DNA of 64,000 bases from an uncultured bacterium (GTDB taxonomy: Bacteria > Babelota > Babeliae > Babelales > Babelaceae). A program made the position numbers and the translations under genes. The notes below the pieces were generated by a model that made no database searches, was not told where the DNA came from, and saw only the letters and a program-made list of their open reading frames with translations. How positions within the stretch are numbered: the stretch's first letter is position 1; every line of letters starts with the position of its first letter. The DNA lies in contig CAWKFG010000004.1 of NCBI GenBank assembly GCA_963848965.1, forward strand, positions 448,001 through 512,000. The letters run 5' to 3'. This document shows, one piece after another, positions 1-64,000 of the stretch.

Positions 1-2
1 GA

Positions 3-734
3 AGCTATCCCAAAGTTTATGCAGAGGATCTTTCTCCTGAAAAAATATATGCTAATTATATCCGAACCTACATAGAAAGAGACGTTCGTCAAATTAAAAA
101 TATTACAGATCTTACTCTCTTTCAACGCTTTGTTCAATCATGCGCAGGAAGGACTGGGCAGACACTTAATCTTTCATCATTAGGTAATGATGTGGGAATA
201 GATCATAAAACAGCACGTGCTTGGCTTTCTGTACTTGAGGCTACCTATATTGTTTTTTTGCTCTACCCTTACTATAAGAATTATGGAAAACGCCTTATTA
301 AAGCACCTAAACTTTATTTTGTAGATACAGGGATCGCCTGCTCACTTTTAAATATCAGGTCTCCAGAGGTTATAATTGAACACTACATGAGAGGTCATCT
401 CATTGAGTCTTTTATCATTTCAGATTTATTTAAGCAATACTATAACCTCGATCAAAGGCCATCCTTATATTTTTGGAAAAACCATCAAGGTAATGAAATC
501 GATTGTATTATAGAGGAAGCCTTATACACAATCCTCATTGAAATTAAAGCAGGTAAAACTATCGCTAGTGATTTTTTCACAGGATTTGGTTATTGGAAAA
601 ATATAACGAAATCTCCTTCACGTAATTTTGTTATCTATGGCGGTTCAGAAAACCAAAACTGGCCCGAAGCAAAAGTAATAAGCTGGCAATCGTCCGGCAG
701 CCTGATCAAGAACATTAATAAGGGGCAATTTTGA
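3..734 (+). CDS. AAA+ ATPase with DUF4143 / PD-(D/E)xK C-terminus (5' partial)
   Basis: Frame is open from position 3 (SYPKVY...TYIERDVRQ...CAGRTGQ); KAPKLYFVDTG and EIDC..EIK motifs. Confidence 0.85.
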   Translation, partial: SYPKVYAEDLSPEKIYANYIRTYIERDVRQIKNITDLTLFQRFVQSCAGRTGQTLNLSSLGNDVGIDHKTARAWLSVLEATYIVFLLYPYYKNYGKRLIKAPKLYFVDTGIACSLLNIRSPEVIIEHYMRGHLIESFIISDLFKQYYNLDQRPSLYFWKNHQGNEIDCIIEEALYTILIEIKAGKTIASDFFTGFGYWKNITKSPSRNFVIYGGSENQNWPEAKVISWQSSGSLIKNINKGQF

Positions 735-812
735 AAACAAAAAGCCTTCAATAATTCATTGAAAAGCGATTAAGTAAAGTCTAAGCTGCTGAGATTTAAG
801 AACTGTCTGGCG

Positions 813-895
813 TTCTAAAGAAATTTACTGTCCCCTGCTATGCATATTTCGGAACCGAGAACTTGAATTTGAGGTTGATCTTAAAGATATCAAAC
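813..895 (+). repeat. Island boundary repeat, copy 1 (att-like)
   Basis: ttctaaagaa..tgtcccctgcta..tttcggaacc..ttgaatttga..cttaaagatatcaaac; aligns with 2959-2985+4144-4200 and 5538-5620. Confidence 0.85.
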
Positions 896-966
896 ACTAT
901 TTTACACTATAAAGCTCAGCAACTGCTTGCTATGTTTCTAGACAGTTAATCTTGCACTTTTGGTTA

Positions 967-1791
967 CTACTTCCCACCAGATATCTCTTTCCTAGATTTC
1001 CAAGGTTTTCCTGGTAGTAGGCTTACCAATTGCTCACTAACCATTTGGAATGCCTCATTTGAAGACCATATTGATTGATCAGCAATCAAATGTACTATAT
1101 CATTTTGAAAATCAGGATTTTGTTGTTTTTCAAATAAGTTCTTTTCAAACTCCGCGCGAGTAATTGATAGCCCTTCATTACCGCAATACTTTTTAAAGAT
1201 ACTTATTACAGCTTCACAATCAATTAACTCTTTTTTCAAGACAAACCATATATCATAAAGATCTCTTCCTTTACTTCTTTGATATAATGCTCTTAACTTT
1301 GTTCCAATAAGTTCATTAAGCTGGTAAGTTTTAATAGCTGACTTACCAGAAAACCATGTGCTCGCTATAGCAAACTCATAATCTATTAAATCATAAACAC
1401 TAAAATGTTCTGTTGTGTTTATTTCGATTTTTAGTTTGCGCTGTATATTATCGATAGAGCTATATTGATAGGTTAACTTAGCACTTCTGTTAGTAAGTTT
1501 GCCCTTAGGCTGCCCCAACCAAGACAAAGCGGTACGGATCTCGAGAATAAGCGGCCCTATAGGTTGAGAGGTAATTTGAACAAGATCAATATCCTCACTA
1601 TAACGCAATGGAGGCTTAAAAAATAACTTATTAAGAGCTGTTCCTCCTCTAAAAACTAAATTTTCCCTAATTTTTTCACGCTCATATAAGTTTATTAACG
1701 CTCGACTGATAATTAAATCCTGCTCTACTTGATAATCAGCTATCCATGGTACATGCTGTCGCCATTCTGATAAGTAAAAAGTTTCAATCAT
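967..1791 (-). CDS. abiEii: AbiEii/AbiGii nucleotidyltransferase toxin (type IV TA)
   Basis: QVEQDL, FRGGTAL.K, RYSEDIDL, K.RAL.QR.KGRDLYD motifs. Confidence 0.9.
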   Translation of the reverse strand: MIETFYLSEWRQHVPWIADYQVEQDLIISRALINLYEREKIRENLVFRGGTALNKLFFKPPLRYSEDIDLVQITSQPIGPLILEIRTALSWLGQPKGKLTNRSAKLTYQYSSIDNIQRKLKIEINTTEHFSVYDLIDYEFAIASTWFSGKSAIKTYQLNELIGTKLRALYQRSKGRDLYDIWFVLKKELIDCEAVISIFKKYCGNEGLSITRAEFEKNLFEKQQNPDFQNDIVHLIADQSIWSSNEAFQMVSEQLVSLLPGKPWKSRKEISGGK

Positions 1792-2582
1792 ATATCACCT
1801 TCTAGCTTGGTGTTTTCAATGATTTTCCAAGTTTCATTTCTTTTTGCTTTACTGAGTTTTGCCTTAAGGCCAGTATGAAGCATCACATAATTAACTCTTG
1901 GTTGTTTTGACAAGTGCTCTTTTATTACGCTTGCCAGGTTTTTTGCTCCAATAAATTCCAAAATATAACCTAGGCGTTGTTTCCAAGGAGTTCCAGGTAG
2001 GTTCTCTATAACTGATTTTAGCCCTTCCTCGGTCATGCTTTCTTTAAGCTCAGCAAGAATTGTGGTTATATTGTTTAAGCCACCACTTTGTTTTACAAAT
2101 TTAATAAGATCTACTGCTGTAGCTTCTGGACTTGAAACCCTAAGTTTACTCTTCAGCGTAGAGAACCAAGTAACAGGAACCTTTTCAATCTCTTGGTTCT
2201 TGATAAAGTTAATTTTAACCTTACCGCAAACTACAGAGCGCAATTTCTTTTCAGTAACTACTTGAAAAACCTGAGGAGCTTGATGTGATGCTCCGTAATA
2301 GCTAGCGGCTGTAATTAAACCTGCATAGTACTTATACCCTAAGTATTCCATTAAATAGGGAATAAACTGATCAGCGGGAATACACTCAAGAATCTTATAT
2401 TCCGGTGGTATTATCACGTAAAACCCTTTTACTGGACTAACGATTTCTCCTTTACCAATAAGGCGAGAAATGGCATGAAGTATAGCATTCCTAGATTTAT
2501 TGAGCTCTTTATAAGCACTATTTATAGTAAAGTAGCATCTACCATAGGCAACTTGCTTGTTTAAATATTCCTTAATCTTCAT
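1788..2582 (-). CDS. abiEi: AbiEi antitoxin / transcriptional regulator
   Basis: N-terminal wHTH, YYAGLITAASYYGA.HQ.PQ, VSSPEATAVDL; 4-bp overlap with the toxin; start placed at MKIKEY (uncertain). Confidence 0.85.
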   Translation of the reverse strand: MKIKEYLNKQVAYGRCYFTINSAYKELNKSRNAILHAISRLIGKGEIVSPVKGFYVIIPPEYKILECIPADQFIPYLMEYLGYKYYAGLITAASYYGASHQAPQVFQVVTEKKLRSVVCGKVKINFIKNQEIEKVPVTWFSTLKSKLRVSSPEATAVDLIKFVKQSGGLNNITTILAELKESMTEEGLKSVIENLPGTPWKQRLGYILEFIGAKNLASVIKEHLSKQPRVNYVMLHTGLKAKLSKAKRNETWKIIENTKLEGDI

Positions 2583-2603
2583 AATTAACAAATTCATTTT
2601 AAT

Positions 2604-2680
2604 AAAATGCCTAAAATCGGCATTTTGTGCAAACAAAAACGAAGCTAATACTATAATACTTTATGGGCTAAATTTGTCAA
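2604..2680 (-). promoter_or_regulatory. abiE promoter and inverted-repeat operator
   Basis: Minus-strand TTGACA-16-TATTAT (2680-2653); inverted repeat aaaatgcc..ggcatttt at 2604-2626. Confidence 0.5.
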
Positions 2681-2958
2681 AAAATACTCAAAAGTACGCG
2701 TTCCTTAACCCTCTTAGGAGAAAATAAGTAGCTTTTGCTGAATGATTTAAGAACCGAAAATTTTATCTTTGCAACGTCGAAGAAATAATAATTTTAACAA
2801 GCCAGATCTTACATTACCTAGATGTTCATGAAAAAAGCAATTTTACAAAATATCAGCACTTTAGCAATAAAGCTTCATATTTAATAAATATGCATTAAAG
2901 CGCTTCACGAAGACCTTATACTATAATTATATAGTGAATTACATTGAACTGATCTAGT

Positions 2959-2985
2959 TTCTAAAGAAGGTTGGTGTCCCCTGCT
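2959..2985 (+). repeat. Island boundary repeat, copy 2 left half (interrupted by IS110)
   Basis: ttctaaagaaggttggtgtcccctgct; continues at 4144. Confidence 0.85.
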
Positions 2986-2999
2986 TGTATATTGAAATT

Positions 3000-3158
3000 A
3001 TGTTCCTAAATTTGAGACGTTAAGTTTAGGAAAGCTAGCAGGAGCCTGTTCCCCTGCCTGGTTTTTAAAACCGAGTGTCAACTTAGGACCTGCTAGCATA
3101 TATAGTACAGCTCGAACAATCGAGTGGGACAAGGATCCCGTATACAAAACCGAGGCAC
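3000..3158 (+). ncRNA. IS110 bridge RNA
   Basis: 5' hairpin (ttcctaaa/tttaggaa); loop closed by gctagcagg/cctgctagc containing tcccctgc (target match); second loop containing acaatcg and tatacaa (donor matches); ends approximate. Confidence 0.8.
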
Positions 3159-3161
3159 TAT

Positions 3162-4106
3162 ATGAATACTATATCACATATTTTTGTCGGCATCGATATC
3201 TCTAAAAAATTTTTAGATATTCACTTACATCCTGTGGCTAAAGACTTTAGAGTTGCTAACTCACAAGCTGGAATCAATAAACTCATTCAAGTACTTTCTG
3301 CTTATACTGTCGTACAGATCGTTTTTGAGTCTTCTGGTGGTTACGATTTCCTTCTCAAGCAAGAACTTAGCATTAATAATTATAATGCTTGGCAAGTTCA
3401 GCCTAGACGCATTAGAGCCTTCATCATCTCTGAAGGCATTAAGGCTAAAACTGATAAAATTGATGCTCAAATGATTGCTCTCTTTGCTTCTCAAAAACGG
3501 CCTAAATATCATGAGATTATTCGTTCTCAAGACGAGCTAAAGCTCTGTGCTCTCGTCAAATTCAGGACTAACATTGTCCGAAACATTGTTCAAGAAACCA
3601 ATAAATTGCAGCATCCTCAACAAGTTTACTGTAAAAATTTTCTTGAAGCTCATATCTCCTTTATGGAAAGACAGTTACAGGAAGTTGAACAAGAAATTGA
3701 ACAGCTGATCCAAGACAATGAATCTCTTAATAAAAAATGCCATATTATTGAGTCTATGCCTGGTATCGGCAAAGTCACTGCCTGCTCTTTGCTTGCAGAA
3801 ATGCCTGAGCTTGGCAAAGTCGGTAATAAGCAAATAGCCGCTATTCTAGGTGTAGCACCTTTTATTAAGCAAAGTGGTGGATCTAAAGGCACTGCATCAA
3901 TTAGCGGTGGTAGACAAGCTACCCGTGATATCCTTTATATGGCTACATTAGCAGTTATCAGATTTAATCCTGCACTTAAATGCTTTTATAAACGGCTACG
4001 CACTGTTGGTAAAAAAGCTAAAGTTGCTCTCATTGCTGTTATGCGAAAGGTTATTGGTATTTTAAATGTTATGGTTCGAAAAGGAGAACAATGGCAAACT
4101 ACTTAA
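3162..4106 (+). CDS. IS110 family transposase/recombinase (DEDD RuvC + Transposase_20)
   Basis: VGIDISK, FESSGGY, KTDKIDA, SMPGIG, GVAP...QSGG motifs. Confidence 0.95.
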   Translation: MNTISHIFVGIDISKKFLDIHLHPVAKDFRVANSQAGINKLIQVLSAYTVVQIVFESSGGYDFLLKQELSINNYNAWQVQPRRIRAFIISEGIKAKTDKIDAQMIALFASQKRPKYHEIIRSQDELKLCALVKFRTNIVRNIVQETNKLQHPQQVYCKNFLEAHISFMERQLQEVEQEIEQLIQDNESLNKKCHIIESMPGIGKVTACSLLAEMPELGKVGNKQIAAILGVAPFIKQSGGSKGTASISGGRQATRDILYMATLAVIRFNPALKCFYKRLRTVGKKAKVALIAVMRKVIGILNVMVRKGEQWQTT

Positions 4107-4143
4107 AATAATTTTTAAACTTGTTGACTTTTAACACAATCGT

Positions 4144-4200
4144 TTACATGTTTCGGAACCGGAAGCTCATTTTTGAATTTGATCTTAAAGATATTCAATC
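4144..4200 (+). repeat. Island boundary repeat, copy 2 right half
   Basis: ttacatgtttcggaaccggaagctc..tttgaatttgatcttaaagatatt. Confidence 0.85.
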
Positions 4201-4318
4201 AATCATTGCTTCATACAATTTTAGCTTATATTGAAAACTTATATAATAAGCTTTCGATGGTTTACTTCTTCTAGGTATCAGCATTAGAAGGATAAAAAAG
4301 GTAAAACTTCTAGGGATT

Positions 4319-5305
4319 TTACTCTTTTGCGCCATATTTTTTAAGTAACTCTACTATATCTGAATGACCTTTTTCTGTAGCAAGCATTAAAGCAGTTTCG
4401 CCAAACCTATTTCGTACATTAACTTCAGCACCTTTAGCTAAGAGCATTTGAACTATATCTTTATGGCCACCTCGTGTAGCATGCATTAAAACAGTACTTG
4501 TATACAGATCTTTAGCATTAACATCAGCACCAGCCTTAATCAGAAGTTCTACTACCTCTTTATGACCATTTCTTGCAGCGTCCATTAAAGCGGTAAATCC
4601 CACAATATTATCTCGAGCGTTAATATCAGCACCAGCTTGTATAAGCATTTCTACTATTTCTTTATAGCCTTTCACTGCGGGCCTCTTTAAAGCACTATAA
4701 TTATCTTTAGTTTTAACGCCAATGTTAGCATCAGCCCCTTTCTCTAGAAGCAACGCTACAATTTCTCTATAGCCGTTTTGTGCAGCATAATACAAGGCAG
4801 TGCAGCCAAACATTTCCTCTTGAGTATCAATATCACTAATACCTTTACTTAAAATATCTCTTACTTTTTCAATATTTCCCTTTCCAGACGCTTCAATAAG
4901 CCTTAAAGCATTAGGATGTAGCTCTAGCAATTTTTGTGCACTTTGAACTCCACGATTTTCAAGGTCTTTTAGTATCCAATTGGGTTTATATTGTCGAGCA
5001 TACGCTTTTCGTTTTAACTCATTGAGAAGGAATCTCACAAGATCTACATTATCAAATAAGGCTTTATAGTTTTCATTCCTTGCCAATTCTTCTATTTTCT
5101 TAAGAGCTTCAGAAAATGTTTTTGATGACTCTAGAGTTTCTTTGATACTACACTCTAAAGCCTCTCTGATTTTATTATATACTACAAAATGGTTCAGCTC
5201 TTTCCTCAGCTCTTGCGGCAAGTATTCTAGATAACTCTTTTGCTTTTGCATCCCAAGACCAGACGTAAAAAATCCTAACAATAAGATAACTATTACCTTT
5301 TTCAT
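4319..5305 (-). CDS. Secreted ankyrin-repeat protein
   Basis: Signal peptide MKKVIVILLL..GMQ; about 6 TALxxAA..GH ankyrin repeats. Confidence 0.9.
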   Translation of the reverse strand: MKKVIVILLLGFFTSGLGMQKQKSYLEYLPQELRKELNHFVVYNKIREALECSIKETLESSKTFSEALKKIEELARNENYKALFDNVDLVRFLLNELKRKAYARQYKPNWILKDLENRGVQSAQKLLELHPNALRLIEASGKGNIEKVRDILSKGISDIDTQEEMFGCTALYYAAQNGYREIVALLLEKGADANIGVKTKDNYSALKRPAVKGYKEIVEMLIQAGADINARDNIVGFTALMDAARNGHKEVVELLIKAGADVNAKDLYTSTVLMHATRGGHKDIVQMLLAKGAEVNVRNRFGETALMLATEKGHSDIVELLKKYGAKE

Positions 5306-5537
5306 GCTTAATTTTCTTTCCAATATTTTTACTGTTATGATTTTATTATAGTTCATAAAGGCACAAGATTCAACTAGCAATTAACTTCTAATGTTAAAAA
5401 GAATAAAACCTTATGCGTTCTAGTTGATTTTAAGAAACAAGCTAGATAAAGGATCTTTCATTAAGCATACGATACAAAATACTCAAATTAGTGATCTTTG
5501 ATGTAAGCCTATGCTAGAAATGTTTTTCTATTCAAGG

Positions 5538-5620
5538 TTCTAAAGAATATTGGTGTCCCCTGCTATACATGTTTCTGAACCAAAAGCTTGAATTTGAGAC
5601 CTGTTTAGATGATATCAAAC
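5538..5620 (+). repeat. Island boundary repeat, copy 3
   Basis: ttctaaagaatattggtgtcccctgctatacatgtttctgaacc..ttgaatttga..gatatcaaac. Confidence 0.85.
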
Positions 5621-5663
5621 AGTTTTATCTAGCCTTCAACATTTAGTAAAGTAATTTTTAATA

Positions 5664-6239
5664 TCAAGATCTAGCAAAAGCTAGTAACTTTGAATAATCA
5701 CCTTTGTCTGCATATTGTAATGCTTCAATATATAGTTTCCTAACAGGAGACGAGTTATATAAACTTTGATTTAAACCCCAACTAAAGCGATCATAACCTT
5801 GTTGTGTTATGAGCACATCAGCCATTAATCGAGCATGCCTTCCATTACCGTTAGGAAAGGGATGAATCCATACCAATTTATAATGAAGTCTGATTGCTAT
5901 CTCTTCTTTAGAGAAGGACTCATGTAGCAATTGGTAACTAACGTCATCACACAATTTTCTAACTTCCACAGGAATCAAATACCAACTAATACCAAGGTTT
6001 TTCTCAGTCTTACGAAACTTGCCTGCCCACTTCCATGTTTGATTAAACATATGCTTATGCAGCTGCTGTATAAATTCAACAGATAAAATACCATGTTGTT
6101 TAAATGCCCATTGTTGAGCCTTGAGAATATTTTTTTCTTCCCAAGCATTCAACTCTTCCTGAGTAGTAATATGTACAGGTAGTAAATCAGCTAACTCGCC
6201 AGGATCAATTGGTGTCGCACCCTCAGGATAATTAAACAT
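5664..6239 (-). CDS. Mobile mystery protein B (Fic domain)
   Basis: GATPID, HPFPNGNGRHAR Fic motif, WKWAGKFR. Confidence 0.9.
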   Translation of the reverse strand: MFNYPEGATPIDPGELADLLPVHITTQEELNAWEEKNILKAQQWAFKQHGILSVEFIQQLHKHMFNQTWKWAGKFRKTEKNLGISWYLIPVEVRKLCDDVSYQLLHESFSKEEIAIRLHYKLVWIHPFPNGNGRHARLMADVLITQQGYDRFSWGLNQSLYNSSPVRKLYIEALQYADKGDYSKLLAFARS

Positions 6240-6705
6240 GACCTTTATCCCATAAGTTTCTTGGGTTACCTTGTAACAGCTCTTCAACTAAAGCATCTTC
6301 CTGTTGCTTTAATTGCTTTGGATTTAAACTTTGCTGTTCCAATCCCATTGAATGATTTATTAATTTTATCTGTTTTTGCGCTACAGTTCTAGCTTGATCT
6401 TCAAGTATCTGATCGAGTGGCTTTAAAGGCACAAGGCAATAAACCAGCTTACAGTTCATAGCAGCTGCAGCCTGTTCAAGAGTCTTTAAGTTAATAGTTC
6501 CTTTTTGTTCACTCTGTTCCATAGCAATAATGTTAGACTGGCTACATCCAACCTTTTGAGATAAGGCGTAACTTGAAAGTCCTAATGATTCACGTATAGC
6601 CCGTATCCATCCCTTTTTAGGAGGTGGCTTTTTAGTGAGTTCTAAAAACTTACTTGTAGTCTCTTGAAGTTGCTCTCGCATTAACTTTCTAAAGATATTT
6701 GTCAT
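6232..6705 (-). CDS. Mobile mystery protein A (XRE HTH)
   Basis: P.KGWIRAIRESLG, HTH, HSMGLEQQ, PRNLW; overlaps the Fic gene. Confidence 0.9.
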   Translation of the reverse strand: MTNIFRKLMREQLQETTSKFLELTKKPPPKKGWIRAIRESLGLSSYALSQKVGCSQSNIIAMEQSEQKGTINLKTLEQAAAAMNCKLVYCLVPLKPLDQILEDQARTVAQKQIKLINHSMGLEQQSLNPKQLKQQEDALVEELLQGNPRNLWDKGHV

Positions 6706-6961
6706 ACATAATAACCTATAATTTATCAAATCATCTAAAATTAATCAATTATAGCTTATCAAAATTGGATAAAAAAATCAATTAAAATTGATTAAAATTT
6801 CGTCGAAACTATACTAAGGATACGTAGTAAAGCACTATATTCTTGTAAGAGTGACAAATTTACTTAGAGATTAACTTGAAAGTACTTAGTTGTAGATATA
6901 GCACGATATGTCAAACTAAGTTAAACTATTATTGTATAATAATTCTTCGTTTTAATGTGAA

Positions 6962-7816
6962 TTGATAGGCATGAACTATAAAAATAAAAGTATGATCAAA
7001 TATGGTGCAATTGGTATCATAATCATATTAGTTGGAGTATGGTTATTTACTTATTTGGCAGCCCCTATAAAAACTATACATTCTTTTAATGAAATTAACT
7101 TTAATAAAATAAAGCCTGGCACACTCGTAATTTTTGATGTCGATGAGACGCTTATCCAACCTCTAGATAGCTATTATATAAATGAACATACGCCTCAAGC
7201 CCACGAATTTAGAAAAAAGTTATTTATGAAGCACCCAGAAATTAAAAATTGGGATATCTATGCCGATATTACTCTTAAGGAAGTAAAGCGGCCATTAATT
7301 GAGCCAATGGTTATTTCCAAAATAAAAGAATTAGAAGGGAAAGGAGTCTATGTTATTGCCTGTACCGCTATGAATACAGGCAAATTTGGAACTTTAGAAA
7401 GACTGGAAGCATGGCGCTATGAACATCTTGCATCATTAGGATTTCAAGGACATTTTGGAGATTTAATTATAGACTTATCTTTAGAAAATCGAAAGCCTGT
7501 ATTTTATAAAGGAATCTTGGCAACTGATTTATTAACTAAAGGACTAGTAGTTTTCGCTTTTCTCGATCACATTCACCTTATACCCAAAGAAATTGTTATG
7601 GTTGATGATAGCATAGAATTTTTAGAATCAATGCTCCAAGAATGCAAAAAAAGAAATATCTCTTATCAAGGATATTTGTATCAAGGAGCTCGTCAAAAAT
7701 TTTGGGATAAAAAGTTAATTGAGTTTCAGTCAGAGTATCTTATTAAACATAAGAAATGGTTAAGTGATAATGAAGCTCGAGCAATTTTAGCAAAGTCGTC
7801 TCAATCAATGCTTTAA
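6962..7816 (+). CDS. DUF2608 HAD-like hydrolase with N-terminal membrane anchor
   Basis: VIFDVDETL, FYKGIL, MVDD motifs; N-terminal hydrophobic helix. Confidence 0.75.
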   Translation: MIGMNYKNKSMIKYGAIGIIIILVGVWLFTYLAAPIKTIHSFNEINFNKIKPGTLVIFDVDETLIQPLDSYYINEHTPQAHEFRKKLFMKHPEIKNWDIYADITLKEVKRPLIEPMVISKIKELEGKGVYVIACTAMNTGKFGTLERLEAWRYEHLASLGFQGHFGDLIIDLSLENRKPVFYKGILATDLLTKGLVVFAFLDHIHLIPKEIVMVDDSIEFLESMLQECKKRNISYQGYLYQGARQKFWDKKLIEFQSEYLIKHKKWLSDNEARAILAKSSQSML

Positions 7817-7878
7817 TTAGGGACTTTTATACATTCCAATAACTAATATAATTATACAATCGCGATTCTAAACGAAGC

Positions 7879-7955
7879 TGGTGTGCCCGGTAGGATTCGA
7901 ACCTACGACCTACGGATTAGAAATCCGTTGCTCTATCCAGCTGAGCTACGGGCAC
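7879..7955 (-). tRNA. tRNA-Arg(TCT)
   Basis: Reverse complement folds as a cloverleaf; anticodon stem ACGGA/TCCGT with loop TTTCTAA; GGTTCGAATCC T-arm; encoded CCA. Confidence 0.97.
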
Positions 7956-8006
7956 TTCAAGATGTTTTTAGTATACCTATTTATCCTCGTTCACGCAAGA
8001 TTATTA

Positions 8007-9506
8007 TCATGCAGGAACAAATAATTTAGAAAATTCTTTTGCTATCTGACGAAGCTGTTGCAATTGTCCTTCAGTAATATCTCCTGTAGAGAAAATACTG
8101 TCATAGAGCTCTCGGTAAACTGAATGTACATAACTTATAAATTGCGTCGCAAATCCTTTAACTTCTTTAAGATCAAGCGTATCTAAAAAGTTATCTCTTA
8201 GTAAGAATAACATTAATGCTTGATCTACAAAAGAGTAGGTTACATATTGCTTTTGCTTTAAAAGCTCATAAGCAATCGCTCCTCTAGCTAATCTACGCTG
8301 CGAAATAACGTCAAGCTCTGTTCCAAACTGGGAGAATCCAAGAAGCTCTTGGTACTGTGCAAGTTCAAGACGTAATGCTCGTGTCATCTGCTTAATAGCT
8401 CGCGTTTGTGCTGCTCCTCCTACACGAGAGACTGAAAGCTCTACGTTTACTGCGGGCCGAATACCATTATTAAATAACTTGGTATCTAAAAATATCTGCC
8501 CATCAGTAATAGAAATAAGGTTTGTAGGAATATAAGCAGTTATGTCATCACTTTGTACTGTTACTATAGGCAATGCCGTAATAGACCCACCTGCCGCGAG
8601 CTTTCCTGCTCGCTCTAATAAACGAGAATGCAAGTAAAATACATCTCCTGGATATGCTTCTCGTCCTGGCGGACGACGCATTAAGAGCGACATTTCGCGA
8701 TACGCTACTGCATGGTTACTTAGATCATCGTAGACAATAAATACATCAGACTTTTGGTCTCTGAGATACTCTGCCATAGTACAAGCTACATAAGGAGCTA
8801 AGTATCTATCCAGCGCAGCTTCGCTTGCATCAGCACTTACAATAATAGTATACTCTAAAGCGCCATTTTCTTCAAGTAATCGAACCGTTCTTGCAAGATT
8901 TGCTTGTCTCTGACCAATAGAAACGTATACACAATAGACATTTTTGCCCTTCTGGTGCAAAATTGCATCCATAGCAAGGCCAGTTTTGCCAGTTCCTCTA
9001 TTTCCTACAACAAGTTCTCGTTGCCCTTTTCCTATAGGAACTAAAGCATCAATGGCAAGTATACCTGTTTCTAAAGATTCATTAATAGGAGAACGTTCAA
9101 CTATACCTGGAATAGTAACTTCTATAGGACGATACTCTTCAACTTGAAGTTCTCCCATATCATCAAGCGGCTCTCCAACAGCGTTTACCACTCGACCTAA
9201 AAGGCTTCGTCCTACCGGAGCTTTAAATACTCCACCAGTACGACGCACTATCTCAAGCTCTGCAACAGCAGTTTGTGCACGAAGCAAGAACACCGTAACA
9301 AAGTCTTCGTCTAGGTTCATGACGATTCCTCGATTACCGCCATCAAACTGCACAAGCTCTCCCGATACAGCTTTATTGAGCCCGTGAATTTTGCACAGAG
9401 TATCTCCTACTTGCACAACAAACCCGATCTCATCTAAATTACGTTCAGGAAGATTTGCTAAAGCTTTTTCAAAAAGCGATATAAGATCGGTACTTTTAAC
9501 TTCCAT
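8007..9506 (-). CDS. atpA: F1 ATP synthase alpha subunit
   Basis: [44 protein letters not shown]. Confidence 0.97.
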
Positions 9507-9515
9507 AGATATCCT

Positions 9516-10052
9516 TTATGGTGCTGCGCGCAAAGCTTTGAGCTGCTTACGCACTGAATGTTCCCATCCATAGCTATCGCTATAAAGCTTTATACCCGCA
9601 ATTAAGCGCTTATCAATAAGCGCTGTATACAAAATCTTTTTACCCGTTTTTTCGCTTAAAAAATCTACTATTTGGTTAAGCTCAGGCTCATTTAAGCGAT
9701 GTGAGCTTACAATAGTAAACTCCATAATACCATGTTGTTCATTATACAGTCTAACAATATATTCTAAAATTTTTGGTAAAAGAAAAAGGCGCTGCTGTTG
9801 TTCCAAAAGATTAATAAGGCTTTTAAACAAAGAGTCAAGGTTAAATTTTATCAAAAGATCGAGAAAATCTTTTTTAGTCGTTTCGCCATCTAAAAAAGAA
9901 AGCTGCACATAGAAAAGTACTCGTCTATGCTGACCTAAAAATGTCGCAAGACGCTTTACATGCTCCATTTCTTGAGTATCAAGCTTATCAATGAAAACGT
10001 TTATAAACGCTTTAGCATATTTTCGTGCTAATGTATTATCTTGCGTATTCAT
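9516..10052 (-). CDS. atpH: ATP synthase delta subunit
   Basis: ARKYAKA, ID..LIAGI, SVR..L; lies upstream of atpA. Confidence 0.9.
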   Translation of the reverse strand: MNTQDNTLARKYAKAFINVFIDKLDTQEMEHVKRLATFLGQHRRVLFYVQLSFLDGETTKKDFLDLLIKFNLDSLFKSLINLLEQQQRLFLLPKILEYIVRLYNEQHGIMEFTIVSSHRLNEPELNQIVDFLSEKTGKKILYTALIDKRLIAGIKLYSDSYGWEHSVRKQLKALRAAP

Positions 10053-10522
10053 AGTTTCTTCAACTTCTCAATAGTAGACTGTATATATTCATCTACATGT
10101 GACTGATTAGTAAAATATTCAGTAAAGTCTTTCTCTAACTTACCTGCCACTAATACAGAAAGCTGTACTTGTGTCTTCCTTAGTGCATGATTATACGATT
10201 GGATACGTAACCGTTCTTGAACTGCATGTTGTATATGCCGCTTTTCCTCTTCTTTTTGTGTATAATGGTTATAAACTTCTCCTCTCCAGTGATCTATTCG
10301 CTTTACAAGATTACCACAATCAACTTGCTGCGCCTTTATTTCCTCTTCTAATGCCTGCTGTGATACAAGAAGTTGATTATGTTCTTCATGAAGATTTTGC
10401 ACAACAAGCCGTTCTTGTTCTAATTTTCCACGAAAGGTCGGTGCTAAAAAGTTTCTAAAAATGTAGACCACTAGAAAAGCTACAATACCCACATTAAGCA
10501 GCTGAAATAAAATATCAATCAT
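10049..10522 (-). CDS. atpF: ATP synthase subunit b (divergent)
   Basis: N-terminal TM helix plus coiled coil; operon position. Confidence 0.7.
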   Translation of the reverse strand: MIDILFQLLNVGIVAFLVVYIFRNFLAPTFRGKLEQERLVVQNLHEEHNQLLVSQQALEEEIKAQQVDCGNLVKRIDHWRGEVYNHYTQKEEEKRHIQHAVQERLRIQSYNHALRKTQVQLSVLVAGKLEKDFTEYFTNQSHVDEYIQSTIEKLKKL

Positions 10523-10889
10523 GAAGTACCTTCGATTTTAAATCTAAAACAACTTCGTCGCTCAATGCATCTAATTCATCATGTGTAAGCTCTTTACCTG
10601 GAGTTATGCTAGCAGCTCTTTCTACAGCTCTTTCTTGAGGTCTTTCTAATACTGGACGATTCTTGTAAAAATACTCTTGGCAGTCTTGCCATCCTTGATG
10701 CTTACGTTCTTGCTGTAGTGCAAGATACTCCTGCTCATGTACAACACGAGCACGAAGGTCAGAAAGCTTTTTTATCTCTGCTTGTAATAGACGGTATGCA
10801 GGCTTTAGCAAAAGCCGTGAGATAAACCAATATGCAACCAAAAAGTGAAATGCTTGAATAACAAGCGTAAAATTGAGTGATAGAGCCAT
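10515..10889 (-). CDS. ATP synthase subunit b' (divergent)
   Basis: NFTLVIQAFHF...LLLKP b-type N-terminus; operon position. Confidence 0.7.
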   Translation of the reverse strand: MALSLNFTLVIQAFHFLVAYWFISRLLLKPAYRLLQAEIKKLSDLRARVVHEQEYLALQQERKHQGWQDCQEYFYKNRPVLERPQERAVERAASITPGKELTHDELDALSDEVVLDLKSKVLHD

Positions 10890-10892
10890 AGG

Positions 10893-11141
10893 TTATGTAA
10901 ATAAAATAAGCATCATTGCAACAACAAATGCATAAATAGCACTTGTTTCAACAATACCTAACGCAAGAAACATAGTCGTTCGTATTTTATTTGCACTTTC
11001 TGGATATTTGCCCATATTTTCAACCGCTTTTGCAGCAATCATCCCCTGCCCTAAAGCTGGCCCTAGAGATCCAATACCCATTACTATTGCAGCCCCTAAA
11101 TAGGCAGCAACTTTTACGTAGTTAGTTACATCAGCTTGCAT
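10893..11141 (-). CDS. atpE: ATP synthase subunit c
   Basis: GxGxxGPxxGQG helix, K.PE loop, VETSAIY. Confidence 0.95.
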   Translation of the reverse strand: MQADVTNYVKVAAYLGAAIVMGIGSLGPALGQGMIAAKAVENMGKYPESANKIRTTMFLALGIVETSAIYAFVVAMMLILFT

Positions 11142-11336
11142 GCCGAAACCTTTCTGGCCTTATACGTTGATCTTTTTCTCCATTCTACCTCAAAAAGCAA
11201 AACAATTACAACAGCATCCTTGAACTTATAGCAAACTCATTACTACTATTTTTTTGTTTTCTTATAATATAAAGAGCTCCTAGATGGTCTTTTCCAGGAG
11301 CTCTATGAATTTTATAGGCAACAAAATACGATGATA

Positions 11337-12104
11337 TTAAACAACTATATACGGCGAGTGAACCAATGTGCTCTTTGCACTCACTGCAGTAGGAATGCTA
11401 TACTGTACTTCCAAAAACTGTGCAATTTTTGCCATATGTTCTTGTTGAATACGGGGATTACTTTCAAAATCTTCATCACAATGAATAACAAGCACAGGAG
11501 TATCTTTTAAGTAAGGAGCAACACCCTCCTTTTGTACAAGCCATGATTCATGCTTATCATGTAAAAGCTTTAAATATTCTTTTGATACACCTGCTTCTTC
11601 AGAACGATTGCGTTTTAGTAAGCGTTTATAGCATATTTCTGGGTCGGTTTTCATGTAAATAAAGCCACTTGGCTTTGCCATATAGTTATCAACAAGCCAG
11701 CTAAACCATTCTTGATACAATTTCCACTCAAGAGCATTCATCACACCCATTTCATAGCAATTTTGTGCAAAGCAGTATCTATCTGAATAGACAGACCGCT
11801 CTAAAATTTGAAAAGGACTCGTACATTCTTTTGCTTGCAATTCTCGCTCAAGAACACGAGTTACAAACGCATATGTCTGAAATGTATATGCCCAGCGTTG
11901 AGTATCTGAATAAAACCGTTCCAAGAGGTTTTCACCACCTACATTTTGCCACTTCTGATGAGGCTCATACACTACTTGGGCATTAAGGTACTCGGTGATG
12001 ATGCGCAAGAAGGTAGATTTGCCCGCTCCAATATTACCCTCTACGACAAAATATTTATGCTCTGGTTGAGCGTGCATGAGAGACTCCTTTAAAAGAACGT
12101 ACAT
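11337..12104 (-). CDS. Deoxynucleoside kinase
   Basis: VEGNIGAGKST, ERSVYSDRY, R..KRNRSEE. Confidence 0.92.
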   Translation of the reverse strand: MYVLLKESLMHAQPEHKYFVVEGNIGAGKSTFLRIITEYLNAQVVYEPHQKWQNVGGENLLERFYSDTQRWAYTFQTYAFVTRVLERELQAKECTSPFQILERSVYSDRYCFAQNCYEMGVMNALEWKLYQEWFSWLVDNYMAKPSGFIYMKTDPEICYKRLLKRNRSEEAGVSKEYLKLLHDKHESWLVQKEGVAPYLKDTPVLVIHCDEDFESNPRIQQEHMAKIAQFLEVQYSIPTAVSAKSTLVHSPYIVV

Positions 12105-12370
12105 AATCTTTCCAACTTAGTGTATCTAAGTATAAAGAGATTTCAATGCAAAAATTTTTCTTCTTTCTACGTGATGACGCAAACTCTTTGTATATCAGAT
12201 AAGCCATTTTGAGGAAACAGAAAAATGGCTGCACATTAGTAACCTCTCGTATATACAATAAAAAACCTTTGATTAAAAGGCTATTTTGTCAAGAAGATAA
12301 AAGCCTGCTAAACTTGAAATAACTTTATATCGAAGCACTTACTCTTTAACTTAGGTACGAAAAAAAACTT

Positions 12371-14026
12371 ATGAAAAAAGGACTTTACTCACTTGTTCTG
12401 TTGAGTGTACTTTCTTTTACAGCAGATATATTGTCTGACTGCGATTGTACTGATGGAAGCTCAGTTGATGCACTCTTTAATCCAGACACAGAAGTACCAC
12501 TACGACCATTCGCACCTCCTGCTGCTGATGATTGTCAAACAGCAAGCGATATTTTAGCGCTTATTACACCAGGAGATCCGCCACCGCTTATCGACGCTCC
12601 TGCTCTATTGCGCGAGAATCTCTATAAATCGACAGTAGGTCCTGTAACACGCAGAAGTTTACTCGATGAACCTGCCTTAATGCCAGACTGGCTTGCAACA
12701 GATTGCTGGTCCATTTTTATGCAGCCTTTTTATAATTTTACTCCTCATGTATTTTTTACAGAAAATAGTCCCTTTATTTGTAACTATATTAATCTAACAA
12801 ACGAAAACATTGTTAACGAGCTCAGTAACAGAGATTTTGTTACCGTAAACGTTCCTGGAGTCCTTGGACTATTTACCCAGATTAAATTGCAACAGCATCG
12901 AGCAGGTTTCATGTTTGGCCTGAGTAAGGTGTTCAACAGATGGGCCTTTAACTGCAAGATACCGCTGTATTATCTCCTTGAGCATTTCTTTCTTACAGAA
13001 GCAGAGCTCGATCGCATTAAAAACAGCCCGTTTATCGAACAATTACAACTTACTCAAAAAGATCCTAGTGGTTGTGACGAGAATGAAGCAAAAGCGAAAG
13101 AGTTTGTACTTCAGCATCTTGTAAGCGATAAGGTAGGTCTTGGAGATTCACGTTTAAGCTTTATGTGGACCCCTTATTGTACTTCACGCAGTCAATTGTG
13201 GTTAGGAATGCGAATGACTCTTCCTACAGCAGCTACTATGGCCTCTGCTTTATTAGGAGGCCGCTTTGTAGAATGTTCTCATATACCACCCTTTAATATA
13301 AAACGCTTATTTAATACGTTCTTTTGTGCAAACGGTGCCGTTGAACAAAAGCTTGCAAATGAGGAGATTCAAAGAACAGTTACTGACTTTCTTGTAGGAG
13401 CTCTCGATAGACTTTCTACCATTCTTATTAATACACCGCTTGGCAATGGTAAACATTTTGGAGGAGGACCTGAAGTAACATTTAAATACAACTTTAATGA
13501 GTGCTTTAGTATGCAAACATATGTAGCAGTAGAAGCATTTACCAAACATAAAGAGCGCAGATTCTTTTTAGTAAGAAAAAATCAAAGTGATTTTGATAGA
13601 AATTTTAGAACTGACAATCCCGTAGAAGCAGATGCGAATCTTGCATTTCTTAATCAACAAGTTATTAATACCCTTTACCCTCGTGGTGTAAAAATTGAAG
13701 TAAAACCGGGTCTTGTTGCACAAGTTAATCACTCTTTTCGGTATGATACTGAGCATTGGAATGCTTACCTAGGATTTGACTACTGGCGACAAGGAGGAGA
13801 AACGTTAGGAGCTATCCTTAAAGGTCCTCATGTTCCATTAGTAATTGAAAAAGGAATTCGTCCTCCTGCACAACAGGGTAAAGTGTTTGGTGGTTTTGGA
13901 TACTATGGATGTACACACTGCAGGGGATTAGGGTGGCACATTTTAGTAAATGCTGATGCTACAGCATTTAATAGAGGCATTGGCGAAAGTTATACTCTCG
14001 GTATACTATTAGGTATAGATTTCTAG
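12371..14026 (+). CDS. Exported hypothetical protein, possible outer-membrane beta-barrel
   Basis: Signal peptide; amphipathic strands; C-terminal LGILLGIDF. Confidence 0.55.
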   Translation: MKKGLYSLVLLSVLSFTADILSDCDCTDGSSVDALFNPDTEVPLRPFAPPAADDCQTASDILALITPGDPPPLIDAPALLRENLYKSTVGPVTRRSLLDEPALMPDWLATDCWSIFMQPFYNFTPHVFFTENSPFICNYINLTNENIVNELSNRDFVTVNVPGVLGLFTQIKLQQHRAGFMFGLSKVFNRWAFNCKIPLYYLLEHFFLTEAELDRIKNSPFIEQLQLTQKDPSGCDENEAKAKEFVLQHLVSDKVGLGDSRLSFMWTPYCTSRSQLWLGMRMTLPTAATMASALLGGRFVECSHIPPFNIKRLFNTFFCANGAVEQKLANEEIQRTVTDFLVGALDRLSTILINTPLGNGKHFGGGPEVTFKYNFNECFSMQTYVAVEAFTKHKERRFFLVRKNQSDFDRNFRTDNPVEADANLAFLNQQVINTLYPRGVKIEVKPGLVAQVNHSFRYDTEHWNAYLGFDYWRQGGETLGAILKGPHVPLVIEKGIRPPAQQGKVFGGFGYYGCTHCRGLGWHILVNADATAFNRGIGESYTLGILLGIDF

Positions 14027-14042
14027 CATTCAAGGAGTTATC

Positions 14043-14726
14043 ATGAACTATTTTAATATATTGCTTTTAACCTGTATCAGCTTCAACCTTGCTCTCCGGG
14101 CAGCAGCCCCTACTAGCGATAAACTTGATAAGCCTATACGCTTAACAGATCCTATTCTTGCTACAGTCGATGGCAGAGTTATAAAAGCAGATAATATTAA
14201 CAACTCCATTTTGGCAGGACGTATGCTTTTAATTTTCATGGATGGAGGAAATCTTCAATCACTTCCTTCAAAAGATATTGAAGTTCAAGGTAAGACGTAT
14301 CTTTTAGAAGATCTTTTGGCTACAAATTTTCGTGGCAAAAAATCTACGCTCAAAGAGCTTGTACAATACGAAGAGAAAGCAATAACAGATCAAGAAAAGA
14401 AAGAAGTTAAAGATGCTCTTAAAGAAGCCAAAAAGAAGTTTAATCTCTTTATGAATCGCTCAATGGCAGAAGCTCGTGGAACCAAGCAGATGGCACAACA
14501 ACTTATGACCGACTCTTTAAACAAAAGAAAAAGAACAAATAGTCCCTTAAGCACATATGCTAAAGTTGAAGAAGGCAAAGAAGAAGAATCTTTAGAAAAA
14601 GAGATAACTTCATGTAAGCTTCTTTACATTCTTTGTCATGATCTTTTCAACTTTCTTCGAGATGTTGTACATAGCTGTCCTAAAGCAGTAGCAGACTTTA
14701 AAGCACGTCAACAGAAACAAAGGTAA
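14043..14726 (+). CDS. Exported hypothetical protein
   Basis: AAGGAG RBS; signal peptide; abuts recD2. Confidence 0.6.
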   Translation: MNYFNILLLTCISFNLALRAAAPTSDKLDKPIRLTDPILATVDGRVIKADNINNSILAGRMLLIFMDGGNLQSLPSKDIEVQGKTYLLEDLLATNFRGKKSTLKELVQYEEKAITDQEKKEVKDALKEAKKKFNLFMNRSMAEARGTKQMAQQLMTDSLNKRKRTNSPLSTYAKVEEGKEEESLEKEITSCKLLYILCHDLFNFLRDVVHSCPKAVADFKARQQKQR

Positions 14727-14728
14727 TT

Positions 14729-16915
14729 ATGCAGGAGCTTGAAACACTTACTGGAACTATTGAAAAGTTTCTTTTCCAAAGCCCTGATAATGGCTTTGCC
14801 GTATTTGTGCTTCAGGCTCATGCACATTCTGCAGTTACTGTAAAGGGCTATTTACCAAATTTGCAAGTTGGACAAGAAGTTCAAATAAAAGGGACATGGG
14901 TCTTTCATGCTAAGTTTGGCAAACAATTTGAGGCACAACATTGTATCTCTGTAATTCCTACAACACTCGTAGGGCTTAAAAGATATTTAAGCTCTGGCCT
15001 TATTAAAGGTATTGGTCCGAGTTATGCTGATAAGCTTGTTAATTATTTTGGTGGCGATGTTCTTAAAATCATAGATTCTGCACCAGAAAGGCTCAAGGAA
15101 GTTGGGGGCATTGGTGATAAACGGCTTGAGACTATAACAGAAGCATGGAAAGAGCAAAAAGAAGTAGCCAATATTATGGTCTTTTTGCAAGAGAAGGGTA
15201 TTACAGCTTCTTATGCTGCTCGTATTTATAAGCATTACCGACATGAATCGCTTGCAATTGTACAAGAAAATCCATATCGCCTTGCAGATGAAGTATGGGG
15301 TATTGGATTTAAGACTGCAGATGAAATTGCAATGAAGCTTGGATTTCAACCTCAGGCGCCACAACGTATTGCAGCGGGTATTCTCTATGCTATTAGTGTA
15401 GCATCACAACAAGGGCACCTCTATGTTGAACTTCAAGATCTTAAAGCAAAGACTCGTGAGCTTTTAGAACTTCCTCCAGACATGCATGACGACCTTTTAA
15501 AGCAAGCATTACATACTCTTTATAATAAAGATAAAATTAAACTGCTTACTGAAGATGGCGTACATTATATAACTCTTACGTCATTCTATTTCTCTGAGCA
15601 AGGTGTTGCTCATCGTATTACAAAGCTTCTTACAACGCCTATCTCTTTTTCTTTTGATATTGATGAGCTTTATAAAACTTTACGAGCACCTAATGAAGGC
15701 GAACTGTATCTTAATGAAGATCAGCAACGTGGTATTATGAGCTGCTTACAAAATAAGATAACGATTATTACCGGTGGTCCAGGAACAGGAAAAACGACCC
15801 TTATTAAAAAATTGCTGACCTTACTCGATTTAGAGCGCGTAAACTATAAACTTGCTGCCCCTACAGGTAGAGCTGCTAAAAGAATTATAGAGGGCACTGG
15901 CAGATATGCAATGACTATCCATCGCTTATTAGAGTTTGATGTGAGCACTATGAGCTTTACGCATAATGAACATCATGCTTTAAAGCTTGATTTTCTTATT
16001 ATTGATGAAGCATCAATGATCGATATCTTTTTAGCTCATGCTATTTTAAAAGCATTACCTCACAATGCTCATCTTGTACTTATAGGAGATGTTGATCAGC
16101 TACCATCTGTTGGCGCAGGAAATTTCCTTCAGGACCTTATTGCAAGTAATAAGATTGCCTGTGTGCGTCTTACACAAATTTTTAGGCAGGCACAAAATAG
16201 CCTTATTGTAGTTAATGCTCATAAAATAAATAAAGGTGAATTTCCTGTCTCATTCTTACCAGAATCCCGTAGAGACTTTAAGTTTATTAAAGAAGAGAAT
16301 GCTGAAACTATCATAGAGCACCTTAAAAGTATTTTGTCACTCGAGCTTACCAAGCATGGTATAGGTGTTGATGATGCTATTGTGCTTACTCCTATGAATA
16401 AAGGAGCAGTAGGAACTCATGCACTTAATCATGCACTACAAAAGCTTCTAAACTCACATCCTACTCACGAACAGGTAAGCTATGCAGGAACCATCTATAA
16501 GCGCAATGATAAAGTTATGCAGATTCGCAATAACTATGATAAACAGGTATATAATGGAGATATTGGCAGTATAGAAGAAGTAGATATAGAAAATCGTGAA
16601 CTCAAAGTTAACTTTGGTGATCACCGTATTATTGGCTATGAATTTGAAGAGCTCAGTGAGCTTGTGCTTGCCTATGCCATTTCTATACATAAAAGCCAAG
16701 GGTCTGAGTATTCTGCCGTTATTGTACCACTATTTACACAACACTTTATACTTCTTCAGCGCAACCTTGTCTACACAGCTCTTACACGAGCTAAAAGACT
16801 GTGTATCTTTATAGGACAACCTCGAGCACTTGCTATAGCACTTAACAATAACAAAGGAACTAAGCGTATTACGTTCTTACAGAAATTCTTAACAAGCAGT
16901 GAATTTAATGCATAA
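14729..16915 (+). CDS. recD2: RecD2-like SF1B helicase
   Basis: N-terminal OB/HhH (IKGIG), TGGPGTGKT, APTGRAA, DEASM, GDVDQLPSVG, AYAISIHKSQGSEY. Confidence 0.95.
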   Translation: MQELETLTGTIEKFLFQSPDNGFAVFVLQAHAHSAVTVKGYLPNLQVGQEVQIKGTWVFHAKFGKQFEAQHCISVIPTTLVGLKRYLSSGLIKGIGPSYADKLVNYFGGDVLKIIDSAPERLKEVGGIGDKRLETITEAWKEQKEVANIMVFLQEKGITASYAARIYKHYRHESLAIVQENPYRLADEVWGIGFKTADEIAMKLGFQPQAPQRIAAGILYAISVASQQGHLYVELQDLKAKTRELLELPPDMHDDLLKQALHTLYNKDKIKLLTEDGVHYITLTSFYFSEQGVAHRITKLLTTPISFSFDIDELYKTLRAPNEGELYLNEDQQRGIMSCLQNKITIITGGPGTGKTTLIKKLLTLLDLERVNYKLAAPTGRAAKRIIEGTGRYAMTIHRLLEFDVSTMSFTHNEHHALKLDFLIIDEASMIDIFLAHAILKALPHNAHLVLIGDVDQLPSVGAGNFLQDLIASNKIACVRLTQIFRQAQNSLIVVNAHKINKGEFPVSFLPESRRDFKFIKEENAETIIEHLKSILSLELTKHGIGVDDAIVLTPMNKGAVGTHALNHALQKLLNSHPTHEQVSYAGTIYKRNDKVMQIRNNYDKQVYNGDIGSIEEVDIENRELKVNFGDHRIIGYEFEELSELVLAYAISIHKSQGSEYSAVIVPLFTQHFILLQRNLVYTALTRAKRLCIFIGQPRALAIALNNNKGTKRITFLQKFLTSSEFNA

Positions 16916-17030
16916 GTCTCAAGCGTTCTTATTAAAAGTAATACCTATATAAGCAGTTTTGAGATATACAAAAAGCATGCTATACTATTCTATAAGAATT
17001 AAATGTATTATAGTGTTACTTAGTGTGTTT

Positions 17031-17795
17031 ATGCATTTTATAAAAATTTTATTCACTGCTTTCCTACTCGTTATGCTTCCAGCACAAGCTTGGTTTTGGT
17101 TTAAAAAAGACCCAAAGCCTGAAAAAATAGAAAAGCCTCAACCACAGGCACGTATTTTTACGCTTATGATTCATCCTGCAGATAGTCATACACCTCGAAT
17201 GATAGAAGATACGCTTGAGCGCACTATAACATTAGAATGTGCTCAAGAGATAAAAAGAGTATTAGAAGCTCGTATTCCTGGAGTCTATGTTGTTTTAACA
17301 CGAAATGCAGCAGATATGGTAGAGCCTTTGCAATGTGCATCGCTTGCAAATAGGCTTAATGTAAATTTTTATATAAGTCTTCATTTTTATCGAAGTAACG
17401 AAAAAGTAAATAAATTGTATCTTTATCATGTGCTCTATAATCCTGTTACCGATTTTTGGCAAACAAGAGATAGTGAGCTTTCGCTTATACCGTGTGATAA
17501 AGCATATAAAAATAACATTAAAAAAACTCAGGCATGGGCAACACGTATGCTTGAAAGTCTTAAGAGTGCTCTTGGCTTTAGTTGTCAAGGCCTTTTAGGA
17601 ATTCCCTTTAGACCCCTTAAAGGGGTGCTTGCTCCTGCACTTGGTATAGAGTGCAGTATAAAAAAGAAAGAAGATCATAGATTACTTGTAGAGCCGCTTG
17701 TTACAGCTTTACATGAGATTATTAAGCACTATGAACCTGAGAAAAAAGATGATACAATCACTCAAGCCTTTCCATTACCTGCTCATATCACTTAG
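17031..17795 (+). CDS. N-acetylmuramoyl-L-alanine amidase (Amidase_3), divergent
   Basis: ER...L..A, VVLTR, ASLANRL...YISLH, PALGIE; signal peptide from MHFIK. Confidence 0.75.
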   Translation: MHFIKILFTAFLLVMLPAQAWFWFKKDPKPEKIEKPQPQARIFTLMIHPADSHTPRMIEDTLERTITLECAQEIKRVLEARIPGVYVVLTRNAADMVEPLQCASLANRLNVNFYISLHFYRSNEKVNKLYLYHVLYNPVTDFWQTRDSELSLIPCDKAYKNNIKKTQAWATRMLESLKSALGFSCQGLLGIPFRPLKGVLAPALGIECSIKKKEDHRLLVEPLVTALHEIIKHYEPEKKDDTITQAFPLPAHIT

Positions 17796-18300
17796 TGCTC
17801 TATGCGCAGGCACTATTTTTTATGGTATGTATAATGATTTTATTATTATTCGGTTTCCACTTAAAAACGTACCATCAGCCCTTACTACTACTGCTCAAAA
17901 AAAGAATTTTAAGCTTTTCTATTGGGCTCAAGGTAAATGGCATATGGAAGAAAAAGAATTATTAGCTCAAAATGCTGTTAAAACCCTTACCTATATTATA
18001 GCAAGCTGGCTTGCTTTGCTTGAAGATGAGCGTGTTATGGATAAAAAAGTTTCAGTTCAATCTGTTCTTATTGATGCATTAGGTACCGAAGCTTATATTT
18101 CATTTGATAGAAATCCTTTTTCAAAAGAAAGTTCTATATACCAAAAGCTCATGTGGATTGAAGGACTTCTTAAAACTATCCGTGAAAATGGTATTCCTCT
18201 AAAAACTATACGATTTTTGGTACATCATAAACCACTACAAGACCAACATCTTGATTTTTCCTCTTCATGGCCCATTTCAGGGTATATTCAGCCTTCTTGA
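17698..18300 (+). CDS. Membrane-anchored protein, GerMN-like
   Basis: TM helix; AYISF..NP and LLKT...N....IRFLV pattern; follows the amidase. Confidence 0.5.
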   Translation: MLQLYMRLLSTMNLRKKMIQSLKPFHYLLISLSALCAGTIFYGMYNDFIIIRFPLKNVPSALTTTAQKKNFKLFYWAQGKWHMEEKELLAQNAVKTLTYIIASWLALLEDERVMDKKVSVQSVLIDALGTEAYISFDRNPFSKESSIYQKLMWIEGLLKTIRENGIPLKTIRFLVHHKPLQDQHLDFSSSWPISGYIQPS

Positions 18301-18424
18301 TGAAATTTTATTAGAAAATTACATTACCTTATAAAAAAATATATATCACTATCTTGAAATAATGGTGAGACTTTTTTTATACTAATGTAAAGATATTAAT
18401 GTCTATAAATCATAAGGAGAAAAA

Positions 18425-18748
18425 ATGACTAGACCACAAAGATCAGACCAAGAATATCAAGAAAAAAACGGTATTGCTCGAGAAGCTCGTGATACAAGAG
18501 AAGAAGCAGGAGAAACAGCTCAAGAAACAACTGCTCGTTTTAGGCAAATGCGCCCTGCTTATCAGGGGTATCTTTTACTGACTGTAGGTACATTACTTTT
18601 TCTCTTTAGTATAGGCCTTTTACCTATCCTAAGATGGGCAATGGTAGCAGCTTCAGTAGGATTAATCATATGGGGAGCAATGCGAGCAAACCTATTCCAA
18701 CAAATGAATGATTATTTTAGGCACATGAGTAAGAAAAAAAATCGGTAA
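18425..18748 (+). CDS. Small two-TM membrane protein
   Basis: AAGGAG RBS; two hydrophobic helices. Confidence 0.65.
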   Translation: MTRPQRSDQEYQEKNGIAREARDTREEAGETAQETTARFRQMRPAYQGYLLLTVGTLLFLFSIGLLPILRWAMVAASVGLIIWGAMRANLFQQMNDYFRHMSKKKNR

Positions 18749-18795
18749 GTTTATTAAAAAACCTTGCCCCATATTGGTGCGCTACCACACCACGC

Positions 18796-18829
18796 AGGAA
18801 ACCAACTTTACAGCTGGTTTCCTTTTTTT
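18796..18829 (+). terminator. Intrinsic terminator
   Basis: aggaaacca..tggtttcct followed by a T-tract. Confidence 0.65.
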
Positions 18830-18900
18830 ATCCTCTTGCGATTACTTATAAGGTATAGTACACTTTTTGTGCACCCTTTTATTGCGCAAGAATTACTATC

Positions 18901-19863
18901 ATGAATCCAGTTCTTACCGTACATAACTTAGTAAAAATATTTCCAGTTCAGGGAAAGCGCTTCTCTTTTAAAGCAGATTCTACTTTTACTGCACTAAACA
19001 ACGTTTCATTTTCATTGCAAGAAGGTGAAGTACTTGGACTTTTAGGACCTAATGGTGCAGGAAAAACGACTACCATTCATATACTTCTAGGAATTCTTAC
19101 TCCTACTTCTGGATCTATTGAATATTTTGGTAAAGATTTTTATCTTCATCGTACAGAAATTATGCCGTTCCTTTCGTTTGCCAGTACGTATGTTAAACTG
19201 CCTGGTAGGCTCACTGTATGGGAAAACTTAGATATTTATGGAAGATTATATGGGTTATCCTACACAGATCGGCTCGCTCGTATTGAGAAGTACTTAAAGT
19301 TTTTTGGCATGTGGAACATTAAGGATAAAGAAACGGGCGTACTCTCTGCTGGCCAAACAACTCGTGTTATGCTTGCTAAAGCGTTTTTGCCTCGACCACG
19401 TATTGTTTTGCTTGACGAGCCTACAGCTTCTTTAGATCCTGATATAGCCCATGAAGTTCGCAATTTTATTCTTGAAGAGCAGAAACAGAATGCTACTTCA
19501 ATTTTAGTAACATCGCACAATATGGATGAAGTGACAGAGATTTGCGATAGAGTATTGGTATTAAAAAGAGGTACTATTATTGCAGATAATACCCCAGAGA
19601 GCCTTGCAGCGAGTGTAGCACAAACACGTATTCATTTTATTTCAGAAGATCTTTATAAGCTTGAAGAGTTTGCGCAACGACGTGGTATAAGTTATATTTT
19701 AGAAAAAAATGGTATATCTCTTGCTCTTGATGAGCAACTTTTAGCTTCATTTTTAATAGAGCTTGCTCATGAAGGTATTCGATATTCAAGTATAGCACTT
19801 GATAAACCAACGCTTGAGGATTATTTTTTGTCTATTGCTCAACAAGATGAGAGAAATGTATGA
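18901..19863 (+). CDS. ABC-2 exporter ATP-binding subunit
   Basis: GPNGAGKTT, LSAGQ, LLDEPT, SHNM. Confidence 0.93.
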   Translation: MNPVLTVHNLVKIFPVQGKRFSFKADSTFTALNNVSFSLQEGEVLGLLGPNGAGKTTTIHILLGILTPTSGSIEYFGKDFYLHRTEIMPFLSFASTYVKLPGRLTVWENLDIYGRLYGLSYTDRLARIEKYLKFFGMWNIKDKETGVLSAGQTTRVMLAKAFLPRPRIVLLDEPTASLDPDIAHEVRNFILEEQKQNATSILVTSHNMDEVTEICDRVLVLKRGTIIADNTPESLAASVAQTRIHFISEDLYKLEEFAQRRGISYILEKNGISLALDEQLLASFLIELAHEGIRYSSIALDKPTLEDYFLSIAQQDERNV

Positions 19864-20645
19864 TAAACTTTCAACATGTATGGGCTATCGTTATACGTCA
19901 TTGGCGCTTAACATTTCGTGGTTTTGATAGAATCTTTAATGTATTCTACTGGCCTCTATTAAATATTGTTATTTGGGGTATTACGAGTGTTTGGTTACAG
20001 CAGCAGGCTAAGCAGCCGCATATTGTTGCTATGATTTTAACAGGGCTCATTTTCTGGCAAATTGTGTTTAGAGTTAATTTAGAGACAGCAAAGAGTCTTT
20101 TTGAAGAGCTTATTAATCAAAATCTTGTTAATCTCTTTGCTACGCCTCTTACACTGTATGAATGGATTGTCGCTATAATGCTTCTAGGCATTATAAACAT
20201 GATTCTTGTCATGATGTGTGGTATAACCGCTGTGTGGTTTCTTTATAATTTTAATATGCTTGTCTTAGGGTGGTCTATAATTCCCTTTATGCTCTCTTTA
20301 TTAATATCAGGCTGGTTTATTGGTTTTTTCATTTGCGGGCTCCTTATTTATTGGGGCGTTAAAGCGCAAGATTTTATTTATACGATAGGATGGACATTTG
20401 CTCCTTTTAGTGCAATCTATTACCCTCTTGAGGTACTTCCACAGTGGGTACAATATATTTCGAGGCTTTTGCCTATGACGTATGTTTTTGAGAGTATGCG
20501 TTATATGTTAAAGAATGGAACAATTCCTCTGTCTCAACTTTCTCTAAGTTATGGCCTCAATGTGCTCTATCTTATTGGCTCATTATTATTTTTTAAGCGT
20601 ATGTTTGAAAAGAGCAAAGAGAAGGGTCTAGCTCGTCTTGAATAA
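19860..20645 (+). CDS. ABC-2 exporter permease
   Basis: About 6 TM helices; YYPLEVLP.W; LPMTYVFE. Confidence 0.9.
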   Translation: MINFQHVWAIVIRHWRLTFRGFDRIFNVFYWPLLNIVIWGITSVWLQQQAKQPHIVAMILTGLIFWQIVFRVNLETAKSLFEELINQNLVNLFATPLTLYEWIVAIMLLGIINMILVMMCGITAVWFLYNFNMLVLGWSIIPFMLSLLISGWFIGFFICGLLIYWGVKAQDFIYTIGWTFAPFSAIYYPLEVLPQWVQYISRLLPMTYVFESMRYMLKNGTIPLSQLSLSYGLNVLYLIGSLLFFKRMFEKSKEKGLARLE

Positions 20646-20647
20646 AT

Positions 20648-22099
20648 TTACTTTACTCTAAATGTCTCAAATTGCCACATATCTTCTTCTGAAGGTATTT
20701 TTTCGTCTTTAAGTTTATTAAAATGGTTAACTCTATTTTTAAGAGGATTCCAATTTGTTTGTCTGGACGAACATGTTCCCAGATACGGCTCTGCTACTTC
20801 TAATATCTCTTTGTATGGTAAATCATCCGGCACTAAAAAGCCTCTGTGCGGATTCTTTATCATCCAGACAAGAGCTCCGAGCATTGCTGCTGCTACTTGA
20901 AGCGTAGTTGCATTTTGTCCCTCTACTAGTGCTCGTGTTTCTTGGATGCTTAGGTGCGATCCGGTCCACCATCCGTTAAGATCATGGCCAAGAAGAAGAA
21001 CTCCGAGCTCATCTCGTCCATCAATAATATCGTCATTCATGATTCTCATAGAGTGTTGAAGTTTGTAATTATGCATCTTCATTTCATACAATGAGGCTAA
21101 AGCAAAATCTGTGGGTAAATAAACGTAATGTACGGTAGGTCGATAGATGGGCTTATCACCATCCCAGATAGTAAGATATTTGCTAATACTATAGGATTCA
21201 CCATGACGAATGAGCATACCTATAATTTCCCCCGTAGGAATCCATGATCGCATAAGAACATTCATGCCCATCTCGTTTAAAAATATTTGATTTCGTGGCC
21301 CAAAGAAGGGAACTTGGCCACCGTTAGGTATTGTTTTTTCATGAGTTCCCCATCCGAGTTCTGCAGGAGCAGTAGCTTCTTCGTAAAATCCTTCGATTGA
21401 CCAGGTATTTACAAACTCATTTACTTTTTTAGGATTAGTACTTATTTGCATATCTCGTTCTGCTATATGAATTACTTTAGTGCCTGTGATCATTGCAAGA
21501 GAAGGAAAATCCTGAGTATCTAAAGCATTCTTTAATGCTTCTCTTCGATTTCCGTAAGGAATAATTTCTAAAATGCGTTCTGTTATACTTACAAGAGCGC
21601 TTTTAGTCCAGTGACTTACAAGACCTGGATTGGCACCATGTTCTACTATAGTAGTAGGGCCATTAGATGGCCATCTTTTTGCTCGTTCAGAAAGAGCCAT
21701 ATGGCGCATATAAAGAGTTCTGTCTACAAGTTGTTTTGAATGTTTATCTGCATAAGGGTCCCACCATTCAACTGAAGCATTGAGATACATAACGCTGTAC
21801 TCTTGGCACCAATCAATAAGATCGCTTGTGTCCAGATTAACAGTAAGGTCGATAAGAATATCTCCTGGCTTGAGAAGTGAGCCAAAAATTTGCGCATGAT
21901 TTTCCGAGGAGATAGTTTGTTGTATAAAACGTGCACCATGCTCTACAAAAGCCTTCATACGTTCACGAGTATCACGTGTGTCCATAATAGTTATACGTGA
22001 AAAGTCCATAGAAATATGGCGTAGTATAAGGTGCTGCAAGCACTGGGATACAGCACCTGCACCGATAATAAGTATATTACCTTTAAATTCTATGTTCAT
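20648..22099 (-). CDS. hss: Homospermidine synthase
   Basis: HGANPGLVS, IHIAERD, EFVNTWS, PAELGWGTHE, YRPTVHY, QNATTLQV. Confidence 0.93.
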   Translation of the reverse strand: MNIEFKGNILIIGAGAVSQCLQHLILRHISMDFSRITIMDTRDTRERMKAFVEHGARFIQQTISSENHAQIFGSLLKPGDILIDLTVNLDTSDLIDWCQEYSVMYLNASVEWWDPYADKHSKQLVDRTLYMRHMALSERAKRWPSNGPTTIVEHGANPGLVSHWTKSALVSITERILEIIPYGNRREALKNALDTQDFPSLAMITGTKVIHIAERDMQISTNPKKVNEFVNTWSIEGFYEEATAPAELGWGTHEKTIPNGGQVPFFGPRNQIFLNEMGMNVLMRSWIPTGEIIGMLIRHGESYSISKYLTIWDGDKPIYRPTVHYVYLPTDFALASLYEMKMHNYKLQHSMRIMNDDIIDGRDELGVLLLGHDLNGWWTGSHLSIQETRALVEGQNATTLQVAAAMLGALVWMIKNPHRGFLVPDDLPYKEILEVAEPYLGTCSSRQTNWNPLKNRVNHFNKLKDEKIPSEEDMWQFETFRVK

Positions 22100-22485
22100 A
22101 CTTTTCTTTCTTTTTATTTATTATTTTTATCGTAAACCAAATTCTACTAGTATGGCAAGAAAAATTATAAAAATAAGCTTAATATCAACATGTAATCATA
22201 TTTTTTTTCTTTTTGAAACCTTAATTATTCGAATAAAAGTACCTTTTTTATTAATTTTACTTATTACCTTATTAATGATATGCTCGAGAATTACTTCTAA
22301 TTTTTATTATGATAGAAACAGACATGATAAAACTCTATTATTTTTTCTTTAATATTCTTAACTGTAATGCCATTATGGCTACTGTAAGTGCTTCGTGCAT
22401 ATAATAGTATAAAAAAAGGAAATCTTATAAAACTAAAAAACTCTTACAGCTTTTATCTAGTAAATTCTCTTATAAAAAGGAATAC

Positions 22486-24093
22486 ATGAATTGTAAAATA
22501 GCTATTTTACTTCTTTGGTTTTGTTTTTCGCTCTCTGCTATGAAGCAGAGTATTTTTCACCTTACAGCTCTATCACAAAAGTTTATAGAGCGTGCACACT
22601 ATGGTAAACGGGAAAAAGTTTATACAATGCTTTCTGAAAATTCTGCTATTGATGATGCAGCAAAAGAGATAGTTTTTACTATAGCAGCTGCACATGGATG
22701 GGTAGACATCGTAGAACTTCTTATAAACAAGGGAACGAATATTCATACAGACCGTGATGAAGCATTCAAGAATGCTGCTCGTAATGGGCATAGTAGCATT
22801 ATGCAAATGCTTATTAAGCAGGGTATTACTCACGAACATGCTGCTTATCATCATGGCCTTATAGCTGCAGCAGCAGGAACTGGCAATCTAGAAGTTATAG
22901 ATATTCTTTTAGAATATGGGGCAGATCCACAATGGGAATATGAGGCTGCAATAAAGAATGCCGTTCATAATAACCATAGAGAAGTAGTCTCTAAGTTATT
23001 GAAAGCTGGTAGTTCTGTAGATGCAAAAAATGGAGATGGTGAAACACTGTTGATGATTGCAGCGCAAAAAGGCTATTTAGAGATGGCTCAGCTTCTTATA
23101 AGCAATAAGGCAGACTGCTCTCTAGCTTCACCTCGAGGTGATACAGCTCTTATTTATGCATGTAGGCATGGTCATACTGCAGTTGCTCAGTTGCTTATAG
23201 AAACAGGAAGTGCTTTCCATCGACATAAGGCTCTTGTAGCAGCAGCTTCTTGTAGTCATAAAGCACTAGTAAAATTGCTTTTAAATAGGGATGCTTCGCT
23301 TCAAGCATATGAACATGAGGCTTTAAAAGCTGCAATTCTTTATGGTACAAAAGATTTTATACGTTCCTTTATATCTCGAGTAGACTTTGTATTGAACAAA
23401 GATGAGTTATTTAAGAACAATAAGCAAGTAATCTTTCAAGTGCTTTTAAAACTTATTGAAGCTGGTATACACCTTACATTACAGGACTATACTTATGCTT
23501 TAACGCTTGCTCGAGAGTCTCATGCGCAAGGTATGATCTCTTTCTTGGAGTTTTGTATACAGCCAACAATACAAGCATACTGTGATGCAGGATATGCAAA
23601 GAAAATACCTCTTGCGCAGCTCTATGCAGATAAAGCTCTGCAAAAATATGTTCTTAATCCTTCTCATTACTTGCAGGAATATAAAATCACATACCTTGAT
23701 CGAGGGTATTATGCTCGTTCATGTGTGTATGAGCGTAGTTGGGCGGAGAGCTATGTTCCTTATTGGTATCAGTACAATTCATATAATCACCTTACTTGTA
23801 GTCATCAAACGCCTTTAGTGTGGGCATGTATATTTGGTCATCAGGAGACGGTTACGTCTCTTTTATCATATAACTTACCTTTGTTCTTTATCAATGCTCG
23901 TGATAAGAGTGGGTATACTGCGCTCGATTACGCTGCACGGTATAATTTTGAATCGCTTGTTCTTCTTCTTTTAAAAAATAGGGCTATGCCAACGTTACGA
24001 GCAGTTAAGCAAGCAGTAAAAAAAAGAAATTACTTTATAGTTGTTGAGCTTCTTTTAGCATTAAAACAGATTCCTCTTTCAATACTTGAATAA
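22486..24093 (+). CDS. Secreted ankyrin-repeat protein
   Basis: Signal peptide ..SAMKQ; multiple ankyrin repeats. Confidence 0.88.
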   Translation: MNCKIAILLLWFCFSLSAMKQSIFHLTALSQKFIERAHYGKREKVYTMLSENSAIDDAAKEIVFTIAAAHGWVDIVELLINKGTNIHTDRDEAFKNAARNGHSSIMQMLIKQGITHEHAAYHHGLIAAAAGTGNLEVIDILLEYGADPQWEYEAAIKNAVHNNHREVVSKLLKAGSSVDAKNGDGETLLMIAAQKGYLEMAQLLISNKADCSLASPRGDTALIYACRHGHTAVAQLLIETGSAFHRHKALVAAASCSHKALVKLLLNRDASLQAYEHEALKAAILYGTKDFIRSFISRVDFVLNKDELFKNNKQVIFQVLLKLIEAGIHLTLQDYTYALTLARESHAQGMISFLEFCIQPTIQAYCDAGYAKKIPLAQLYADKALQKYVLNPSHYLQEYKITYLDRGYYARSCVYERSWAESYVPYWYQYNSYNHLTCSHQTPLVWACIFGHQETVTSLLSYNLPLFFINARDKSGYTALDYAARYNFESLVLLLLKNRAMPTLRAVKQAVKKRNYFIVVELLLALKQIPLSILE

Positions 24094-24181
24094 TAAGCCT
24101 ATTGGTAGCTGCCCTTATAGCTGCAATGTTTCTGTGCTTATAACTAGTATATTTATTTCTACCAAAGATAGTTATGTAAAC

Positions 24182-24357
24182 ATGGTGTCGTCGGAACAGG
24201 TGCGTTCCACCTGGACCGGAGACTCGCGTAGCGGCGTGCAACTGCAAAAAATCGGTACGATTTTTTGCTTTAAAAGAACCAGCGAGGAGCTTTAGCTCTG
24301 AGCAAAAAGGGTTGCAAGGGTGCGCCCTTGCTGGGGTTACAGGGGCAAAGCCCCTCA
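24182..24357 (+). repeat. GC-rich multi-hairpin element, copy A
   Basis: Near-identical core to 29446-29624; series of stem-loops. Confidence 0.85.
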
Positions 24358-24367
24358 TAGTTGAGCT

Positions 24368-25084
24368 TCAGTGCATAAAGGGGTACAGTAAACCAAGCAA
24401 GAGTGGCTGATGAGCGAGATATACAAGCAGAGTATGCTTGCCAAGAAAGCTTAGTGTTCGAGCAATAGAAGAAGTAGGCTCCTGAGGAAGCTTAAATTGG
24501 CGCTGAGCATGAGAGTATGCAAAGGAAGCAGCTAATACGCCAAGAAGGTATATACTCAGCCAAGGAATAAGGGGAAAGTGATCGAGTGAATAGAAGTCTG
24601 CAGGTTCTAGGCCGAGCCAGACGAGATAAGGAAAAGAGGCAGTTTGTGCTTGGACCCAGGGAGTACAAAGGAGAAGTACTGATGCTGCTGTAAAAGTGAG
24701 TAGCGGTTTATTGAGAAAAAAGTAGGCAACAAGAGGAGCAATGGCAAGGAAGTGGAGGATACCAAAGATGATAGTTCCTTCGCCTATAAAGAGCCAGGTA
24801 GAGAGTGAAATGAGAGCACCAATGCCAAGGAGCTTTGCTGAACGCGCTAGAAGCTTTGGCAAGAACGGGCTGTTAGTAGTAAGAGATTTTTGAAAGCTTA
24901 TGGCAAGTGAGATGCCTGAAGTAAAAATGAATGTTGAAGCAGCTAAGCGTGCAATGGACCACCAGAGCCATGAATCGAGGTTAATGGGTACTTGAACGAA
25001 GAATGCGATATCGAAAATGAAGTGAAAGAAGATGACAAGAAGTATGGCACTGCCTTTGATAAGATCGAGTTCCCAAAATCTCAT
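24368..25084 (-). CDS. DUF1624 / HGSNAT-like membrane acyltransferase
   Basis: RFWELDLIKG.AI....FH, FGILH, S.DHFPLIPW, LGKHTL.VYL.HQP. Confidence 0.88.
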   Translation of the reverse strand: MRFWELDLIKGSAILLVIFFHFIFDIAFFVQVPINLDSWLWWSIARLAASTFIFTSGISLAISFQKSLTTNSPFLPKLLARSAKLLGIGALISLSTWLFIGEGTIIFGILHFLAIAPLVAYFFLNKPLLTFTAASVLLLCTPWVQAQTASFPYLVWLGLEPADFYSLDHFPLIPWLSIYLLGVLAASFAYSHAQRQFKLPQEPTSSIARTLSFLGKHTLLVYLAHQPLLLGLLYPFMH

Positions 25085-25139
25085 ACTACTCCTACAAGGA
25101 AAAACCCGCCAGAGCTTGTAGCTAAGGCGGGTCTCTCTT

Positions 25140-25427
25140 TTACATTTGTGCTGCTGTATATGGTAATAATGCCATAATACGAGCATTTTTTATTTGAGCA
25201 GTTAAAACACGTTGGTGCTTTGCACACGTTCCTGAGATGTGTGACGGTAATATCTTGCCTCGTTCTGTGATAAAGTTTTTCAGAAGTTGAGCATTCTTAT
25301 AATCTAATGCTGCTTCATTCTGTTTATTAGCACAGAACTTGCATTGCTTTGCGCCGCTAAAGGAGCCACGTCGTGCTCGTTTCTTGAGTAGCCGGCTACT
25401 TACTTTTAATTTAACTTTGCGTGCCAT
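25140..25427 (-). CDS. rpsR: 30S ribosomal protein S18
   Basis: [31 protein letters not shown]. Confidence 0.97.
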
Positions 25428-25438
25428 AGTATTCCTTA

Positions 25439-25900
25439 TTATTCTTGTTCAAATTCTTGTTCCATCTCTTCTGACTGGCGAGAGCCTGAAGATTTGCTTA
25501 AAAGTCCTGTCATCTTATTTTCTTTTAAGAAAGTATCAACATCGCGTGTTGGTACTTCTTCAAGTGATTCTGGGCGCTTATATTCTAAAGAGCCTTGTGA
25601 ATCAAGACGCATGATAACATGACGCATAGCGAGATCAACGTATCTGACAGCAAATAAAATGCGGATAGCTTCAAGAAGAGCAGTTTTGTGTTCTTCGTCG
25701 ACTTCAAAGCGAGCAAGAAAGTAGACACCATAGTCGTATTTTCTTATAGGATATGCAAGTTGATACTTGCCCCATCGCTCAAATGAGATAACATTTCCTT
25801 TAGCATCACTGACAAGTTTATCAAACTGAGATTCAAGCTCAGCTGACTCATCAGCAGTGATTTCTGGAACTGTTAAAAAAAGTGTTTCATAACGTAGCAT
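25439..25900 (-). CDS. rpsF: 30S ribosomal protein S6
   Basis: RYET, WG...LAYPI.K...G.Y. Confidence 0.93.
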
Positions 25901-25977
25901 ATAAGCTCCTTCTACTAACTGGAAGTGTTGTTTTTACACTATAAAGCAGTAAGCTGCTTTATTTAGCAGAGGCGTAA

Positions 25978-26649
25978 TTACTCAAACCTTTGATGGCGAG
26001 CAATAACGCGTCCAATAATTCTAAAGTGGTCTTTTCCACGTACTAAAGCAATAGGTGCAGCCTTATGATTTACTGATTCAAGAACGAGGAAATCATCTGT
26101 ATAGGTTACCTGCATAATTGCTTTTACGGGTGTTTCGTTACCATATTCAACTGCTGCAATGTCACCTGAACGGGCCCATACATCTGGCGAGATGATAAGG
26201 ATATCACCTTTATCAAATGTTGGTGCTAGTTGGTTACTTGAAAGTGCAAGTGCAAACATAGAACCATCATTATTATTAAGTACAGGAACAAATACATCCT
26301 TGAATCCTGTCGTTAATTGCATAAGCTGATTATTATATGGTGACGGGTTTGAAGGAATATCTCCTACAACTGGTACAATTTGTACTTTTAATTGCACATC
26401 TGACTTTTCTGGCATACTCACGTTATTATCGATATCGTCAGTACGTTTACGTCGTTGTGCAAAGAGGTCAATAGGGCTTACTTCAAACGCATTAGCTAGT
26501 TTACGCAATGAATCTTCATTCCAACGGCGTGTACCATTTTTAATGTGCGTTAGATAGCTCTCGGACATACCTGTTTTTTCTGCAAGAGTCTTGGTAGTCC
26601 ACCCTTTTTCTCTGAGCAACTCTTTTACGCGGAGTGCTGTTGATGACAT
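25978..26649 (-). CDS. XRE HTH regulator with S24-like C-terminal domain
   Basis: N-terminal HTH; VPVVG, P.F..GD...I.P, L.S.N, IIGRV. Confidence 0.82.
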   Translation of the reverse strand: MSSTALRVKELLREKGWTTKTLAEKTGMSESYLTHIKNGTRRWNEDSLRKLANAFEVSPIDLFAQRRKRTDDIDNNVSMPEKSDVQLKVQIVPVVGDIPSNPSPYNNQLMQLTTGFKDVFVPVLNNNDGSMFALALSSNQLAPTFDKGDILIISPDVWARSGDIAAVEYGNETPVKAIMQVTYTDDFLVLESVNHKAAPIALVRGKDHFRIIGRVIARHQRFE

Positions 26650-26884
26650 AATAAATCCTTCCCTTACACTAGTTATAGTTAGGTTTTCTGGTTTTATACA
26701 CTGCATTATTCTCATTGTACTAAATTAATTATTCTTGTCAAATGGAAAACATAGCTCTTTTTCTCTTTTTTTCTTATTCACGCTCTCCTTAAGCAGCAAA
26801 GCTCTTTAAATAAGGTATTTTCTCATTTTTGCTCTTTTGATTGTCGAAAAAATAATTTTGAAGTACATTATTTTGTAGTATAAA

Positions 26885-27493
26885 ATGGGAGAATGCATGG
26901 TAAAACCGTTTGGCGAAGTAATAGAAAGTTCATTAAGCATAATTAAAGCTCAGTGTTGGAAGTGGGACGATTTTCCTTCTTTTGGTTCTTTGGTTACTAT
27001 AGAGATACAAAAAAGGACGCTTTTTGGACTGGTCCATCATATTCAAACGGGGTCACTCGATGCTCAGCGAACAGTATTTGCTTATCAAAAAACAGAAGAA
27101 GAGTTACAACAAGAGCAGCCTCAGATATTTGAGTTTCTTTGTACTACCTTTTCTTGCTTGATTTTGGGATACAAAGAGCAGGGCAAAATTATATATCAAG
27201 TACCTCCAGAACCTCCTAAGATTCACACATTTATCTACCGAGCAACAGAGCTTGATAGTAGTTCATTTTTCTCACATGAGCACTATTTGCCTCTTCTTTT
27301 TTCTTTTGCACATCATACTTTCTCACTCGATGAGCTGTTGCTTGCTCTTCTTAAGAATATTGCCAATACTAAAGCACTTACTCCTGAAGCGCTCAATAAC
27401 TTTATACAAACATTCTCACTGCTTACTGCAAACGATTATCGACGACTTAAGCTCTTTCTTCAAAGAGCACAAGCAGTTATACAGCTCTCTTGA
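26885..27493 (+). CDS. HAS-barrel-like domain protein
   Basis: GEVIES..AQC..P.FGSLV; EEL..EQPQIF..L; P..PP.IH; DYRRL. Confidence 0.65.
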   Translation: MGECMVKPFGEVIESSLSIIKAQCWKWDDFPSFGSLVTIEIQKRTLFGLVHHIQTGSLDAQRTVFAYQKTEEELQQEQPQIFEFLCTTFSCLILGYKEQGKIIYQVPPEPPKIHTFIYRATELDSSSFFSHEHYLPLLFSFAHHTFSLDELLLALLKNIANTKALTPEALNNFIQTFSLLTANDYRRLKLFLQRAQAVIQLS

Positions 27494-27576
27494 ACGATGT
27501 AGAAACTCTTTGAAAACTCCCAGTTACTCACGATCAAAGAAGCTATTCTTTAAAATGCTTCTATGCACAAATTTTT

Positions 27577-28191
27577 TTAGTTACGCACAGGAATGATACT
27601 GATCATACGAACGATGTCTTCTGCTTGTCGTGCATCTTGATCGTTGCTTACAGCAATTAAAACGGAGAATAACCGTAAACATCCTAGAATTACTAGAGCG
27701 CCACCAATAGTCAAGGTTACAGGTGCATCTGAAATATAAGCTCCTACATTTGCTTCCATAACATGAGAATTGGCTGCAGACTCTTTCAGGCGTCCTGCAC
27801 CACTTCTTATCCAATTACCAACGAGGGGTAAACCATATACTGTGTTAGTAAACCAATTGAGTCCCCGCCCTAGCCTTACTATCATTATGCCACCTACTAC
27901 TGAATACAAGGATTTTACTGCTCGTTCTACTTTATCACTCAAAGGAATCCTTTTTTGGTCACATAAAGTGGCCCGATAGCGTGCGATATCCAACAGTTGT
28001 TCCTTTTCTTGCGCCGATAGTGATTCATGTTGTGCTAACATAGAAGTAACCAATGGAATATTGAGTGCCCAAATAGCTTGATATATCTGCGAGTCTAATG
28101 AAGAACGTGCACGAAATGAAGAACTTTCTGTTCCTCGTAGTACAAATAGCATACAGCTAACAAGTACAACAAGCCATTTTCTATGCTGCAT
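27577..28191 (-). CDS. Hypothetical membrane/exported protein
   Basis: GGAGG RBS; signal-like N-terminus; TM segments. Confidence 0.55.
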   Translation of the reverse strand: MQHRKWLVVLVSCMLFVLRGTESSSFRARSSLDSQIYQAIWALNIPLVTSMLAQHESLSAQEKEQLLDIARYRATLCDQKRIPLSDKVERAVKSLYSVVGGIMIVRLGRGLNWFTNTVYGLPLVGNWIRSGAGRLKESAANSHVMEANVGAYISDAPVTLTIGGALVILGCLRLFSVLIAVSNDQDARQAEDIVRMISIIPVRN

Positions 28192-28329
28192 AGAACCTCC
28201 TTTATCTATAAAAGCACCTTCATTATACAAAAAACCCCCATTCTAAATAAATACTTTTACTCTCAGCTATTGAGCGACTTGTAAAAAGAGGTTAAAGTAA
28301 GTACCATACTACTTTAAACGGAGATTTTT

Positions 28330-29217
28330 ATGTTTGGGTTTATTAAGAAAGCATTAAGTACTATCTATCAACAAGTTACGAGTAAACTTACTACTCTCTT
28401 TACGCGTCAGCATATTGATGAAGATACACTCAAAGAGCTTGAACAGATCCTCATTAGTGCAGATACTGGTATCCATACAACTCGTACTATAATAGCAAAC
28501 CTCAAAGAGCAACTGTACCGCGGTTCTTTACAGAAAGGTTCAGACCTTCATACAGCTCTCAAGCAACAACTCAAATCATTGCTCACTACTCATCCATACG
28601 ACTCGCAAGCGGACATCTATCTACTCATCGGAATTAACGGTAGTGGCAAAACAACCTTTGCAGGTAAATTAGGCTTCTGGCTACAGCAGCAAAATAAAAA
28701 GGTCCTCTTTGTTGCAGCAGATACATTTCGTGCTGCAGCTACTGAGCAGCTGAGTACTTGGGGCCAGCGTCTCACTATTCCCGTTATTACCGGTAAAGAA
28801 AACCAAGATCCTGCTTCTGTCGTCTACTCGGGCTGCGAACACTTTAAACAAGGCGCCTACGACAATCTTATTATTGACACTGCCGGCCGATTACAAACAA
28901 AAGTTAATCTTATGAAAGAGCTTGAAAAAGTTAAACGTACTATCGATAAGCAGCTGAGTACCCACAAAATCTCTACTCTGCTTATCATCGACTCTATGCT
29001 CGGGCAAAATTCATTTGAGCAAGCAAAAATATTCCACGAAAGTACGCACGTTGACGGTATAGTACTCACCAAGATGGACGGAACAGGCAAAGGCGGCATC
29101 GTATTCTCTATAGTCCAAGAACTCAAGATACCTATCGCCTTTATCTCCTTTGGCGAACAACCAGAACAACTCGCTCTCTTCGATGCAGACACCTACGTTG
29201 ATCAACTACTCAGCTAG
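28330..29217 (+). CDS. ftsY: SRP receptor FtsY
   Basis: GINGSGKTT, DTFRAAA, DTAGRLQ, TKMDGTGKGG. Confidence 0.96.
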   Translation: MFGFIKKALSTIYQQVTSKLTTLFTRQHIDEDTLKELEQILISADTGIHTTRTIIANLKEQLYRGSLQKGSDLHTALKQQLKSLLTTHPYDSQADIYLLIGINGSGKTTFAGKLGFWLQQQNKKVLFVAADTFRAAATEQLSTWGQRLTIPVITGKENQDPASVVYSGCEHFKQGAYDNLIIDTAGRLQTKVNLMKELEKVKRTIDKQLSTHKISTLLIIDSMLGQNSFEQAKIFHESTHVDGIVLTKMDGTGKGGIVFSIVQELKIPIAFISFGEQPEQLALFDADTYVDQLLS

Positions 29218-29233
29218 CTAGTAAGGAACGCTT

Positions 29234-29400
29234 TGAGGGGCTCTGCCCCTTGTACCCCGCTAGGGCCTAAGGCCCTAGAACCCCTTTGCTTCTTTTTGTT
29301 CTTTTTCTGCGTTAAAAAACGCTCAGCGTTTTTTAACAATAGCAGTCGCTACGCGATTTAAGCAACCAAGGGAACTCCCTGGTTGCCTGTTGCTGACTTA
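29234..29400 (-). repeat. GC-rich multi-hairpin element, copy C (diverged, inverted)
   Basis: Reverse complement has a similar hairpin order, ending ggggcagagcccctca. Confidence 0.7.
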
Positions 29401-29445
29401 CGTTTTACTTGCCTGTAATTTAATATCAATAATACTTCTGTAACT

Positions 29446-29624
29446 ATAGTGTCATCAGCAGGGGTGCGTTCCACCCCTGATGGAGACTCGCGTAGCGGCG
29501 TGCAACTGCAAAAAATCGGTACGATTTTTTGCTTTAAAAAACAAGCGAAGAGCTTTAGCTCTGAAGCTAGAAAGCGGGTTGCAAGGGCGCGCCCTTGCCA
29601 GGGTTAAAGGGACAGCGTCCCTTA
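29446..29624 (+). repeat. GC-rich multi-hairpin element, copy B
   Basis: Shares ggagactcgcgtagcggcgtgcaactgcaaaaaatcggtacgattttttgctttaaaa with copy A. Confidence 0.85.
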
Positions 29625-29815
29625 CAGTTAAGGCCCCTAGCTATTACAGGCTCGTAATTTGCACAAAAAGCACTCAAGATTTCAGCTTTTGACAAAAAAA
29701 TTGAATTCTGTATGTTATATAAAAAGAATAAGAAATTAAAAATAATTACAGATTAAGAAATGAGACATGCGCTCATGCTCTTATACCCTATCGTACTATA
29801 TAATGGAGGAACCGT

Positions 29816-32089
29816 ATGAAAAAGATAAGCATATCGCTTTTAGGTACTATACTGCTTATTGGTATATCAATAAGTGCTATGGAACCAGATCCGAGAAAAG
29901 TAAATTCTCATCAATCAGAGACATTAAAAAGAGTAAAAAATACTATACGAAAAGTTAATGAATCAGTAGATCTTAAAAAGCTCCTTATTCGTATTGTAGA
30001 AATTGTTACAGACTTTGTAGATGATAAAGATATAACGTGGGAACAAGTCGCTCTTTTAAATGATTGTATACAAAACAAAAAGCTAGAAGAGCTTGATGGT
30101 AAATATATTAATCTTGAGAAATTTAAGGTTCTAAGGCTAAGAGTTGGCATGGGTCAAACACCAACAAAAGCAGAGCTATTTGAAGCAATTAAAATCAACA
30201 GAGTTATAGAGCTCTTCGGTTACGAACCTGAAAGAGTATTGAGATATGTCAATCCTGAACAGCTTGCACGTGTTGTCTGGGATCACTATAGTAAAGATGG
30301 TGAATTGAAACCAGAAGTTATGCAAGCAGTTCTTGAAAATGGTATAGAAGTAGAAAGGCTTCCAGAGCTGTTACGACAAGATCAGCTCAATACCATAAAA
30401 AAATATTTCCATCCTGGCAAACTGCTTAAGCTTATTGCTGTTGATTATAGTAAGGGTACTATCAGCAAAGAAGAGTTTGTTAAAACATTGAGATTGAAAG
30501 AGTTAGTACAAGAATTTAGTCCATTAAGAGAATATGGCATCAAGCTTGAAAATTATGTTGACCTTGAAAGATGCACACTCAATCTCATAGAGTTTGGCGG
30601 TATGTGGCTCAACAATCGTCTTAATAGAAAAGAGATGCTTGTTACTCTGAAGAATTCTATTAAAGGAAAAGCATGTGCTGAAGCCGTCGGAGTAAACGAA
30701 GATATTTTAAGAAAATATATTTTCTGCGATGACTTTGAGCGTCTTATAGATAAAGTCATTGAAGGTAATCGAGTTACTAAAAGAGAGTTTTTAGGTATAT
30801 TTAACGTTCGAGCACTTGAACATGCAGGTATAAGTATAGAAATACTTGAATATTATATAAACTTTAAAGAGCTTGTAGAGGTCTTTAATGATCTTCCTAC
30901 AGAGAAGCTTATTACTCGACAAAGAGTTTTAGGCATCTTTAATATACAGCAGCTCGAAGAAGACTTATGTTTACCACAAGGAACAGTAGAAAGTATATTA
31001 GATCCAAGAGTTCCTGTAGCATATCAGCAAAGTAGATTAGAGCGGTTTATGGATAGATTTGATCCAGAAACATTATACAAAGTACGAGATCGGCTTTTGA
31101 GAATGGGACTTCCGCTTATTGCTCTCTGGTCTTTAGGACATGCAATTTGCCATCCATGTATGGAAGCCTTTGAACCACAATCATTTAAGGCAGGTATGAG
31201 TTTATTTGCACTTACTGGATTAGGTATGTTTGTAACTACGCGTGTTATTCCACAGCCACTACCATGTATAAGAACACTGACACTTAATACGTTAGTTCCG
31301 CGATTTACACGGTGGATGTTCGGCAACGATGACAAAACAACAGCTAAAGATCTTATTGATGCTACACATCCACTGTACAAAGAATTTGATGCCTTTGCAG
31401 ATAGTTTAGAAGAAAAGCATATCAAAGCATTACCACAGCCTTATATTCTTGGCCTTGCTCAACATAATCCAAGTTTGTTAAAGAGCCTTACTAACTGTAG
31501 ATGCAAGAGAAGCGTTCGCTCTCTTTCTAACTGCCAGTGCGGCGGCCTAGAAGAAGAGAATCATCCGTGCTTCATTTGCAGATTAAATCACAATCAACTA
31601 GAGCAATTGTGGACCCTTATTGAAAAAACAGAACTCTTAGAAAAGCTTAATGTAGAACTTCCTAATTTTGTTTGTTACTACAACTTTATACACAGCTTAA
31701 CGCTTGAACAAATAACGGAGATTGCTAAGATAAAGGAGTTTAAAGAAGCTAAAACAGAAAGTATTCTTGTTGCAGGACAAACTGATCCAGAAAGCTTGCT
31801 TAACGACAATAACATTAGCGAGATCCTTACTGTTGATCAAAGAAAGCTTTTAGCAGAGATTATTACAAAGACAGCTATTTTTAACGCACTAGAATCAGGA
31901 CGTATAGGATTCAAGGACTATACACAGTTTATTGAATCACTTACAACAGCACAGATACAGCTTCTATCTGAAGACATATTTGTAAATGCTCAAAATAATC
32001 CTAGGCTGCTTTTAGAGCAGCATAACTTTGTTTCTAAACTCTCTGCTGAACAAAAAGAAAAGCTGAAAAAGCTTATTGAAGATCTTTAA
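29816..32089 (+). CDS. Large secreted hypothetical protein with degenerate helical repeats
   Basis: GGAGG RBS; signal peptide ..SAMEP; recurring L..YV/I...L and T..E.L units. Confidence 0.7.
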   Translation: MKKISISLLGTILLIGISISAMEPDPRKVNSHQSETLKRVKNTIRKVNESVDLKKLLIRIVEIVTDFVDDKDITWEQVALLNDCIQNKKLEELDGKYINLEKFKVLRLRVGMGQTPTKAELFEAIKINRVIELFGYEPERVLRYVNPEQLARVVWDHYSKDGELKPEVMQAVLENGIEVERLPELLRQDQLNTIKKYFHPGKLLKLIAVDYSKGTISKEEFVKTLRLKELVQEFSPLREYGIKLENYVDLERCTLNLIEFGGMWLNNRLNRKEMLVTLKNSIKGKACAEAVGVNEDILRKYIFCDDFERLIDKVIEGNRVTKREFLGIFNVRALEHAGISIEILEYYINFKELVEVFNDLPTEKLITRQRVLGIFNIQQLEEDLCLPQGTVESILDPRVPVAYQQSRLERFMDRFDPETLYKVRDRLLRMGLPLIALWSLGHAICHPCMEAFEPQSFKAGMSLFALTGLGMFVTTRVIPQPLPCIRTLTLNTLVPRFTRWMFGNDDKTTAKDLIDATHPLYKEFDAFADSLEEKHIKALPQPYILGLAQHNPSLLKSLTNCRCKRSVRSLSNCQCGGLEEENHPCFICRLNHNQLEQLWTLIEKTELLEKLNVELPNFVCYYNFIHSLTLEQITEIAKIKEFKEAKTESILVAGQTDPESLLNDNNISEILTVDQRKLLAEIITKTAIFNALESGRIGFKDYTQFIESLTTAQIQLLSEDIFVNAQNNPRLLLEQHNFVSKLSAEQKEKLKKLIEDL

Positions 32090-32128
32090 AGTAAATACCG
32101 CCGACTCTGTCGGTAGTTCTGTCAAAAC

Positions 32129-32155
32129 TAATAGGCGCCTCCGGGCGCCTATTTT
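32129..32155. terminator. Bidirectional terminator
   Basis: aataggcgcc-tccg-ggcgcctatt between convergent genes. Confidence 0.75.
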
Positions 32156-32957
32156 ATTTACTTAATGTTTTTGCTCGTGCTTGTAATGCACTAAGTTGCG
32201 TTGTAAAAGAGCCAAGGTAATGAGGCTCATAAAAAACCTTTTGAGAAGCTTGTATCTTATATGGTTGTGCATATATATAAAGCGAAAGTACTCCTGTTAT
32301 ATCTTGTATACCAAGCCTAGAAAAAGCGAGTTCTAGAGCTTCAAGTCGCACTTGTAAAAGTTCTATATTGATAGTTTCTTCATCTGGTGACAAAAGAAAG
32401 ATACCGTACTGCTCACACAATGAAAGATATTCGTGAAAAAGAGGGACAACTCTGTTATTAATAATAAAATGAGAAGAAGCTACCATAGAAGGTAAAAGTC
32501 CTTTAAAGAGTCCAGCAATAAAACCGGTAGCTGGCTCAAAAAGTGTAAAGCGTGATAAAAGAAGAGGATGCAGTACTTCAGTCATAAACTTTTTAAGAAC
32601 AGAATAAGTAGAAAACTTGTTGCGTAGCGATCTATCGATATCTTGTATATTAGGTATATACTGAGCGATATCTGCACTAGTTCTTGTTATTTTCTGTTTA
32701 ATAAAACGATCCAGTTTTCTATTAATAAGCTCTGAAACTATAATCTGCCTTTGTAGAGCCTTTTCTTGAGCAGAAGAAAGCTTATCTTGTAGTTTTTGCT
32801 TTAGAATTTTAATTCGGTTATTATAAAGAGACTCTGATGGATATGCAATACCTACTAACTGTACTTGCCCTACATAAATACAAGGATCATGAGTACTTTG
32901 TTGCTCCATTGCTTTTAAAGAGCTCATTATGATTATAAAAAATATAACTTTTTTCAC
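32154..32957 (-). CDS. Secreted hypothetical protein
   Basis: GGAGG RBS before a GTG start; signal peptide ..KAMEQ. Confidence 0.65.
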   Translation of the reverse strand: MKKVIFFIIIMSSLKAMEQQSTHDPCIYVGQVQLVGIAYPSESLYNNRIKILKQKLQDKLSSAQEKALQRQIIVSELINRKLDRFIKQKITRTSADIAQYIPNIQDIDRSLRNKFSTYSVLKKFMTEVLHPLLLSRFTLFEPATGFIAGLFKGLLPSMVASSHFIINNRVVPLFHEYLSLCEQYGIFLLSPDEETINIELLQVRLEALELAFSRLGIQDITGVLSLYIYAQPYKIQASQKVFYEPHYLGSFTTQLSALQARAKTLSK

Positions 32958-32975
32958 GATAACCTCCATGAAATC

Positions 32976-33884
32976 ATGAACACTATTGACGAACTGCTTT
33001 ATAGAATCATGCACGAACTAACACCTGTATATCATTCAAAAGAGCATGCTCTTTGGGTCGCTTGGTGGATCCTTGAGCTTGCCACAGGTCTTTCTCGTAC
33101 TCAATTAGTTGCAAAGGGTTCTTTAGTACTACAGCCTGATCAAGAGAAAAAATTAACTTTTATTTTAGAGCAGCATATAAAACATCATATGCCTCTCCAG
33201 TATCTTGCAGGCTCTGTTCCTTTTCTAGATCTTTCTATTACCGTGCGTCCCCCTCTACTTATTCCACGGCCAGAAACAGAATATTGGTGCTCCCTTATTA
33301 TAGAATGCCTTAAGAAGCTAAAAAATCAACCGCTCACTATTTTAGACCTTTGTACTGGTACAGGTTGCATTGCCCTCTCTTTTGCTCATACATTACCTGC
33401 TGCTCACGTATACGCGGTTGATATAGCTGCGCAAGCATGTGCTCTTGCTCAAGAAAACAAAGAGAAAAATAGCATATCTAACGTTACCATTATTCAATCA
33501 GATTTATATACATCATTATCATCAGGTCTTTCATTTGATCTTATTGTAAGCAACCCACCATATATAAGTAGAAGTGAATGGCAAGCATTAGAACCTATGG
33601 TAAAAGAATGGGAAGATCCACAAGCACTTATTGCAGAAGCCCATGGCCTTGCCATCATTGAAGCTATTATCCAAGAAGCTCCTCAATGGCTTAAAAAACC
33701 AATTCCGAATATACCACAGATAGTTATAGAAATTGGTCATACTCAAGGACCTGCTGTAAAGAAGCTTTTTGAAGCATCGGGCTTTAAAAATAGTGTAGTA
33801 CATCAAGATCTTCAAGGAAACGATCGGTTCGTTACTGCATCAATAAAAGAAAGTGCTCACTTTTGTACAGATATTATGAAATGA
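32976..33884 (+). CDS. prmC: Release factor glutamine methyltransferase
   Basis: PLQY, LIPRPETE, LDLCTGTGCIA, SNPPY, EIG..Q. Confidence 0.95.
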   Translation: MNTIDELLYRIMHELTPVYHSKEHALWVAWWILELATGLSRTQLVAKGSLVLQPDQEKKLTFILEQHIKHHMPLQYLAGSVPFLDLSITVRPPLLIPRPETEYWCSLIIECLKKLKNQPLTILDLCTGTGCIALSFAHTLPAAHVYAVDIAAQACALAQENKEKNSISNVTIIQSDLYTSLSSGLSFDLIVSNPPYISRSEWQALEPMVKEWEDPQALIAEAHGLAIIEAIIQEAPQWLKKPIPNIPQIVIEIGHTQGPAVKKLFEASGFKNSVVHQDLQGNDRFVTASIKESAHFCTDIMK

Positions 33885-33959
33885 ACATTGCAGTATTTTT
33901 CTACTAATATTATAATCAACTTAATGAATTTCGAACAGCTTTTAATGAAAGAGGAAAAG

Positions 33960-34670
33960 ATGATCAGACGGTTTCTTTTTATCTATTGTATTCTTTCCTT
34001 AGCATCATTTTCTTCAAGCAATGCTATGCGGCTACAAAAAAGTCCTCAAAGCTCTATTGAGGATGAAATTCAAACTCTTAAAGAACAATCAGATGAAACT
34101 ATAACACTATTTATTAATCAACACCTGATACCAAATGATGCACTAAAAACAAGAACTGAAAAACTTTGTCGCCACATTGTAAGTTATGGTGGTTCAGAAG
34201 AATTGGCGCATTTTATTCTTGCTTTTGAAGTTAAGTTTAGTCTTAATTTTTCTACTAGTTCTTCCTTGTCCGAAGAAGAGTGTAAGGGTAAATTATATGG
34301 TTCAATCTTTATGAAGGAATTTGGCAATTACTTTAGATGGAAACGAGTTACACCTGAACAGATAAACCATATTCCGCTGGCCTTACGTCCTGGTATGGAT
34401 TTTCGTTTAACCACTGGTATGCTTGAAGTTATTGTCAAAGAGATACATGGCTTTCATCATGACATTCTTATAGAACTTTTTAAGCTCCATTCGCACCCTG
34501 AGCTTACAATTGAATTTAAAAATGAATTCAGAGAATATTTAACGTTCTTATGTAATGAGGCAATTAAACGTAGTAAATTGTTACATCTTATTCGGCCTTT
34601 TATTTTAACATGTAAAGTTATTTTCAATAAGGTACATTTTGATGCAGAAGAAGAAAGTAAAGGCACATAA
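33960..34670 (+). CDS. Secreted hypothetical protein
   Basis: Signal peptide ..SNAMRL. Confidence 0.6.
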   Translation: MIRRFLFIYCILSLASFSSSNAMRLQKSPQSSIEDEIQTLKEQSDETITLFINQHLIPNDALKTRTEKLCRHIVSYGGSEELAHFILAFEVKFSLNFSTSSSLSEEECKGKLYGSIFMKEFGNYFRWKRVTPEQINHIPLALRPGMDFRLTTGMLEVIVKEIHGFHHDILIELFKLHSHPELTIEFKNEFREYLTFLCNEAIKRSKLLHLIRPFILTCKVIFNKVHFDAEEESKGT

Positions 34671-34696
34671 AAAGACGATCGTATAATCTTATAAGT

Positions 34697-35323
34697 ATGT
34701 ACTCATTATCACCCTTTATTAGTATTATATGTAGTGATTCTGCGCTTATATGTAGTAGTATTATATTAAAAAATAATATTCCTTTTATAGAAGTACAGCA
34801 ACAGTATATGCTTGAAGATTATAGTATTGAAGGATACTTGTTTAATTATAGTAAGGTTCTGCATCAGCTTTCTACTTTTATCTCCGATCACCATCTTAAA
34901 AATCCAATCATTGCGTTGAGTCTGCATAATTCTTCAGTGAAAGAAGAATTTCACCGCACGTCATATGAAAAAGAAAACACCTACAATGGTTACTACTGGC
35001 AAGAAGTACAGCTAGAACATGATCTTTTTTATAGAGTAGGCATTAAACATGAAGTACTTTTTCAATATCATCTTCTTATGTTTACTGGAAAATTAAATGT
35101 AGTAGTACTTACTACACCATTGATGGCTCTTATTTCTTTTCATAAAAAGTATAATGCTCATATTCCTTTACCCCAGTGTTTATCGGTCAAAGACTTATAC
35201 TCATTTGTACTCAAAACAGCAGAAGCATCTCTTTACAAAGATTCTTTTATTCAAGATAGGGGTATACTTTTAGAAGCGGTAGGATTATACTCGCTAGCCA
35301 GGAGTATTTATGAAACCAGTTAA
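34697..35323 (+). CDS. Hypothetical protein (possibly a degenerate PilM-like protein)
   Basis: ORF overlapping a PilN-like gene; ends A.GL. Confidence 0.4.
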   Translation: MYSLSPFISIICSDSALICSSIILKNNIPFIEVQQQYMLEDYSIEGYLFNYSKVLHQLSTFISDHHLKNPIIALSLHNSSVKEEFHRTSYEKENTYNGYYWQEVQLEHDLFYRVGIKHEVLFQYHLLMFTGKLNVVVLTTPLMALISFHKKYNAHIPLPQCLSVKDLYSFVLKTAEASLYKDSFIQDRGILLEAVGLYSLARSIYETS

Positions 35324-35834
35324 TTTTATCTTCCCTTTTATTACCACCTCTTATTCAGTACGGCAGTGGCTCGTATATTCATTATGCATTATAGGTATAA
35401 CACTATTAGGCATAACGTGGTTAACATATTCTCAGCTGTGTATTTTACTTCCGCTCAAGATTGAATGCACAAAGCTTGAGAAGGAACAAGCTTTACATGA
35501 AGATGAAGCTCCTTCAAAGCAAAAGCTTATCTTTCAATACAAAAATATAAAAAAACTCTATAAGCTTCTTTCTACTAAAGAAACATTGCCTTATAAGTTT
35601 TTACTATCGCTTGCACAAGCTATTGGCCACGATATGTGGCTCGATGAAATTCATTGTATCCGTGCCAAAAAAGTTGTTCTTAAAGGACAAACGTATAATT
35701 CATTCTCTCTAGCACCCTTTATTACAGCGCTTTCTGAAAAACTACCGCAAGCAAAAATCTCGATGAACAATTTTACTAACAAAGAGAAGTATTTTTCCTA
35801 TGAGCTTGAAGTACTTTTTAGAGAGATACGTTAA
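35310..35834 (+). CDS. PilN-like protein
   Basis: N-terminal VNF, TM helix, coiled coil, MWL..I, V.LKG......L..F...L. Confidence 0.55.
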   Translation: MKPVNFIFPFITTSYSVRQWLVYSLCIIGITLLGITWLTYSQLCILLPLKIECTKLEKEQALHEDEAPSKQKLIFQYKNIKKLYKLLSTKETLPYKFLLSLAQAIGHDMWLDEIHCIRAKKVVLKGQTYNSFSLAPFITALSEKLPQAKISMNNFTNKEKYFSYELEVLFREIR

Positions 35835-36007
35835 TTGATACTGCAATTACCAGCAAACAAAAGTAAACTATCTCATGCTTCAAATCATTTCATTGCTTAC
35901 AAGTTAACAAACTACTTTTCTATAAAATCATAATACTATTGATTACTTTTTTTAATTTCTATTATAATTAAAATTAGAAATAAATACGTCACCAAAAAAG
36001 GAGAAGC

Positions 36008-36385
36008 ATGAAAAAACAGCTCTTATTTCTTACGTTTGGTTCTTTAGTAAGCACTTCTCTCTCAAGTATTGCCGCACAATACCAAGAAGCTGAGCCAGCA
36101 GGTACTACAGAATATACTGATGTAGAATACACGCCTGGTGCTTACAGAAGCTACTATCGTCAAGGAGCTCCATGGTTTGGAAGCTCTCATGATCGTTGGG
36201 GTTACCATTGGCGCCATGCAGATACGCCTTATCGTACCGGATGGCATGATAAGAGGCACCATCGTAAATGGGGCCGTCATGGATTCAATGGAAGACAGCA
36301 CGATTGGCGTCATAAAAGCCACAGACGTCATCATGGTAGCCACAATCACCACAGTGAACATCATAGCGGTCATCACAGACACTAA
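36008..36385 (+). CDS. Secreted His/Arg/Gly-rich protein
   Basis: AAGGAG RBS; signal peptide; His-rich C-terminus. Confidence 0.7.
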   Translation: MKKQLLFLTFGSLVSTSLSSIAAQYQEAEPAGTTEYTDVEYTPGAYRSYYRQGAPWFGSSHDRWGYHWRHADTPYRTGWHDKRHHRKWGRHGFNGRQHDWRHKSHRRHHGSHNHHSEHHSGHHRH

Positions 36386-36419
36386 TAAGAAAAAGGGGCC
36401 CTGTATAGAGGGCCTTCTT

Positions 36420-38513
36420 CTATACCTTAGTTAGTAAAAAAGAAACAACTTTGTAAAGAGTATGTGAAAGTGACCAGGCAACAAAAATAAGTTTTGAAAA
36501 AGCATATCCTAAAATAAGAAGTCCTATATAACGAATGTATGGCCTGCTATAGAGTATTCCGTAAGCACATAACAAAGCTGAACAAGTACCATAATATAAG
36601 GTGAGCATACATGCTAGTATCTCCTGCTTAAAGCTTGTAGAAAGTGCATAAAAGAAATGCTTATCATCAATAACTTTGTGTAATGCACCATAATAATCAG
36701 CCCATCCTATAATATACATACGAGCCCATGCAAATAACGAAACAAAAAGAGCAGCTCGACAGCACACTAAAATCCATAGTCCCTTGCGATTCAGGGGTGC
36801 AACACGATTGAAAAAGAGTGTAAGACTTAAAAATACAAAAGAGAAAGAGCCAAATAACCAAGTAAACTCAGAAATGGTCTGTAATGATGATGCTATCCAA
36901 TAATACATACCAAAAAGATAGAGCCCCTCTGCAAGCGAAAGTATCCCTAAAGCAAAAAGTAATCTTCTTTCATAAAGATATCCTCCCATTATCAATAAAG
37001 ATCCATAAAAAGCACACGCTATTGATAGGTAAGGAGTATGTACATGTGTGTTTAACCAATAAAAGCCTACAAGCGTTGCAGCTGCTTCAAGGAGCTCTGG
37101 CAAAAGAAGCTCTTGGTTACTTAATTGATCTTTAAAACGATGAGCAACTAAAGAAGTAAGCCCCAACATTCCACCGGTCATACCAAGCGCTAAGGAAGTA
37201 TTATGATAAAAAAGCGATGCTACTTCTTGTTGATAAAATATATGACTTATAAGTTGAAAAAATGAGCTCATCCATACAAAAAAAGAAAAGAAGCGCAGAT
37301 ATTTTTCTTGTATAAGAAAGCTTATCCCAAAAAGAACAAGAGCATAACTTTGCAGCGCAATAATAAGAGCTTTTGCAGTAAAATGAAGACCAATTACTCC
37401 TGTATAGAATCCTACTGCCAATGCTAATGTTGTACTTGTTAACGCCCGAGGAGCAGAAGTAAATACATGCACTATTACCGCTACTATACTATAAAGAGTA
37501 CCAAAAAGAAGACATAAATATTTGGCAAATTCTAATGAAGGACCTGTAGGTAAGAGTTCAAACAGTCCTGTCTGCATAAGAGTATAACGACAGAGCTGTA
37601 CATGAAAGAATAAAAAACTTACCAACGTAGAAGATGCAATAAGAAACACGTTAAATAATGAAAGTGTTTTTGGTCGTACTAAAAGAGAGCAAAAAGGAAT
37701 ACCTGTACACACAAGAAATAAGAGAGTACCAAAAACACTCATATAAGGTACTGACAGCGTAGCACCACTCATCCCATATACTGCAAGTCCACCAAGCGAG
37801 AGAAGCTGTACGTATCTCCACTCTTGCCAAAAAGAAACGCCAAAAGCACTTATACCTGCTGCAAATACGCCCATAAGAACTTGTAATGAATCAAGCCCTG
37901 GTATTACTAATGGCATTACCACTGCTCCAATAGTACTAAATGCTAAAGGCACAGAAATAGTATAGCGCAATGTAAAAATAAAGCTCACTATCCATGCTCC
38001 TACACTCAAAGCTACAGCTGTAACAGGACTTATTAAAGAGTAATAAACACTTGCACAAGTAGTAATCCACAAAAGAGCGCTACTTGCAGTAGCAGTATAA
38101 GAAGTTCCTTTATAAGAGCGGTTTTTTGCATATTCAGCACTTACACCAAGCATTAGAGCACTTGCTAAAGCACAAAGCATCTGTGCAAAAGCAGACGGTA
38201 GTCCATAACTCATAAAGTAGCGAAGAGAAAGAAGGCCACATCCGATCGTCCCTACTGATACCATAAAAATAAAACTGTTTATCTTTTTTATACGATCAAA
38301 CACAGAGGCTTTTTTAGGAACCTGCTCTTGTTGAGTTTCCTCTGCAATCGCTTCACGCACTACAATAGATTGTAACTCTTTAATAGTTTCATACGTAAAT
38401 GTTGCTGCTGGCAAAAATTTCTCAAGATTCTTAAGACGTTCTTCTTGCTCAGAAAGTTTTCCATGAAGCTTTTGAAGAGCATCAAGTAATTCTACGGCCG
38501 TTCTTTCTTCCAT
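36420..38513 (-). CDS. DUF2339-like polytopic membrane protein
   Basis: N-terminal coiled coil, many TM helices, C-terminal R..GL......K....Y.VVSF. Confidence 0.65.
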   Translation of the reverse strand: MEERTAVELLDALQKLHGKLSEQEERLKNLEKFLPAATFTYETIKELQSIVVREAIAEETQQEQVPKKASVFDRIKKINSFIFMVSVGTIGCGLLSLRYFMSYGLPSAFAQMLCALASALMLGVSAEYAKNRSYKGTSYTATASSALLWITTCASVYYSLISPVTAVALSVGAWIVSFIFTLRYTISVPLAFSTIGAVVMPLVIPGLDSLQVLMGVFAAGISAFGVSFWQEWRYVQLLSLGGLAVYGMSGATLSVPYMSVFGTLLFLVCTGIPFCSLLVRPKTLSLFNVFLIASSTLVSFLFFHVQLCRYTLMQTGLFELLPTGPSLEFAKYLCLLFGTLYSIVAVIVHVFTSAPRALTSTTLALAVGFYTGVIGLHFTAKALIIALQSYALVLFGISFLIQEKYLRFFSFFVWMSSFFQLISHIFYQQEVASLFYHNTSLALGMTGGMLGLTSLVAHRFKDQLSNQELLLPELLEAAATLVGFYWLNTHVHTPYLSIACAFYGSLLIMGGYLYERRLLFALGILSLAEGLYLFGMYYWIASSLQTISEFTWLFGSFSFVFLSLTLFFNRVAPLNRKGLWILVCCRAALFVSLFAWARMYIIGWADYYGALHKVIDDKHFFYALSTSFKQEILACMLTLYYGTCSALLCAYGILYSRPYIRYIGLLILGYAFSKLIFVAWSLSHTLYKVVSFLLTKV

Positions 38514-38832
38514 TGCTTTTCCTACCCACTCTTAACTTTTTTACTTACTTCATAACCATACTCCAATTAAAGTGCGTTTGCAATCCATCTTTTATACCTT
38601 TCTTTTTATCTTCTATGAGTAGAACTACAAGCAAAATAAGCGAGGAAAGTAAAACAGTTTCACCTTTTGTTGACAAATGTTGTTTAATTCTTACTTATTA
38701 AATGCAAAACATAACTAAATTATTATAATAAAGTAAGCTTAAAATCTAGCAGCACTTTCTATTCGTTTTTCTTTTGAAGGATCATCATCAAAAAGAGTTG
38801 TAAAAAAATTCATGCTCCTTTAAAAACCATAA

Positions 38833-39300
38833 TTAAAGTTTTGAACATACTGCTTTTATGGTAGCCAGTTCTTGAGCTAATTTTCGAGTCCAGTATTTAA
38901 CCGAGTTAAATGTATTAAAATTATCTTCTAAAACAGTAGCAATAGGGAGCCACAAGACTTCACTTGATTCAACTTGATTTAACACAAGCTCTTTTGTGCT
39001 TTCTGCAACCGCTAAATAAATGAAATCTATATGCTCACGAACACCAGGAATAACAGGATTAAGTTGCATACCATATGGCCTCATAAGCCCACCACCTACA
39101 GGAGAACGTTCTCCTATGAGTGTTATGTTCACCCCAGTTTCTTCAAAGCATTCCCGAACAGCTGCTTCATCGGGCAGCTCATTTGGGTCTACTTTACCTC
39201 CTGGCGGTAACCATTTTCCCAATTTACGATGGTTAAGAAAAAGCGTTTGTGTACCTTCTTTATCGAACACATACACAGTTACACAAAATAGTCTTTCCAT
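38833..39300 (-). CDS. NUDIX hydrolase
   Basis: WLPPGGKVDPNE....AAVRECFEETG Nudix box. Confidence 0.93.
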   Translation of the reverse strand: MERLFCVTVYVFDKEGTQTLFLNHRKLGKWLPPGGKVDPNELPDEAAVRECFEETGVNITLIGERSPVGGGLMRPYGMQLNPVIPGVREHIDFIYLAVAESTKELVLNQVESSEVLWLPIATVLEDNFNTFNSVKYWTRKLAQELATIKAVCSKL

Positions 39301-39472
39301 TGATTCTTTCCTTGCTATAGCCTCACTTCTTAAGCTCTATACAACTTATTTTCCCTCATAAGATTCAATTTGGCAAGTCGTTTGTCCTGCTTAGATATCA
39401 AATAAGTATGTGCTATACTAAGTAACAATAAAATTTTATAATTTATACAAAGTAATTTCTTGAAAGTATACT

Positions 39473-40447
39473 ATGGTAACAAAATTATTTGCTCTTATTT
39501 TACCTTTATCATGTTTTATGCCTCTTCTTAGTATGGAAGAGCCTGTAAGCACCTGTGCAGAAGTACTTATCAAAGCAGTACGTGAAGGAAATACTGCTCT
39601 TGTACAATCTCTTATTGAACAAGGAGTAGATGTTAATAACTGCAACAAATACAGTTCAACTGCTCTTCATGAAGCAGCACATAAAACGAGGCCCCACCCT
39701 AAAATGTCACTCAACCATTCTCACACTGAGGTTGAAGAGCAAACAAAGCATTGCAACTTTATCAATGAACAAAAGATTGTTATAGCTCAGATCCTTATTG
39801 CATCAGGAGCCGATATTAATAAACAAAATACTTCAAGAAGCACTCCTCTTATTAATGCTTCTTCTTCTGGCAATGAGCCTGTAGCTCACTTATTACTACA
39901 ACAGCCTGGTATATTAGTTAACGTACAAGGCGCTAATGGCGACACCGCTTTTGAATGGGCACTTATTAATCACCACTATAGTATTGTTGATTTGATTATG
40001 GATCATCCATCATTTGTTCCTCATCCTGCAAGCCCTTACCATAGATCCACTGTCTTACATCTAGCTGCAGCACAAGGTGAACACAAGATAGTAGAAAAGC
40101 TTTTAAAAATAGCACAAGACAATCTTACTACAAAGGATCATGAAGGGAATACACCCCTGCATCTTGCAGCCATCACTGGTAAAGATAAAGTTGTAGCAGC
40201 ACTTATAAAAGACGGTAGTATAGATATGCAAAATAATAAAGGGAATACTCCACTACATGAGGCTATTTTAGGAAACCATATAGCAATTGTTACCATGCTT
40301 GTTAATGCAAGAGCTCGAACTAACCTTAAAAATAATAATAATCTTACGGCAGTAGAACTCGCTACACAGCAAGTAGGCTATTTTGATTGGGCAATCAACC
40401 AAACTCGTCGTGCAATCTGGCTTTTAGTATCTTCAAAAAAGCCTTAA
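39473..40447 (+). CDS. Secreted ankyrin-repeat protein
   Basis: Signal peptide ..LSMEE; GNTPLH repeats. Confidence 0.9.
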   Translation: MVTKLFALILPLSCFMPLLSMEEPVSTCAEVLIKAVREGNTALVQSLIEQGVDVNNCNKYSSTALHEAAHKTRPHPKMSLNHSHTEVEEQTKHCNFINEQKIVIAQILIASGADINKQNTSRSTPLINASSSGNEPVAHLLLQQPGILVNVQGANGDTAFEWALINHHYSIVDLIMDHPSFVPHPASPYHRSTVLHLAAAQGEHKIVEKLLKIAQDNLTTKDHEGNTPLHLAAITGKDKVVAALIKDGSIDMQNNKGNTPLHEAILGNHIAIVTMLVNARARTNLKNNNNLTAVELATQQVGYFDWAINQTRRAIWLLVSSKKP

Positions 40448-40513
40448 ATAGCTCTATATAAATATTATTAATTACTACAAAGAGCTCAGTTTCAACGCTT
40501 TCTGGAGTCTATT

Positions 40514-42655
40514 ATGAAAACAATACATATAGTATATACCTTATTAACACTTTTGCTTGTTTGTCCTCTACAGGCAATGGAGCATACCTCATTAAAGCAC
40601 CTTAATACTCTTCTTATTCAAGCATGTATAAGGGGATTTAAAGAAGAGGCAAACAGTCTTATCAACTTGGGAGCTGATATAAATCAGTGCGACGCTCAAC
40701 GTGGGTTTCCCCTTATGTGCGCAGCACATTTTGGACACACCGAACTTGTAAAATTTCTTTTGTTAAAAAAAGTAGATGTCAATACTACATTTAAAGGTCT
40801 TAATGCACTTACTTACGCAATAGTTGGCACCACCTATCTTCAAAAAGATAAACATATACCTTCTGATAGAGCAGAAGAAATAATGCTAGAAATAGTGGAA
40901 ATGCTTATTAATGCAGGTATTAATGTAAGACTTTATAATGAAGATAATACAACAGCTCTTCATTATGCAACACACTATGGAACTGCACGTATTGCACAAG
41001 TACTTATAAATGCTGGCGCAGAAGTTAACATACAAACAAAGCAACTAAAACTTACTCCCTTAATGGAAGCAGTAATATCAGGACATGTAGATACGGTTAA
41101 AGTACTACTCAAGGCAGGAGCATCCCTTGAGGCAGTAACCTTATCTGGTAAAACGGCCTTAGATATAGCTCATTTTGAAAAGCATAAGGATATCGCTGAT
41201 CTTTTAAGACAGGTAAGTCAACAAGGAATGGGGCATATACTTGGAGAAAGAGAAGTACAACATCTTGAGAAACAGTGCATGACATGCAAAAAAGAACCGT
41301 GTTCTTTACTATGTAGTATTTGTAAAAATGCCTATTACTGTTGCAGGAGTTGCCAAGTTAAACATTGGGCTATTCATAAAGCTATCTGTAAAAGACAGGA
41401 TTCTGTACATACTTCATCTTGTATGCCTCACTCTAGCGATTCTACAAAAAATATCACAGAGTATAAACAACAGTTTTTTCAAGCAGCACTCGACGGCAAT
41501 GAACAAGCTATAAAGACGCTCTTTACCAAAGTAAATATCAATGCACAGGATAAAAAAGGGCGTACTGCTCTTTATTTAGCGGTAAAAAATAATCATTATT
41601 CATTAGTTACATTTCTTTTTGAAGCAGGAGCATCTATAGAAATGGGTACCAACAAATGTAATGTGACACCCCTTATGAAAGCATTAAAAGAAGGCTATGA
41701 AAAAATTGCGCTTTTTTTACTAGAGAAAGGAGCCCGGATAAACGCCACAGATATTTATGGTACAACTATGCTTCATTGTGCTGCAAAGGGTGGCTGCCAA
41801 GACGTTATCTCACTACTTATAAAAATGGGTCTCACGAGCAATGCCACTACCATAGAAGGTATCTCAGCCTTAGCGTGTGCTACAAGAAGTAATTCTTTGG
41901 GTATTATAAGTAGGCTTGTGGCAGCAGGCGCTCATCTTACTATTGAGCAAATAGTAGAACATGCTTTTACTAGAAATGAACAGAAGCTAAGCAATAAGGT
42001 AGAAAAGATATTTGGTGATACAACAACTGGTATACAGCTTAAAGAAACTATCCAGAAAGATTTTTCTCAAGCAAAAAATCATGTGTTTAACACTATGCAT
42101 AAAGATGCTTTAGAATTTATAAAGATGTTAAGCAATTATCATATTCAAACCTATCTTAAAGATCCGCATGCTCACTACAATTCTCTTGCTTCTACTGTAT
42201 ACAAGGAGTGCTTTAACCAAACAGTACTAATATGGGCATGTGCTCTAGGCCATAGTGAAGTTGTAGAAACTGTTTTAGGAAGAGCGCCCTCTTATGAATT
42301 TGTTCATGCACAAGATACTTATGGCAGAACTGCTCTTATATACGCGATTATGTGTGGTTACGATACTATTGTTGATGCATTATTAAGTATTGTACATTAC
42401 TTACCAGAACATCTTAATATTCAAGACAAAAAAGGTAATACTGCACTTATGTATGCAACTGCACAAGGAAACTTTAGTTTATCACGAAGACTTATACGAA
42501 CGGGAGCGCTCTTTGCTCCCGGTGATATTGAACGTGTCATACAACTTGCCACAAAACCAGAAGTACAAAAGATGCTTAATTCTTTTCTTGTACTTTCTCA
42601 GTTGCACATGCTTTATAATACGAAAAATACGCACAGACAACCCTTTTCTCTATAA
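40514..42655 (+). CDS. Secreted ankyrin-repeat protein with MYND zinc finger
   Basis: Ankyrin repeats flanking CxxC..CxxC....YCxxxCQ..HW..H...C. Confidence 0.9.
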   Translation: MKTIHIVYTLLTLLLVCPLQAMEHTSLKHLNTLLIQACIRGFKEEANSLINLGADINQCDAQRGFPLMCAAHFGHTELVKFLLLKKVDVNTTFKGLNALTYAIVGTTYLQKDKHIPSDRAEEIMLEIVEMLINAGINVRLYNEDNTTALHYATHYGTARIAQVLINAGAEVNIQTKQLKLTPLMEAVISGHVDTVKVLLKAGASLEAVTLSGKTALDIAHFEKHKDIADLLRQVSQQGMGHILGEREVQHLEKQCMTCKKEPCSLLCSICKNAYYCCRSCQVKHWAIHKAICKRQDSVHTSSCMPHSSDSTKNITEYKQQFFQAALDGNEQAIKTLFTKVNINAQDKKGRTALYLAVKNNHYSLVTFLFEAGASIEMGTNKCNVTPLMKALKEGYEKIALFLLEKGARINATDIYGTTMLHCAAKGGCQDVISLLIKMGLTSNATTIEGISALACATRSNSLGIISRLVAAGAHLTIEQIVEHAFTRNEQKLSNKVEKIFGDTTTGIQLKETIQKDFSQAKNHVFNTMHKDALEFIKMLSNYHIQTYLKDPHAHYNSLASTVYKECFNQTVLIWACALGHSEVVETVLGRAPSYEFVHAQDTYGRTALIYAIMCGYDTIVDALLSIVHYLPEHLNIQDKKGNTALMYATAQGNFSLSRRLIRTGALFAPGDIERVIQLATKPEVQKMLNSFLVLSQLHMLYNTKNTHRQPFSL

Positions 42656-42676
42656 CTCTATGATAAAGGATTCCCT

Positions 42677-43069
42677 ATGAGTATAAAAAAAATGTTATCG
42701 AGTATCCTTATAGCTTGTGCCATATCTACTATACAGGCCATGGAAAAAGATGAAAAACAATCGTTAAAAAAAGAAAAGCAGGCTGAACGCCCTGCGCGAC
42801 AAGATTTTGCAGATATTATCTGGAAGCTCTTACAAGATTCAGTAATAAATTCTTTAAGCATTCTTTACTCAAAAGCAAAACAACAGCACACATCAAGCGC
42901 TTTAGCTTTATATGAATTTTTTAAAGCAGTTCAAGGAAAACATAAAGTAAGTAATGCAAGTATAGGGATTTTAAGAGACTATGGCCTAAGCGATGGTTAT
43001 GGTACTATTCATCCAGATATAGCAGAAATAGCTCGTAACGTTCGGTTTGCCGATGATCAAAAAGAGTAG
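42677..43069 (+). CDS. Small secreted hypothetical protein
   Basis: Signal peptide ..IQAMEK. Confidence 0.65.
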   Translation: MSIKKMLSSILIACAISTIQAMEKDEKQSLKKEKQAERPARQDFADIIWKLLQDSVINSLSILYSKAKQQHTSSALALYEFFKAVQGKHKVSNASIGILRDYGLSDGYGTIHPDIAEIARNVRFADDQKE

Positions 43070-43214
43070 TTTTACCTGATCGATAAAAGCATCTGGGGTA
43101 TCTATCATTTATAGCTCGCAATGACTCTAGCTTATAATAAATGCAAATTTTTGCTATAATTAACTGTGTATTATAAGAAAATTTTCTATACCTTTTTATT
43201 CTGATAGTTATACT

Positions 43215-45089
43215 ATGGCAAAAATTAAACAGCTATCTTCAGTTGAAGCACAAAAGATTGCTGCAGGTGAAGTTGTAGAACGACCTGCTAATGTTGTTAA
43301 AGAGCTTGTTGAAAACTCTTTAGATGCAAAAGCTACTGCTATTACTCTCTATATTGAAGATGGTGGCAAGCAGCTCATTCGCATTATTGATAATGGGTAC
43401 GGTATGGATGCAGAAGATGCTCGTATGAGTATAAAGCACCATGCAACAAGTAAAATTATTTCGGTAGATGACTTAGAAACTTTAGCAACATTTGGCTTTC
43501 GTGGAGAAGCACTTTCAAGCATCTCGGCTGTAAGCAAAGTTTCTCTTACAACCAAAGAAACAGATGCACAAACAGGTATCTGTCTTGAAATTGAAGCAGG
43601 TACTGTAGTAAAAGAAGAAGTAATTGCAGGCAATGCAGGGACAGATATCGCTATTGTAGACCTTTTTTATAATGTTCCTGCACGGAAAAAGTTTTTAAAA
43701 ACAAAAGAGACCGAATGGCGCGCTATTGTACAACTTTTTTCTGCCTTTTGTCTTGATTATCCACAGATACATTTTAAACTTTATCATGATGGAAAATTAG
43801 TACATAATTTTCCAAGCGCAACCGATTTGAGCATGCGATTAGCCCAAATGTATGAAAAGGCACTTACACAGCATATGCTTTCAGTAGATATCAAAGATGA
43901 TAAGATGAATTTGAGCATTAAGGGCGCTATTTCTACACCACAGTACCACAGGTATGACCGCAATCAGCTTTTCTTTTTCGTCAATCAACGATGGGTAAAA
44001 AATCATAAACTCTCACAAGCCTTGTTACGTGGCTACCAAAATATCTTACAAACAGACCGGTTCCCTGTTGCCTTTATTTTCATCTTGCTTGATACCGATG
44101 CTGTTGATATCAATATTCATCCACGCAAAGAAGAAGTACAATTTTTGCATCCTCGAATTGTAGAGAGCCTTTTAGAAGCAGGAGTGAAAAAACGGCTTGA
44201 AGAGCATTTTTCTCACACTCTTGGAGCCTCACCGCTTATAAAAAGTACTTTCAGTATACCACAATCTCCCTTTTCAAAACCTCTTGAATATACCTCTCAA
44301 GAAGCAAAGCAGTTAAAAACTGCTGCAGAACAAGCTCAAGATGAAAAGGCATTTTTAGAAATACTTGAAAAAAGCTTTGCAACAGAGCCATTTTCTCCAG
44401 CAACTACTCAGTTGGCTGCGCAGTCATCTGCGTCACAAGCTATAGCACAACAATCAATAGCCCAAACAACGCTCGCTCAATTACCTCATGAGGAAGTTCA
44501 CAGACTTCAGTATCGATTACTTGGTCAAACACTTTTAACATATATTCTTCTAGAAACTTCAGAAGGACTTGTGCTTATTGACCAACATGCTGCACATGAA
44601 CGTATACTATACGAAAGGCTTAAAAAGAATTTTTCTCAAGTTCCTCAAATAAAGCTTTTATTTCCAGAAATTATTACTCTTTCTACACATGATATTACTA
44701 CTTTAGACCCTTATTTTGAGCTTTTTAAACAGTTTGGAGTAAGCATTGAACAACTGAGTCCTACAGAACTTGTCGTTCAAGAAACACCAGTGTTTTTAAA
44801 GAATCAAAAGCTTGATGACCTGGTAAAGCAGGCTCTTGGATGGATCCATGAAGCTCAGCATATTGAGCCTGCACAGCTAAAAAAAACTATGCAAGAAAAA
44901 TTGCATGCACAGCTCAGCTGTAAAGCTGCAGTAAAAGCAGGTGATGAACTTTCTCATGCAAGTATGCATGAACTTATTAAAGATTTATACGCTAGTGAAA
45001 ATAAACTCACCTGCCCTCATGGCCGCCCTACCGTATGGTCACTCACTAAGGCAGAAATAGAAAAGAAATTTAAAAGAGACTATAGATAA
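43215..45089 (+). CDS. mutL: DNA mismatch repair endonuclease MutL
   Basis: IAAGEVVERP, GFRGEAL, DQHAAHER, SCK.AVK, CPHGRP. Confidence 0.97.
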   Translation: MAKIKQLSSVEAQKIAAGEVVERPANVVKELVENSLDAKATAITLYIEDGGKQLIRIIDNGYGMDAEDARMSIKHHATSKIISVDDLETLATFGFRGEALSSISAVSKVSLTTKETDAQTGICLEIEAGTVVKEEVIAGNAGTDIAIVDLFYNVPARKKFLKTKETEWRAIVQLFSAFCLDYPQIHFKLYHDGKLVHNFPSATDLSMRLAQMYEKALTQHMLSVDIKDDKMNLSIKGAISTPQYHRYDRNQLFFFVNQRWVKNHKLSQALLRGYQNILQTDRFPVAFIFILLDTDAVDINIHPRKEEVQFLHPRIVESLLEAGVKKRLEEHFSHTLGASPLIKSTFSIPQSPFSKPLEYTSQEAKQLKTAAEQAQDEKAFLEILEKSFATEPFSPATTQLAAQSSASQAIAQQSIAQTTLAQLPHEEVHRLQYRLLGQTLLTYILLETSEGLVLIDQHAAHERILYERLKKNFSQVPQIKLLFPEIITLSTHDITTLDPYFELFKQFGVSIEQLSPTELVVQETPVFLKNQKLDDLVKQALGWIHEAQHIEPAQLKKTMQEKLHAQLSCKAAVKAGDELSHASMHELIKDLYASENKLTCPHGRPTVWSLTKAEIEKKFKRDYR

Positions 45090-45091
45090 AC

Positions 45092-45862
45092 ATGAATACA
45101 GAAAAAAAGCTTGATCTTATTATTGCAACAATAAAAGGAGATGTAAAAGCTGTTAAAGAGCTTATTGCACAAACAGTTCCTGTAGATGCTCATGACACTG
45201 ATGGCAATACTGCACTTACGCATGCAGCACGTGAAAACAATAAGCCTATAGCTCGTTTGCTTTTACAAGCTGGAGCTGACCCTAATAGTAAAAATAGTTA
45301 TGGACATACCCCTTTTGCTTTTGCACTTCACCACAAGGATCGCACACTTTTTAAAGAAATGGAAAAAGCAGGTGGAGATCTTACAGTATGCCCTTATATA
45401 CTCATTTGTGCCATAGAAGGAAATCATAGTAGGCTCATTACCTCTTTGATAAAAGAGCCGCATACTCTTTTGCAACGTGATCAAGATGGAGCTACCCCAT
45501 TGTTTGTTGCATGCGATCTTGGCGATAGCACAATCGTTAAAAAGTTATTACGAGCAAAAGCTCCTCTTAATGATCAAGATAAAGAGGGCAATACACCTCT
45601 TATAATAGCTATAATTCGCTATAAACTAGAGGTTATTAAGCTTCTTCTTTCTGCAGGCGCTAATCCTCACATAGCTAATAAAGAGGGAATGACTGCGCTT
45701 GATATAGCTGCAACCGAAAGTAAAGAGATGGTAGAACTGCTTTTACAACATTGCTCATATACCACTATTGAAAAAAAGAGAGCGCTTACACACGCTCTTA
45801 AAACTAACTATAAAGAAGCACGAAAAGCTAGCAAACTTCTAGAATCAGTAATTGGACAGTAG
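45092..45862 (+). CDS. Ankyrin-repeat protein (no signal peptide)
   Basis: GNTAL/GHTP/GATPL/GNTPL repeats. Confidence 0.9.
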   Translation: MNTEKKLDLIIATIKGDVKAVKELIAQTVPVDAHDTDGNTALTHAARENNKPIARLLLQAGADPNSKNSYGHTPFAFALHHKDRTLFKEMEKAGGDLTVCPYILICAIEGNHSRLITSLIKEPHTLLQRDQDGATPLFVACDLGDSTIVKKLLRAKAPLNDQDKEGNTPLIIAIIRYKLEVIKLLLSAGANPHIANKEGMTALDIAATESKEMVELLLQHCSYTTIEKKRALTHALKTNYKEARKASKLLESVIGQ

Positions 45863-45935
45863 TGTTACTGCATGCTGTATATTAAAATGTACACAGATTT
45901 TCGTATCAGAGAAGTTACTATGCACTTATACCCTC

Positions 45936-46142
45936 TTAACGCAATTTCATTAACCAATAACGAACGAGTAAAGTAAGTGGCGGTAAACGCCGTAAGCCTA
46001 AACCGTAATTGATAAGAATAAAACCGAGTACAACTTGTAATACAGAAGCTATAAAAGGACTTATACCCCATATAACAAGAAGTGCTCCTCCTATAATAGC
46101 AAGCCAACTAATAATAGTGTCTGACTGACGATAACGACTCAT
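45936..46142 (-). CDS. Small membrane protein
   Basis: AAGGA RBS; two short hydrophobic helices. Confidence 0.5.
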   Translation of the reverse strand: MSRYRQSDTIISWLAIIGGALLVIWGISPFIASVLQVVLGFILINYGLGLRRLPPLTLLVRYWLMKLR

Positions 46143-46341
46143 AACATCCTTTAAAAAGAGATACAATAATAGCTTCCTTGAGTTTAATAGCACATTGAAA
46201 AATAGCAAGGCCTCTTCACTCAAGCATAGATAAAAATGTGCTTTTATGCTATATTAATTAGTATAATAGAATTATATACCATAACGCTCTACTAGTAAAT
46301 ATTCTCAAAAGAAAGGCAGCATACTCGATGCTGAAAAAGTA

Positions 46342-47472
46342 ATGGAACCACTCGCTTCAAAAATACGACCTAAAACGCTTGATCAGTTTATTGGCCAAGA
46401 ACATTTAGTTGGTCCTGGAAAGCCACTTAGAAGAGCTATTGAAAACAAGTATATGTTTAGTTTTATCTTATGGGGCCCTCCAGGAGTTGGCAAGACTACT
46501 TTAGCTCGTATTTATGCACAATCTTTAGATGCTGCTTATTATGAACTTTCTGCAGTATCAGCAAGCAAAGAGGACATTAGAAAGATTATTGAAAGCAAAG
46601 AAGAACAACCTAAAGTGCTGTTTCTAGATGAAATTCATAGATTCAATAAAGCACAACAAGACTTTTTGTTGCCCTATGTTGAATCAGGAGAGTTAACGCT
46701 CATTGGTGCAACAACTGAAAATCCAAGCTTTGAAGTTATACCTGCCCTTCTTTCTCGCTGCCAAGTATTTGTGCTAAAAGAGTTATCTGAGCATGAGCTG
46801 TTTACGATTATCGATCGCAGCGGTTTTACACTGAGTGATGATGTTAAAGAGTATATTGTAAGAGTAGCAAATGGTGATGCTCGACAAGCACTTTCTCTAT
46901 TAGAAAAAACCGCTCAACTGTACGATACTATTACCTTGGAGACCATACAAAGTACCTTACAAAGCGCTCACTTGCGCTACGATAAAAAGACGGAAGAGCA
47001 TTATAACACTATCTCAGCATTTATTAAATCTATGCGAGCATCACAACCTGATGCAGCCTTGTATTATCTTGCTCGTATGGTTGAAGCAGGTGAAGATCCT
47101 AAATTTATAGCACGTCGTATGGTTATCTTTGCCTCTGAAGATATTGGCCTTAAAGATCCACAAGCCTTAACTCTTGCTAATGCTGCATTTAGAGCAGTTG
47201 AGATACTGGGTTATCCTGAATGTGCAATAAACTTAGCACATGTAGTATGCTATCTTTCTTACGCTCCAAAAACAAAAGCATCTTACTATGCTTATTTTAA
47301 AGCTGTCGATGATGTTAAAAAGTATGGTAACCTTCCTATTCCAATGAACATCAGAAATGCACCTACGAAGCTTATGAAAGAGCTAGGATATGGCAAAGGA
47401 TACGAAAAGTATACTCGAGAAGACTTATTGCCCGAGAAATTAAAGGGTAAGAAGTATCTTACTGAAGAGTAA
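46342..47472 (+). CDS. rarA: Replication-associated recombination protein A
   Basis: PLA...[40 protein letters not shown]. Confidence 0.95.
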
Positions 47473-47729
47473 CTCATTGTCATATACCAAAATCCTCTGA
47501 AATCTATCTCACAATCTTGACTTTAACGCGCTATACAGTATTCTTATAAAGATATTATTTCTCTTAATTTCCCTCTTATATGTTCATTGGAGGCGTTGTA
47601 TGAAAGTTCTTACTTACATCATCTAAATTGCTAACAAAGAGTTCTTAACTCTGGGCCTTAGCATATTCTTATTATTTTCTATACATCCCTTTAGGGATAA
47701 GTAATCTTTATAGCATTAAAGGATATTCA

Positions 47730-48557
47730 ATGCATTATGCTTTTTGCATACAGGCATCTTTATGCCTTTGCATAACAACCTTTGCACTAGAAGGTTCTGA
47801 ACTTCAACATACAGAAAGACCAAAAACAATGAACAATCAAAAAGAACAACTATCACAGTGGCTCACACATATTCAAAAAACAACTTTCTATCACGGATCA
47901 TTTACAGCTCAAGATACATCTGGCACTACTATTACCTTAGAATGGGAACGAATCGACGGACAGTCTGCAAAACTTACGCAAAAGGTTAAAAGTTTTGCAG
48001 AGATTTTTGCTCACACGTATACAAAGCAGGAGATAGAATTTGCCCGAAAGCATCCAGAAAGAGTCGTACATGAGCACTTTCTAAAAGTGCTCGAACCTCT
48101 TTTTAAAAATGGTAACGATAAAGTAGATTGGAAACAAGCAGAAGAACAACTCTTAGCGCTCTTCAGACAAGTTTTTACAACTACAGATTTTGCCCAGTTT
48201 TCAGGTTCTGACGATATTCATCTATTTGTTATAGCAAAAGAAAAAGAGATTCCTCTTGGAATAATTCAATTTCTTATTACACCTGAATATGCTTATGGTA
48301 CTATCAAAGCTGGCTACTTTGGTATAGAAGCAACTGCACACAATCGAGAGTTAGAAAAAGAGCTTATGGGCTCAATCTTTAAAATACTTCCCGAAACTCA
48401 GCGTATTTTCCTACATACTCGTTCAACGCATAAAAAAGCTCTTAGTATGTATCAATCTTGGGGCTTTAAAGAAGTTCAAGGTCCGTTACCTTATTGGACT
48501 GATTTAGAATACTCTACAGCACATTCTTCTCAATTACAAAAACAACTTGGAGAATAA
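47730..48557 (+). CDS. GNAT-family acetyltransferase-like protein
   Basis: C-terminal I.L.TR.T...A..MY.SWGF; the acetyl-CoA motif looks degenerate (HNRELE). Confidence 0.6.
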   Translation: MHYAFCIQASLCLCITTFALEGSELQHTERPKTMNNQKEQLSQWLTHIQKTTFYHGSFTAQDTSGTTITLEWERIDGQSAKLTQKVKSFAEIFAHTYTKQEIEFARKHPERVVHEHFLKVLEPLFKNGNDKVDWKQAEEQLLALFRQVFTTTDFAQFSGSDDIHLFVIAKEKEIPLGIIQFLITPEYAYGTIKAGYFGIEATAHNRELEKELMGSIFKILPETQRIFLHTRSTHKKALSMYQSWGFKEVQGPLPYWTDLEYSTAHSSQLQKQLGE

Positions 48558-48645
48558 ACTAAATTCTTTGTAGAGCAGCTATAAGCTGCTCTACTTTCTG
48601 CTATACTAGATAAAAACTCTTTACCAATTTTGCAAAGATATAACT

Positions 48646-49242
48646 ATGCACCACCCTCTTCTACATGAACAAGATCAACAGATTTTGTATGATGCTTTAC
48701 ATTACATGAAAGTTTCGGAACTGAAAAGTTGTTGCCAGAGCCTTAGATTGCCTGATGTAGGAAAAAAAGGCGAACTAATACAAAGAATTATGAACTTTAT
48801 TAAGACCGGTACAATAAAAGAACAACAACAAATACCACCTTCATCACATGCAAAGCACCATCTCCCTCAGCCTATTTCCAAGCATGCACTCATGCTCTAT
48901 GTAAGCTACAAAAACGACACAGAAACTCGTATATTTTTCAAATCGCTTATTGGGCCTCATTTTCATTTTACCGCCTTTGGTATTGACTGGCTTAACGAAA
49001 GGTGGCAACAAGGCAATCCTCCTACATACCAAGAATTTGCTGATTTCTGGATCACAGAGACTGAAAGACGTAAGCATACGAAAGCAGAACCAAAAAAAGA
49101 ATGGGCTTATATCAACTTTCTCCAACAAAACAATGAACTCTCTGCATCAGAAGCAATTCTTGCATGGAAAAAGTTGCGTGCTCAGAAAGCACTTCTTGCA
49201 AGAACTATTATTACTACTCTTACAGCACAAATAGTTACCTAA
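48646..49242 (+). CDS. SAP-like + DUF6434 domain protein
   Basis: ELK..C..L.L...GKK.ELI.RI; R.FF...IG..F.F; PTY. Confidence 0.65.
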   Translation: MHHPLLHEQDQQILYDALHYMKVSELKSCCQSLRLPDVGKKGELIQRIMNFIKTGTIKEQQQIPPSSHAKHHLPQPISKHALMLYVSYKNDTETRIFFKSLIGPHFHFTAFGIDWLNERWQQGNPPTYQEFADFWITETERRKHTKAEPKKEWAYINFLQQNNELSASEAILAWKKLRAQKALLARTIITTLTAQIVT

Positions 49243-49410
49243 ACTTCAAAAACGCTTAAGAGCCTTTCTAATACATGGTAAACCCAGGCAAACCTTTTCT
49301 ATTTTCTTATATATGACTTTCTTCTACATCTAATTTACGATAGACAAAAAACATATTTTTGATATTATGAAAAATATGTTTTATTATAAAATAAAAATTA
49401 AGGAAGCTAT

Positions 49411-50685
49411 ATGTTGTATATATTTTTTATTTTTTCTCTTTTTTATTGCTCTTTCCAATTGCAGTGTATGGAGCAGAGCACTAATACACTATCTTCAGAA
49501 TCTTTATCAAAGAAGCAAATGGACACCTTACTTATAGAAGCAGCACAGCTTAAAGATCTTACTGAAATTGAAGACTTTCTTCTAACAAAACTAAAAGGCA
49601 ACAAAACTCTCTATGAGCAAAGAGGCTATACGGCTTTAATGTGGGCTACATGGAATGGCTATACCGAGTTAGTAAAACTACTATTAAGTAAAGGTGATGA
49701 TCCTAATAAAAAAAGCAAAGAAGGCGCTTGGACTCCTTTATTATATGCAACACAAAAAGGCCATAAAGATATCATAGAGTTACTTTTAGCTCATGGAGCC
49801 GATGTTAATACTCAAGACAAATCTGGCAAAGCTGCTTTAATGCTTGTTGCTTATAAAGGTTATAAAGATATTGTAGAGCTACTTTTAGCCTATGGAGCTG
49901 ATGTTAATACCAAAGATAAGAACTGGGAAACAGCCTTAATGTATGCTTCACTATTCAACCATAAAGAAGTTGTGGAGCTCCTCATTAATCATAATGCTCC
50001 CATAAATTCTCTCGACTGTTATGGTGGTACTGCTTTAAGTAAAGCAGCCCAAAACAAACATAAAGAAATAGCTGCATTTCTTATAAGCAAAGGAGCAGAT
50101 GCTAATGCTAACGTACATGATAACGTCGCACATGGCTTTACCGCTCTAGATTATGCTCGCATAAAGGAATGCAAGGAACTTATTCATCTTTTAGAGTTAT
50201 GCAATGATGCTGAAGTACAAGCATATCTTAAAGATCCTCAAGGATATGCTGAAAAAAAACAGTATGTCACTGATACCGTAACAACACTTATGCTCGCATG
50301 TGCCTTTGGTCATACTAACATTATCTCCTACTACAAAAATCACCCTTCCGAGTATATTAATGCACAAGATAGTAATGGCTACACAGCCTTTGACTATGCT
50401 TTACACTTTAACAAAAGAAGCGCTGCTACACTTATTCATACTTTTGGAAATAAAATTGATAAAGTAAAAAATAACAAACAAGAACTTCTTAAAGATGCAA
50501 TAGAACAAAAAGATGTAGGATTAATTACAGCTCTTTTAAATGCGGGAGCAGCACCTCTAGGAATAGCTCAAACCCAAGAAGCTGGATTTTTAAATATTCT
50601 ACCAAAAGATATTTTTGCTTATCTTCTTCTCTTTTTAAACAGCACAACAAAACCAAAAGATAAACCTCAGAACTCTCCTGAATAA
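49411..50685 (+). CDS. Secreted ankyrin-repeat protein
   Basis: Signal peptide ..QCMEQ; multiple ankyrin repeats. Confidence 0.9.
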   Translation: MLYIFFIFSLFYCSFQLQCMEQSTNTLSSESLSKKQMDTLLIEAAQLKDLTEIEDFLLTKLKGNKTLYEQRGYTALMWATWNGYTELVKLLLSKGDDPNKKSKEGAWTPLLYATQKGHKDIIELLLAHGADVNTQDKSGKAALMLVAYKGYKDIVELLLAYGADVNTKDKNWETALMYASLFNHKEVVELLINHNAPINSLDCYGGTALSKAAQNKHKEIAAFLISKGADANANVHDNVAHGFTALDYARIKECKELIHLLELCNDAEVQAYLKDPQGYAEKKQYVTDTVTTLMLACAFGHTNIISYYKNHPSEYINAQDSNGYTAFDYALHFNKRSAATLIHTFGNKIDKVKNNKQELLKDAIEQKDVGLITALLNAGAAPLGIAQTQEAGFLNILPKDIFAYLLLFLNSTTKPKDKPQNSPE

Positions 50686-50743
50686 CTATAAGCGAGGCCA
50701 CTATTTTATTAGTGGCCTCAATTTAAGCTATAATTCACTTTTA

Positions 50744-50827
50744 AGTCTGATTTTTATACATATTACCACAAAACTTACCCTGATTTTTATACATAATTGA
50801 CCAAAACTTAGTCTGTTTTTTATACAT
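50744..50827 (+). repeat. Three direct repeats with 33-bp period (operator-like)
   Basis: ctg(a/t)tttttatacat units starting at 50744, 50777 and 50810. Confidence 0.85.
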
Positions 50828-50838
50828 GAAGGGATTCA

Positions 50839-51219
50839 ATGAAGAGAATAATAGACTCTTTTTTAATGGATTGGAAAAATCAAGGAAATAGAAAGCCTTT
50901 ACTCTTAAGAGGAGCCCGACAAGTTGGCAAAACTCATGCAGCAAGAAAACTTGGACGATCTTTTCCTCATTTTGTCGAAATCAACTTAGAGTCAAATGAA
51001 GCTGCCCGAAAAATTATTGAAAAAGATCTGGATATTGATCGTATTATTTGCAACTTTCTGAACTGTTACAACTCTCCCTATGGAATACGATTTTGGGCAC
51101 ACAATGAAGAAATTCAAAGTAAAATACATTTATATCCTTTATACGTTATAGCCAAGCCATTACTTGACGGTAATGGACATATGCATAAAGCTATAAAGAG
51201 CTTGGTAAATAGCATCTAA
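50839..51219 (+). pseudogene. Internally deleted AAA+/DUF4143 gene
   Basis: RKPLLLRGARQVGKT N-terminus joined to a short ..YPLY.I tail; no Walker B; 126 aa versus 457 aa for the paralogue. Confidence 0.75.
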
Positions 51220-51375
51220 TATATAATGATCAGAGCATATCAAATTTGAAAACAAGTCTTAAAATCATAATTACCCAGCAAAGCAAGTAATAATCCTATC
51301 AGAGCCTAAGCAGCTTGACACATTACAAATCTTGTGAAAAACTAATATTAGTCATTTTATAATTGAAAGGTATTT

Positions 51376-52275
51376 ATGAAAAACGTTTTATATTTTATGA
51401 GCATAATATTTTTATCTTATGCACCTATTTGTCATCCAATGGAAAGAGACATAACTACTAACCAAGCCCTAGCTGAAGAAGTTATTAAGGCTGCACATAC
51501 AGGCAATGTTCCGAGGCTCAGAAAGTTAAGCAGACAGACTAATATTGCTCATGTTGTTGACGAAACTTTTGGAGCAAGTCCACTATTCTGGGCAATTGAT
51601 GCTAACTCAGAAGAAACAGTTAAATTTCTATTAGATGAAACAACTATAGATGTTAATAAACGAAATAAATTTCTTACTACTCCATTGCTATTTGCTGTTG
51701 AAAAGCCCGGTAAACTAGCTATTGTAAAGCTCCTTTTAGCAAAAAATGGTATAGATCTTGAAGCAAAAGGTAGTGGTAATGTAACTGCATTGCAACGAGC
51801 AGATGCAGAGTATAAAGAAATATTAAAAGCTGCTGGTTCAGATATTAGCTGGAATCCCTATGAATTAGCACAAGCTATTAACTTAGGTCAAATAGAAAAG
51901 CTCAGACAATTTATTAAAGAGCATCGCTCAAAATTCACTAGCACTCATTTTATAGAAGCCATTTTAGTTGCTAAACGACATCCTGAATCGCTTGAAATTC
52001 TCTTACAAGAGTTTTTTGGATCTACACTAGTACGCGTTATGTGGTCTGCAGAAGTAGCAACACACGAAAATTTTGATCAATTATTTGATAAATGCACTGA
52101 AATTGGAGAGCTTGTATTGTTAGATCATAACTTAAATTTTATCGCTATGTGGTTGAGACCAGAAAAGATGAATGGTATTGATCAGGAAACTTATAAAAAA
52201 AATGTATTGACTGGTAGGGTACTACAATCTCCAACAAATCCTAACATCCTCATACTAATAACAAAAAAGATTTGA
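51376..52275 (+). CDS. Secreted ankyrin-repeat protein
   Basis: Signal peptide ..HPMER; 3-4 ankyrin repeats. Confidence 0.82.
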   Translation: MKNVLYFMSIIFLSYAPICHPMERDITTNQALAEEVIKAAHTGNVPRLRKLSRQTNIAHVVDETFGASPLFWAIDANSEETVKFLLDETTIDVNKRNKFLTTPLLFAVEKPGKLAIVKLLLAKNGIDLEAKGSGNVTALQRADAEYKEILKAAGSDISWNPYELAQAINLGQIEKLRQFIKEHRSKFTSTHFIEAILVAKRHPESLEILLQEFFGSTLVRVMWSAEVATHENFDQLFDKCTEIGELVLLDHNLNFIAMWLRPEKMNGIDQETYKKNVLTGRVLQSPTNPNILILITKKI

Positions 52276-52300
52276 TAGCGGTATAAAAAGATACTATAAG

Positions 52301-52331
52301 GAAAGAGCCTCAGTAAACTGAGGCTCTTTTT
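52301..52331. terminator. Bidirectional terminator
   Basis: aaagagcctcag-taaa-ctgaggctcttt between convergent genes. Confidence 0.8.
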
Positions 52332-52334
52332 ATT

Positions 52335-54443
52335 TTACGTGTTAAATAATCGAGGTAATTTTGCATCAGCCTTAGGATGAGTAGCATCATTAACTAAAGC
52401 ACCATAAGTTTTAGCAGAAGCAAAGAGAAGATTCATCATCATCTGTTTGTTTTGCAGACGCGATGCAAGCTCTATACATTTTGTTTGTACTTTAGCTCCT
52501 CTGCTTAAAAGAGCATTAACGAGCTTTATATCTCCTGCTTTTACCGCATAATATAACGCAGTATTATCATACTTATCTCTTTTATCAACCTCCACCACAA
52601 AAGATTCTAATCCATCCTTGCCTTGAGTTTTTAGAGATAGTAACTCTTGTATAAGAGCATAATTCTCACAAATGATAGCATACATAAGCGGTGTTCTTTT
52701 GTGTTTATCTCTTGTATTAAACAATGTTCTGAAATGAGGATACTGTTCACCCGCTTCTTTTATTAGTTTTACTATATCAGCATGATTAAAAATACAAGCT
52801 AATTGTACAGGGTTGCATTCTATCACATTTACCTCAGTAAAAAAATGAGCGGCTATAAATGCTTGTGTAAAAGCTTTAGGATCTTTCAGATAGTGCCTTA
52901 CCTGCTCTTGTGCACAGAGGTTCATAATATCTATCAAGTCTTTATTACCAGTCATCTGTGCAAGCTCAATAACATTTTTCCTCACTATACCAGTTGACCA
53001 GACCTTGTTAGCATCAGCATAAGTATGAACCTCAACATGTGCCTCTGGTTTCTGGATATCTGCACCAGCTGCTAAGAGTATAAGTGCTGTTTTAAGCTTG
53101 TTCTTTTTGACTGCGTATGCAAGCGCTTTATCCAAATCTTTACTACCAGCTTTTATAAGCAAATGAACCATTTCACTGTGTTCGTTTCTTGCAGCTGCGC
53201 CTAACGCGCTCACCTTTCTTTCATCTGTTTCATCTATACCAGTACCTCGCTCTATAAGCGTTTTAACGGCTTCAACATGTCTTTGTTCTGCTGCTAGTAT
53301 TAAAGGTGTAGCATGCCAATGAGTAACAACATTAATATCAGCTCCTGCATCAAGCAATGTTTTAATGAGCTCTGTATCTCCTAAATATGCTGCACCAAGC
53401 AACTTTTGATTATCACTGCTAGTAAGTTGCATTAACCTTTGTACTATATTTTTATGATTGCGCATTATAGCAGTCATCATAGGATTTTCGTCGTAATCTC
53501 TATCTAATACGCTAGATACGTCTGATTCATGCTCAACAAGAGCATTAAGTATCTCAAGATTACCGCGTGCAGCTGCATGATGCAAAGCAGTTACCCGACG
53601 AATGTTTTCATCTGGCGCTAAAACATCCGCCCCTGCATCCAGAAACTTTCTTACTGTTTCAGCATTTGCCTTCTGATTCTTGTTAATGTAACCTGCTAGT
53701 ATATCTGAATCTTGACTCGCATCTGCACCATTATCTAAAAGAAGATTGATCAATTCTTCATCATTATCTAATTCAAATATTGTCAAATCTAATGGTGTTC
53801 TATTATCATTATCGCTTGCATTCACATCTGCATTAGATGCAATAAGCATTTTAGCTATAGCTTTGTTCTTATTAATAATAGAGCATATTAAAGGGGTCTC
53901 TGAGCAACTATTTGAGTGTCGCCTATAAGTAAAAGTAAAATTAGGAGTTGCTCCACTACGCAAAAGAAGCTCTACTATCTCTGCATAATTCTGCATTACA
54001 GCTAAAGACAAAGCTCTCTGCCCATTTTTATTTTCAATATTAACATTTATTCCGCTTGCAATAAGTGCTTTAATAACTGGCATATCTTTTGCAAAAACTG
54101 CATGCATAAGAGCAGTTGATCCATCATGCCCTTGGGTTAAAAACCCTGCTTGTACAAGCATCTTTATAAATTCTGGTCGCCCAGAATCTAGAGCACTTTT
54201 ACATGCAATATAGTCAAGAACACTAACAGGATAGCGCTTAAGGCACTCTTTTACGAGTTCTATATTACCATCACGAACAGCCTGTATAATATGTGCCATA
54301 GGCTGTGTAAGTTGAGCCATTGCATTATTAAGAGCAACTTTTTTACTTGGTTCTTGCCTCTCATCTTGATTACTCCTTTTCATACAGAAAGAGTTACTCA
54401 TTATGAGCGATAAAACTATAACACTACTTAGTATATAATGCAT
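52335..54443 (-). CDS. Secreted long ankyrin-repeat protein
   Basis: Signal peptide ..FCMKR; many ankyrin repeats. Confidence 0.9.
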   Translation of the reverse strand: MHYILSSVIVLSLIMSNSFCMKRSNQDERQEPSKKVALNNAMAQLTQPMAHIIQAVRDGNIELVKECLKRYPVSVLDYIACKSALDSGRPEFIKMLVQAGFLTQGHDGSTALMHAVFAKDMPVIKALIASGINVNIENKNGQRALSLAVMQNYAEIVELLLRSGATPNFTFTYRRHSNSCSETPLICSIINKNKAIAKMLIASNADVNASDNDNRTPLDLTIFELDNDEELINLLLDNGADASQDSDILAGYINKNQKANAETVRKFLDAGADVLAPDENIRRVTALHHAAARGNLEILNALVEHESDVSSVLDRDYDENPMMTAIMRNHKNIVQRLMQLTSSDNQKLLGAAYLGDTELIKTLLDAGADINVVTHWHATPLILAAEQRHVEAVKTLIERGTGIDETDERKVSALGAAARNEHSEMVHLLIKAGSKDLDKALAYAVKKNKLKTALILLAAGADIQKPEAHVEVHTYADANKVWSTGIVRKNVIELAQMTGNKDLIDIMNLCAQEQVRHYLKDPKAFTQAFIAAHFFTEVNVIECNPVQLACIFNHADIVKLIKEAGEQYPHFRTLFNTRDKHKRTPLMYAIICENYALIQELLSLKTQGKDGLESFVVEVDKRDKYDNTALYYAVKAGDIKLVNALLSRGAKVQTKCIELASRLQNKQMMMNLLFASAKTYGALVNDATHPKADAKLPRLFNT

Positions 54444-54641
54444 ATTACTTCCTTTATTTAAAATGATATATATAAAATAAGGTCTAAAAGTAGGGATTTG
54501 TTAGTTTATCACATTTAACAAATTTATCAAGTATAAATTAATATAACAACGCTCTTTTCAATTTGTATTACGAAAAATAGTGGGCAAAGTCCACAAGATA
54601 TACTGCTTAGCTTAAGCCACTAAGCTCCCTTTCATTAGAAG

Positions 54642-54851
54642 TTAGCTATCTTCTGAATATTCTAAAAGATCACCCGGTTGACAGTTAAGCGCTTTACATA
54701 GTACTTGTAGTGTGGAAAACCGTATTGCTTTTGCTTTTCCTGTTTTTAAAATAGATAAGTTAGCTTCGGTAATATCCACAAGCGTAGCAAGCTCATTAAG
54801 TCGTATCTTACGACGTGCCATCATTTCATCCAATTTTACAATAATTTTCAT
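54642..54851 (-). CDS. XRE (YozG-like) HTH regulator
   Basis: NLSILKTGKAKAIRFSTL..LC..L.CQPGDLLEY. Confidence 0.92.
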   Translation of the reverse strand: MKIIVKLDEMMARRKIRLNELATLVDITEANLSILKTGKAKAIRFSTLQVLCKALNCQPGDLLEYSEDS

Positions 54852-54860
54852 AGGACCCGC

Positions 54861-55418
54861 TTATATAGTAAGATCTTGCTCTTTTTTAAGCTTACTTCCC
54901 TCTTGTATAAGCGCTGTAATAAGCACAAAACAAATAAAAATAACTATATTAATAATATCTCCTGTGCTCACTTCAACAGCTAATACACGGTTGCCAGAAC
55001 CTTTATGGAGTGTGGTAATTACGCTTAGTAGCATTTTTCTTAATGGAGAGTAAAGTACCCAACATAAAGCAATTTTGCTTAAAGTATGTAATACTTGTAT
55101 AACACGTGAAGAGAAAAACTCACTTGTCTGAAAATAATTTATAAGACGGTAAAAGAATACCACTCCTGCACATAGTATACTAAATGCAATACCATCTACC
55201 ATAAGCCCAAGCACTCTGTGAACAAAGGGAATTGCAGATAATTGTGGTACCCATGATTGAGAATCAAACGTATATGAAAGTCGAAGATAATACTCTTCTA
55301 AAGGGATACCAGGAACCATGTCAAAAAACCACCGTACGCAGGTAACAACAAACATACAAACAACAAATGCCACACTTATAATTTGAAGGGCATATGTATA
55401 TTTTTGCAGCTTATTCAT
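54861..55418 (-). CDS. DUF2975 membrane protein
   Basis: Four TM helices; C-terminal LKKEQDLTI; usual partner of a YozG-like HTH. Confidence 0.85.
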   Translation of the reverse strand: MNKLQKYTYALQIISVAFVVCMFVVTCVRWFFDMVPGIPLEEYYLRLSYTFDSQSWVPQLSAIPFVHRVLGLMVDGIAFSILCAGVVFFYRLINYFQTSEFFSSRVIQVLHTLSKIALCWVLYSPLRKMLLSVITTLHKGSGNRVLAVEVSTGDIINIVIFICFVLITALIQEGSKLKKEQDLTI

Positions 55419-55602
55419 AAAAACTCCTTTTAAGGTAATGACGTAAACTTTGAAAAACAATAGCACATATTTTATCGAATTTCAATAATTTTATATCGTT
55501 AATCAATAAATAGTTGAGCGGGATTCCTTCCTCAATAAAATTGTCTTCCTAGGTAAATGATAGTATAAACTTATAGTACATAAAGTATGAGCGCCTTATA
55601 TC

Positions 55603-55688
55603 TTTAAAAAAGAACCGGTTCTTTTTGAGGTCAGATTTAAAAAAGAACCGGTTCTTTTGTTGACTTACTGCTTTTAAAAGAGTATCCT
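55603..55688 (+). promoter_or_regulatory. Tandem palindromic operators plus sigma70 promoter
   Basis: aaaagaaccggttctttt twice, 33 bp apart; TTGACT-17-TATCCT at 55660-55688. Confidence 0.75.
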
Positions 55689-55709
55689 TAAAAATAAGGA
55701 GGTATTACA

Positions 55710-57083
55710 ATGCAACGTACCTGTATGGTTTTTCTTAAGGAATGGCTCCAAGCAAGTAACCGTAAACCGCTTGTCATTCGCGGAGCACGACAAGTAGGCA
55801 AAACATGGCTTGTACGCCATTTAGCAGAATCACAAGGATACAATCTCATAGAAATTAATCTTGAAAAACGGCCTAGTCTAGCTTCACTTTTCTCGACAAA
55901 CGATCCTCATCAAATACTCTTGAACTTAGAAGCTGCACTCAATGAACGCATTGATCCTAACAAATGTTTACTATTTATTGACGAAATTCAAGCAACTCCA
56001 GATATTTTAGCTAAACTGCGCTGGTTTGCCGAAGATATGCCAGAGTTACCTGTTATTGCAGCAGGCTCTCTTTTGGAATTTGTTTTAACTGAGCATACTT
56101 TTAGTATGCCCGTAGGACGAATCAATTATATGCACCTTGAGCCTCTATCATTTGAAGAATTTTTATTGGCATATAATAAACAGCATCTTATTGACTACAT
56201 AAAACAGTATACACTGGAGCATGAGATACCTTATGCACTTCATGAACAGTTAATGATGCTGTTTAAAGAATACATAATTATAGGAGGGATGCCTCAAGCT
56301 GTATCCAGCTGGGTTACCACACAATCTTTGCAAGCAGTAAGCCAAATACATCATGATCTTATAGCTACCTACCGAGATGATTTTGCAAAATACAGTGGAC
56401 GTATAGCAACGGAACGATTAGATGAAATAATTATGGCAGTTCCCAAATACTTAGGAAAGAAGTTCGTTTACAGCAAGATTAATCCAGTAACACATAGTAC
56501 TACTATCAAACGGTCGTTGAACCTCTTATGTAAAGCAAAAGTCTGTCATTGCATATTTGGCAGCGCTGCTAACGGAGTACCACTGGCAGCAGAAATTCAA
56601 GAAAAGTACATAAAAGTAATTCTATTGGACGTAGGATTATGTTCAACCCTCCTTGGACTTTCATTTGATCAAGTAAACACAACTGCTGAGCTCGATTTAA
56701 TTAATAAAGGCAGTATCGCTGAACAGGTAGTTGGACAACTTTTGCGCACTATTACTCCTCCTTATATAGAACCTGCTCTCTATTATTGGCATCGTACAGA
56801 AAAAGGTTCTGATGCAGAAATCGATTATGTTTTTCAACATGGCGCTCATGTAGTGCCTCTAGAAGTTAAAGCAGGACGCACAGGAACTTTAAAATCATTA
56901 CATCTCTTTATGAGATTAAAGCACCTTTCACTTGCAGCTCGTGTTAACTCAGATATACCACGTACAATCAACGTCACCTTAAAAGACAATCAAGGTAGTC
57001 CTGTTAATTACGTTCTTTTATCTCTTCCTTTTTATCTATTGAGTGAGCTACACCGCCTTCTTCAAAAAGCTTTTCAAAGCTAA
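55710..57083 (+). CDS. AAA+ ATPase with DUF4143 / PD-(D/E)xK domain
   Basis: GARQVGKT, FIDEIQ, AAGSLL, GGMP, EIDY..PLEVK. Confidence 0.92.
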   Translation: MQRTCMVFLKEWLQASNRKPLVIRGARQVGKTWLVRHLAESQGYNLIEINLEKRPSLASLFSTNDPHQILLNLEAALNERIDPNKCLLFIDEIQATPDILAKLRWFAEDMPELPVIAAGSLLEFVLTEHTFSMPVGRINYMHLEPLSFEEFLLAYNKQHLIDYIKQYTLEHEIPYALHEQLMMLFKEYIIIGGMPQAVSSWVTTQSLQAVSQIHHDLIATYRDDFAKYSGRIATERLDEIIMAVPKYLGKKFVYSKINPVTHSTTIKRSLNLLCKAKVCHCIFGSAANGVPLAAEIQEKYIKVILLDVGLCSTLLGLSFDQVNTTAELDLINKGSIAEQVVGQLLRTITPPYIEPALYYWHRTEKGSDAEIDYVFQHGAHVVPLEVKAGRTGTLKSLHLFMRLKHLSLAARVNSDIPRTINVTLKDNQGSPVNYVLLSLPFYLLSELHRLLQKAFQS

Positions 57084-57229
57084 GAATCTAGTCTTTTGAC
57101 CTTTAAAAAGCTATAAATCAGTATGTGTTCTTCTTTTTCATTTAGATGCCATAGCAATTTATTGATTTTATGCTATACTGTAATTAGATTTATTAAAGAG
57201 TATTCATCATTTCTTAAAAGTTAAAACTC

Positions 57230-58297
57230 TTGAGCACTCAACGTATTGTAAAATTAGTACCTCCTCGCATTTCTCCGGATCACATTAAAGAAAAAGTTGT
57301 CTGTATTCGCGCACATCGTGAACGTATATTTCAAGTATTTGAACAAAAGCATGAAGGTAAATGGATATTCCATAATTATGGGCACGGTGGCGCTGGATGG
57401 ACATTTCTTTTTGGGTGCGTTAATGAATCTATAAGGCAATTTGAACAACGATTAATGCAGGACAACAGTTTAAAGAATAAACAAGTATGCATTATTGGTG
57501 CTGGATGTTATGGCCTTTTAACTGCAATTACCTTAGCACGCAAGGGACATACCGTACGAATTATTGCAAAAGATACTGCTGATATCCCTTCTTATAAAGC
57601 TGCAGGATTCTTTTTTCCTCGAGCACGCAAAATGTCAACACCAGAAGAAATCAGCATCTTTCAAGCACGTGGTATGGAATCATATAGTACATATTACAAA
57701 ATTGCACAAGGGGCTCACCCTTTTATTCAAGAGGGAGCAAAGCTTTTGCCGGGATACTTTGGACTTAACATTGATCCTGGATTTAAACCCTATATTGAAA
57801 AAAAACTTATGCCAATTCCAGAAGAAGTTACTATCGACTTTGGCAATGGAAAAGCATATAAAGCTCAAGAATATAAAACAATTTTTATAAACTCAGTTGT
57901 AATGATGCAAGAATTGCACACTACTTTACGCGAGTTAGGCATTACTATTACCAAGGCAGAAATAGCTAGCTTTAGTGAAATTTCTGAAAACATTATTTTT
58001 AACTGTGCTGGATTAGGTGCCAAAAAGCTTACTGGAGATGAGCGTATAATACCTGTACAAGGTCATCTTATCACCCTTAAAGATCAACCTCCTATAGAGC
58101 ATTTACAATATATGATCAATGCTCAAGTTACTATGACCAGTATTCGTGGTACTCTTCGTGATGAATTAATCTATTATGCACCAAAAGATTCTGGTATTCT
58201 TGGCATTACCTTCATGCGAGGACAAGACTCGCTAACCGCAAACTACCATGAGTTTGATCGACTTTTACAGCGATGCCAAGATTACTTCGGTGCATAA
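57230..58297 (+). CDS. FAD-dependent D-amino acid oxidase-like protein (permuted)
   Basis: HNYGHGGAG, IIGAG..G, S..AAG, NCAGLGA, PVQG. Confidence 0.85.
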   Translation: MSTQRIVKLVPPRISPDHIKEKVVCIRAHRERIFQVFEQKHEGKWIFHNYGHGGAGWTFLFGCVNESIRQFEQRLMQDNSLKNKQVCIIGAGCYGLLTAITLARKGHTVRIIAKDTADIPSYKAAGFFFPRARKMSTPEEISIFQARGMESYSTYYKIAQGAHPFIQEGAKLLPGYFGLNIDPGFKPYIEKKLMPIPEEVTIDFGNGKAYKAQEYKTIFINSVVMMQELHTTLRELGITITKAEIASFSEISENIIFNCAGLGAKKLTGDERIIPVQGHLITLKDQPPIEHLQYMINAQVTMTSIRGTLRDELIYYAPKDSGILGITFMRGQDSLTANYHEFDRLLQRCQDYFGA

Positions 58298-58302
58298 TAA
58301 TT

Positions 58303-59511
58303 TTATTCTACAAAACTGATCGCTTGTCCTACTTTATCTGCTCGACCGGTTCTACCAATTCTGTGAATATAATCTTCATACGTTTGAGGCAAATCAAAGT
58401 TAATAACGTGAGATATATCTGCAATATCTATTCCTCGAGAGACAACGTCTGTTGCTAAAAGGATTCTGAGCTTATTGTCTTTAAATAATGACAAAGCCTT
58501 AGTTCTTTGCGATTGTGTTTTGTCTCCATGAATTATGGCAATTCTAAAGCCACGCTCACTTAGTATCTTTGACAGCTTATCTGCAGCTCGCTTTGTTCTT
58601 AAAAAGATTATACCTTTTTTAAACTCTTTTTTAATCAATAAGTCATGAAGTAAGTCAACTTTATTGTTTTGACCGACTTGTATTACATCTTGATTTACAT
58701 TTTCAGCGGATTGCCTTGTCTTTACGCTTATTGAAACAGGACTTTTCGAAAAACCAACCATTAACTCTTTAAGAGCTGTAGGTATAGTTGCTGAAAAGAA
58801 TACTGAATGGCGCTTTGCTGGTAATCTTTGAAGAATATATCTTATATCCTTTATAAACCCCATATCAAGCATTGTATCTACTTCATCTAAGACAATAGAA
58901 GTATATCTATCAAAATGGATACTATTGTTTTTTTCTAAATCGAGTAACCTACCTGGTGTACCTATTACAAATTCAGGATCATGTCTTAATTCCTTTATTT
59001 GCTGAACAATATGTGTTCCACCAATACACACAAGTGAAAAAAGACCAGTTTTATGTACAAAACTATCAAGTTCATCTTGAATTTGATGACATAATTCTCT
59101 TGTAGGAGCAATAATTAAAACTCTCTCAGTCTTTTTTGTTAAAACATTATTTATTAAAGGAATTAAGAATGCTGCTGTTTTACCTGTACCAGTATTGGCG
59201 GTTGCTATAACATCTTTACCTTCTAACAAAACAGGAATTGCTTGATCTTGGATTGGAGTAGGTATTTTATATCCTTTATTATTAATGTTTTCCTTCAGTT
59301 GCTCTTCTATTAAAAAATCTACAAATGAATTTTTAGGAGTATATACAGCAGACGGCGCTTGCTCTTCTACTCGCTTCATAAACAGTGAGGGATCAAACTT
59401 TTTAGCCACTCTTTTGGATTGGCGAGGATAACGGGAGCCCTGCGATCCATAGGACGCTCTTGTACCTCTTGTATTACTATTTTTTGTATTGTTTGCTTTA
59501 TAATAAGTCAT
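58303..59511 (-). CDS. DEAD-box RNA helicase
   Basis: PTPIQ, TGTGKT, PTREL, TPGR, DEVD, SAT, RGID, HRIGRTGR. Confidence 0.95.
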   Translation of the reverse strand: MTYYKANNTKNSNTRGTRASYGSQGSRYPRQSKRVAKKFDPSLFMKRVEEQAPSAVYTPKNSFVDFLIEEQLKENINNKGYKIPTPIQDQAIPVLLEGKDVIATANTGTGKTAAFLIPLINNVLTKKTERVLIIAPTRELCHQIQDELDSFVHKTGLFSLVCIGGTHIVQQIKELRHDPEFVIGTPGRLLDLEKNNSIHFDRYTSIVLDEVDTMLDMGFIKDIRYILQRLPAKRHSVFFSATIPTALKELMVGFSKSPVSISVKTRQSAENVNQDVIQVGQNNKVDLLHDLLIKKEFKKGIIFLRTKRAADKLSKILSERGFRIAIIHGDKTQSQRTKALSLFKDNKLRILLATDVVSRGIDIADISHVINFDLPQTYEDYIHRIGRTGRADKVGQAISFVE

Positions 59512-60204
59512 TTTTAGCCTTTTCTTTAATTTATTTGATCTAATTCTTAACACAACATTCTGTTTTTTAAGAATTTAAAGTTAATTCAATGCATTTCTTG
59601 CTATAGAGATAAGTATTTCAAACTTATAGGTTTGAACTATAACTCCTTCTCTAGTCCTTACTTTGCTGTATACGATAGACCATCATAATTATAGATAGTT
59701 AAGGCCCTTTTAGATTCTTAATCTGGCACTTTAGGCCTTTTAAGAATTTATTCTAGACCAAACTCTATCATTTCTGTCCACTGTCTTTATGCACTAGTCC
59801 CTTTAGTGATCATAATTTTTGCATCTACTAATCGTTCTGATAGATGCTAAAGACGTCTATAGGCAGAGGTATAATTGTGATAGTCAATAGAGATTACTTA
59901 GTTGATGTGTTTAGGAACGATCAAATAAAATTTGAGAGAGCCTTCAAGACATGAAGATAGTTTTTTCAACTAGCTTACGATTAACCTAAGAATAAAGAAC
60001 ATTCTTTAAAGTATACATAATTAAGTATACACCTATTTTATATAAAAGCAACGAAATAAAAGCCACGTTAGTATTATTATCACTAACAGCTTCGAGGACA
60101 TAAGACCGCTCTAAAGTATAAATGTGGAAAAAACCTTACTCTTGCATTAAGGTAATCCTGATATTTATGCTATTCTATGAACCATTTTTCTAAGGAGTGC
60201 GTGT

Positions 60205-61164
60205 ATGGAGAATCGGTCAAATCTAGAAATTGCTACTTTTGCCGGTGGCTGTTTTTGGTGCATGGTGCAACCCTTTGAAACACAGGAAGGGGTTATTGAG
60301 GTTATTGCAGGATATGCAGGCGGTACAGGAGAAAACCCTACCTACCAAGACTATGCAGAAAAAGGATATACTGAAGTGGTTCAAGTCACTTATAATCCCA
60401 AAAAAGTGAGCTATGACACGTTGCTTGATATCTTTTGGCGTCAAATAGATCCTACAGACGTCGGTGGACAATTTGCCGATAGAGGACCAGGATATAAGTC
60501 TGCCATTTTTTACCATACTCCTGAGCAGAAGCAGCAAGCAGAAGAATCAAAACAAAGATTACAAGACTCAGGAAAATTCTCAAAAAAACTTGTTACTCAG
60601 ATTATTGAATTCTCGAATTTCTACCCTGCAGAGCAGTATCACCAACAGTATTATAAAAAGAACCCTGAACATTATAAAATTTATAAAACTCTGTCAGGAA
60701 GAGAACGATTTTTAGAAAACGTTTGGAACAATAATCGAGCGCAAGAGGATCCGCTACGAAAACAACTTACTCCGCTACAATATGACGTTATTTGCTGTGA
60801 TGCAACAGAACCTCCATTTAATAATGAATACTGGGATAATAAAGCACTTGGTATTTATGTAGATCGAATCTCTGGTGAACCACTGTTTAGCTCGTTAGAT
60901 AAATATGATTCTGGTACTGGATGGCCAAGTTTTACCAAACCTCTTGAGCCTACTAATATTGTTGAAAAAGAAGACATTACTTTAGCTATTCCACGCACTG
61001 AAATTCGTAGCAAAAAGGCAGATTCACACTTAGGACATGTCTTCAATGATGGTCCAAAGCCTGGTGGATTACGCTACTGTGTAAACTCAGCAGCACTCCG
61101 TTTTATCCCTCTTGAAGATCTAGAAAAAGAAGGTTATAGAGAGTATAGAACGTTGTTTGAGTAA
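60205..61164 (+). CDS. msrAB: Peptide methionine sulfoxide reductase MsrA-MsrB fusion
   Basis: GGCFW, AE.YHQ.YY; K.DSG.GWPSF, HLGHVF.DGP, RYCVNS. Confidence 0.95.
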
Positions 61165-61378
61165 TATCCCTCTCACAATTCTTACAAGATTCATTTTAAA
61201 CTATCTTGAGCATTTTTTAAAAATGTTCGAAAAAATTTTATAGTATAAAATGCATTTAATTATAAAAATATTTACTGCCTGTCAATAAATTTGCTATGCT
61301 TCACTATAAATAACTCGCAATACAAGAGAGTACTTATAAAGAGCTATAAAAACTAATTATTAATAAAAAGGAGTTTCT

Positions 61379-61939
61379 ATGAACCATATATATAAAATGA
61401 TGTTTGCTTTATTCTCTATAGCAGGCATTAACCATCTAGCCTTTGGGTATGAATATACCTTTTCTAACCATATTCCGGACAAAACCATTGAAGTTCAAAT
61501 TAAACTTTTAGGTGTAAATGAACCTTGGTATAAGCAAACAATTAAACCTAATACAACTGCAACCTTCTTATGGAAAGCATTCAGCAAAGATAAAGATCCA
61601 CTTGAATACGCAGAATGGAGAAAATCAGGACTTTGTTTGCAAAGTATTCAATATAGAACAGCAGGAACAGCTTGGAGAGAAACTGACATAACTTTTGCAG
61701 ATTCAGATGCATACAAGAGAATAGTAAATGCTGCTGAAAATCTAGGAGAAGGAACTGCTAGTGTAGCTCAATTTGCAGCAGCTGTTTCAGGAGTTCCTAC
61801 TGAAAAAGTAAGTGGTGGCTCTTTAGCAAAAGGTATCGCTGAGCTTATTGGAACAAGTGCTTGCCGCGATAGACACTTTGATATTGCTCCAGATAAAACT
61901 GATCCTAAACAAATCGCATTCTATTCAATTGCAAAATAA
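61379..61939 (+). CDS. Secreted hypothetical protein
   Basis: AAGGAG RBS; signal peptide; downstream hairpin terminator near 61945-61966. Confidence 0.65.
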   Translation: MNHIYKMMFALFSIAGINHLAFGYEYTFSNHIPDKTIEVQIKLLGVNEPWYKQTIKPNTTATFLWKAFSKDKDPLEYAEWRKSGLCLQSIQYRTAGTAWRETDITFADSDAYKRIVNAAENLGEGTASVAQFAAAVSGVPTEKVSGGSLAKGIAELIGTSACRDRHFDIAPDKTDPKQIAFYSIAK

Positions 61940-62113
61940 CGTATAGCCCAGCAAAGCTGGGCTTTTCTACAAATAATTCTTTTCACTTATCTTTTCTGAC
62001 AATCACATTTTTCAAAAAATTCAAAATCATATTGCTTGCAAATTGTATTTAATATGGTAAAATGCTAATTAGCCAATAAAAACAAAAATTAAAATATTTA
62101 CCAGGGGTTAATT

Positions 62114-63205
62114 ATGTATAAAAAATTATCATTCCTCTTTCTTACCGCTTATATGGCAGTAAACAGTTTACAGGCAATGGAACCGGCAAATCCAGAACCA
62201 GCTAAAGACATGTATATACCTCAAACTGCATGTCCACATCCAGTATACCTTATCAACGATTCTGATGAAGATTTGGACATAACAATTATCATAGATTCTA
62301 ACACTGTAACAGAACAGAATGCTTATATTTTAAAAGCTATTTTGGCAGGAATTACAGGATTTCTTCCGTGTCATGACTTGGAAGAAAGAACAGATCAAGC
62401 TATTGTAACTAAGTTTAAAGGCGCAAAGTTTGAATTTACTATCAAACCACATGACAGCCTTTTACTTCCAGGTCTTGCTACAGGACAAAAAATTGCACTT
62501 TGGAAAAAGAGATGGGGTATAAATACGCTTGCGTATCAACTTCCCTTACAGGAAATCGAAGAGCTTGTAAAATCCAGCCATGGAGATCGAAAAAAAATTG
62601 TACAAGTCTATGTCAAACCATGCCTTGGTCTTAATTATGGTTTTAATTTTCAGCAATGTTTAACAGAGCAAGAAGATAATTATAATCTAAAGCAATTGAA
62701 TCAAAGAGCTATACCTCTTGATCCTGCAGCTATAGCAGATGATATACCTGTATGTCTTGATCCAGTTAGGCTTTTTAACAAGAGTGAGGAAGATTTAAAT
62801 ATAAGAATTATAACCAATCCTAACAACACAATAACCAAAAATGGTAATCTTCTTCAGTTCATCTTGGTTTCACTTACAGCAGGCTTAAACCTTGATGATA
62901 TGAATGGCATTATGGCACAGAATATACAAGACAAATTTAGAAAAGCTGAGTTCGATTTCTCTATAAAGCCAAGCGATAATCTTTTAATTCCTGGTATTGC
63001 TGCAAAGCAGGAAATCCTTGTATGGAAAAAAAGAGGCGGAACAGACGTCAAGTCTTATTCTGTTCCTCTTAACAAAATAGAGCAGTCACTTAGTGTTATA
63101 AATCGTAAAGACATGAAGAATACAGTACATGTATTTATCACCCCAAGCATTTATCTTTGGGGCTTCTATTTTGATGTGTCTACAGTACAAGAAAAAACTG
63201 CATAA
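62114..63205 (+). CDS. Secreted protein with two tandem homologous domains
   Basis: Signal peptide ..QAMEP; C..PV.L.N.S.EDL.I.II and KF..A.F.F.IKP.D.LL.PG.A..Q.I..WKKR.G each occur twice. Confidence 0.75.
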   Translation: MYKKLSFLFLTAYMAVNSLQAMEPANPEPAKDMYIPQTACPHPVYLINDSDEDLDITIIIDSNTVTEQNAYILKAILAGITGFLPCHDLEERTDQAIVTKFKGAKFEFTIKPHDSLLLPGLATGQKIALWKKRWGINTLAYQLPLQEIEELVKSSHGDRKKIVQVYVKPCLGLNYGFNFQQCLTEQEDNYNLKQLNQRAIPLDPAAIADDIPVCLDPVRLFNKSEEDLNIRIITNPNNTITKNGNLLQFILVSLTAGLNLDDMNGIMAQNIQDKFRKAEFDFSIKPSDNLLIPGIAAKQEILVWKKRGGTDVKSYSVPLNKIEQSLSVINRKDMKNTVHVFITPSIYLWGFYFDVSTVQEKTA

Positions 63206-63223
63206 AAAACATCTTTATTGAGT

Positions 63224-63249
63224 AAGAAGGGCCTATAAGGCCCTTCTTT
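63224..63249. terminator. Bidirectional terminator
   Basis: aagaagggcc-tataa-ggcccttctt. Confidence 0.75.
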
Positions 63250-63431
63250 GTTTACATAGTACAACCGAATAAATGCATAACGATATTGCTCTTATAATAG
63301 ATAATGCTAAGCTTACAGAAACTTTTTATCTATATAAAGATGCCTCATATAAGGATGGTATAAATCATAGCCAAGATCCTCTTGCCAAAGAGAGAACCAT
63401 TTTAGCTAAGCAAAAAGAAAAAACTCAAAAA

Positions 63432-64000
63432 TCATAAATTTACGATGAGCTCTTTTATTTGCTGAGCTATCTCTTTGGCACTATTTTTTTGAGAGTTTAC
63501 CCGTAAATCATAGGTTTTTGTTCCATAGACGGTAAAATAATGACTACGCGCATGTCCTTTAGGAGAAGTTCCACGAGCGTCTTCACGCTGTTCTAGCGTT
63601 TCTAAAGGAATATCTACTGCAATATAATAGGTTTTAAAGTCTTTAAGTTGCTTTTCAAGGTCTTGAAACCACTCTTTCTTGTAAGCAATATAGTCAACAA
63701 TAACATTGCAACCGCTCTTGGCATATGCTGCAATAGCGCTATTCATACCGTATGCTACCTTATCTCCTTCTGGGCCTACAAAAAGTGTGATAACGTTACT
63801 ACCTTCAGCATCCTTTGAGCTTTCTATCCAACGGATAGGGTTTTGTGACTGCCAAAAATTCATATTCTCTAGATTAATCTCTGGCAATACACCGTCAAAG
63901 AGACTATCAATACCAACTCTAATCCATAAGTTTGGCATCATAAGCTTTTGAAATTCCTTTTGTATAGAACTTTTACCTGATCCTGAAGGACCGTTAAGAA
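63432..64000 (-). CDS. Chloramphenicol phosphotransferase-like P-loop kinase (5' partial)
   Basis: LNGPSGSGKS at the window edge; GID, G.NVIVD, L..RE.ARG, YDL.V. Confidence 0.82.
   Translation of the reverse strand, partial: LNGPSGSGKSSIQKEFQKLMMPNLWIRVGIDSLFDGVLPEINLENMNFWQSQNPIRWIESSKDAEGSNVITLFVGPEGDKVAYGMNSAIAAYAKSGCNVIVDYIAYKKEWFQDLEKQLKDFKTYYIAVDIPLETLEQREDARGTSPKGHARSHYFTVYGTKTYDLRVNSQKNSAKEIAQQIKELIVNL

Follow-up and report, generated by a model that had tools for sequence, protein, structure and literature searches.

Recombinase-less cassettes in series at a tRNA-Arg gene of an uncultured Babelaceae bacterium are separated by attL-type sites of a large serine recombinase family

The DNA analyzed here (the window) is a 64,000-nucleotide stretch of contig CAWKFG010000004.1 (assembly GCA_963848965.1, positions 448,001 to 512,000) from an uncultured member of the Babelaceae, a protist-dwelling bacterium of the Dependentiae. 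Genes near its left end belong to a series of small cassettes ending at a tRNA-Arg(TCT) gene (Table 1). Toxin-antitoxin, defence, and effector-like genes make up the cargo of this array, and within a cassette they can lie in either orientation. The Fic/Doc and HTH_3 genes appear from their domains to form a toxin-antitoxin-like pair, and the ATPase gene at the left edge of the window is cargo of a cassette that starts upstream, past site C4:447247.

Table 1. Features of the window, with positions counted from its first nucleotide
Feature	Positions	Strand	Evidence
AAA_14/DUF4143 ATPase gene, 3' part	1..734	+	Pfam DUF4143 E 4e-50; ORF
Site g, attL-type	813..895	+	Profile E 1.8e-24
AbiEii toxin and AbiEi antitoxin, cassette cargo	967..2636	-	Pfam AbiEii E 5e-35, AbiEi_1 E 4e-39
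Site h, left part: arm, TGGTGT, first half-site bases	2959..2985	+	
IS110-family insertion sequence inside site h, 1159 bp	2986..4144	+	Pfam DEDD_Tnp_IS110, Transposase_20
Site h, right part: half-site and tail	4145..4200	+	Profile E 9e-9
Ankyrin-repeat protein with N-terminal hydrophobic segment, cassette cargo	4319..5380	-	Pfam Ank, E 1e-43 to 6e-45
Site i, attL-type	5538..5620	+	Profile E 1e-24
Fic/Doc-family and overlapping HTH_3 protein, cassette cargo	5664..6729	-	Pfam Fic E 4e-15, HTH_3 E 5e-7
DUF2608 (HAD-like) gene, last cassette (with Fic/HTH_3)	6962..7816	+	Pfam DUF2608 E 9e-26
tRNA junction, putatively attB-like, ~38 bp	7865..7903	+	Sequence; geometry compared with PMC3783163
tRNA-Arg(TCT), intact	7879..7955	-	ARAGORN; Rfam tRNA 76.3 bits
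Degenerate tail copy	59844..59951	+	Profile E 1e-4

The cassettes are separated by copies of a repeat of about 85 bp. A preliminary description of the window had reported three same-strand copies, one split by the insertion sequence, and all three lie at the coordinates it gave (sites g, h, and i). Over 90 nt, the copies at 813 and 5538 share 77% identity, and chance is excluded because both matched a seven-copy DNA profile with E values of 1e-24 to 1e-25 against the whole 1.73-Mb genome. Six further copies were found upstream of the window, at C4:435216, 437006, 439122, 440454, ~443495 (degenerate), and 447247. Together, nine same-strand sites and a tRNA junction form a series that terminates at the 3' end of tRNA-Arg(TCT) and cuts the 20.7 kb ahead of this gene into nine cassettes of 1.3 to 3.8 kb each.

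The IS110 enzyme is the only recombinase in the window, as had been proposed; in a genome-wide search, tyrosine (PF00589) and serine (PF00239) recombinase matches fell on contig C1 only, and the contig of the window had none. None of the nine cassettes carries a recombinase, and no remnant of one was detected in the array (best tblastn E value of 1.5; C-terminal profile E value above 1). In this genome, which is 88.7% complete with about 11% missing, the sole serine recombinase is P0001 on contig C1, a protein of 486 residues with Resolvase (PF00239), Recombinase (PF07508), and Zn_ribbon_recom (PF13408) domains. The last 15 nt of its gene overlap the 3' end of tRNA-Arg(TCG). Its best NCBIfam model is XisF (113 bits; cut-off, 375), its neighbors are a Gp49/HI1420 toxin-antitoxin pair, and no candidate directionality factor was recognised adjoining it. 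Only two tyrosine recombinases are encoded, best matching the XerC and XerD models.

Of special importance to the identity of the repeats is the peptide they encode. The peptides quoted in the preliminary description agreed with our translations (for the tRNA junction and the left half of copy 2, by direct reading of the sequence), and so did its suggestion that they derive from a recombinase gene: the repeat peptide is the C-terminal tail of a large serine recombinase (LSR), encoded by the 3' end of its gene. One of 120 close homologues, P0059 (516 amino acids), continues past the Trp into a tail, residues 483 to 508, that matches the repeat profile with an E value of 2.7e-12 for a broad profile and 3e-4 for a profile built from this genome's array alone. 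In the relative G001, a 77-nt stretch at the end of contig C23 exactly matches a recombinase 3' end on contig C18, after which C23 runs into the tail and C18 into tRNA-Glu; judging from these sequences, the C23 end is an uncut attP-type junction beside an integrated one. Another relative, G019, has one site in which a 23-codon recombinase stub is fused to the tail. The LSR 3' end overlaps a tRNA gene (tRNA-Asp, Glu, Gln, or Arg) at all 11 orthologue loci in relatives (L028 to L038; 57 to 72% identity) and at 24 of 51 metagenome loci, many of the remaining loci being cut by contig ends. Substitutions among copies favour third codon positions (101/101/158), and codon differences are synonymous in 69 of 239 cases in the frame first proposed, compared with 17 of 232 and 42 of 232 in the other frames. 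Across genera, the tail is conserved as a peptide.

Each repeat has four parts: an arm of 14 to 16 nt that resembles the flank downstream of tRNA genes, the six terminal bases of tRNA-Arg(TCT), a longer element-type half-site, and the orphan tail. All four are present in site g, where the six bases are degenerate. The 23-nt resemblance noted earlier between the left arm and the tRNA junction is real (67 to 88%). The same description had taken the internal sites to be attP-like, which was incorrect: their left arm is the shorter, tRNA-downstream type and not the recombinase-gene arm, and the internal sites are therefore attL-type hybrids. Comparison of arms and sites upheld the link to tRNA 3' ends and placed the crossover within or directly after TGGTGT, the six bases following the arm. 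These six bases match the anchoring tRNA at 6 of 9 sites in this array, 2 of 3 at tRNA-Glu, the single site at tRNA-Asp, and 5 of 7 in the relative G027, and they are the only tRNA bases that recur in the sites.

The tRNA-Arg(TCT) junction has the look of a free, symmetric attB-like site, with the T-loop as its presumed outer motif in one half-site. Its left arm has the type and spacing of the internal sites; its right arm is antisense to the CCA end of the tRNA and to its acceptor and T arms, the T-loop taking the place of the outer motif. In recombinase-gene arms the outer GTTC-type motif begins 17 nt ahead of TGG, as against 14 nt in array arms; on the opposite side, it reaches +30 in the tails but only +24 in the tRNA. 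Serine-integrase sites are dyad-like and about 40 to 50 bp long, and PMC3783163 describes an outer motif shifted by about 5 bp per half-site between attB and attP, nearer the centre in attB. The sites here show the same dyad-like layout, the outer motif of the host type lying nearer the centre; on the left the shift amounts to 3 nt instead of 5, and the attB-type label of the array arms therefore rests partly on their likeness to tRNA flanks. All four att types, related by exchange at a single central point, were identified: attR at the 11 orthologue loci, attL, the attP-type junction of G001, and attB-like sites at tRNA-Arg(TCT), Glu, and Asp.

Similar series occur elsewhere in the genome and in relatives. 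Of 18 tail-bearing sites in this genome, 16 fall into four same-strand series, each directed toward a tRNA 3' end, and two lie on contig C2, on which there is no tRNA. The degenerate tail copy near the right end of the window is the outermost member of a second series, which ends at tRNA-Glu(TTC) 12 kb past the window end. In G027, a relative from another family, six to seven sites spaced 0.7 to 0.85 kb apart separate toxin-antitoxin pairs, with an LSR and tRNA-Asp 13 kb beyond the sites. Targeted genes include tRNA-Arg, Asp, Glu, Gln, Asn, and Leu; units measure 0.7 to 3.8 kb with one to four genes in each, and every genome has a single recombinase gene. No paper on such arrays in Dependentiae was found in the literature.

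These observations probably reflect a family of LSRs that use tRNA CCA ends, with the repeats as their attL-type sites, stepwise entry of DNA at the tRNA, and the LSR on C1 perhaps acting in trans. Such an enzyme would insert DNA at the CCA end of a tRNA gene. In the free element, the attachment site would lie inside the last 25 to 35 codons of the recombinase gene; upon integration, the gene body would stay beside the tRNA, ending one to three codons after the Trp codon (antisense CCA), while the tail and element-side half-site would be carried to the far end of the insert. Cassettes would have entered successively at the tRNA-proximal site. Whether the single LSR at tRNA-Arg(TCG) on C1 may still cut and join the array sites in trans is a tentative suggestion that we lean slightly toward doubting.

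Cassette movement in trans is plausible, the sole direct hints being the uncut attP-type junction in G001 and weak contig joints in one other metagenome. In this genome itself, no recombination event was seen. The one public run containing part of the region shares only 5% of the sampled words, and its contig joints are supported by 30 to 59 nt of repeats that are 85% alike. Stacking of recombinase-less units bounded by attL would need an attL-type site to pair with an attB-type site, and we know of no such pairing in the serine integrase class. Canonical serine integrases act on attP and attB only, or on attL and attR with a directionality factor (PMC3783163).

A rival account, which we judge to be rather unlikely, would make the repeats dead scars: composite recombinase-bearing elements integrated at the tRNA, the end module was excised via the nearest inner site, and the outer modules were fixed, leaving sites that are decaying relics. 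Excision itself would require no noncanonical pairing, and some sites are indeed decaying, since a stop codon and a frameshift interrupt copy C4:437006 and copy ~C4:443495 is half eroded; another is split by the insertion sequence. A truncated YhcG cassette at the left end of the array is a deletion scar, the inner recombinase of G019 has decayed to its stub, and in every series holding a recombinase it is the tRNA-proximal unit, all consistent with this account. It leaves unexplained, however, how nine units with the same short arm and without a recombinase trace were first built. The arm ends at an identical base in all copies, as random decay would not produce, and 6 of the 9 sites keep both the exact six tRNA-end bases and an open tail frame.

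Homologous recombination, by RecA-type Campbell insertion of site-bearing circles or incoming DNA at a resident site or by unequal crossing-over, could have multiplied a first site that alone was made by a recombinase. The whole site including the arm is conserved, with identical runs of about 31 nt in several copies, and some site pairs share extra similarity of 30 to 500 bp on the left side (497 bp at 85% for sites a and f; 91 to 118 bp at 76 to 78% for other pairs), which fits duplication as well as site-specific insertion; two nonadjacent sites in G027 share more than 46 nt leftward. Against this mechanism, the copies are only 70 to 88% alike overall and would be a poor substrate, the cargo is wholly different between units, and the six bases by the crossover follow the tRNA of each series, as site-specific exchange predicts. 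We regard it as improbable.

It is very improbable that the family is unrelated to recombination and only offers the IS110 element a place to land, whether as a scattered REP-like or regulatory repeat or as a gene for a small RNA or peptide. All three genomic IS110 copies do lie inside family members, identically placed and oriented, and hairpins occur beside some copies elsewhere, but those hairpins are ordinary flank downstream of tRNA genes, no Rfam match appeared at E values up to 1, the peptide has no conserved start codon and a variable Met position, and the tail was found joined to a recombinase gene. A classical attC integron or a tyrosine-integrase tRNA island is suggested by the one-directional layout and the small toxin-antitoxin cassettes beside a tRNA, and is effectively refuted by the lack of a common hairpin (z from -2.3 to +1.35 in eight single-strand folds of four copies, both strands), by the absence from the 88.7% complete genome of an integron-integrase (83 and 48 bits for the two Xer-like enzymes; cut-off, 265) or of an island-type tyrosine integrase, and by the recurrence of six tRNA bases where 15 nt or more would be expected.

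Among published systems, the ssrA islands of Dehalococcoides and the composite SCC islands come closest. In the SCC of staphylococci, the Ccr LSRs (CcrAB and CcrC) use the 3' end of a single gene, rlmH, as the insertion point for cassettes; the joint repeats still encode a protein tail, and pseudo-SCC units without a recombinase lie in tandem and are moved in trans. An LSR, a 3'-end target, direct tail-coding repeats, and tandem recombinase-less units, nine of them, are found here as well, whereas the repeated tail comes from the target gene rlmH in SCC and from the recombinase itself here, where the target is a tRNA. P0001, the only serine recombinase, is not a Ccr enzyme: it scored 78 bits with CcrB (cut-off, 900), 75 with CcrA, and 38 with CcrC (cut-offs of 700 to 900).

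In Dehalococcoides, an LSR of the DsiB/DsiA serine recombinases inserts islands at the T-loop region of a tRNA-like gene end, that of tmRNA, building tandem stacks with direct repeats that have about 85 bp of extra conservation (McMurdie et al. 2011, PMC3146451). The recombinase gene 3' end always overlaps the attachment site, and 15 islands without an integration module were proposed to be cis-mobilisable (PMC3146451). The arrays described here share the T-loop-end LSR, tandem units, repeats, 3' overlap, and recombinase-less units. According to that paper, however, the Dehalococcoides target is a single tmRNA gene, the islands are large with a six-gene integration module including a second small recombinase, and the overlapping codons were judged nonfunctional; here, several ordinary tRNA genes are targeted, units are small with one recombinase gene per genome, and the tail is conserved as a peptide.

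Phage LSRs (A118/LI, Bxb1, and phiC31) share the domain set, dyad-like sites, and hybrid attL and attR; known members have protein-coding or intergenic targets and recombine attP with attB only (PMC3783163). In contrast, the recombinase's own frame contains the site here, the T-loop and acceptor end of the tRNA provide the host half-site, and attL-type sites form a series without attR partners. Archaeal "suicidal" SSV-type tyrosine integrases also target tRNA genes through a site inside the integrase gene, which is cut at integration, but into two dead halves, and the review PMC8371274 states that such enzymes are known from archaea alone. The bacterial serine recombinase described here instead loses a tail of 25 to 35 residues and keeps all recognised domains.

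The likeness to integrons is functional: small, promoter-poor, toxin-antitoxin-rich cassettes lie in one direction with one entry point, and the enzyme is encoded once. IS110/IS1111-type elements land in integron cassette sites (PMC11187229), just as IS110 does in the sites here. Integrons differ in enzyme class, site structure, and anchor, and every defining feature of them that was tested failed here. The LSR family with attL-type sites is widespread in Dependentiae, and its nine-cassette stack in this genome closely resembles an integron assembled by another kind of enzyme.

Three repeats on the plus strand occupied the positions assigned to them in the preliminary description and encoded the peptides listed there, in a frame open in the translated copies. 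The second of these repeats was interrupted by a 1159-bp IS110-family element. Searching the 1.73-Mb genome with a DNA profile of the repeat returned seven copies at E values of 1e-20 to 1e-25, which excludes chance. As also described earlier, the left arm of the repeats (the stretch to the left of TGGTGT) resembled the DNA abutting the 3' end of tRNA-Arg(TCT). Further copies had been expected upstream of the window, and six adjoined it on the same strand, so that the series comprised nine sites plus the tRNA junction, spanning 20.7 kb, with units of 1.3 to 3.8 kb between sites. This confirmed the original observation at a larger extent. One array copy carried a stop and a frameshift.

Coordinates of repeat sites and neighboring features in the Babelaceae genome, given for the window (C4:448001-512000) or for contigs C1 and C4, with positions in extracted loci (L numbers) where available
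Feature	Genome position	Locus position	Strand
Repeat, site g	window 813-895		plus
Repeat, site h	window 2959-2985 and 4145-4200		plus
Repeat, site i	window 5538-5620		plus
Upstream repeat sites	C4:435216, 437006, 439122, 440454, ~443495, 447247		plus
tRNA-Arg(TCT)	window 7879-7955		minus
Group II intron in YhcG/DUF1016 nuclease gene	C4:444552-446780	L001:16552-18780	
Intron reverse transcriptase/maturase ORF		L001:16984-18657	
Intron domain V match		L001:18698-18776	
Recombinase gene (P0001)	C1:377109-378569		
Rep3-type initiator fragment	C1:383002-383658	L023:13002-13658	
IS110-family element	window 2986-4144		
IS110-family element	C1:386021-387179		
IS110-family element	C1:396671-397829		
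Tail-like sequence adjoining eroded IS110 3' end	C1:407856-407925		
TnpB/IS605 OrfB-type ORF, 362 residues	C4:514753-515841	L026:2753-3841	
GIY-YIG-like ORF, 80 residues	C4:521231-521473	L026:9231-9473	
GIY-YIG-like ORF, 80 residues	C4:523571-523813	L026:11571-11813	
Two-part hairpin	C4:523826-523965		
Two-part hairpin	C4:219782-219921		
Two-part hairpin, relatives		L059-L081	
tRNA-Val(TAC)/tRNA-Asp(GTC) pair at contig start	C4:2989-3279		
tRNA-Val-Asn-Asp cluster	C4:219922-220171		

A six-frame profile search located 18 copies of the encoded peptide, or tail, genome-wide. Nine belonged to this array, three to a series that ends at tRNA-Glu(TTC), and three to a series on contig C1; one lay 2.9 kb from tRNA-Asp, and two were on contig C2, where there is no tRNA. 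Sixteen of the 18 fell in four same-strand series, each pointing at the 3' end of a tRNA. Cargo of the array, with genes in both orientations, consisted of a histidine phosphatase with a HicB-like helix-turn-helix (HTH) protein, a tRNA-binding-domain protein with a ParE-like pair, an AAA_14/DUF4143 ATPase, a DUF6829 protein, a YhcG/DUF1016 nuclease, a second DUF4143 ATPase, AbiEii/AbiEi, an ankyrin protein, and Fic with an HTH protein plus DUF2608. The group II intron that breaks the nuclease encodes its own reverse transcriptase/maturase and has a domain V match. On its left, the array begins with a truncated YhcG unit that is paralogous to the complete one (85% identity over 497 bp), indicating that the original outer end has been lost. 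A synteny search on the left flank, aimed at defining the empty site, returned only ankyrin-repeat noise.

The genome encodes a single serine recombinase, P0001, a 486-residue protein with Resolvase, Recombinase, and zinc-ribbon domains that by model scores is neither a Ccr nor an XisF equivalog. Its gene runs 15 nt into the 3' end of tRNA-Arg(TCG), which is encoded on the opposite strand, and the protein ends three residues past a Trp whose TGG codon is antisense to the CCA of the tRNA. Another three members of the repeat family lie upstream of the gene on its strand, and the remaining two IS110 copies interrupt two of these. A Rep3-type plasmid initiator fragment (Rep3_C, E 9e-15) also lies in this tRNA-Arg(TCG) series, a hint that the parent element may replicate as a plasmid when free. 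In relatives, all 11 orthologue loci (57 to 72% identity) had recombinase genes ending at tRNA-Asp, Glu, Gln, or Arg, with an identical Trp-codon/CCA overlap. A recombinase-tRNA overlap was likewise present at 24 of 51 metagenome loci, distant homologues of about 30% identity included, while many others ended at a contig edge. Among 120 close database homologues, labeled by source as Babeliales, Dependentiae, or TM6, 77 had 484 to 486 residues and stopped one to three residues past the Trp, and some others read through the antisense tRNA. Together these loci show that the CCA end of tRNA genes is where the P0001 family integrates and that its attachment site lies inside its own last codons.

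The orphaned tails belong to these recombinases. In one of the 120 homologues, the 516-residue P0059, the sequence from the Trp on matched the repeat profile exactly (residues 483 to 508, E 2.7e-12), providing the intact recombinase ending in the peptide that the preliminary description had predicted. A narrower first profile, searched against this genome and 40 relatives, had yielded only short open frames, and the intact form surfaced solely in the large protein database. Another tail type, mutually similar, ends at least five other database homologues and some metagenome copies. In relative G001, the end of contig C23 matched the 3' end of a recombinase gene on contig C18 over 77 identical nt, after which C23 continued into a tail and C18 into tRNA-Glu; the C23 sequence is the element-type junction in its uncut state, derived from a circle or from a copy in tandem. 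In relative G019, a 23-codon recombinase stub was still fused to the tail at one site. Large serine recombinase, tail, tRNA, and crossover had thus all been correctly named at the outset. Two metagenome recombinases about 30% identical to the P0001 family (loci L129 and L130) end roughly 56 to 60 nt into a tRNA-Gln gene. The contig name of L129 indicates a gut metagenome, and L130 bears no such label. Targeting of tRNA genes may therefore predate and extend beyond the Dependentiae.

Site geometry distinguished host-type from element-type halves. Numbering the T of TGG as +1, a GTTC-type motif began 17 nt before TGG in the recombinase-gene arms of 11 of 11 loci, and 14 nt before it in the window-site arms and at the tRNA-Arg(TCT) junction. 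To the right, the matching motif ended at +24 in the tRNA, where it forms the T-loop, and at +30 in the tails. According to PMC3783163, half-sites of host type that are shorter than those of element type, with a shift of about 5 bp, are a hallmark of serine-integrase attB/attP pairs. The tRNA-Arg(TCT) junction forms a symmetric site of about 38 bp centered on positions 5 and 6 of TGGTGT, and we read it as a free attB-like site, with a left-side shift of 3 nt versus the published value of about 5. In other series, the left arm was the hairpin-bearing type of flank found in this genome after tRNA-Glu and tRNA-Asp; of 22 loci read in relatives, 8 had such a flank after tRNA-Arg(TCT). The six bases after the arm agreed with the anchoring tRNA at 6 of 9 sites in this array, 2 of 3 at tRNA-Glu, 1 of 1 at tRNA-Asp, and 5 of 7 in relative G027. 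On the basis of arm, motif shift, and six-base agreement, the internal sites are read as attL-type hybrids composed of a host-type arm, the crossover, an element-type half-site, and the tail, a caveat being that the left shift is 3 nt, not 5. The earlier proposal of attP-like sites therefore holds as to attachment sites, but the copies are of attL rather than attP type.

Conserved two-part hairpins follow many tRNA genes, after different tRNAs and in different genera, and their first strand takes in the tRNA's own CCA. They may be terminators or processing signals, or may have been spread among tRNA loci by elements. Two paralogous ORFs, GIY-YIG-like by eye, each stand just before a flank with the hairpin; a tail site follows one of these flanks and tRNA-Glu the other. 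The host-type arm duplicated there may therefore extend over about 400 bp and contain a gene. A TnpB/IS605 OrfB-type ORF, also recognized by eye, sits within the tRNA-Glu series and adjoins a MazF-like pair. A second tRNA-Val/tRNA-Asp pair, at a contig start, may be a duplicated tRNA set or one carried by an element.

Beyond the half-site, the tails carry a coding signal. Together, the arm of the recombinase gene and the beginning of the tail form an imperfect inverted repeat, and part of the repeat conservation is the putative recombinase binding site itself. Past this half-site, the tail is kept as a peptide across genera. Substitutions among array copies favored third codon positions (101/101/158), and synonymous codon differences numbered 69 of 239 in the frame originally proposed versus 17 of 232 and 42 of 232 in the others, counts in which copy pairs are not independent. 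The tails were thus coding sequence, evolving within elements that bore the recombinase, until they became stranded. Other identities were also considered. An integron attC reading was rejected, as eight folds showed no attC-like hairpin and the only two tyrosine recombinases in the genome are Xer-like and score far under the integron-integrase cutoff. The repeats match no Rfam family (hits at E up to 1 were the tRNA, the group II intron, and two weak matches to plastid models, antisense to the tRNA gene), and they are not pseudo-tRNAs, since ARAGORN returned only the real tRNA.

All three IS110-family copies share one insertion point and one orientation, each within a different tail-family site, directly after the C run that follows the tRNA-derived bases. 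The eroded 3' end of a fourth adjoins another tail-like sequence. This element seems to target recombinase attachment sites, much as the IS1111-attC group targets integron attC sites.

The tail and the recombinase family recur across the phylum. Tail profile matches occurred in 105 of 261 genomes and 69 of 145 genera, with the most (15) in the genome under study, and the recombinase family was present in 92 of the 261. The best 150 matches listed all fell in open frames of at most 192 codons, marking them as orphan tails. In G027, from a different family, six or seven sites lie 0.7 to 0.85 kb apart, nearly every unit is a toxin-antitoxin pair, and the recombinase and tRNA-Asp are 13 kb beyond the series.

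How such stacks arise bears on the proposal that recombinase-less cassettes are mobilized in trans. The cassettes do lack the enzyme: array searches found no trace of a recombinase, and no stubs with a C-terminal profile that was thin, built from 8 of the 120 homologues. Had units integrated in tandem in the canonical way, each inner site would have a recombinase gene or a stub of one on its left, as seen in G019; in this array every inner site has the same short arm, beginning at the same base. Units would enter at the tRNA-proximal site, each remaking the arm and six bases beside the tRNA, and the previous tRNA junction would become an inner site; P0001, encoded on C1, may still act on array sites in trans. 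Such stacking needs an attL-type site to pair with an attB-type or another attL-type site, combinations that canonical serine integrases do not join according to the abstract of PMC3783163. It is possible, though doubtful, that composite elements lost a recombinase-bearing end module and left the array as fixed scars. Homologous recombination through the repeats, whether inserting or duplicating units, fits the extra left-side similarity of some site pairs but is improbable. One public run shared sequence (5% of sampled words), with related cassettes at 85 to 95% likeness. Its five joints have sides of 22 to 59 nt that lie inside repeated sequence and are not counted as evidence of rearrangement; one of them, from 6800 to 812, places site-g-like sequence directly after the Fic/HTH unit and is likewise too weak for that purpose.

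Tentatively, then, the Dependentiae may run a counterpart of the integron, with a serine recombinase as the enzyme, the tRNA tip as the entry point, and tail sites in the role of attC. One recombinase per genome would insert, excise, and shuffle toxin-antitoxin, defense, and host-directed cassettes in trans, through the attL-type pairings that textbook serine integrases refuse. The C-terminal tail of the recombinase would be swapped at every exchange, and the enzyme could in this way sense whether its element is free or integrated.

Composite SCC islands are a parallel to this array, second to the ssrA islands of Dehalococcoides, the closest published case. In PMC3146451, the serine recombinase gene overlaps its own site at the T-loop of the tmRNA, islands stack, and 15 lack an integration module. 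Unlike ssrA and SCC islands, the array described here targets ordinary tRNAs of several kinds, its units are very small with one recombinase per genome, its tail is a conserved peptide, and its series consists of attL-type sites. Attachment sites inside an integrase gene are otherwise known from archaeal tyrosine integrases and are called exclusive to archaea in the review PMC8371274. A literature search on Dependentiae and serine recombinases found, in titles and abstract openings of the papers listed, no report on this recombinase family.

Site-specific insertion into tRNA genes is usually ascribed to tyrosine integrases, as in the Islander abstract. Here a whole clade of serine recombinases inserts at tRNA genes, apparently through recognition of the universal T-loop and CCA end, which would explain the use of tRNA-Arg, Asp, Glu, Gln, Asn, and Leu among close relatives. 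If attL-type pairing is true, it breaks the strict site-pairing rule underlying serine-integrase tools and would supply a naturally occurring enzyme whose target already exists in every genome. For obligate intracellular bacteria with small genomes, stacks of minicassettes without a recombinase represent an integron-like store of toxin-antitoxin, defense, and host-directed genes (ankyrin, Fic, DUF2608, and DUF6829).

Follow-up and report, generated by a model that had tools for sequence, protein, structure and literature searches.

The mechanism of bridge RNAs is established, and thousands of these RNAs have been predicted. Elements of the IS1111 group reportedly target integron attC sites, as Post and Hall are said to have described in 2009; in such attC-targeting elements the right end holds the guide RNA, and subterminal inverted repeats are present. 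The main point of comparison for the locus described here is IS621 of Escherichia coli with its bridge RNA (Durrant et al. 2024, PMC11208160; Hiraizumi et al. 2026, PMC13626964). According to its published description, in each loop of the IS621 RNA the 3' side is the reverse complement of the core plus the right half of the site (PMC11208160), and a TT core is tolerated less well than CT, a shortcoming that was improved by a right target guide of 7 nt (PMC11208160). A further comparison is offered by ISPpu9 and ISPpu10, IS110 elements that target REPs.

Within the 64,000-nt stretch of DNA analysed here (the window), which is part of contig C4 of a 1.73 Mb genome in 5 contigs, positions 2986-4142 carry what we take, with a probability of roughly 0.9, to be an intact IS110-group insertion sequence that is mobile via bridge-RNA-guided recombination in the manner of IS621. 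It appears to be a genuine bridge-RNA insertion sequence, probably an active one, consisting of a 176-nt left end, a gene for a 314-aa DEDD/Ser recombinase and a 36-nt right end, and these end lengths fit those described for the IS110 group (PMC11208160). Judged by sequence, both the protein and the RNA are members of this family, and the element is a new example of a type of mechanism already known since 2024.

Like IS621 as described in print, the element has a DEDD/Ser recombinase and a long left end, which would encode an RNA made up of a 5' hairpin and two loops, one for the target and one for the donor. A dinucleotide 3' of the right guides would be able to pair once strands have been exchanged. 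The element also shares with IS621 the placement of its -35 and -10 boxes, in the right and the left end respectively, and the use of a repeat as natural target. It differs from the published description of IS621 in that its right guides read a TT core, not CT, and its left guides mismatch the core. In addition, its right target guide spans 7 nt, as against the 4-bp RTG-RT pairing given for wild-type IS621 (PMC11208160), and it resides in a Dependentiae-like lineage instead of Escherichia coli; going by the names of the nearest AtpA homologues, the genome is Dependentiae/Babeliales-like. Like ISPpu9 and ISPpu10, the element occupies a fixed insertion position in a dispersed intergenic repeat and has copies that bound a duplicated segment (contig C3 compared with C1); unlike theirs, its target is without a palindromic stem-loop and appears to descend from the 3' end of a coding sequence instead of a REP element. 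The resemblance to the IS1111-group attC elements lies in an IS110-family member living in the boundary repeats of a cassette-like array; in contrast to them, the present element has its RNA in the left end, and neither an integron integrase nor an attC fold goes with the array. Coordinates of all features are collected in Table 1.

Table 1. Features of the element and of its target repeat, in window coordinates.
Feature	Position	Strand	Basis
Unoccupied repeat copy (TCCCCTGCTATGCATA)	811..902	+	nhmmer
Left half of occupied repeat	2958..2983	+	nhmmer C4:450958-450986; repeat-copy alignment; left target TCCCCTG 2977-2983
Left core copy CT	2984..2985	+	Junction reading; TT in the two C1 copies
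IS110 element body	2986..4142	+	TGTATATTG to AACACAATCG; three 100% identical copies; both ends homologous to relatives' ends
Non-coding left end, 176 nt, predicted to encode the bridge RNA	2986..3161	+	Fold, consensus structure, covariance model
TATATT, -10-like box	2988..2993	+	Sequence reading; putative promoter role
5' stem-loop	3003..3032	+	Minimum-free-energy fold
Target-binding loop domain	3034..3097	+	RNAalifold consensus, pair counts, covariance model alignment
Left target guide UCCCCUGCCU	3050..3059	+	8/9 against left flank plus core of the window copy; 7/9 against the C1 copies, register shifted 1 nt
Right target guide GUGUCAA	3075..3081	+	Core-binding AA at 3080-3081
Handshake dinucleotide CU after right target guide	3082..3083	+	Model alignment
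Donor-binding loop domain	3111..3154	+	Consensus structure, pair counts, covariance model
Left donor guide	3116..3124	+	ACAAUCG equals right end 4136-4142, 7/7
Right donor guide UAUACAAA	3141..3148	+	Reverse complement of TT+TGTATA, 8/8
Dinucleotide AC after right donor guide	3149..3150	+	Model alignment
Recombinase gene, 314 aa	3162..4106	+	RuvC-like DEDD domain and Tnp domain (Pfam)
Right end, 36 nt	4107..4142	+	-35-like TTGACT 4124-4129; left donor ACAATCG 4136-4142
Right core copy TT	4143..4144	+	Junction reading
Right half of occupied repeat (TACATGTTTCGGAACC...)	4145..4207	+	nhmmer C4:452143-452207
Unoccupied repeat copy (TCCCCTGCTATACATG)	5535..5621	+	nhmmer

The IS110 identity proposed in the preliminary description of this DNA was borne out by the recombinase, which matches PF01548 over residues 9-150 (E 3.1e-19) and PF02371 over residues 193-277 (E 2.5e-19), with the catalytic residues D12, E56, D98 and S238 invariant and D101 at least 90% conserved in an alignment of 25 sequences. 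Its gene is preceded by the ribosome-binding site GAGG at 3152-3155, and its nearest protein in a search of 5.8 billion shares 61% identity. Relatives came from 19 of 201 genomes of the same order, the element's own included, and the left ends of 14 distinct relatives (38-57% protein identity) were aligned. All 14 start with TGTAT, directly preceded by CT in 13; the right ends, where locatable, read ...TTGACTTTTAACACAATC(A/G) and are followed by CT in 12 of 13. Since both ends are shared with these relatives, homology sets the element at 2986-4142. At the left junction, the complementarity to the guide that had been pointed out earlier stands, whereas the start at 2985 does not: homology gives T2986 (TGTATA) as the first base, with the core at 2984-2985. 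A right end at AATC was ruled out, as ACAATCG aligns with ACAATCA of the relatives, and the associated core GT was rejected because the model alignment sets the AA of both right guides on the relatives' AG.

The core reads CT on the left and TT on the right of the window copy, and TT on both sides of the two C1 copies. Three elements have a core that differs between their own two junctions, namely the window copy (CT/TT), the element of genome G166 (CT/TT) and that of G157 (AT/CT), and in all three the right junction has the core read by the element's own right guides and the left junction has another. Judging from these three cases, mixed cores would fit a top-strand exchange in which the core moves with the left half, as described for IS621 (PMC13626964).

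The sequence suggests the following course of events. The element would be excised as a circle, whose junction would set TTGACT 17 nt 5' of TATATT and thereby drive transcription of the left end; this spacing is found only in the circular junction of right and left end, and both TTGACT and TAT(G/A)TT are conserved among relatives. For the integrated copy, an upstream promoter-like site was looked for and none was found. The transcript, predicted to be an RNA of roughly 160 nt, would be bound by the DEDD/Ser recombinase. Its first internal loop (UCCCCUGCCU and GUGUCAA) would recognize both repeat strands around a 2-nt core, its second loop (ACAAUCG and UAUACAAA) would read the element's own right end and left end, and the CU that follows the right target guide could pair with the end of the donor left half after strand exchange. 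We infer that the RNA, not the protein, sets the target.

The guide RNA is placed in the longer of the two ends (176 versus 36 nt), and several lines of analysis bear on its structure. Folding of 2986-3161, a check proposed together with the original claim, gave -55.3 kcal/mol with a z of -4.26, and none of 200 shuffles was equally stable. RNAalifold run on 15 left ends returned the two-loop architecture (target-loop outer stem, second stem, donor-loop outer stem and donor-loop inner hairpin), with double changes in 13 of 18 pairs. The target-loop domain is built from an outer stem at 3034-3042/3089-3097, which is the helix gctagcagg/cctgctagc already named in the preliminary description, a second stem at 3045-3047/3085-3087 and an inner hairpin at 3060-3072; the donor-loop domain has the outer stem CUC 3111-3113/GAG 3152-3154 and an inner hairpin at 3126-3129/3136-3139. 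For pair counting in 12 relatives, we used a hand-drawn structure, the RNAalifold consensus plus the target-loop inner hairpin: 89.4% of cells pair, as against 35-42% with the partner slid by 1-3 columns, and 13 pairs change on both sides. None of 500 shuffles reached the paired fraction or the double changes, a figure that overstates the support for pairing since the relatives are kin.

A covariance model was then built from 12 relatives with 38-47% protein identity, leaving out the window element and its two closest kin. It matches the window at 3030-3158 over its full length (model positions 1-133; 64.3 bits, E 2.9e-13); apart from this, the 64 kb contain a single, weak match, located on the opposite strand of these stems. 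Across 100 related loci the model yields 82 matches at E<=0.001, including elements of other phyla whose recombinases are 32-40% identical, and in the aligned related loci the listed matches stop at or shortly before the recombinase match. An Rfam scan of 2700-4400 with E up to 10 gave four weak, unrelated matches only, and thus no curated bridge RNA family fits. The claim of a two-loop bridge RNA accordingly held up against a model made from relatives alone: both internal loops are closed by a stem, contain an inner hairpin and are supported by covariation, as in an IS621-type bridge RNA.

It had also been asked whether the guides fall in paired stems. The family consensus structure leaves all four in loops, whereas the single-sequence fold pairs UCGAG, the 3' part of the left donor guide, in an alternative hairpin. 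Because the core positions of the left donor guide hold AG, UCGAG pairs with GCUCGA, and the resulting hairpin (3110-3115/3120-3125) competes with the donor loop; for the donor domain alone it is 2.3 kcal/mol more stable (-11.7 versus -9.4 kcal/mol). UCGAG has an unpaired probability of 0.12-0.28 when the RNA is folded alone, and the bridge architecture costs 3.0 kcal/mol above the minimum free energy fold. Among the sequencing runs searched, no RNA run with the locus was found, and the best DNA runs carry at most 0.13 of the sampled words.

The short matches on which the bridge RNA had been proposed are all present: tcccctgc at 2977-2984 and 3050-3057, tgtcaa at 3076-3081, acaatcg at 3116-3122 and 4136-4142, and tatacaa at 3141-3147 as the reverse complement of ttgtata at 2985-2991. 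When 3000-3161 was dinucleotide-shuffled 20000 times, 42 of the shuffles contained the left-flank 8-mer, 72 the right-end 7-mer and 257 the left-end complement 7-mer; just one held at least two of the three strings, and the real sequence has all three. For the string TCCCCTGC, 0.59 occurrences would be expected in the window and 6 are present, a count reached by none of 100 shuffles; three of the six fall in the repeats (831, 2977 and 5556). The strand rules of the guides agree with those published for IS621 (PMC11208160).

Right target guides were placed by model-based alignment, as best-match placement is wrong in 3/14 elements, matching at just 4/7. By this alignment the right target guide is GUGUCAA, so that the loop match noticed earlier persists as part of a guide at 3075-3081, which fits the two C1 copies (6/7, or 7/7 with one G:U) better than the right flank of the window copy (5/7). 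In the left donor guide, the AG after ACAAUCG mismatches the TT core, which leaves 7/9 overall. Loop-flank matching is also seen in 14 relatives with unrelated targets, and guides match their cognate flanks far better than non-cognate ones: the left guide has a cognate mean of 7.1/9 (24 copies of 15 elements) against 4.5/9 in 196 non-cognate pairs, and the right guide 5.9/7 (21 copies) against 3.8/7 in 168 non-cognate pairs. The donor guide similarly tracks the right end from element to element (ACAAUCA/ACAATCA, ACAAUUA/ACAATTA and CGAUUGA/CGATTGA; here ACAAUCG/ACAATCG), and four metagenome contigs read by eye (L057, L058, L060 and L061) have the same pattern.

The genome holds three 100% identical copies of the element, one on contig C4 (the window copy) and two on C1, as well as a decayed relic of 70 nt with 81% identity beside another repeat copy (C1:407856-407925). 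A search with an nhmmer profile (E<0.001) found 13 sites of the target repeat. One same-strand array (C4:435213-453621) accounts for eight of them, C1 for three, and C3 and C2 for one each. The element occupies three of these 13 sites, every time at an identical position, and the flanks of the copies have diverged even though the copies themselves are 100% identical. The proposal that the RNA is programmed against this repeat is thus in keeping with all three copies, and both C1 copies, looked up as a check of that proposal, are flanked by the same repeat family at the same position. A near-ideal site (CCCCCTGC TT GACTTA) is empty at C1:392565 and on contig C3. On contigs of runs X1-X3, from two studies, we found a variant of about 93% identity (78 differences in 1187 bases, spanning 2975-4161), which has the same junctions and different outer flanks, the right one still repeat-like; it may represent one further insertion or an orthologous one. 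G3075 is A in this variant, which raises the match of the right guide to TACAT from 5/7 to 6/7.

Core-binding bases were compared in a model-based alignment of 76 distinct RNAs. They are AG in 64/76 right target guides and 72/76 right donor guides and AA in 2/76 of each, and the AA cases are the window element and the G166 element, which by this alignment form a TT-core lineage. The core-binding bases of left donor guides vary across the family, with CU in 45/76, AG in 3/76 and bases other than CU in 31/76 altogether. In the window element the TT core is matched by the two right guides (AA) alone. At these positions the left guides have CU or CC (target loop) and AG (donor loop); the coverage of the core dinucleotide by all four guides that characterizes the IS621 type is therefore not found here. 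C3082 is complementary to G3122, the last base of the left donor guide, which equals G4142, the last base of the donor left half, in agreement with the handshake guide described for IS621 (PMC13626964). Across the alignment, 72/76 RNAs allow the handshake base to pair with the final base of their left donor guide (62 C:G, 9 U:A and 1 G:C), as against a mean of 54.4 and a maximum of 62 in shuffles. On the donor side, A3149 cannot pair with the left-flank base that precedes the core in any of the element's own three copies, and a heuristic comparison of the donor-loop handshake with the left guide in distant RNAs gave a weak signal (30/71; shuffles mean 20.1, maximum 28).

The distance from CCCCT to the element in the window copy (TCCCCTG CT) is one base off that in the C1 copies (CCCCCTAC TT), and since it varies in this way the left guide must pair in two registers. 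The difference is not an assembly slip, as the variant of about 93% identity has an identical left junction, and relatives read by eye have both registers, with the core-binding CU either directly 5' of the inner hairpin or one base off. In most of the unoccupied array copies the sequence is TCCCCTGCTATACATG, which exceeds the site deduced for the window copy by one base. The shorter spacing of the window site would put TACAT in the register of the right guide and may explain why this is the sole occupied copy of the array.

The distribution of copies could in principle have arisen without any choice guided by RNA, if repeat and element had been duplicated together by segmental duplication or homologous recombination and the matches were leftovers of a captured target. 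Duplication or strain mixture does occur in this genome, as contig C3 duplicates, at 99.55% identity, the 9.5-kb stretch that the two C1 copies enclose, and the right flanks of these two copies resemble each other. Joint duplication is nevertheless very improbable in our view: the element copies are 100% identical and yet their flanks, compared by eye, are markedly different on the left and depart from one another at many sites on the right, the window copy lies in a different repeat subfamily on another contig, and the loop-flank matches recur in the 14 relatives with unrelated targets. A choice made mainly by the protein or by the structure of the repeat DNA, with the RNA match secondary, would find a parallel in ISPpu10, for which a target-encoded stem-loop is described as adding specificity (bioRxiv 10.64898/2026.03.19.712850), and would sit well with the occupation of just 3 of 13 sites and with the well-matched site that is empty. 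We regard it as unlikely, since folding revealed no significant structure in the repeat (four folds of three copies, z -1.23 to +1.27) and since the occupied repeats belong to two subfamilies that are dissimilar outside the bases matched by the guides.

It could also be that the element descends from bridge-RNA elements and is now crippled, with donor recognition blocked, such that its copies are recent relics or are mobilised only in trans. Several features point in this direction, including the non-canonical TT core, the rarity of AG at the donor-loop core (3/76) and of AA at both right-guide cores (2/76), the hairpin that traps the left donor guide and is the more stable fold of the isolated domain, the frameshifted recombinase of G166, the closest relative with these features, and the lower efficiency described for IS621 with non-CT cores (PMC11208160). 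Set against this are three identical copies in which the 314-aa frame is intact and no catalytic residue is missing, right guides (AA) that match the TT core, and the published observation that a 7-nt right target guide rescued non-CT cores in IS621 (PMC11208160). The 93% variant likewise keeps the frame over the stretch compared; its in-gene insertions common to all covering contigs are two, of 3 letters and of 1 letter, the latter near the 3' end. On balance we consider a crippled element improbable, and favour an intact element that moves by bridge-RNA-guided recombination.

The preliminary description had further treated the repeat as an att-like cassette boundary. An integron-type attC or cassette site is not supported, as both an adjacent IntI integrase and an attC fold are lacking: no integrase was found within ~20 kb upstream of the array or among 29 ORFs checked around it, and the only two tyrosine recombinases of the genome (C1:311k and C1:501k) both lie off the array contig. 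A structured RNA was rejected likewise, as the repeat has no significant fold and Rfam over 40 kb of the array matches a group II intron only, and a tRNA fragment was ruled out by reading the repeat against the tRNA-Arg beside the genome's own serine recombinase. In one frame, the repeat copies encode a conserved peptide, roughly SKEDWCPLLYMFRNRELEFEVDLKDIQ, and the changes between repeat subfamilies look synonymous (TTT/TTC, CGG/AGG and ATT/ATC/ATA). The peptides have no match in Pfam or NCBIfam, and a DNA search with the repeat found no match in 40 genomes of the same family, in which it is detected with the peptide profile only.

This profile finds 72 proteins among 1.84 billion, mostly tiny ORFs. 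In four longer proteins (P0138, P0145, P0170 and P0137) the motif forms the extreme C-terminus, and all four resemble, by eye, the C-terminal part of large serine recombinases; in genome G143 it ends a 522-aa Resolvase/Recombinase/Zn-ribbon protein that adjoins primase-helicase genes. The repeat therefore appears homologous to the 3' end of large serine recombinase genes. The genome's own large serine recombinase ends in ...QAWRAR, exactly at the expected start of the motif, and stops there because its gene runs into the tRNA-Arg gene. The profile matches 62 of 201 genomes of the order, where the matches often form cassette-like arrays, lying on the same strand 1-4 kb apart amid toxin-antitoxin genes; in the one example examined, no recombinase was found within 12 kb. 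Since the peptide ends serine recombinases and recurs in arrays, the idea of an att-like repeat, which does not hold for integrons, may be right in spirit, with a possible att-like role for a serine recombinase. A more specific reading, which we put forward tentatively and hold to be doubtful, is that the repeat is the recombination site of a cassette-accumulating large-serine-recombinase system, overlapping the last ~35 codons of the gene, and that the bridge RNA is tuned to the variable 8-nt spacer of this site. A literature search for serine-recombinase cassette arrays or for IS110 elements at serine recombinase sites found nothing relevant among the entries listed.

As the mechanism is established and thousands of such RNAs are predicted, the element alone is not surprising, and its own interest is modest. 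What it does offer is a natural bridge-RNA code that can be read directly and checked against three insertions in one genome, from an uncultured Dependentiae-like lineage. Here a TT core occurs naturally, together with a right target guide of 7 nt and two registers one nucleotide apart, and these properties bear on the tolerance of the recombinase, which is relevant to the use of such systems as programmable tools. The identity of the target repeat is the larger question. Same-strand arrays of this repeat, with copies 1-4 kb apart, separate toxin-antitoxin and defence cassettes in the element's own genome and in relatives across the order. If the bridge RNA is indeed tuned to the spacer of a serine recombinase site, one mobile element would be reading the attachment site of another.

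Toxin-antitoxin and defence genes in the source genome (G000) are separated by same-strand arrays of the cassette-boundary repeat targeted by the IS110 element, a repeat that is present in 62 of the 201 genomes of the order. Encoded in the cassettes adjoining the element are an AbiEii/AbiEi pair, a protein with ankyrin repeats, and a Fic protein together with its HTH partner. Within the repeat array, a YhcG-type PDDEXK nuclease gene is split by a group II intron (L137:16984-18776; G000:C4:444984-446776), which has a reverse transcriptase/maturase ORF and a domain V match (Rfam).

Positions of the cassettes, repeat copies and recombinase locus
Feature	Location	Remarks
Cassettes adjoining the IS110 element	window 967-2636, 4319-5380, 5664-6729	
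Repeat copies	window 811-902; 2958-2985 plus 4143-4207; 5535-5621	second copy split by the IS110 element
Repeat array, source genome	G000:C4:435213-453621	same-strand copies
Further repeat loci, same order	L172 (G004:C8); L173 (G112:C7)	
Large serine recombinase	L174 (G000:C1:376290-379526), ORF 820-2280	486 aa; minus strand
tRNA-Arg gene	L174 759-834	

In another part of the genome (L004, G000:C1:407856-407925), the 3' end of a related recombinase gene survives as a relic (81% identity), and after it comes a repeat copy's right half; this has the appearance of an old insertion into a site of the same type. In a relative of the element in another genome (L031, G125), the 18 nt that open the left end, together with the core, stand in tandem duplicate (CT TGTATGTTAAAAATAG twice).

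Contig C3 (9474 bp) matches, along its whole length and at 99.55% identity, the stretch that lies between the element's two C1 copies (G000:C1:387180-396639). One end of the contig coincides with an element boundary; either this stretch exists a second time with the element at its flank, or the assembly includes a second strain.

As for the repeat itself, the conserved peptide that it encodes is found elsewhere as the C-terminal end of large serine recombinases. The single large serine recombinase of the source genome lies ~8 kb from the closest C1 copy of the element; its ORF overlaps the 3' end of the tRNA-Arg gene, and the protein ends at the point where the repeat motif would start. The repeat may be a serine-recombinase attachment site, or else a trail of gene 3' ends.

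Follow-up and report, generated by a model that had tools for sequence, protein, structure and literature searches.

Methionine-first signal peptide junctions accompany eukaryote-like exported proteins in a Dependentiae genome

Introduction

When a methionine stands directly behind the signal peptide, is it the first residue of a mature protein destined for the inside of a protist host, or a trace of another translation start? This question is raised by a stretch of 64,000 nucleotides (the window) from a Dependentiae genome, for which an original prediction had listed twelve exported proteins with a Met just after the hydrophobic signal. We know of no specialised injection system in Dependentiae. 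The predicted secretomes of Babela massiliensis and Chromulinavorax destructans are large and rich in signal-peptide ankyrin and other repeat proteins. In the available text of PMC6561590 signal peptides are reported for 44% of the CDS and 78% of the ankyrins, and in that of PMC4378268 for 79 of 126 ankyrins; both sources regard secretion into the host cytoplasm as the likely fate of signal-peptide ankyrins. Neither mentions, in its available text, a Met where the signal peptide is cut, and supplementary lists aside the word 'methionine' occurs 0 times in both.

Materials and methods

The surveyed genome (G000; Dependentiae, 1.73 Mb, 1537 ORFs) is an assembly that is 88.7% complete. All counts rest on signal peptides called by our own heuristic of hydropathy and -3/-1 residues, and not by SignalP; known E. 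coli signal peptides, e.g. those of DegP, BtuF and fimbrial subunits, were picked up by it. The genome filters caught nine of the twelve window cases, two being dropped by the filter against a further hydrophobic segment and one by the hydrophobicity threshold. Because three of twelve cases were missed, the genome counts are conservative. Domain and enzyme classes were assigned from Pfam searches. The sample of family f11 was small (67 kb, 19 signal-peptide-like ORFs). ORF names such as 49411, carried over from the original prediction, denote gene ends or starts and not motif positions.

Results

In the window, each of the twelve listed proteins opens with an n-h-c segment 18-22 residues long, and an ATG codon for Met comes immediately behind it, as originally described. 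Each has a positive n-region and a hydrophobic core (~8-15 residues, within the first ~25):

4319..5305, minus strand: ankyrin protein; signal peptide MKKVIVILLLGFFTSGLG, start codon 5303-5305; Met codon 5249-5251 (LG-MQK), then a YLEYLPQEL motif
22486..24093, plus strand: ankyrin protein; signal peptide of 18 residues; Met codon 22540-22542 (SA-MKQ); outside the genome counts (extra hydrophobic segment filter)
29816..32089, plus strand: orphan of 757 aa; signal peptide of 21 residues; Met codon 29879-29881 (SA-MEP)
32154..32969, minus strand: orphan; signal peptide start 32967-32969; Met codon 32907-32909 (KA-MEQ)
33960..34670, plus strand: orphan; signal peptide MIRRFLFIYCILSLASFSSSNA; Met codon 34026-34028 (NA-MRL)
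39473..40447, plus strand: ankyrin protein; signal peptide of 20 residues; Met codon 39533-39535 (LS-MEE)
40514..42655, plus strand: ankyrin and zf-MYND protein; signal peptide of 21 residues; Met codon 40577-40579 (QA-MEH); outside the genome counts (extra hydrophobic segment filter)
42677..43069, plus strand: orphan of 130 aa; signal peptide of 21 residues; Met codon 42740-42742 (QA-MEK)
49411..50685, plus strand: ankyrin protein; signal peptide of 19 residues; Met codon 49468-49470 (QC-MEQ)
51376..52275, plus strand: ankyrin protein; signal peptide of 21 residues; Met codon 51439-51441 (HP-MER; Pro at -1, atypical for signal peptidase I)
52335..54443, minus strand: ankyrin protein; signal peptide of 20 residues; Met codon 54381-54383 (FC-MKR)
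62114..63205, plus strand: orphan of 363 aa; signal peptide of 21 residues; Met codon 62177-62179 (QA-MEP); under the hydrophobicity threshold of the genome survey

Eleven of the twelve junctions have small or aliphatic residues at both -1 and -3, the exception being HP-MER. Seven of the eight ankyrin ORFs of the window combine a signal peptide with the Met, and the eighth (45092-45862) has no signal peptide, so the claim that all signal-bearing ankyrins carry the motif holds (7/7). The envelope-type ORFs 12371, 14043 and the amidase lack a junction Met, as had also been stated. The window further contains a gene for an FtsY-type SRP receptor (28330-29217). That the YLxLLPQ[DE]L family might be F-box effectors found no support: PF00646 gave no match at E <= 0.01 genome-wide, and six N-terminal segments yielded no F-box at E <= 1, only sub-threshold UBM matches.

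By the heuristic, 657 of the 1537 ORFs of the genome are signal-peptide-like, in likeness to the secretomes mentioned above, and 520 of these are soluble. Met stands directly before the first charged residue in 131 of the 520, compared to a background Met frequency of 1.8% and to 0-24/520 at the neighbouring offsets. A stricter junction rule finds Met in 171/520, i.e. 11% of the ORFs and a third of the signal-peptide-like proteins, while other residues reach 12 (H), 5 (W), 22 (C), 42 (Y), 44 (F), 17 (N) and 31 (Q). At gene starts the rule applies to 171/1537, but only to 4/5179 mock starts at internal Met and 6/730 in the wrong frame. Met after signal peptides is thus far beyond chance, and although the twelve original cases stand, their scale was understated, since the rule is genome-wide and lineage-wide.

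The junctions resemble classical substrates of Sec and signal peptidase I with regard to a positive n-region, a hydrophobic core, small residues at -3/-1 and a leader length of mostly 17-22 residues (131 Met-type ORFs). A cut before Met agrees with the -3/-1 rule and with the absence of Pro at +1 in 121/131 ORFs (11/12 in the window), so that cleavage before the Met, on which the original prediction had made its idea depend, is indeed predicted. The -1 residue among the 131 is mainly G (42), A (39), S (26), C (10) or T (9), and a weight matrix built from positions -8 to -1 only re-found the Met site in 110/130. On this computational evidence the segments behave as genuine, translated Sec-type signal peptides with a predicted signal peptidase I cut just before Met. 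What differs from the classical case is that +1 is Met in a third of the substrates, and this in one functional class only. A lipoprotein (signal peptidase II) signal was ruled out, as +1 is Met and not Cys (Cys is at -1 in 10/131), and so was a type IV prepilin or pseudopilin leader, as the hydrophobic segment precedes the Met and polar, acidic sequence follows it.

Glu follows the Met in 98/131 (75%), with Gln, Lys or Asp next in line at this position. Ordinary proteins of the genome have Glu as second residue in only 6% of cases and favour Lys, Ile, Asn and Ser there. If cleaved as predicted, the exported protein would therefore start with Met-Glu. The following linker is acidic, Pro- and polar-rich; compared to other exported proteins it contains more D+E (17.5% vs 13.6%) and is less hydrophobic, while hydrophobicity and n-region charge of the signal peptide do not differ between the Met type and the others. 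A shared nucleotide motif at the junction was ruled out, because codon choice at -1 and +2 is that of the genome at large (GAA 64 : GAG 32 vs 0.67 : 0.33 genome-wide), and the pattern suggests a constraint at the protein level. A Shine-Dalgarno-like motif precedes 103/131 signal-peptide starts and 266/444 ordinary starts, but only 7/131 junction Mets and 1185/6959 internal Mets of any kind. Since the -3/-1 cut lies before the Met and the Shine-Dalgarno motif upstream of the signal peptide, an internal start and a gene-calling artefact are both unlikely; the former, offered originally as an alternative, is disfavoured by the frequent Glu after the Met as well.

The Met is tied to effector-like proteins. 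A strict Met junction is present in 60 of 83 proteins with eukaryote-like domains (six further ones are Met-type by eye) and in 2 of 37 exported enzymes or envelope proteins, both of them doubtful (Fisher p 2e-12, with relatives not being independent). An equal frequency in housekeeping exported proteins, which had been named as refuting the idea, was therefore not observed in this heuristic survey. The domains concerned are ankyrin, WD40, C2H2 zinc finger, LRR, TPR, RING/IBR, MYND, UCH and DnaJ; part of the orphans belong here as well, and 32/107 proteins without a family have a Met junction. The weight matrix places Met at +1 in 47 of the 83 domain proteins, but in none of the 37 enzymes. 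Junctions are of the ordinary kind in exported hydrolases, binding proteins and other enzymes, where cleavage often exposes Asp, Glu, Lys or Arg. By simple junction classes, +1 is predicted to be charged in 13/37 enzymes vs 7/83 domain proteins (p 9e-4); for the +1 of non-Met proteins the weight matrix is too noisy to compare N-degron classes directly. The association has exceptions. Twenty-three of the 83 domain proteins lack a Met junction, among them a conspicuous WD40 family whose junctions read GG|D and SG|E, and so do three dual-specificity phosphatases and a Macro domain protein, which are likely host-directed enzymes.

The Met type is not the product of one expanded family, as judged from its occurrence in 74/305 BLAST clusters and 55/263 singletons and from a median identity of 38% to the closest paralogue. 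Only 38 pairs among the 520 proteins share any nucleotide similarity in the 5' module, 16 of them between different clusters, which rules out a shuffled signal-peptide cassette. In homologous pairs (485) Met is the best-kept junction column, with 49% identity vs 20-39% in the neighbouring columns, and the single homologue of orphan 29816 (74% identity) keeps A-ME while the next residues diverge. Among reciprocal-best-hit pairs with a Met-type G000 member, 5/13 partners follow the strict rule, and several of the failing partners have a Met a few residues further on. The idea that families switch between secreted members and cytosolic paralogues whose start is the Met was rejected, as only 1/52 signal-peptide-less homologues start there.

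The Met rule is present in several families of the order, but unevenly. It was found in G002 (20/118), G022 (13/46), G055 (11/54) and named Dependentiae contigs (11/47), and is rare or missing in G056 (9/133), G014 (1/27) and G015 (0/20). G056, although rich in signal-peptide ankyrins, largely lacks the Met. Because of this unevenness the Met cannot be indispensable for effector export or function. With the same heuristic no case was seen among 26 control sequences (other phyla 0/15, E. coli 0/11).

The genome encodes one LepB only (PF10502 match, C1:323737-324447), which speaks against a dedicated second signal peptidase; PF10502 matched in 21/21 genomes searched. It also encodes three secretins and two T2SS-type ATPases, while T3SS SctV and VirB4 gave no match in this 88.7% complete assembly. 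Secretin and T2SS-type parts, the only outer-membrane export machinery found in it, are compatible with a two-step export. According to the available text of PMC4776705, TM6 genomes have T2SS genes and two gspD copies in common. A secretin dedicated to Met-type proteins was ruled out, since each of five genomes checked has 2-3 matches regardless of Met-type prevalence. So was an exported methionine aminopeptidase, as both M24 peptidase matches lack a signal peptide, while 3-4 of 6 GNAT matches have signal-peptide-like N-termini.

Discussion

Bacteroidetes are known to have a rule of their own for the residue at +1 of signal peptidase I substrates, the Q-rule, by which this residue is Gln and is cyclised to pyroglutamate (PMC5837995, PMC10653852). 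The modifying enzyme there is a membrane-associated glutaminyl cyclase. In the available text of PMC5837995 protection of the N-terminus is discussed rather than sorting, and the Q-rule paper text available contains none of the words 'methionine', 'TM6' or 'Dependentiae'. The Q-rule covers most signal peptidase I substrates whatever their destination, whereas in G000 the residue is Met, not Gln (171 vs 31 of 520), and the rule is class-specific. The Met-first junction thus appears to be a class-specific rule that is unpublished as far as this literature goes.

Sorting or host-targeting codes beside cleavage sites include the lipoprotein +2 rules, the Bacteroidetes lipoprotein export signal and the Plasmodium PEXEL product xE/Q/D. 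To our knowledge these share with the present junctions that residues left after cleavage set the later destination and that an acidic or amide residue is second in the new N-terminus; however, lipidation and an RxL motif are absent here, and a reading of Met-Glu by any machinery is hypothetical.

We tentatively favour the reading, held with somewhat less than even confidence, of a selected, host-compatible Met-Glu N-terminus, including the selection step and the following scenario of origin and export. The junction Met was probably at first the initiator of a protein that was either cytosolic or newly acquired and only later received a signal peptide. It would then have been maintained, we infer, by selection at the protein level, in the mature N-terminus of proteins working inside the protist host. 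Under the established N-degron rules Asp, Glu, Lys and Arg at the N-terminus are N-degrons in the eukaryotic cytosol; normal cleavage exposing them would create such signals, while Met-Glu may be the one N-terminus that host quality control takes for an ordinary protein start. Export would proceed by Sec and the single LepB, followed by release via the secretin/T2SS-type apparatus or vesicles. The original suggestion of a NatB-type terminus is weakened because nascent chains are the main substrates of NatB. Classical N-degrons would be avoided just as well by Ala, Ser, Thr or Gly at +1, and the choice of Met is therefore not explained by stability alone. In the literature on the N-end rule and secreted bacterial proteins we found nothing directly usable.

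Another explanation is that Met-Glu and the acidic, disordered linker are read in the periplasm as a second-step sorting signal, which routes effectors onward through a secretin/T2SS-type channel or vesicles, while proteins without Met-Glu stay in the envelope, akin to the lipoprotein +2 rules. The split between domain proteins and exported enzymes, the more acidic linker behind an unaltered signal peptide, and secretin/T2SS-type parts as the only outer-membrane route, with T2SS genes and two gspD copies common to TM6 genomes (PMC4776705, available text), are all in line with it. We nevertheless regard it as unlikely, since secretin counts do not parallel Met-type prevalence, a second LepB was not found in this genome and relatives rich in signal-peptide ankyrins, such as G056, largely do without the Met. 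Moreover, we know of no linear N-terminal signal for T2SS. It seems improbable as well that the Met is an evolutionary scar without present function, i.e. an old initiator codon behind a signal peptide added by 5' extension or fusion, which proteins of often eukaryotic type, probably acquired, passed on in fast-duplicating families. The Met type is indeed confined to lineage-specific, fast-evolving proteins with few orthologues (60/75 reciprocal-best pairs are non-Met in both genomes), its prevalence varies between lineages, one signal-peptide-less paralogue begins exactly at the Met, and G6PD has such an extension with the original Met retained. However, the paralogues are old and span 74 clusters, and Met, among the rarest residues, is still kept in 60-66 of the 83 domain proteins. 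No Shine-Dalgarno remnant is left before the Met, Glu at +2 is unlike the start contexts of this genome, and the start of just one in 52 signal-peptide-less homologues aligns to the Met. Nor is such a scar automatic, because a junction Met is missing from most of the cytosol-type enzymes that have acquired a hydrophobic leader (adenylate kinase, Ham1, SOD and others).

A dual translation start, in which the ATG after the signal peptide initiates a cytoplasmic isoform in addition to the exported protein, would require a conserved in-frame ATG exactly at the junction, as is seen here. Initiation independent of a Shine-Dalgarno motif does exist in this genome, as ~40% of ordinary genes have no detected motif. 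Yet this motif is rarer before junction Mets than before any internal Met, the second codon does not resemble that of ordinary proteins, and it is hard to see what eukaryote-type domains would do in the cytoplasm of the bacterium, which makes this option very unlikely. A gene-calling artefact, with the Met as true start and the 'signal peptide' as an untranslated open T-rich leader, could be imagined since AT-rich upstream DNA translates to hydrophobic peptides, but it is close to refuted by the mock starts, the Shine-Dalgarno peak before the upstream ATG, the canonical n-h-c architecture with its -3/-1 rule, and the full-length form of the 49411 protein in a public protein collection.

Beyond the favoured host-compatible N-terminus, it is conceivable, though rather doubtful, that the Met-Glu start is a functional code, serving as address or as disguise, that only these parasites of protists possess. 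If so, it would mark, from sequence alone, ~170-200 proteins sent from the periplasm to the host cytosol and nucleus, acting as a signal for the second export step or mimicking a eukaryotic protein start that evades host N-terminal surveillance. This would be a Sec-dependent effector code without counterpart in known secretion systems, and in the case of mimicry acetylation by an exported GNAT enzyme would be possible. The one-residue rule could separate the eukaryote-like part of the secretome from its ordinary exported enzymes; it gives a sequence-only list of candidate effectors, orphans included, and a single residue as a direct experimental handle. After the Bacteroidetes Q-rule, it may be the second example of lineages tuning the first residue exposed by signal peptidase I. 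For annotation, the choice of the start codon at Met-type genes decides whether a protein is predicted to be secreted.

Met junctions in the window and across the genome

The original prediction held that twelve window proteins carry a signal peptide followed by Met, among them all signal-bearing ankyrin proteins. All 12 N-termini are as claimed, with an 18-22-residue signal-peptide-like segment and an ATG directly after it, and a cut before the Met leaves permissible -3/-1 residues in 11 of the 12. Seven of the eight ankyrin proteins have signal peptide and Met, the eighth being without signal peptide, and the junction Met is absent from all three proteins named as envelope-type comparators. 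According to Pfam (59 ORFs, many without a family), the ankyrin proteins, a SAP-domain protein and toxin-antitoxin genes are interspersed with housekeeping genes. The first three features listed adjoin the first Met-type ankyrin gene.

967-2636, minus strand: AbiEii/AbiEi toxin-antitoxin pair
3162-4106, plus strand: IS110-family transposase
5664-6729, minus strand: Fic and HTH gene pair
7882-7955, minus strand: tRNA, the sole Rfam match in the window
40514-42655, plus strand: ankyrin protein with zf-MYND finger (eukaryote-type domain)
47730-48557, plus strand: weak GNAT acetyltransferase match (26.2 bits), signal peptide, no junction Met
48646-49242, plus strand: SAP-domain protein (eukaryote-type domain)

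The window is C4:448001-512000 of the assembly (G000; 1.73 Mb, five contigs, 37% GC). By its ATP synthase alpha subunit the genome groups with the Dependentiae: the nearest titled relatives are 'Candidatus Dependentiae bacterium' and 'Candidatus Babeliaceae bacterium' MAGs (68-76% identity), and other phyla reach 59% at most. Over the whole assembly 1537 ORFs were called, none overlapping another and none shorter than 70 codons. Judged heuristically by hydropathy and charge, 657 of these (43%) have signal-peptide-like N-termini, close to the 44% reported in the Chromulinavorax genome paper (PMC6561590), and 520 have no further hydrophobic segment. In 131/520 the first charged residue comes right after a Met; at neighbouring offsets Met occurs in 0-24/520, and its background frequency is 1.8%. 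Under a strict junction rule (Met no earlier than position 16, preceded by a small residue or Pro and followed by a non-hydrophobic one) Met was found in 171/520, and seven other residues in its place gave 5-44/520. Real starts scored 171/1537 compared to 4/5179 for mock starts at internal Met and 6/730 in the wrong frame. These counts are conservative, since three of the twelve window proteins were lost to the filters.

Cleavage site and translation start

Leaders of the 131 Met-type ORFs are mostly 17-22 residues long. With the cut set before the Met, the -1 residue is G/A/S/C/T in 126/131 and the -3/-1 rule holds in 121/131. G000 uses Shine-Dalgarno sequences, with a G-rich peak at -11 to -7 ahead of ordinary starts (motif in 266/444). 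The motif precedes the signal-peptide start in 103/131 of the Met-type ORFs and the junction Met in only 7/131, versus 1185/6959 for any internal Met. In addition, Glu follows the junction Met in 98/131, while it is the second residue in just 6% of ordinary proteins. An internal translation start, named in the original prediction as an alternative, therefore fits poorly. Together, Shine-Dalgarno placement, -3/-1 fit and Glu after Met speak against mis-calling of the start and against efficient internal initiation, so that we regard a gene-calling artefact and dual initiation as unlikely.

Class specificity and distribution

A Pfam scan covered all 229 signal-peptide-like soluble ORFs in contig C1, the first 110 kb of contig C4 and the window (47% of the genome). 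In 73 proteins a charged residue follows the Met: these are 33 ankyrin, four WD40, four C2H2 zinc-finger and two LRR proteins, one each with TPR, DnaJ and DUF1653, and 27 without family; Pfam recognized no enzymes or envelope proteins among them. The 113 proteins without junction Met include GH3, HtrA-like, S41, C11 and M20 peptidases, a solute-binding protein, an amidase, SOD, adenylate kinase, Ham1, Macro and three dual-specificity phosphatases, and also six WD40 and eight ankyrin proteins. An enrichment of Met in effector-like relative to other exported proteins was borne out with these heuristic signal-peptide calls: the strict rule applies to 60/83 proteins with eukaryote-like domains versus 2/37 enzymes and envelope proteins (Fisher p 2e-12, a value inflated by the non-independence of paralogues). 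In both of the latter the Met lies within the hydrophobic core. Six further domain proteins were judged Met-type by eye, and proteins without family scored 32/107. The predicted cut falls immediately before Asp, Glu, Lys or Arg in 7/83 domain proteins versus 13/37 enzymes. The classes are alike in signal-peptide hydrophobicity and in n-region charge; the 20 residues following the Met are more acidic in Met-type proteins. Their genes show mild clustering, with 33 neighbouring pairs versus 18.8 expected.

Under the same rule the same-family genome G002 scored 20/118. Other genomes of the order gave 13/46 (G022), 11/54 (G055), 4/47 (G010) and 9/133 (G056), down to 2/27 (G016), 1/27 (G014, where no ankyrin match was found) and 0/20 (G015), some of the relatives' stretches having been picked for ankyrin density. 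Family f11 scored 4/19 (small pieces only), named Dependentiae contigs 11/47, and the controls 0/15 (other phyla) and 0/11 (E. coli). For the ankyrin protein at 49411 the best 120 homologues were compared: 65 seem to carry a signal peptide and only six are Met-type by rule, all of them G000's own or metagenome proteins; the Brachyspira and Planctomycetes ankyrins among these homologues have other junctions. It is well supported that these are real signal peptides, with a predicted cut before the Met, in a class-specific and lineage-enriched pattern.

In G056:C1:1-400000 (loci L114-L133) Gln fits the junction rule in 30/133 signal-peptide-like ORFs, and an ankyrin family of this genome has the junction 'S-MYAAQE'. 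G056 may have a different junction habit.

Constraint, inheritance and interpretation

The original prediction read the Met as a sorting signal or as a NatB-type, N-end-rule-stable N-terminus. Our preferred reading is that selection acts on the N-terminus of host-directed proteins in their mature form. On this view the Met probably stems from the original initiator, and it would shield what would otherwise be a charged N-terminus of degron type. Serious rivals are a second-step sorting signal and a functionless scar. The Met column is the best conserved of 23 junction columns in 485 homologous pairs (49% versus 20-39%). Met type occurs in 74/305 BLAST clusters of mature regions, including 55/263 singletons, and in 71/103 members of a large ankyrin cluster; closest paralogues share a median of 38% identity. 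In an ankyrin family with the motif YLxLLPQ[DE]L (G000 C1:547000-606000 and window 4319-5305), 10 of 11 signal-peptide members have the junction Met, with a short but variable linker to the motif (4 residues upward); an F-box profile did not match this family, which gave weak sub-threshold UBM hits only. Met-type proteins have few orthologues, and in 60/75 reciprocal-best pairs neither partner is of the Met type. The strict rule held in 5/13 reciprocal-best partners of Met-type proteins, which counts against strict constraint.

A shared cassette as the source of the leaders was rejected, and no nucleotide-level motif was found at the junction.

The nearest published parallel is the Bacteroidetes Q-rule, likewise a lineage-specific +1 rule, which differs in residue and scope and has a known modifying enzyme (PMC5837995). 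Large secretomes are described for Chromulinavorax (PMC6561590) and Babela (PMC4378268); the word 'methionine' is absent from the accessible text of both genome papers, whose supplementary tables may list sequences. The accessible text of the TM6 comparative paper (PMC4776705) has no match to 'signal peptide' or 'N-terminal', and among the Dependentiae papers that library searches listed, no title or abstract points to a Met junction rule.

Export machinery and exported proteins

G000 has one LepB, two T2SS-type ATPases and three secretin-domain genes in a row (C4:764526-774999; ORFs of 1142, 815 and 789 aa with signal-peptide-like starts); two gspD copies are reported in the TM6 comparative paper (PMC4776705). 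SctV and VirB4 were not found in the assembly (88.7% complete), and secretin number did not track Met-rule prevalence in five genomes.

A tandem array of signal-peptide-bearing C2H2 zinc-finger proteins with the junction 'YS-MQE' lies at G000 C1:233000-241000 (L013:2974-11737). Its fingers are of eukaryote type (zf-H2C2_2, E down to 1e-112), and judged by sequence these look like secreted DNA-binding proteins directed to the host nucleus. Signal-peptide-like N-termini occur in 3-4 of the six GNAT hits of G000. Hydrophobic N-terminal leaders were also seen on cytosol-type enzymes, namely adenylate kinase, Ham1, Fe/Mn SOD, G6PD and thioredoxin reductase (G000 C1: L006:44-694, L027:12900-13571, L014:10000-10737, L030:1275-2756, L026:5843-7336).
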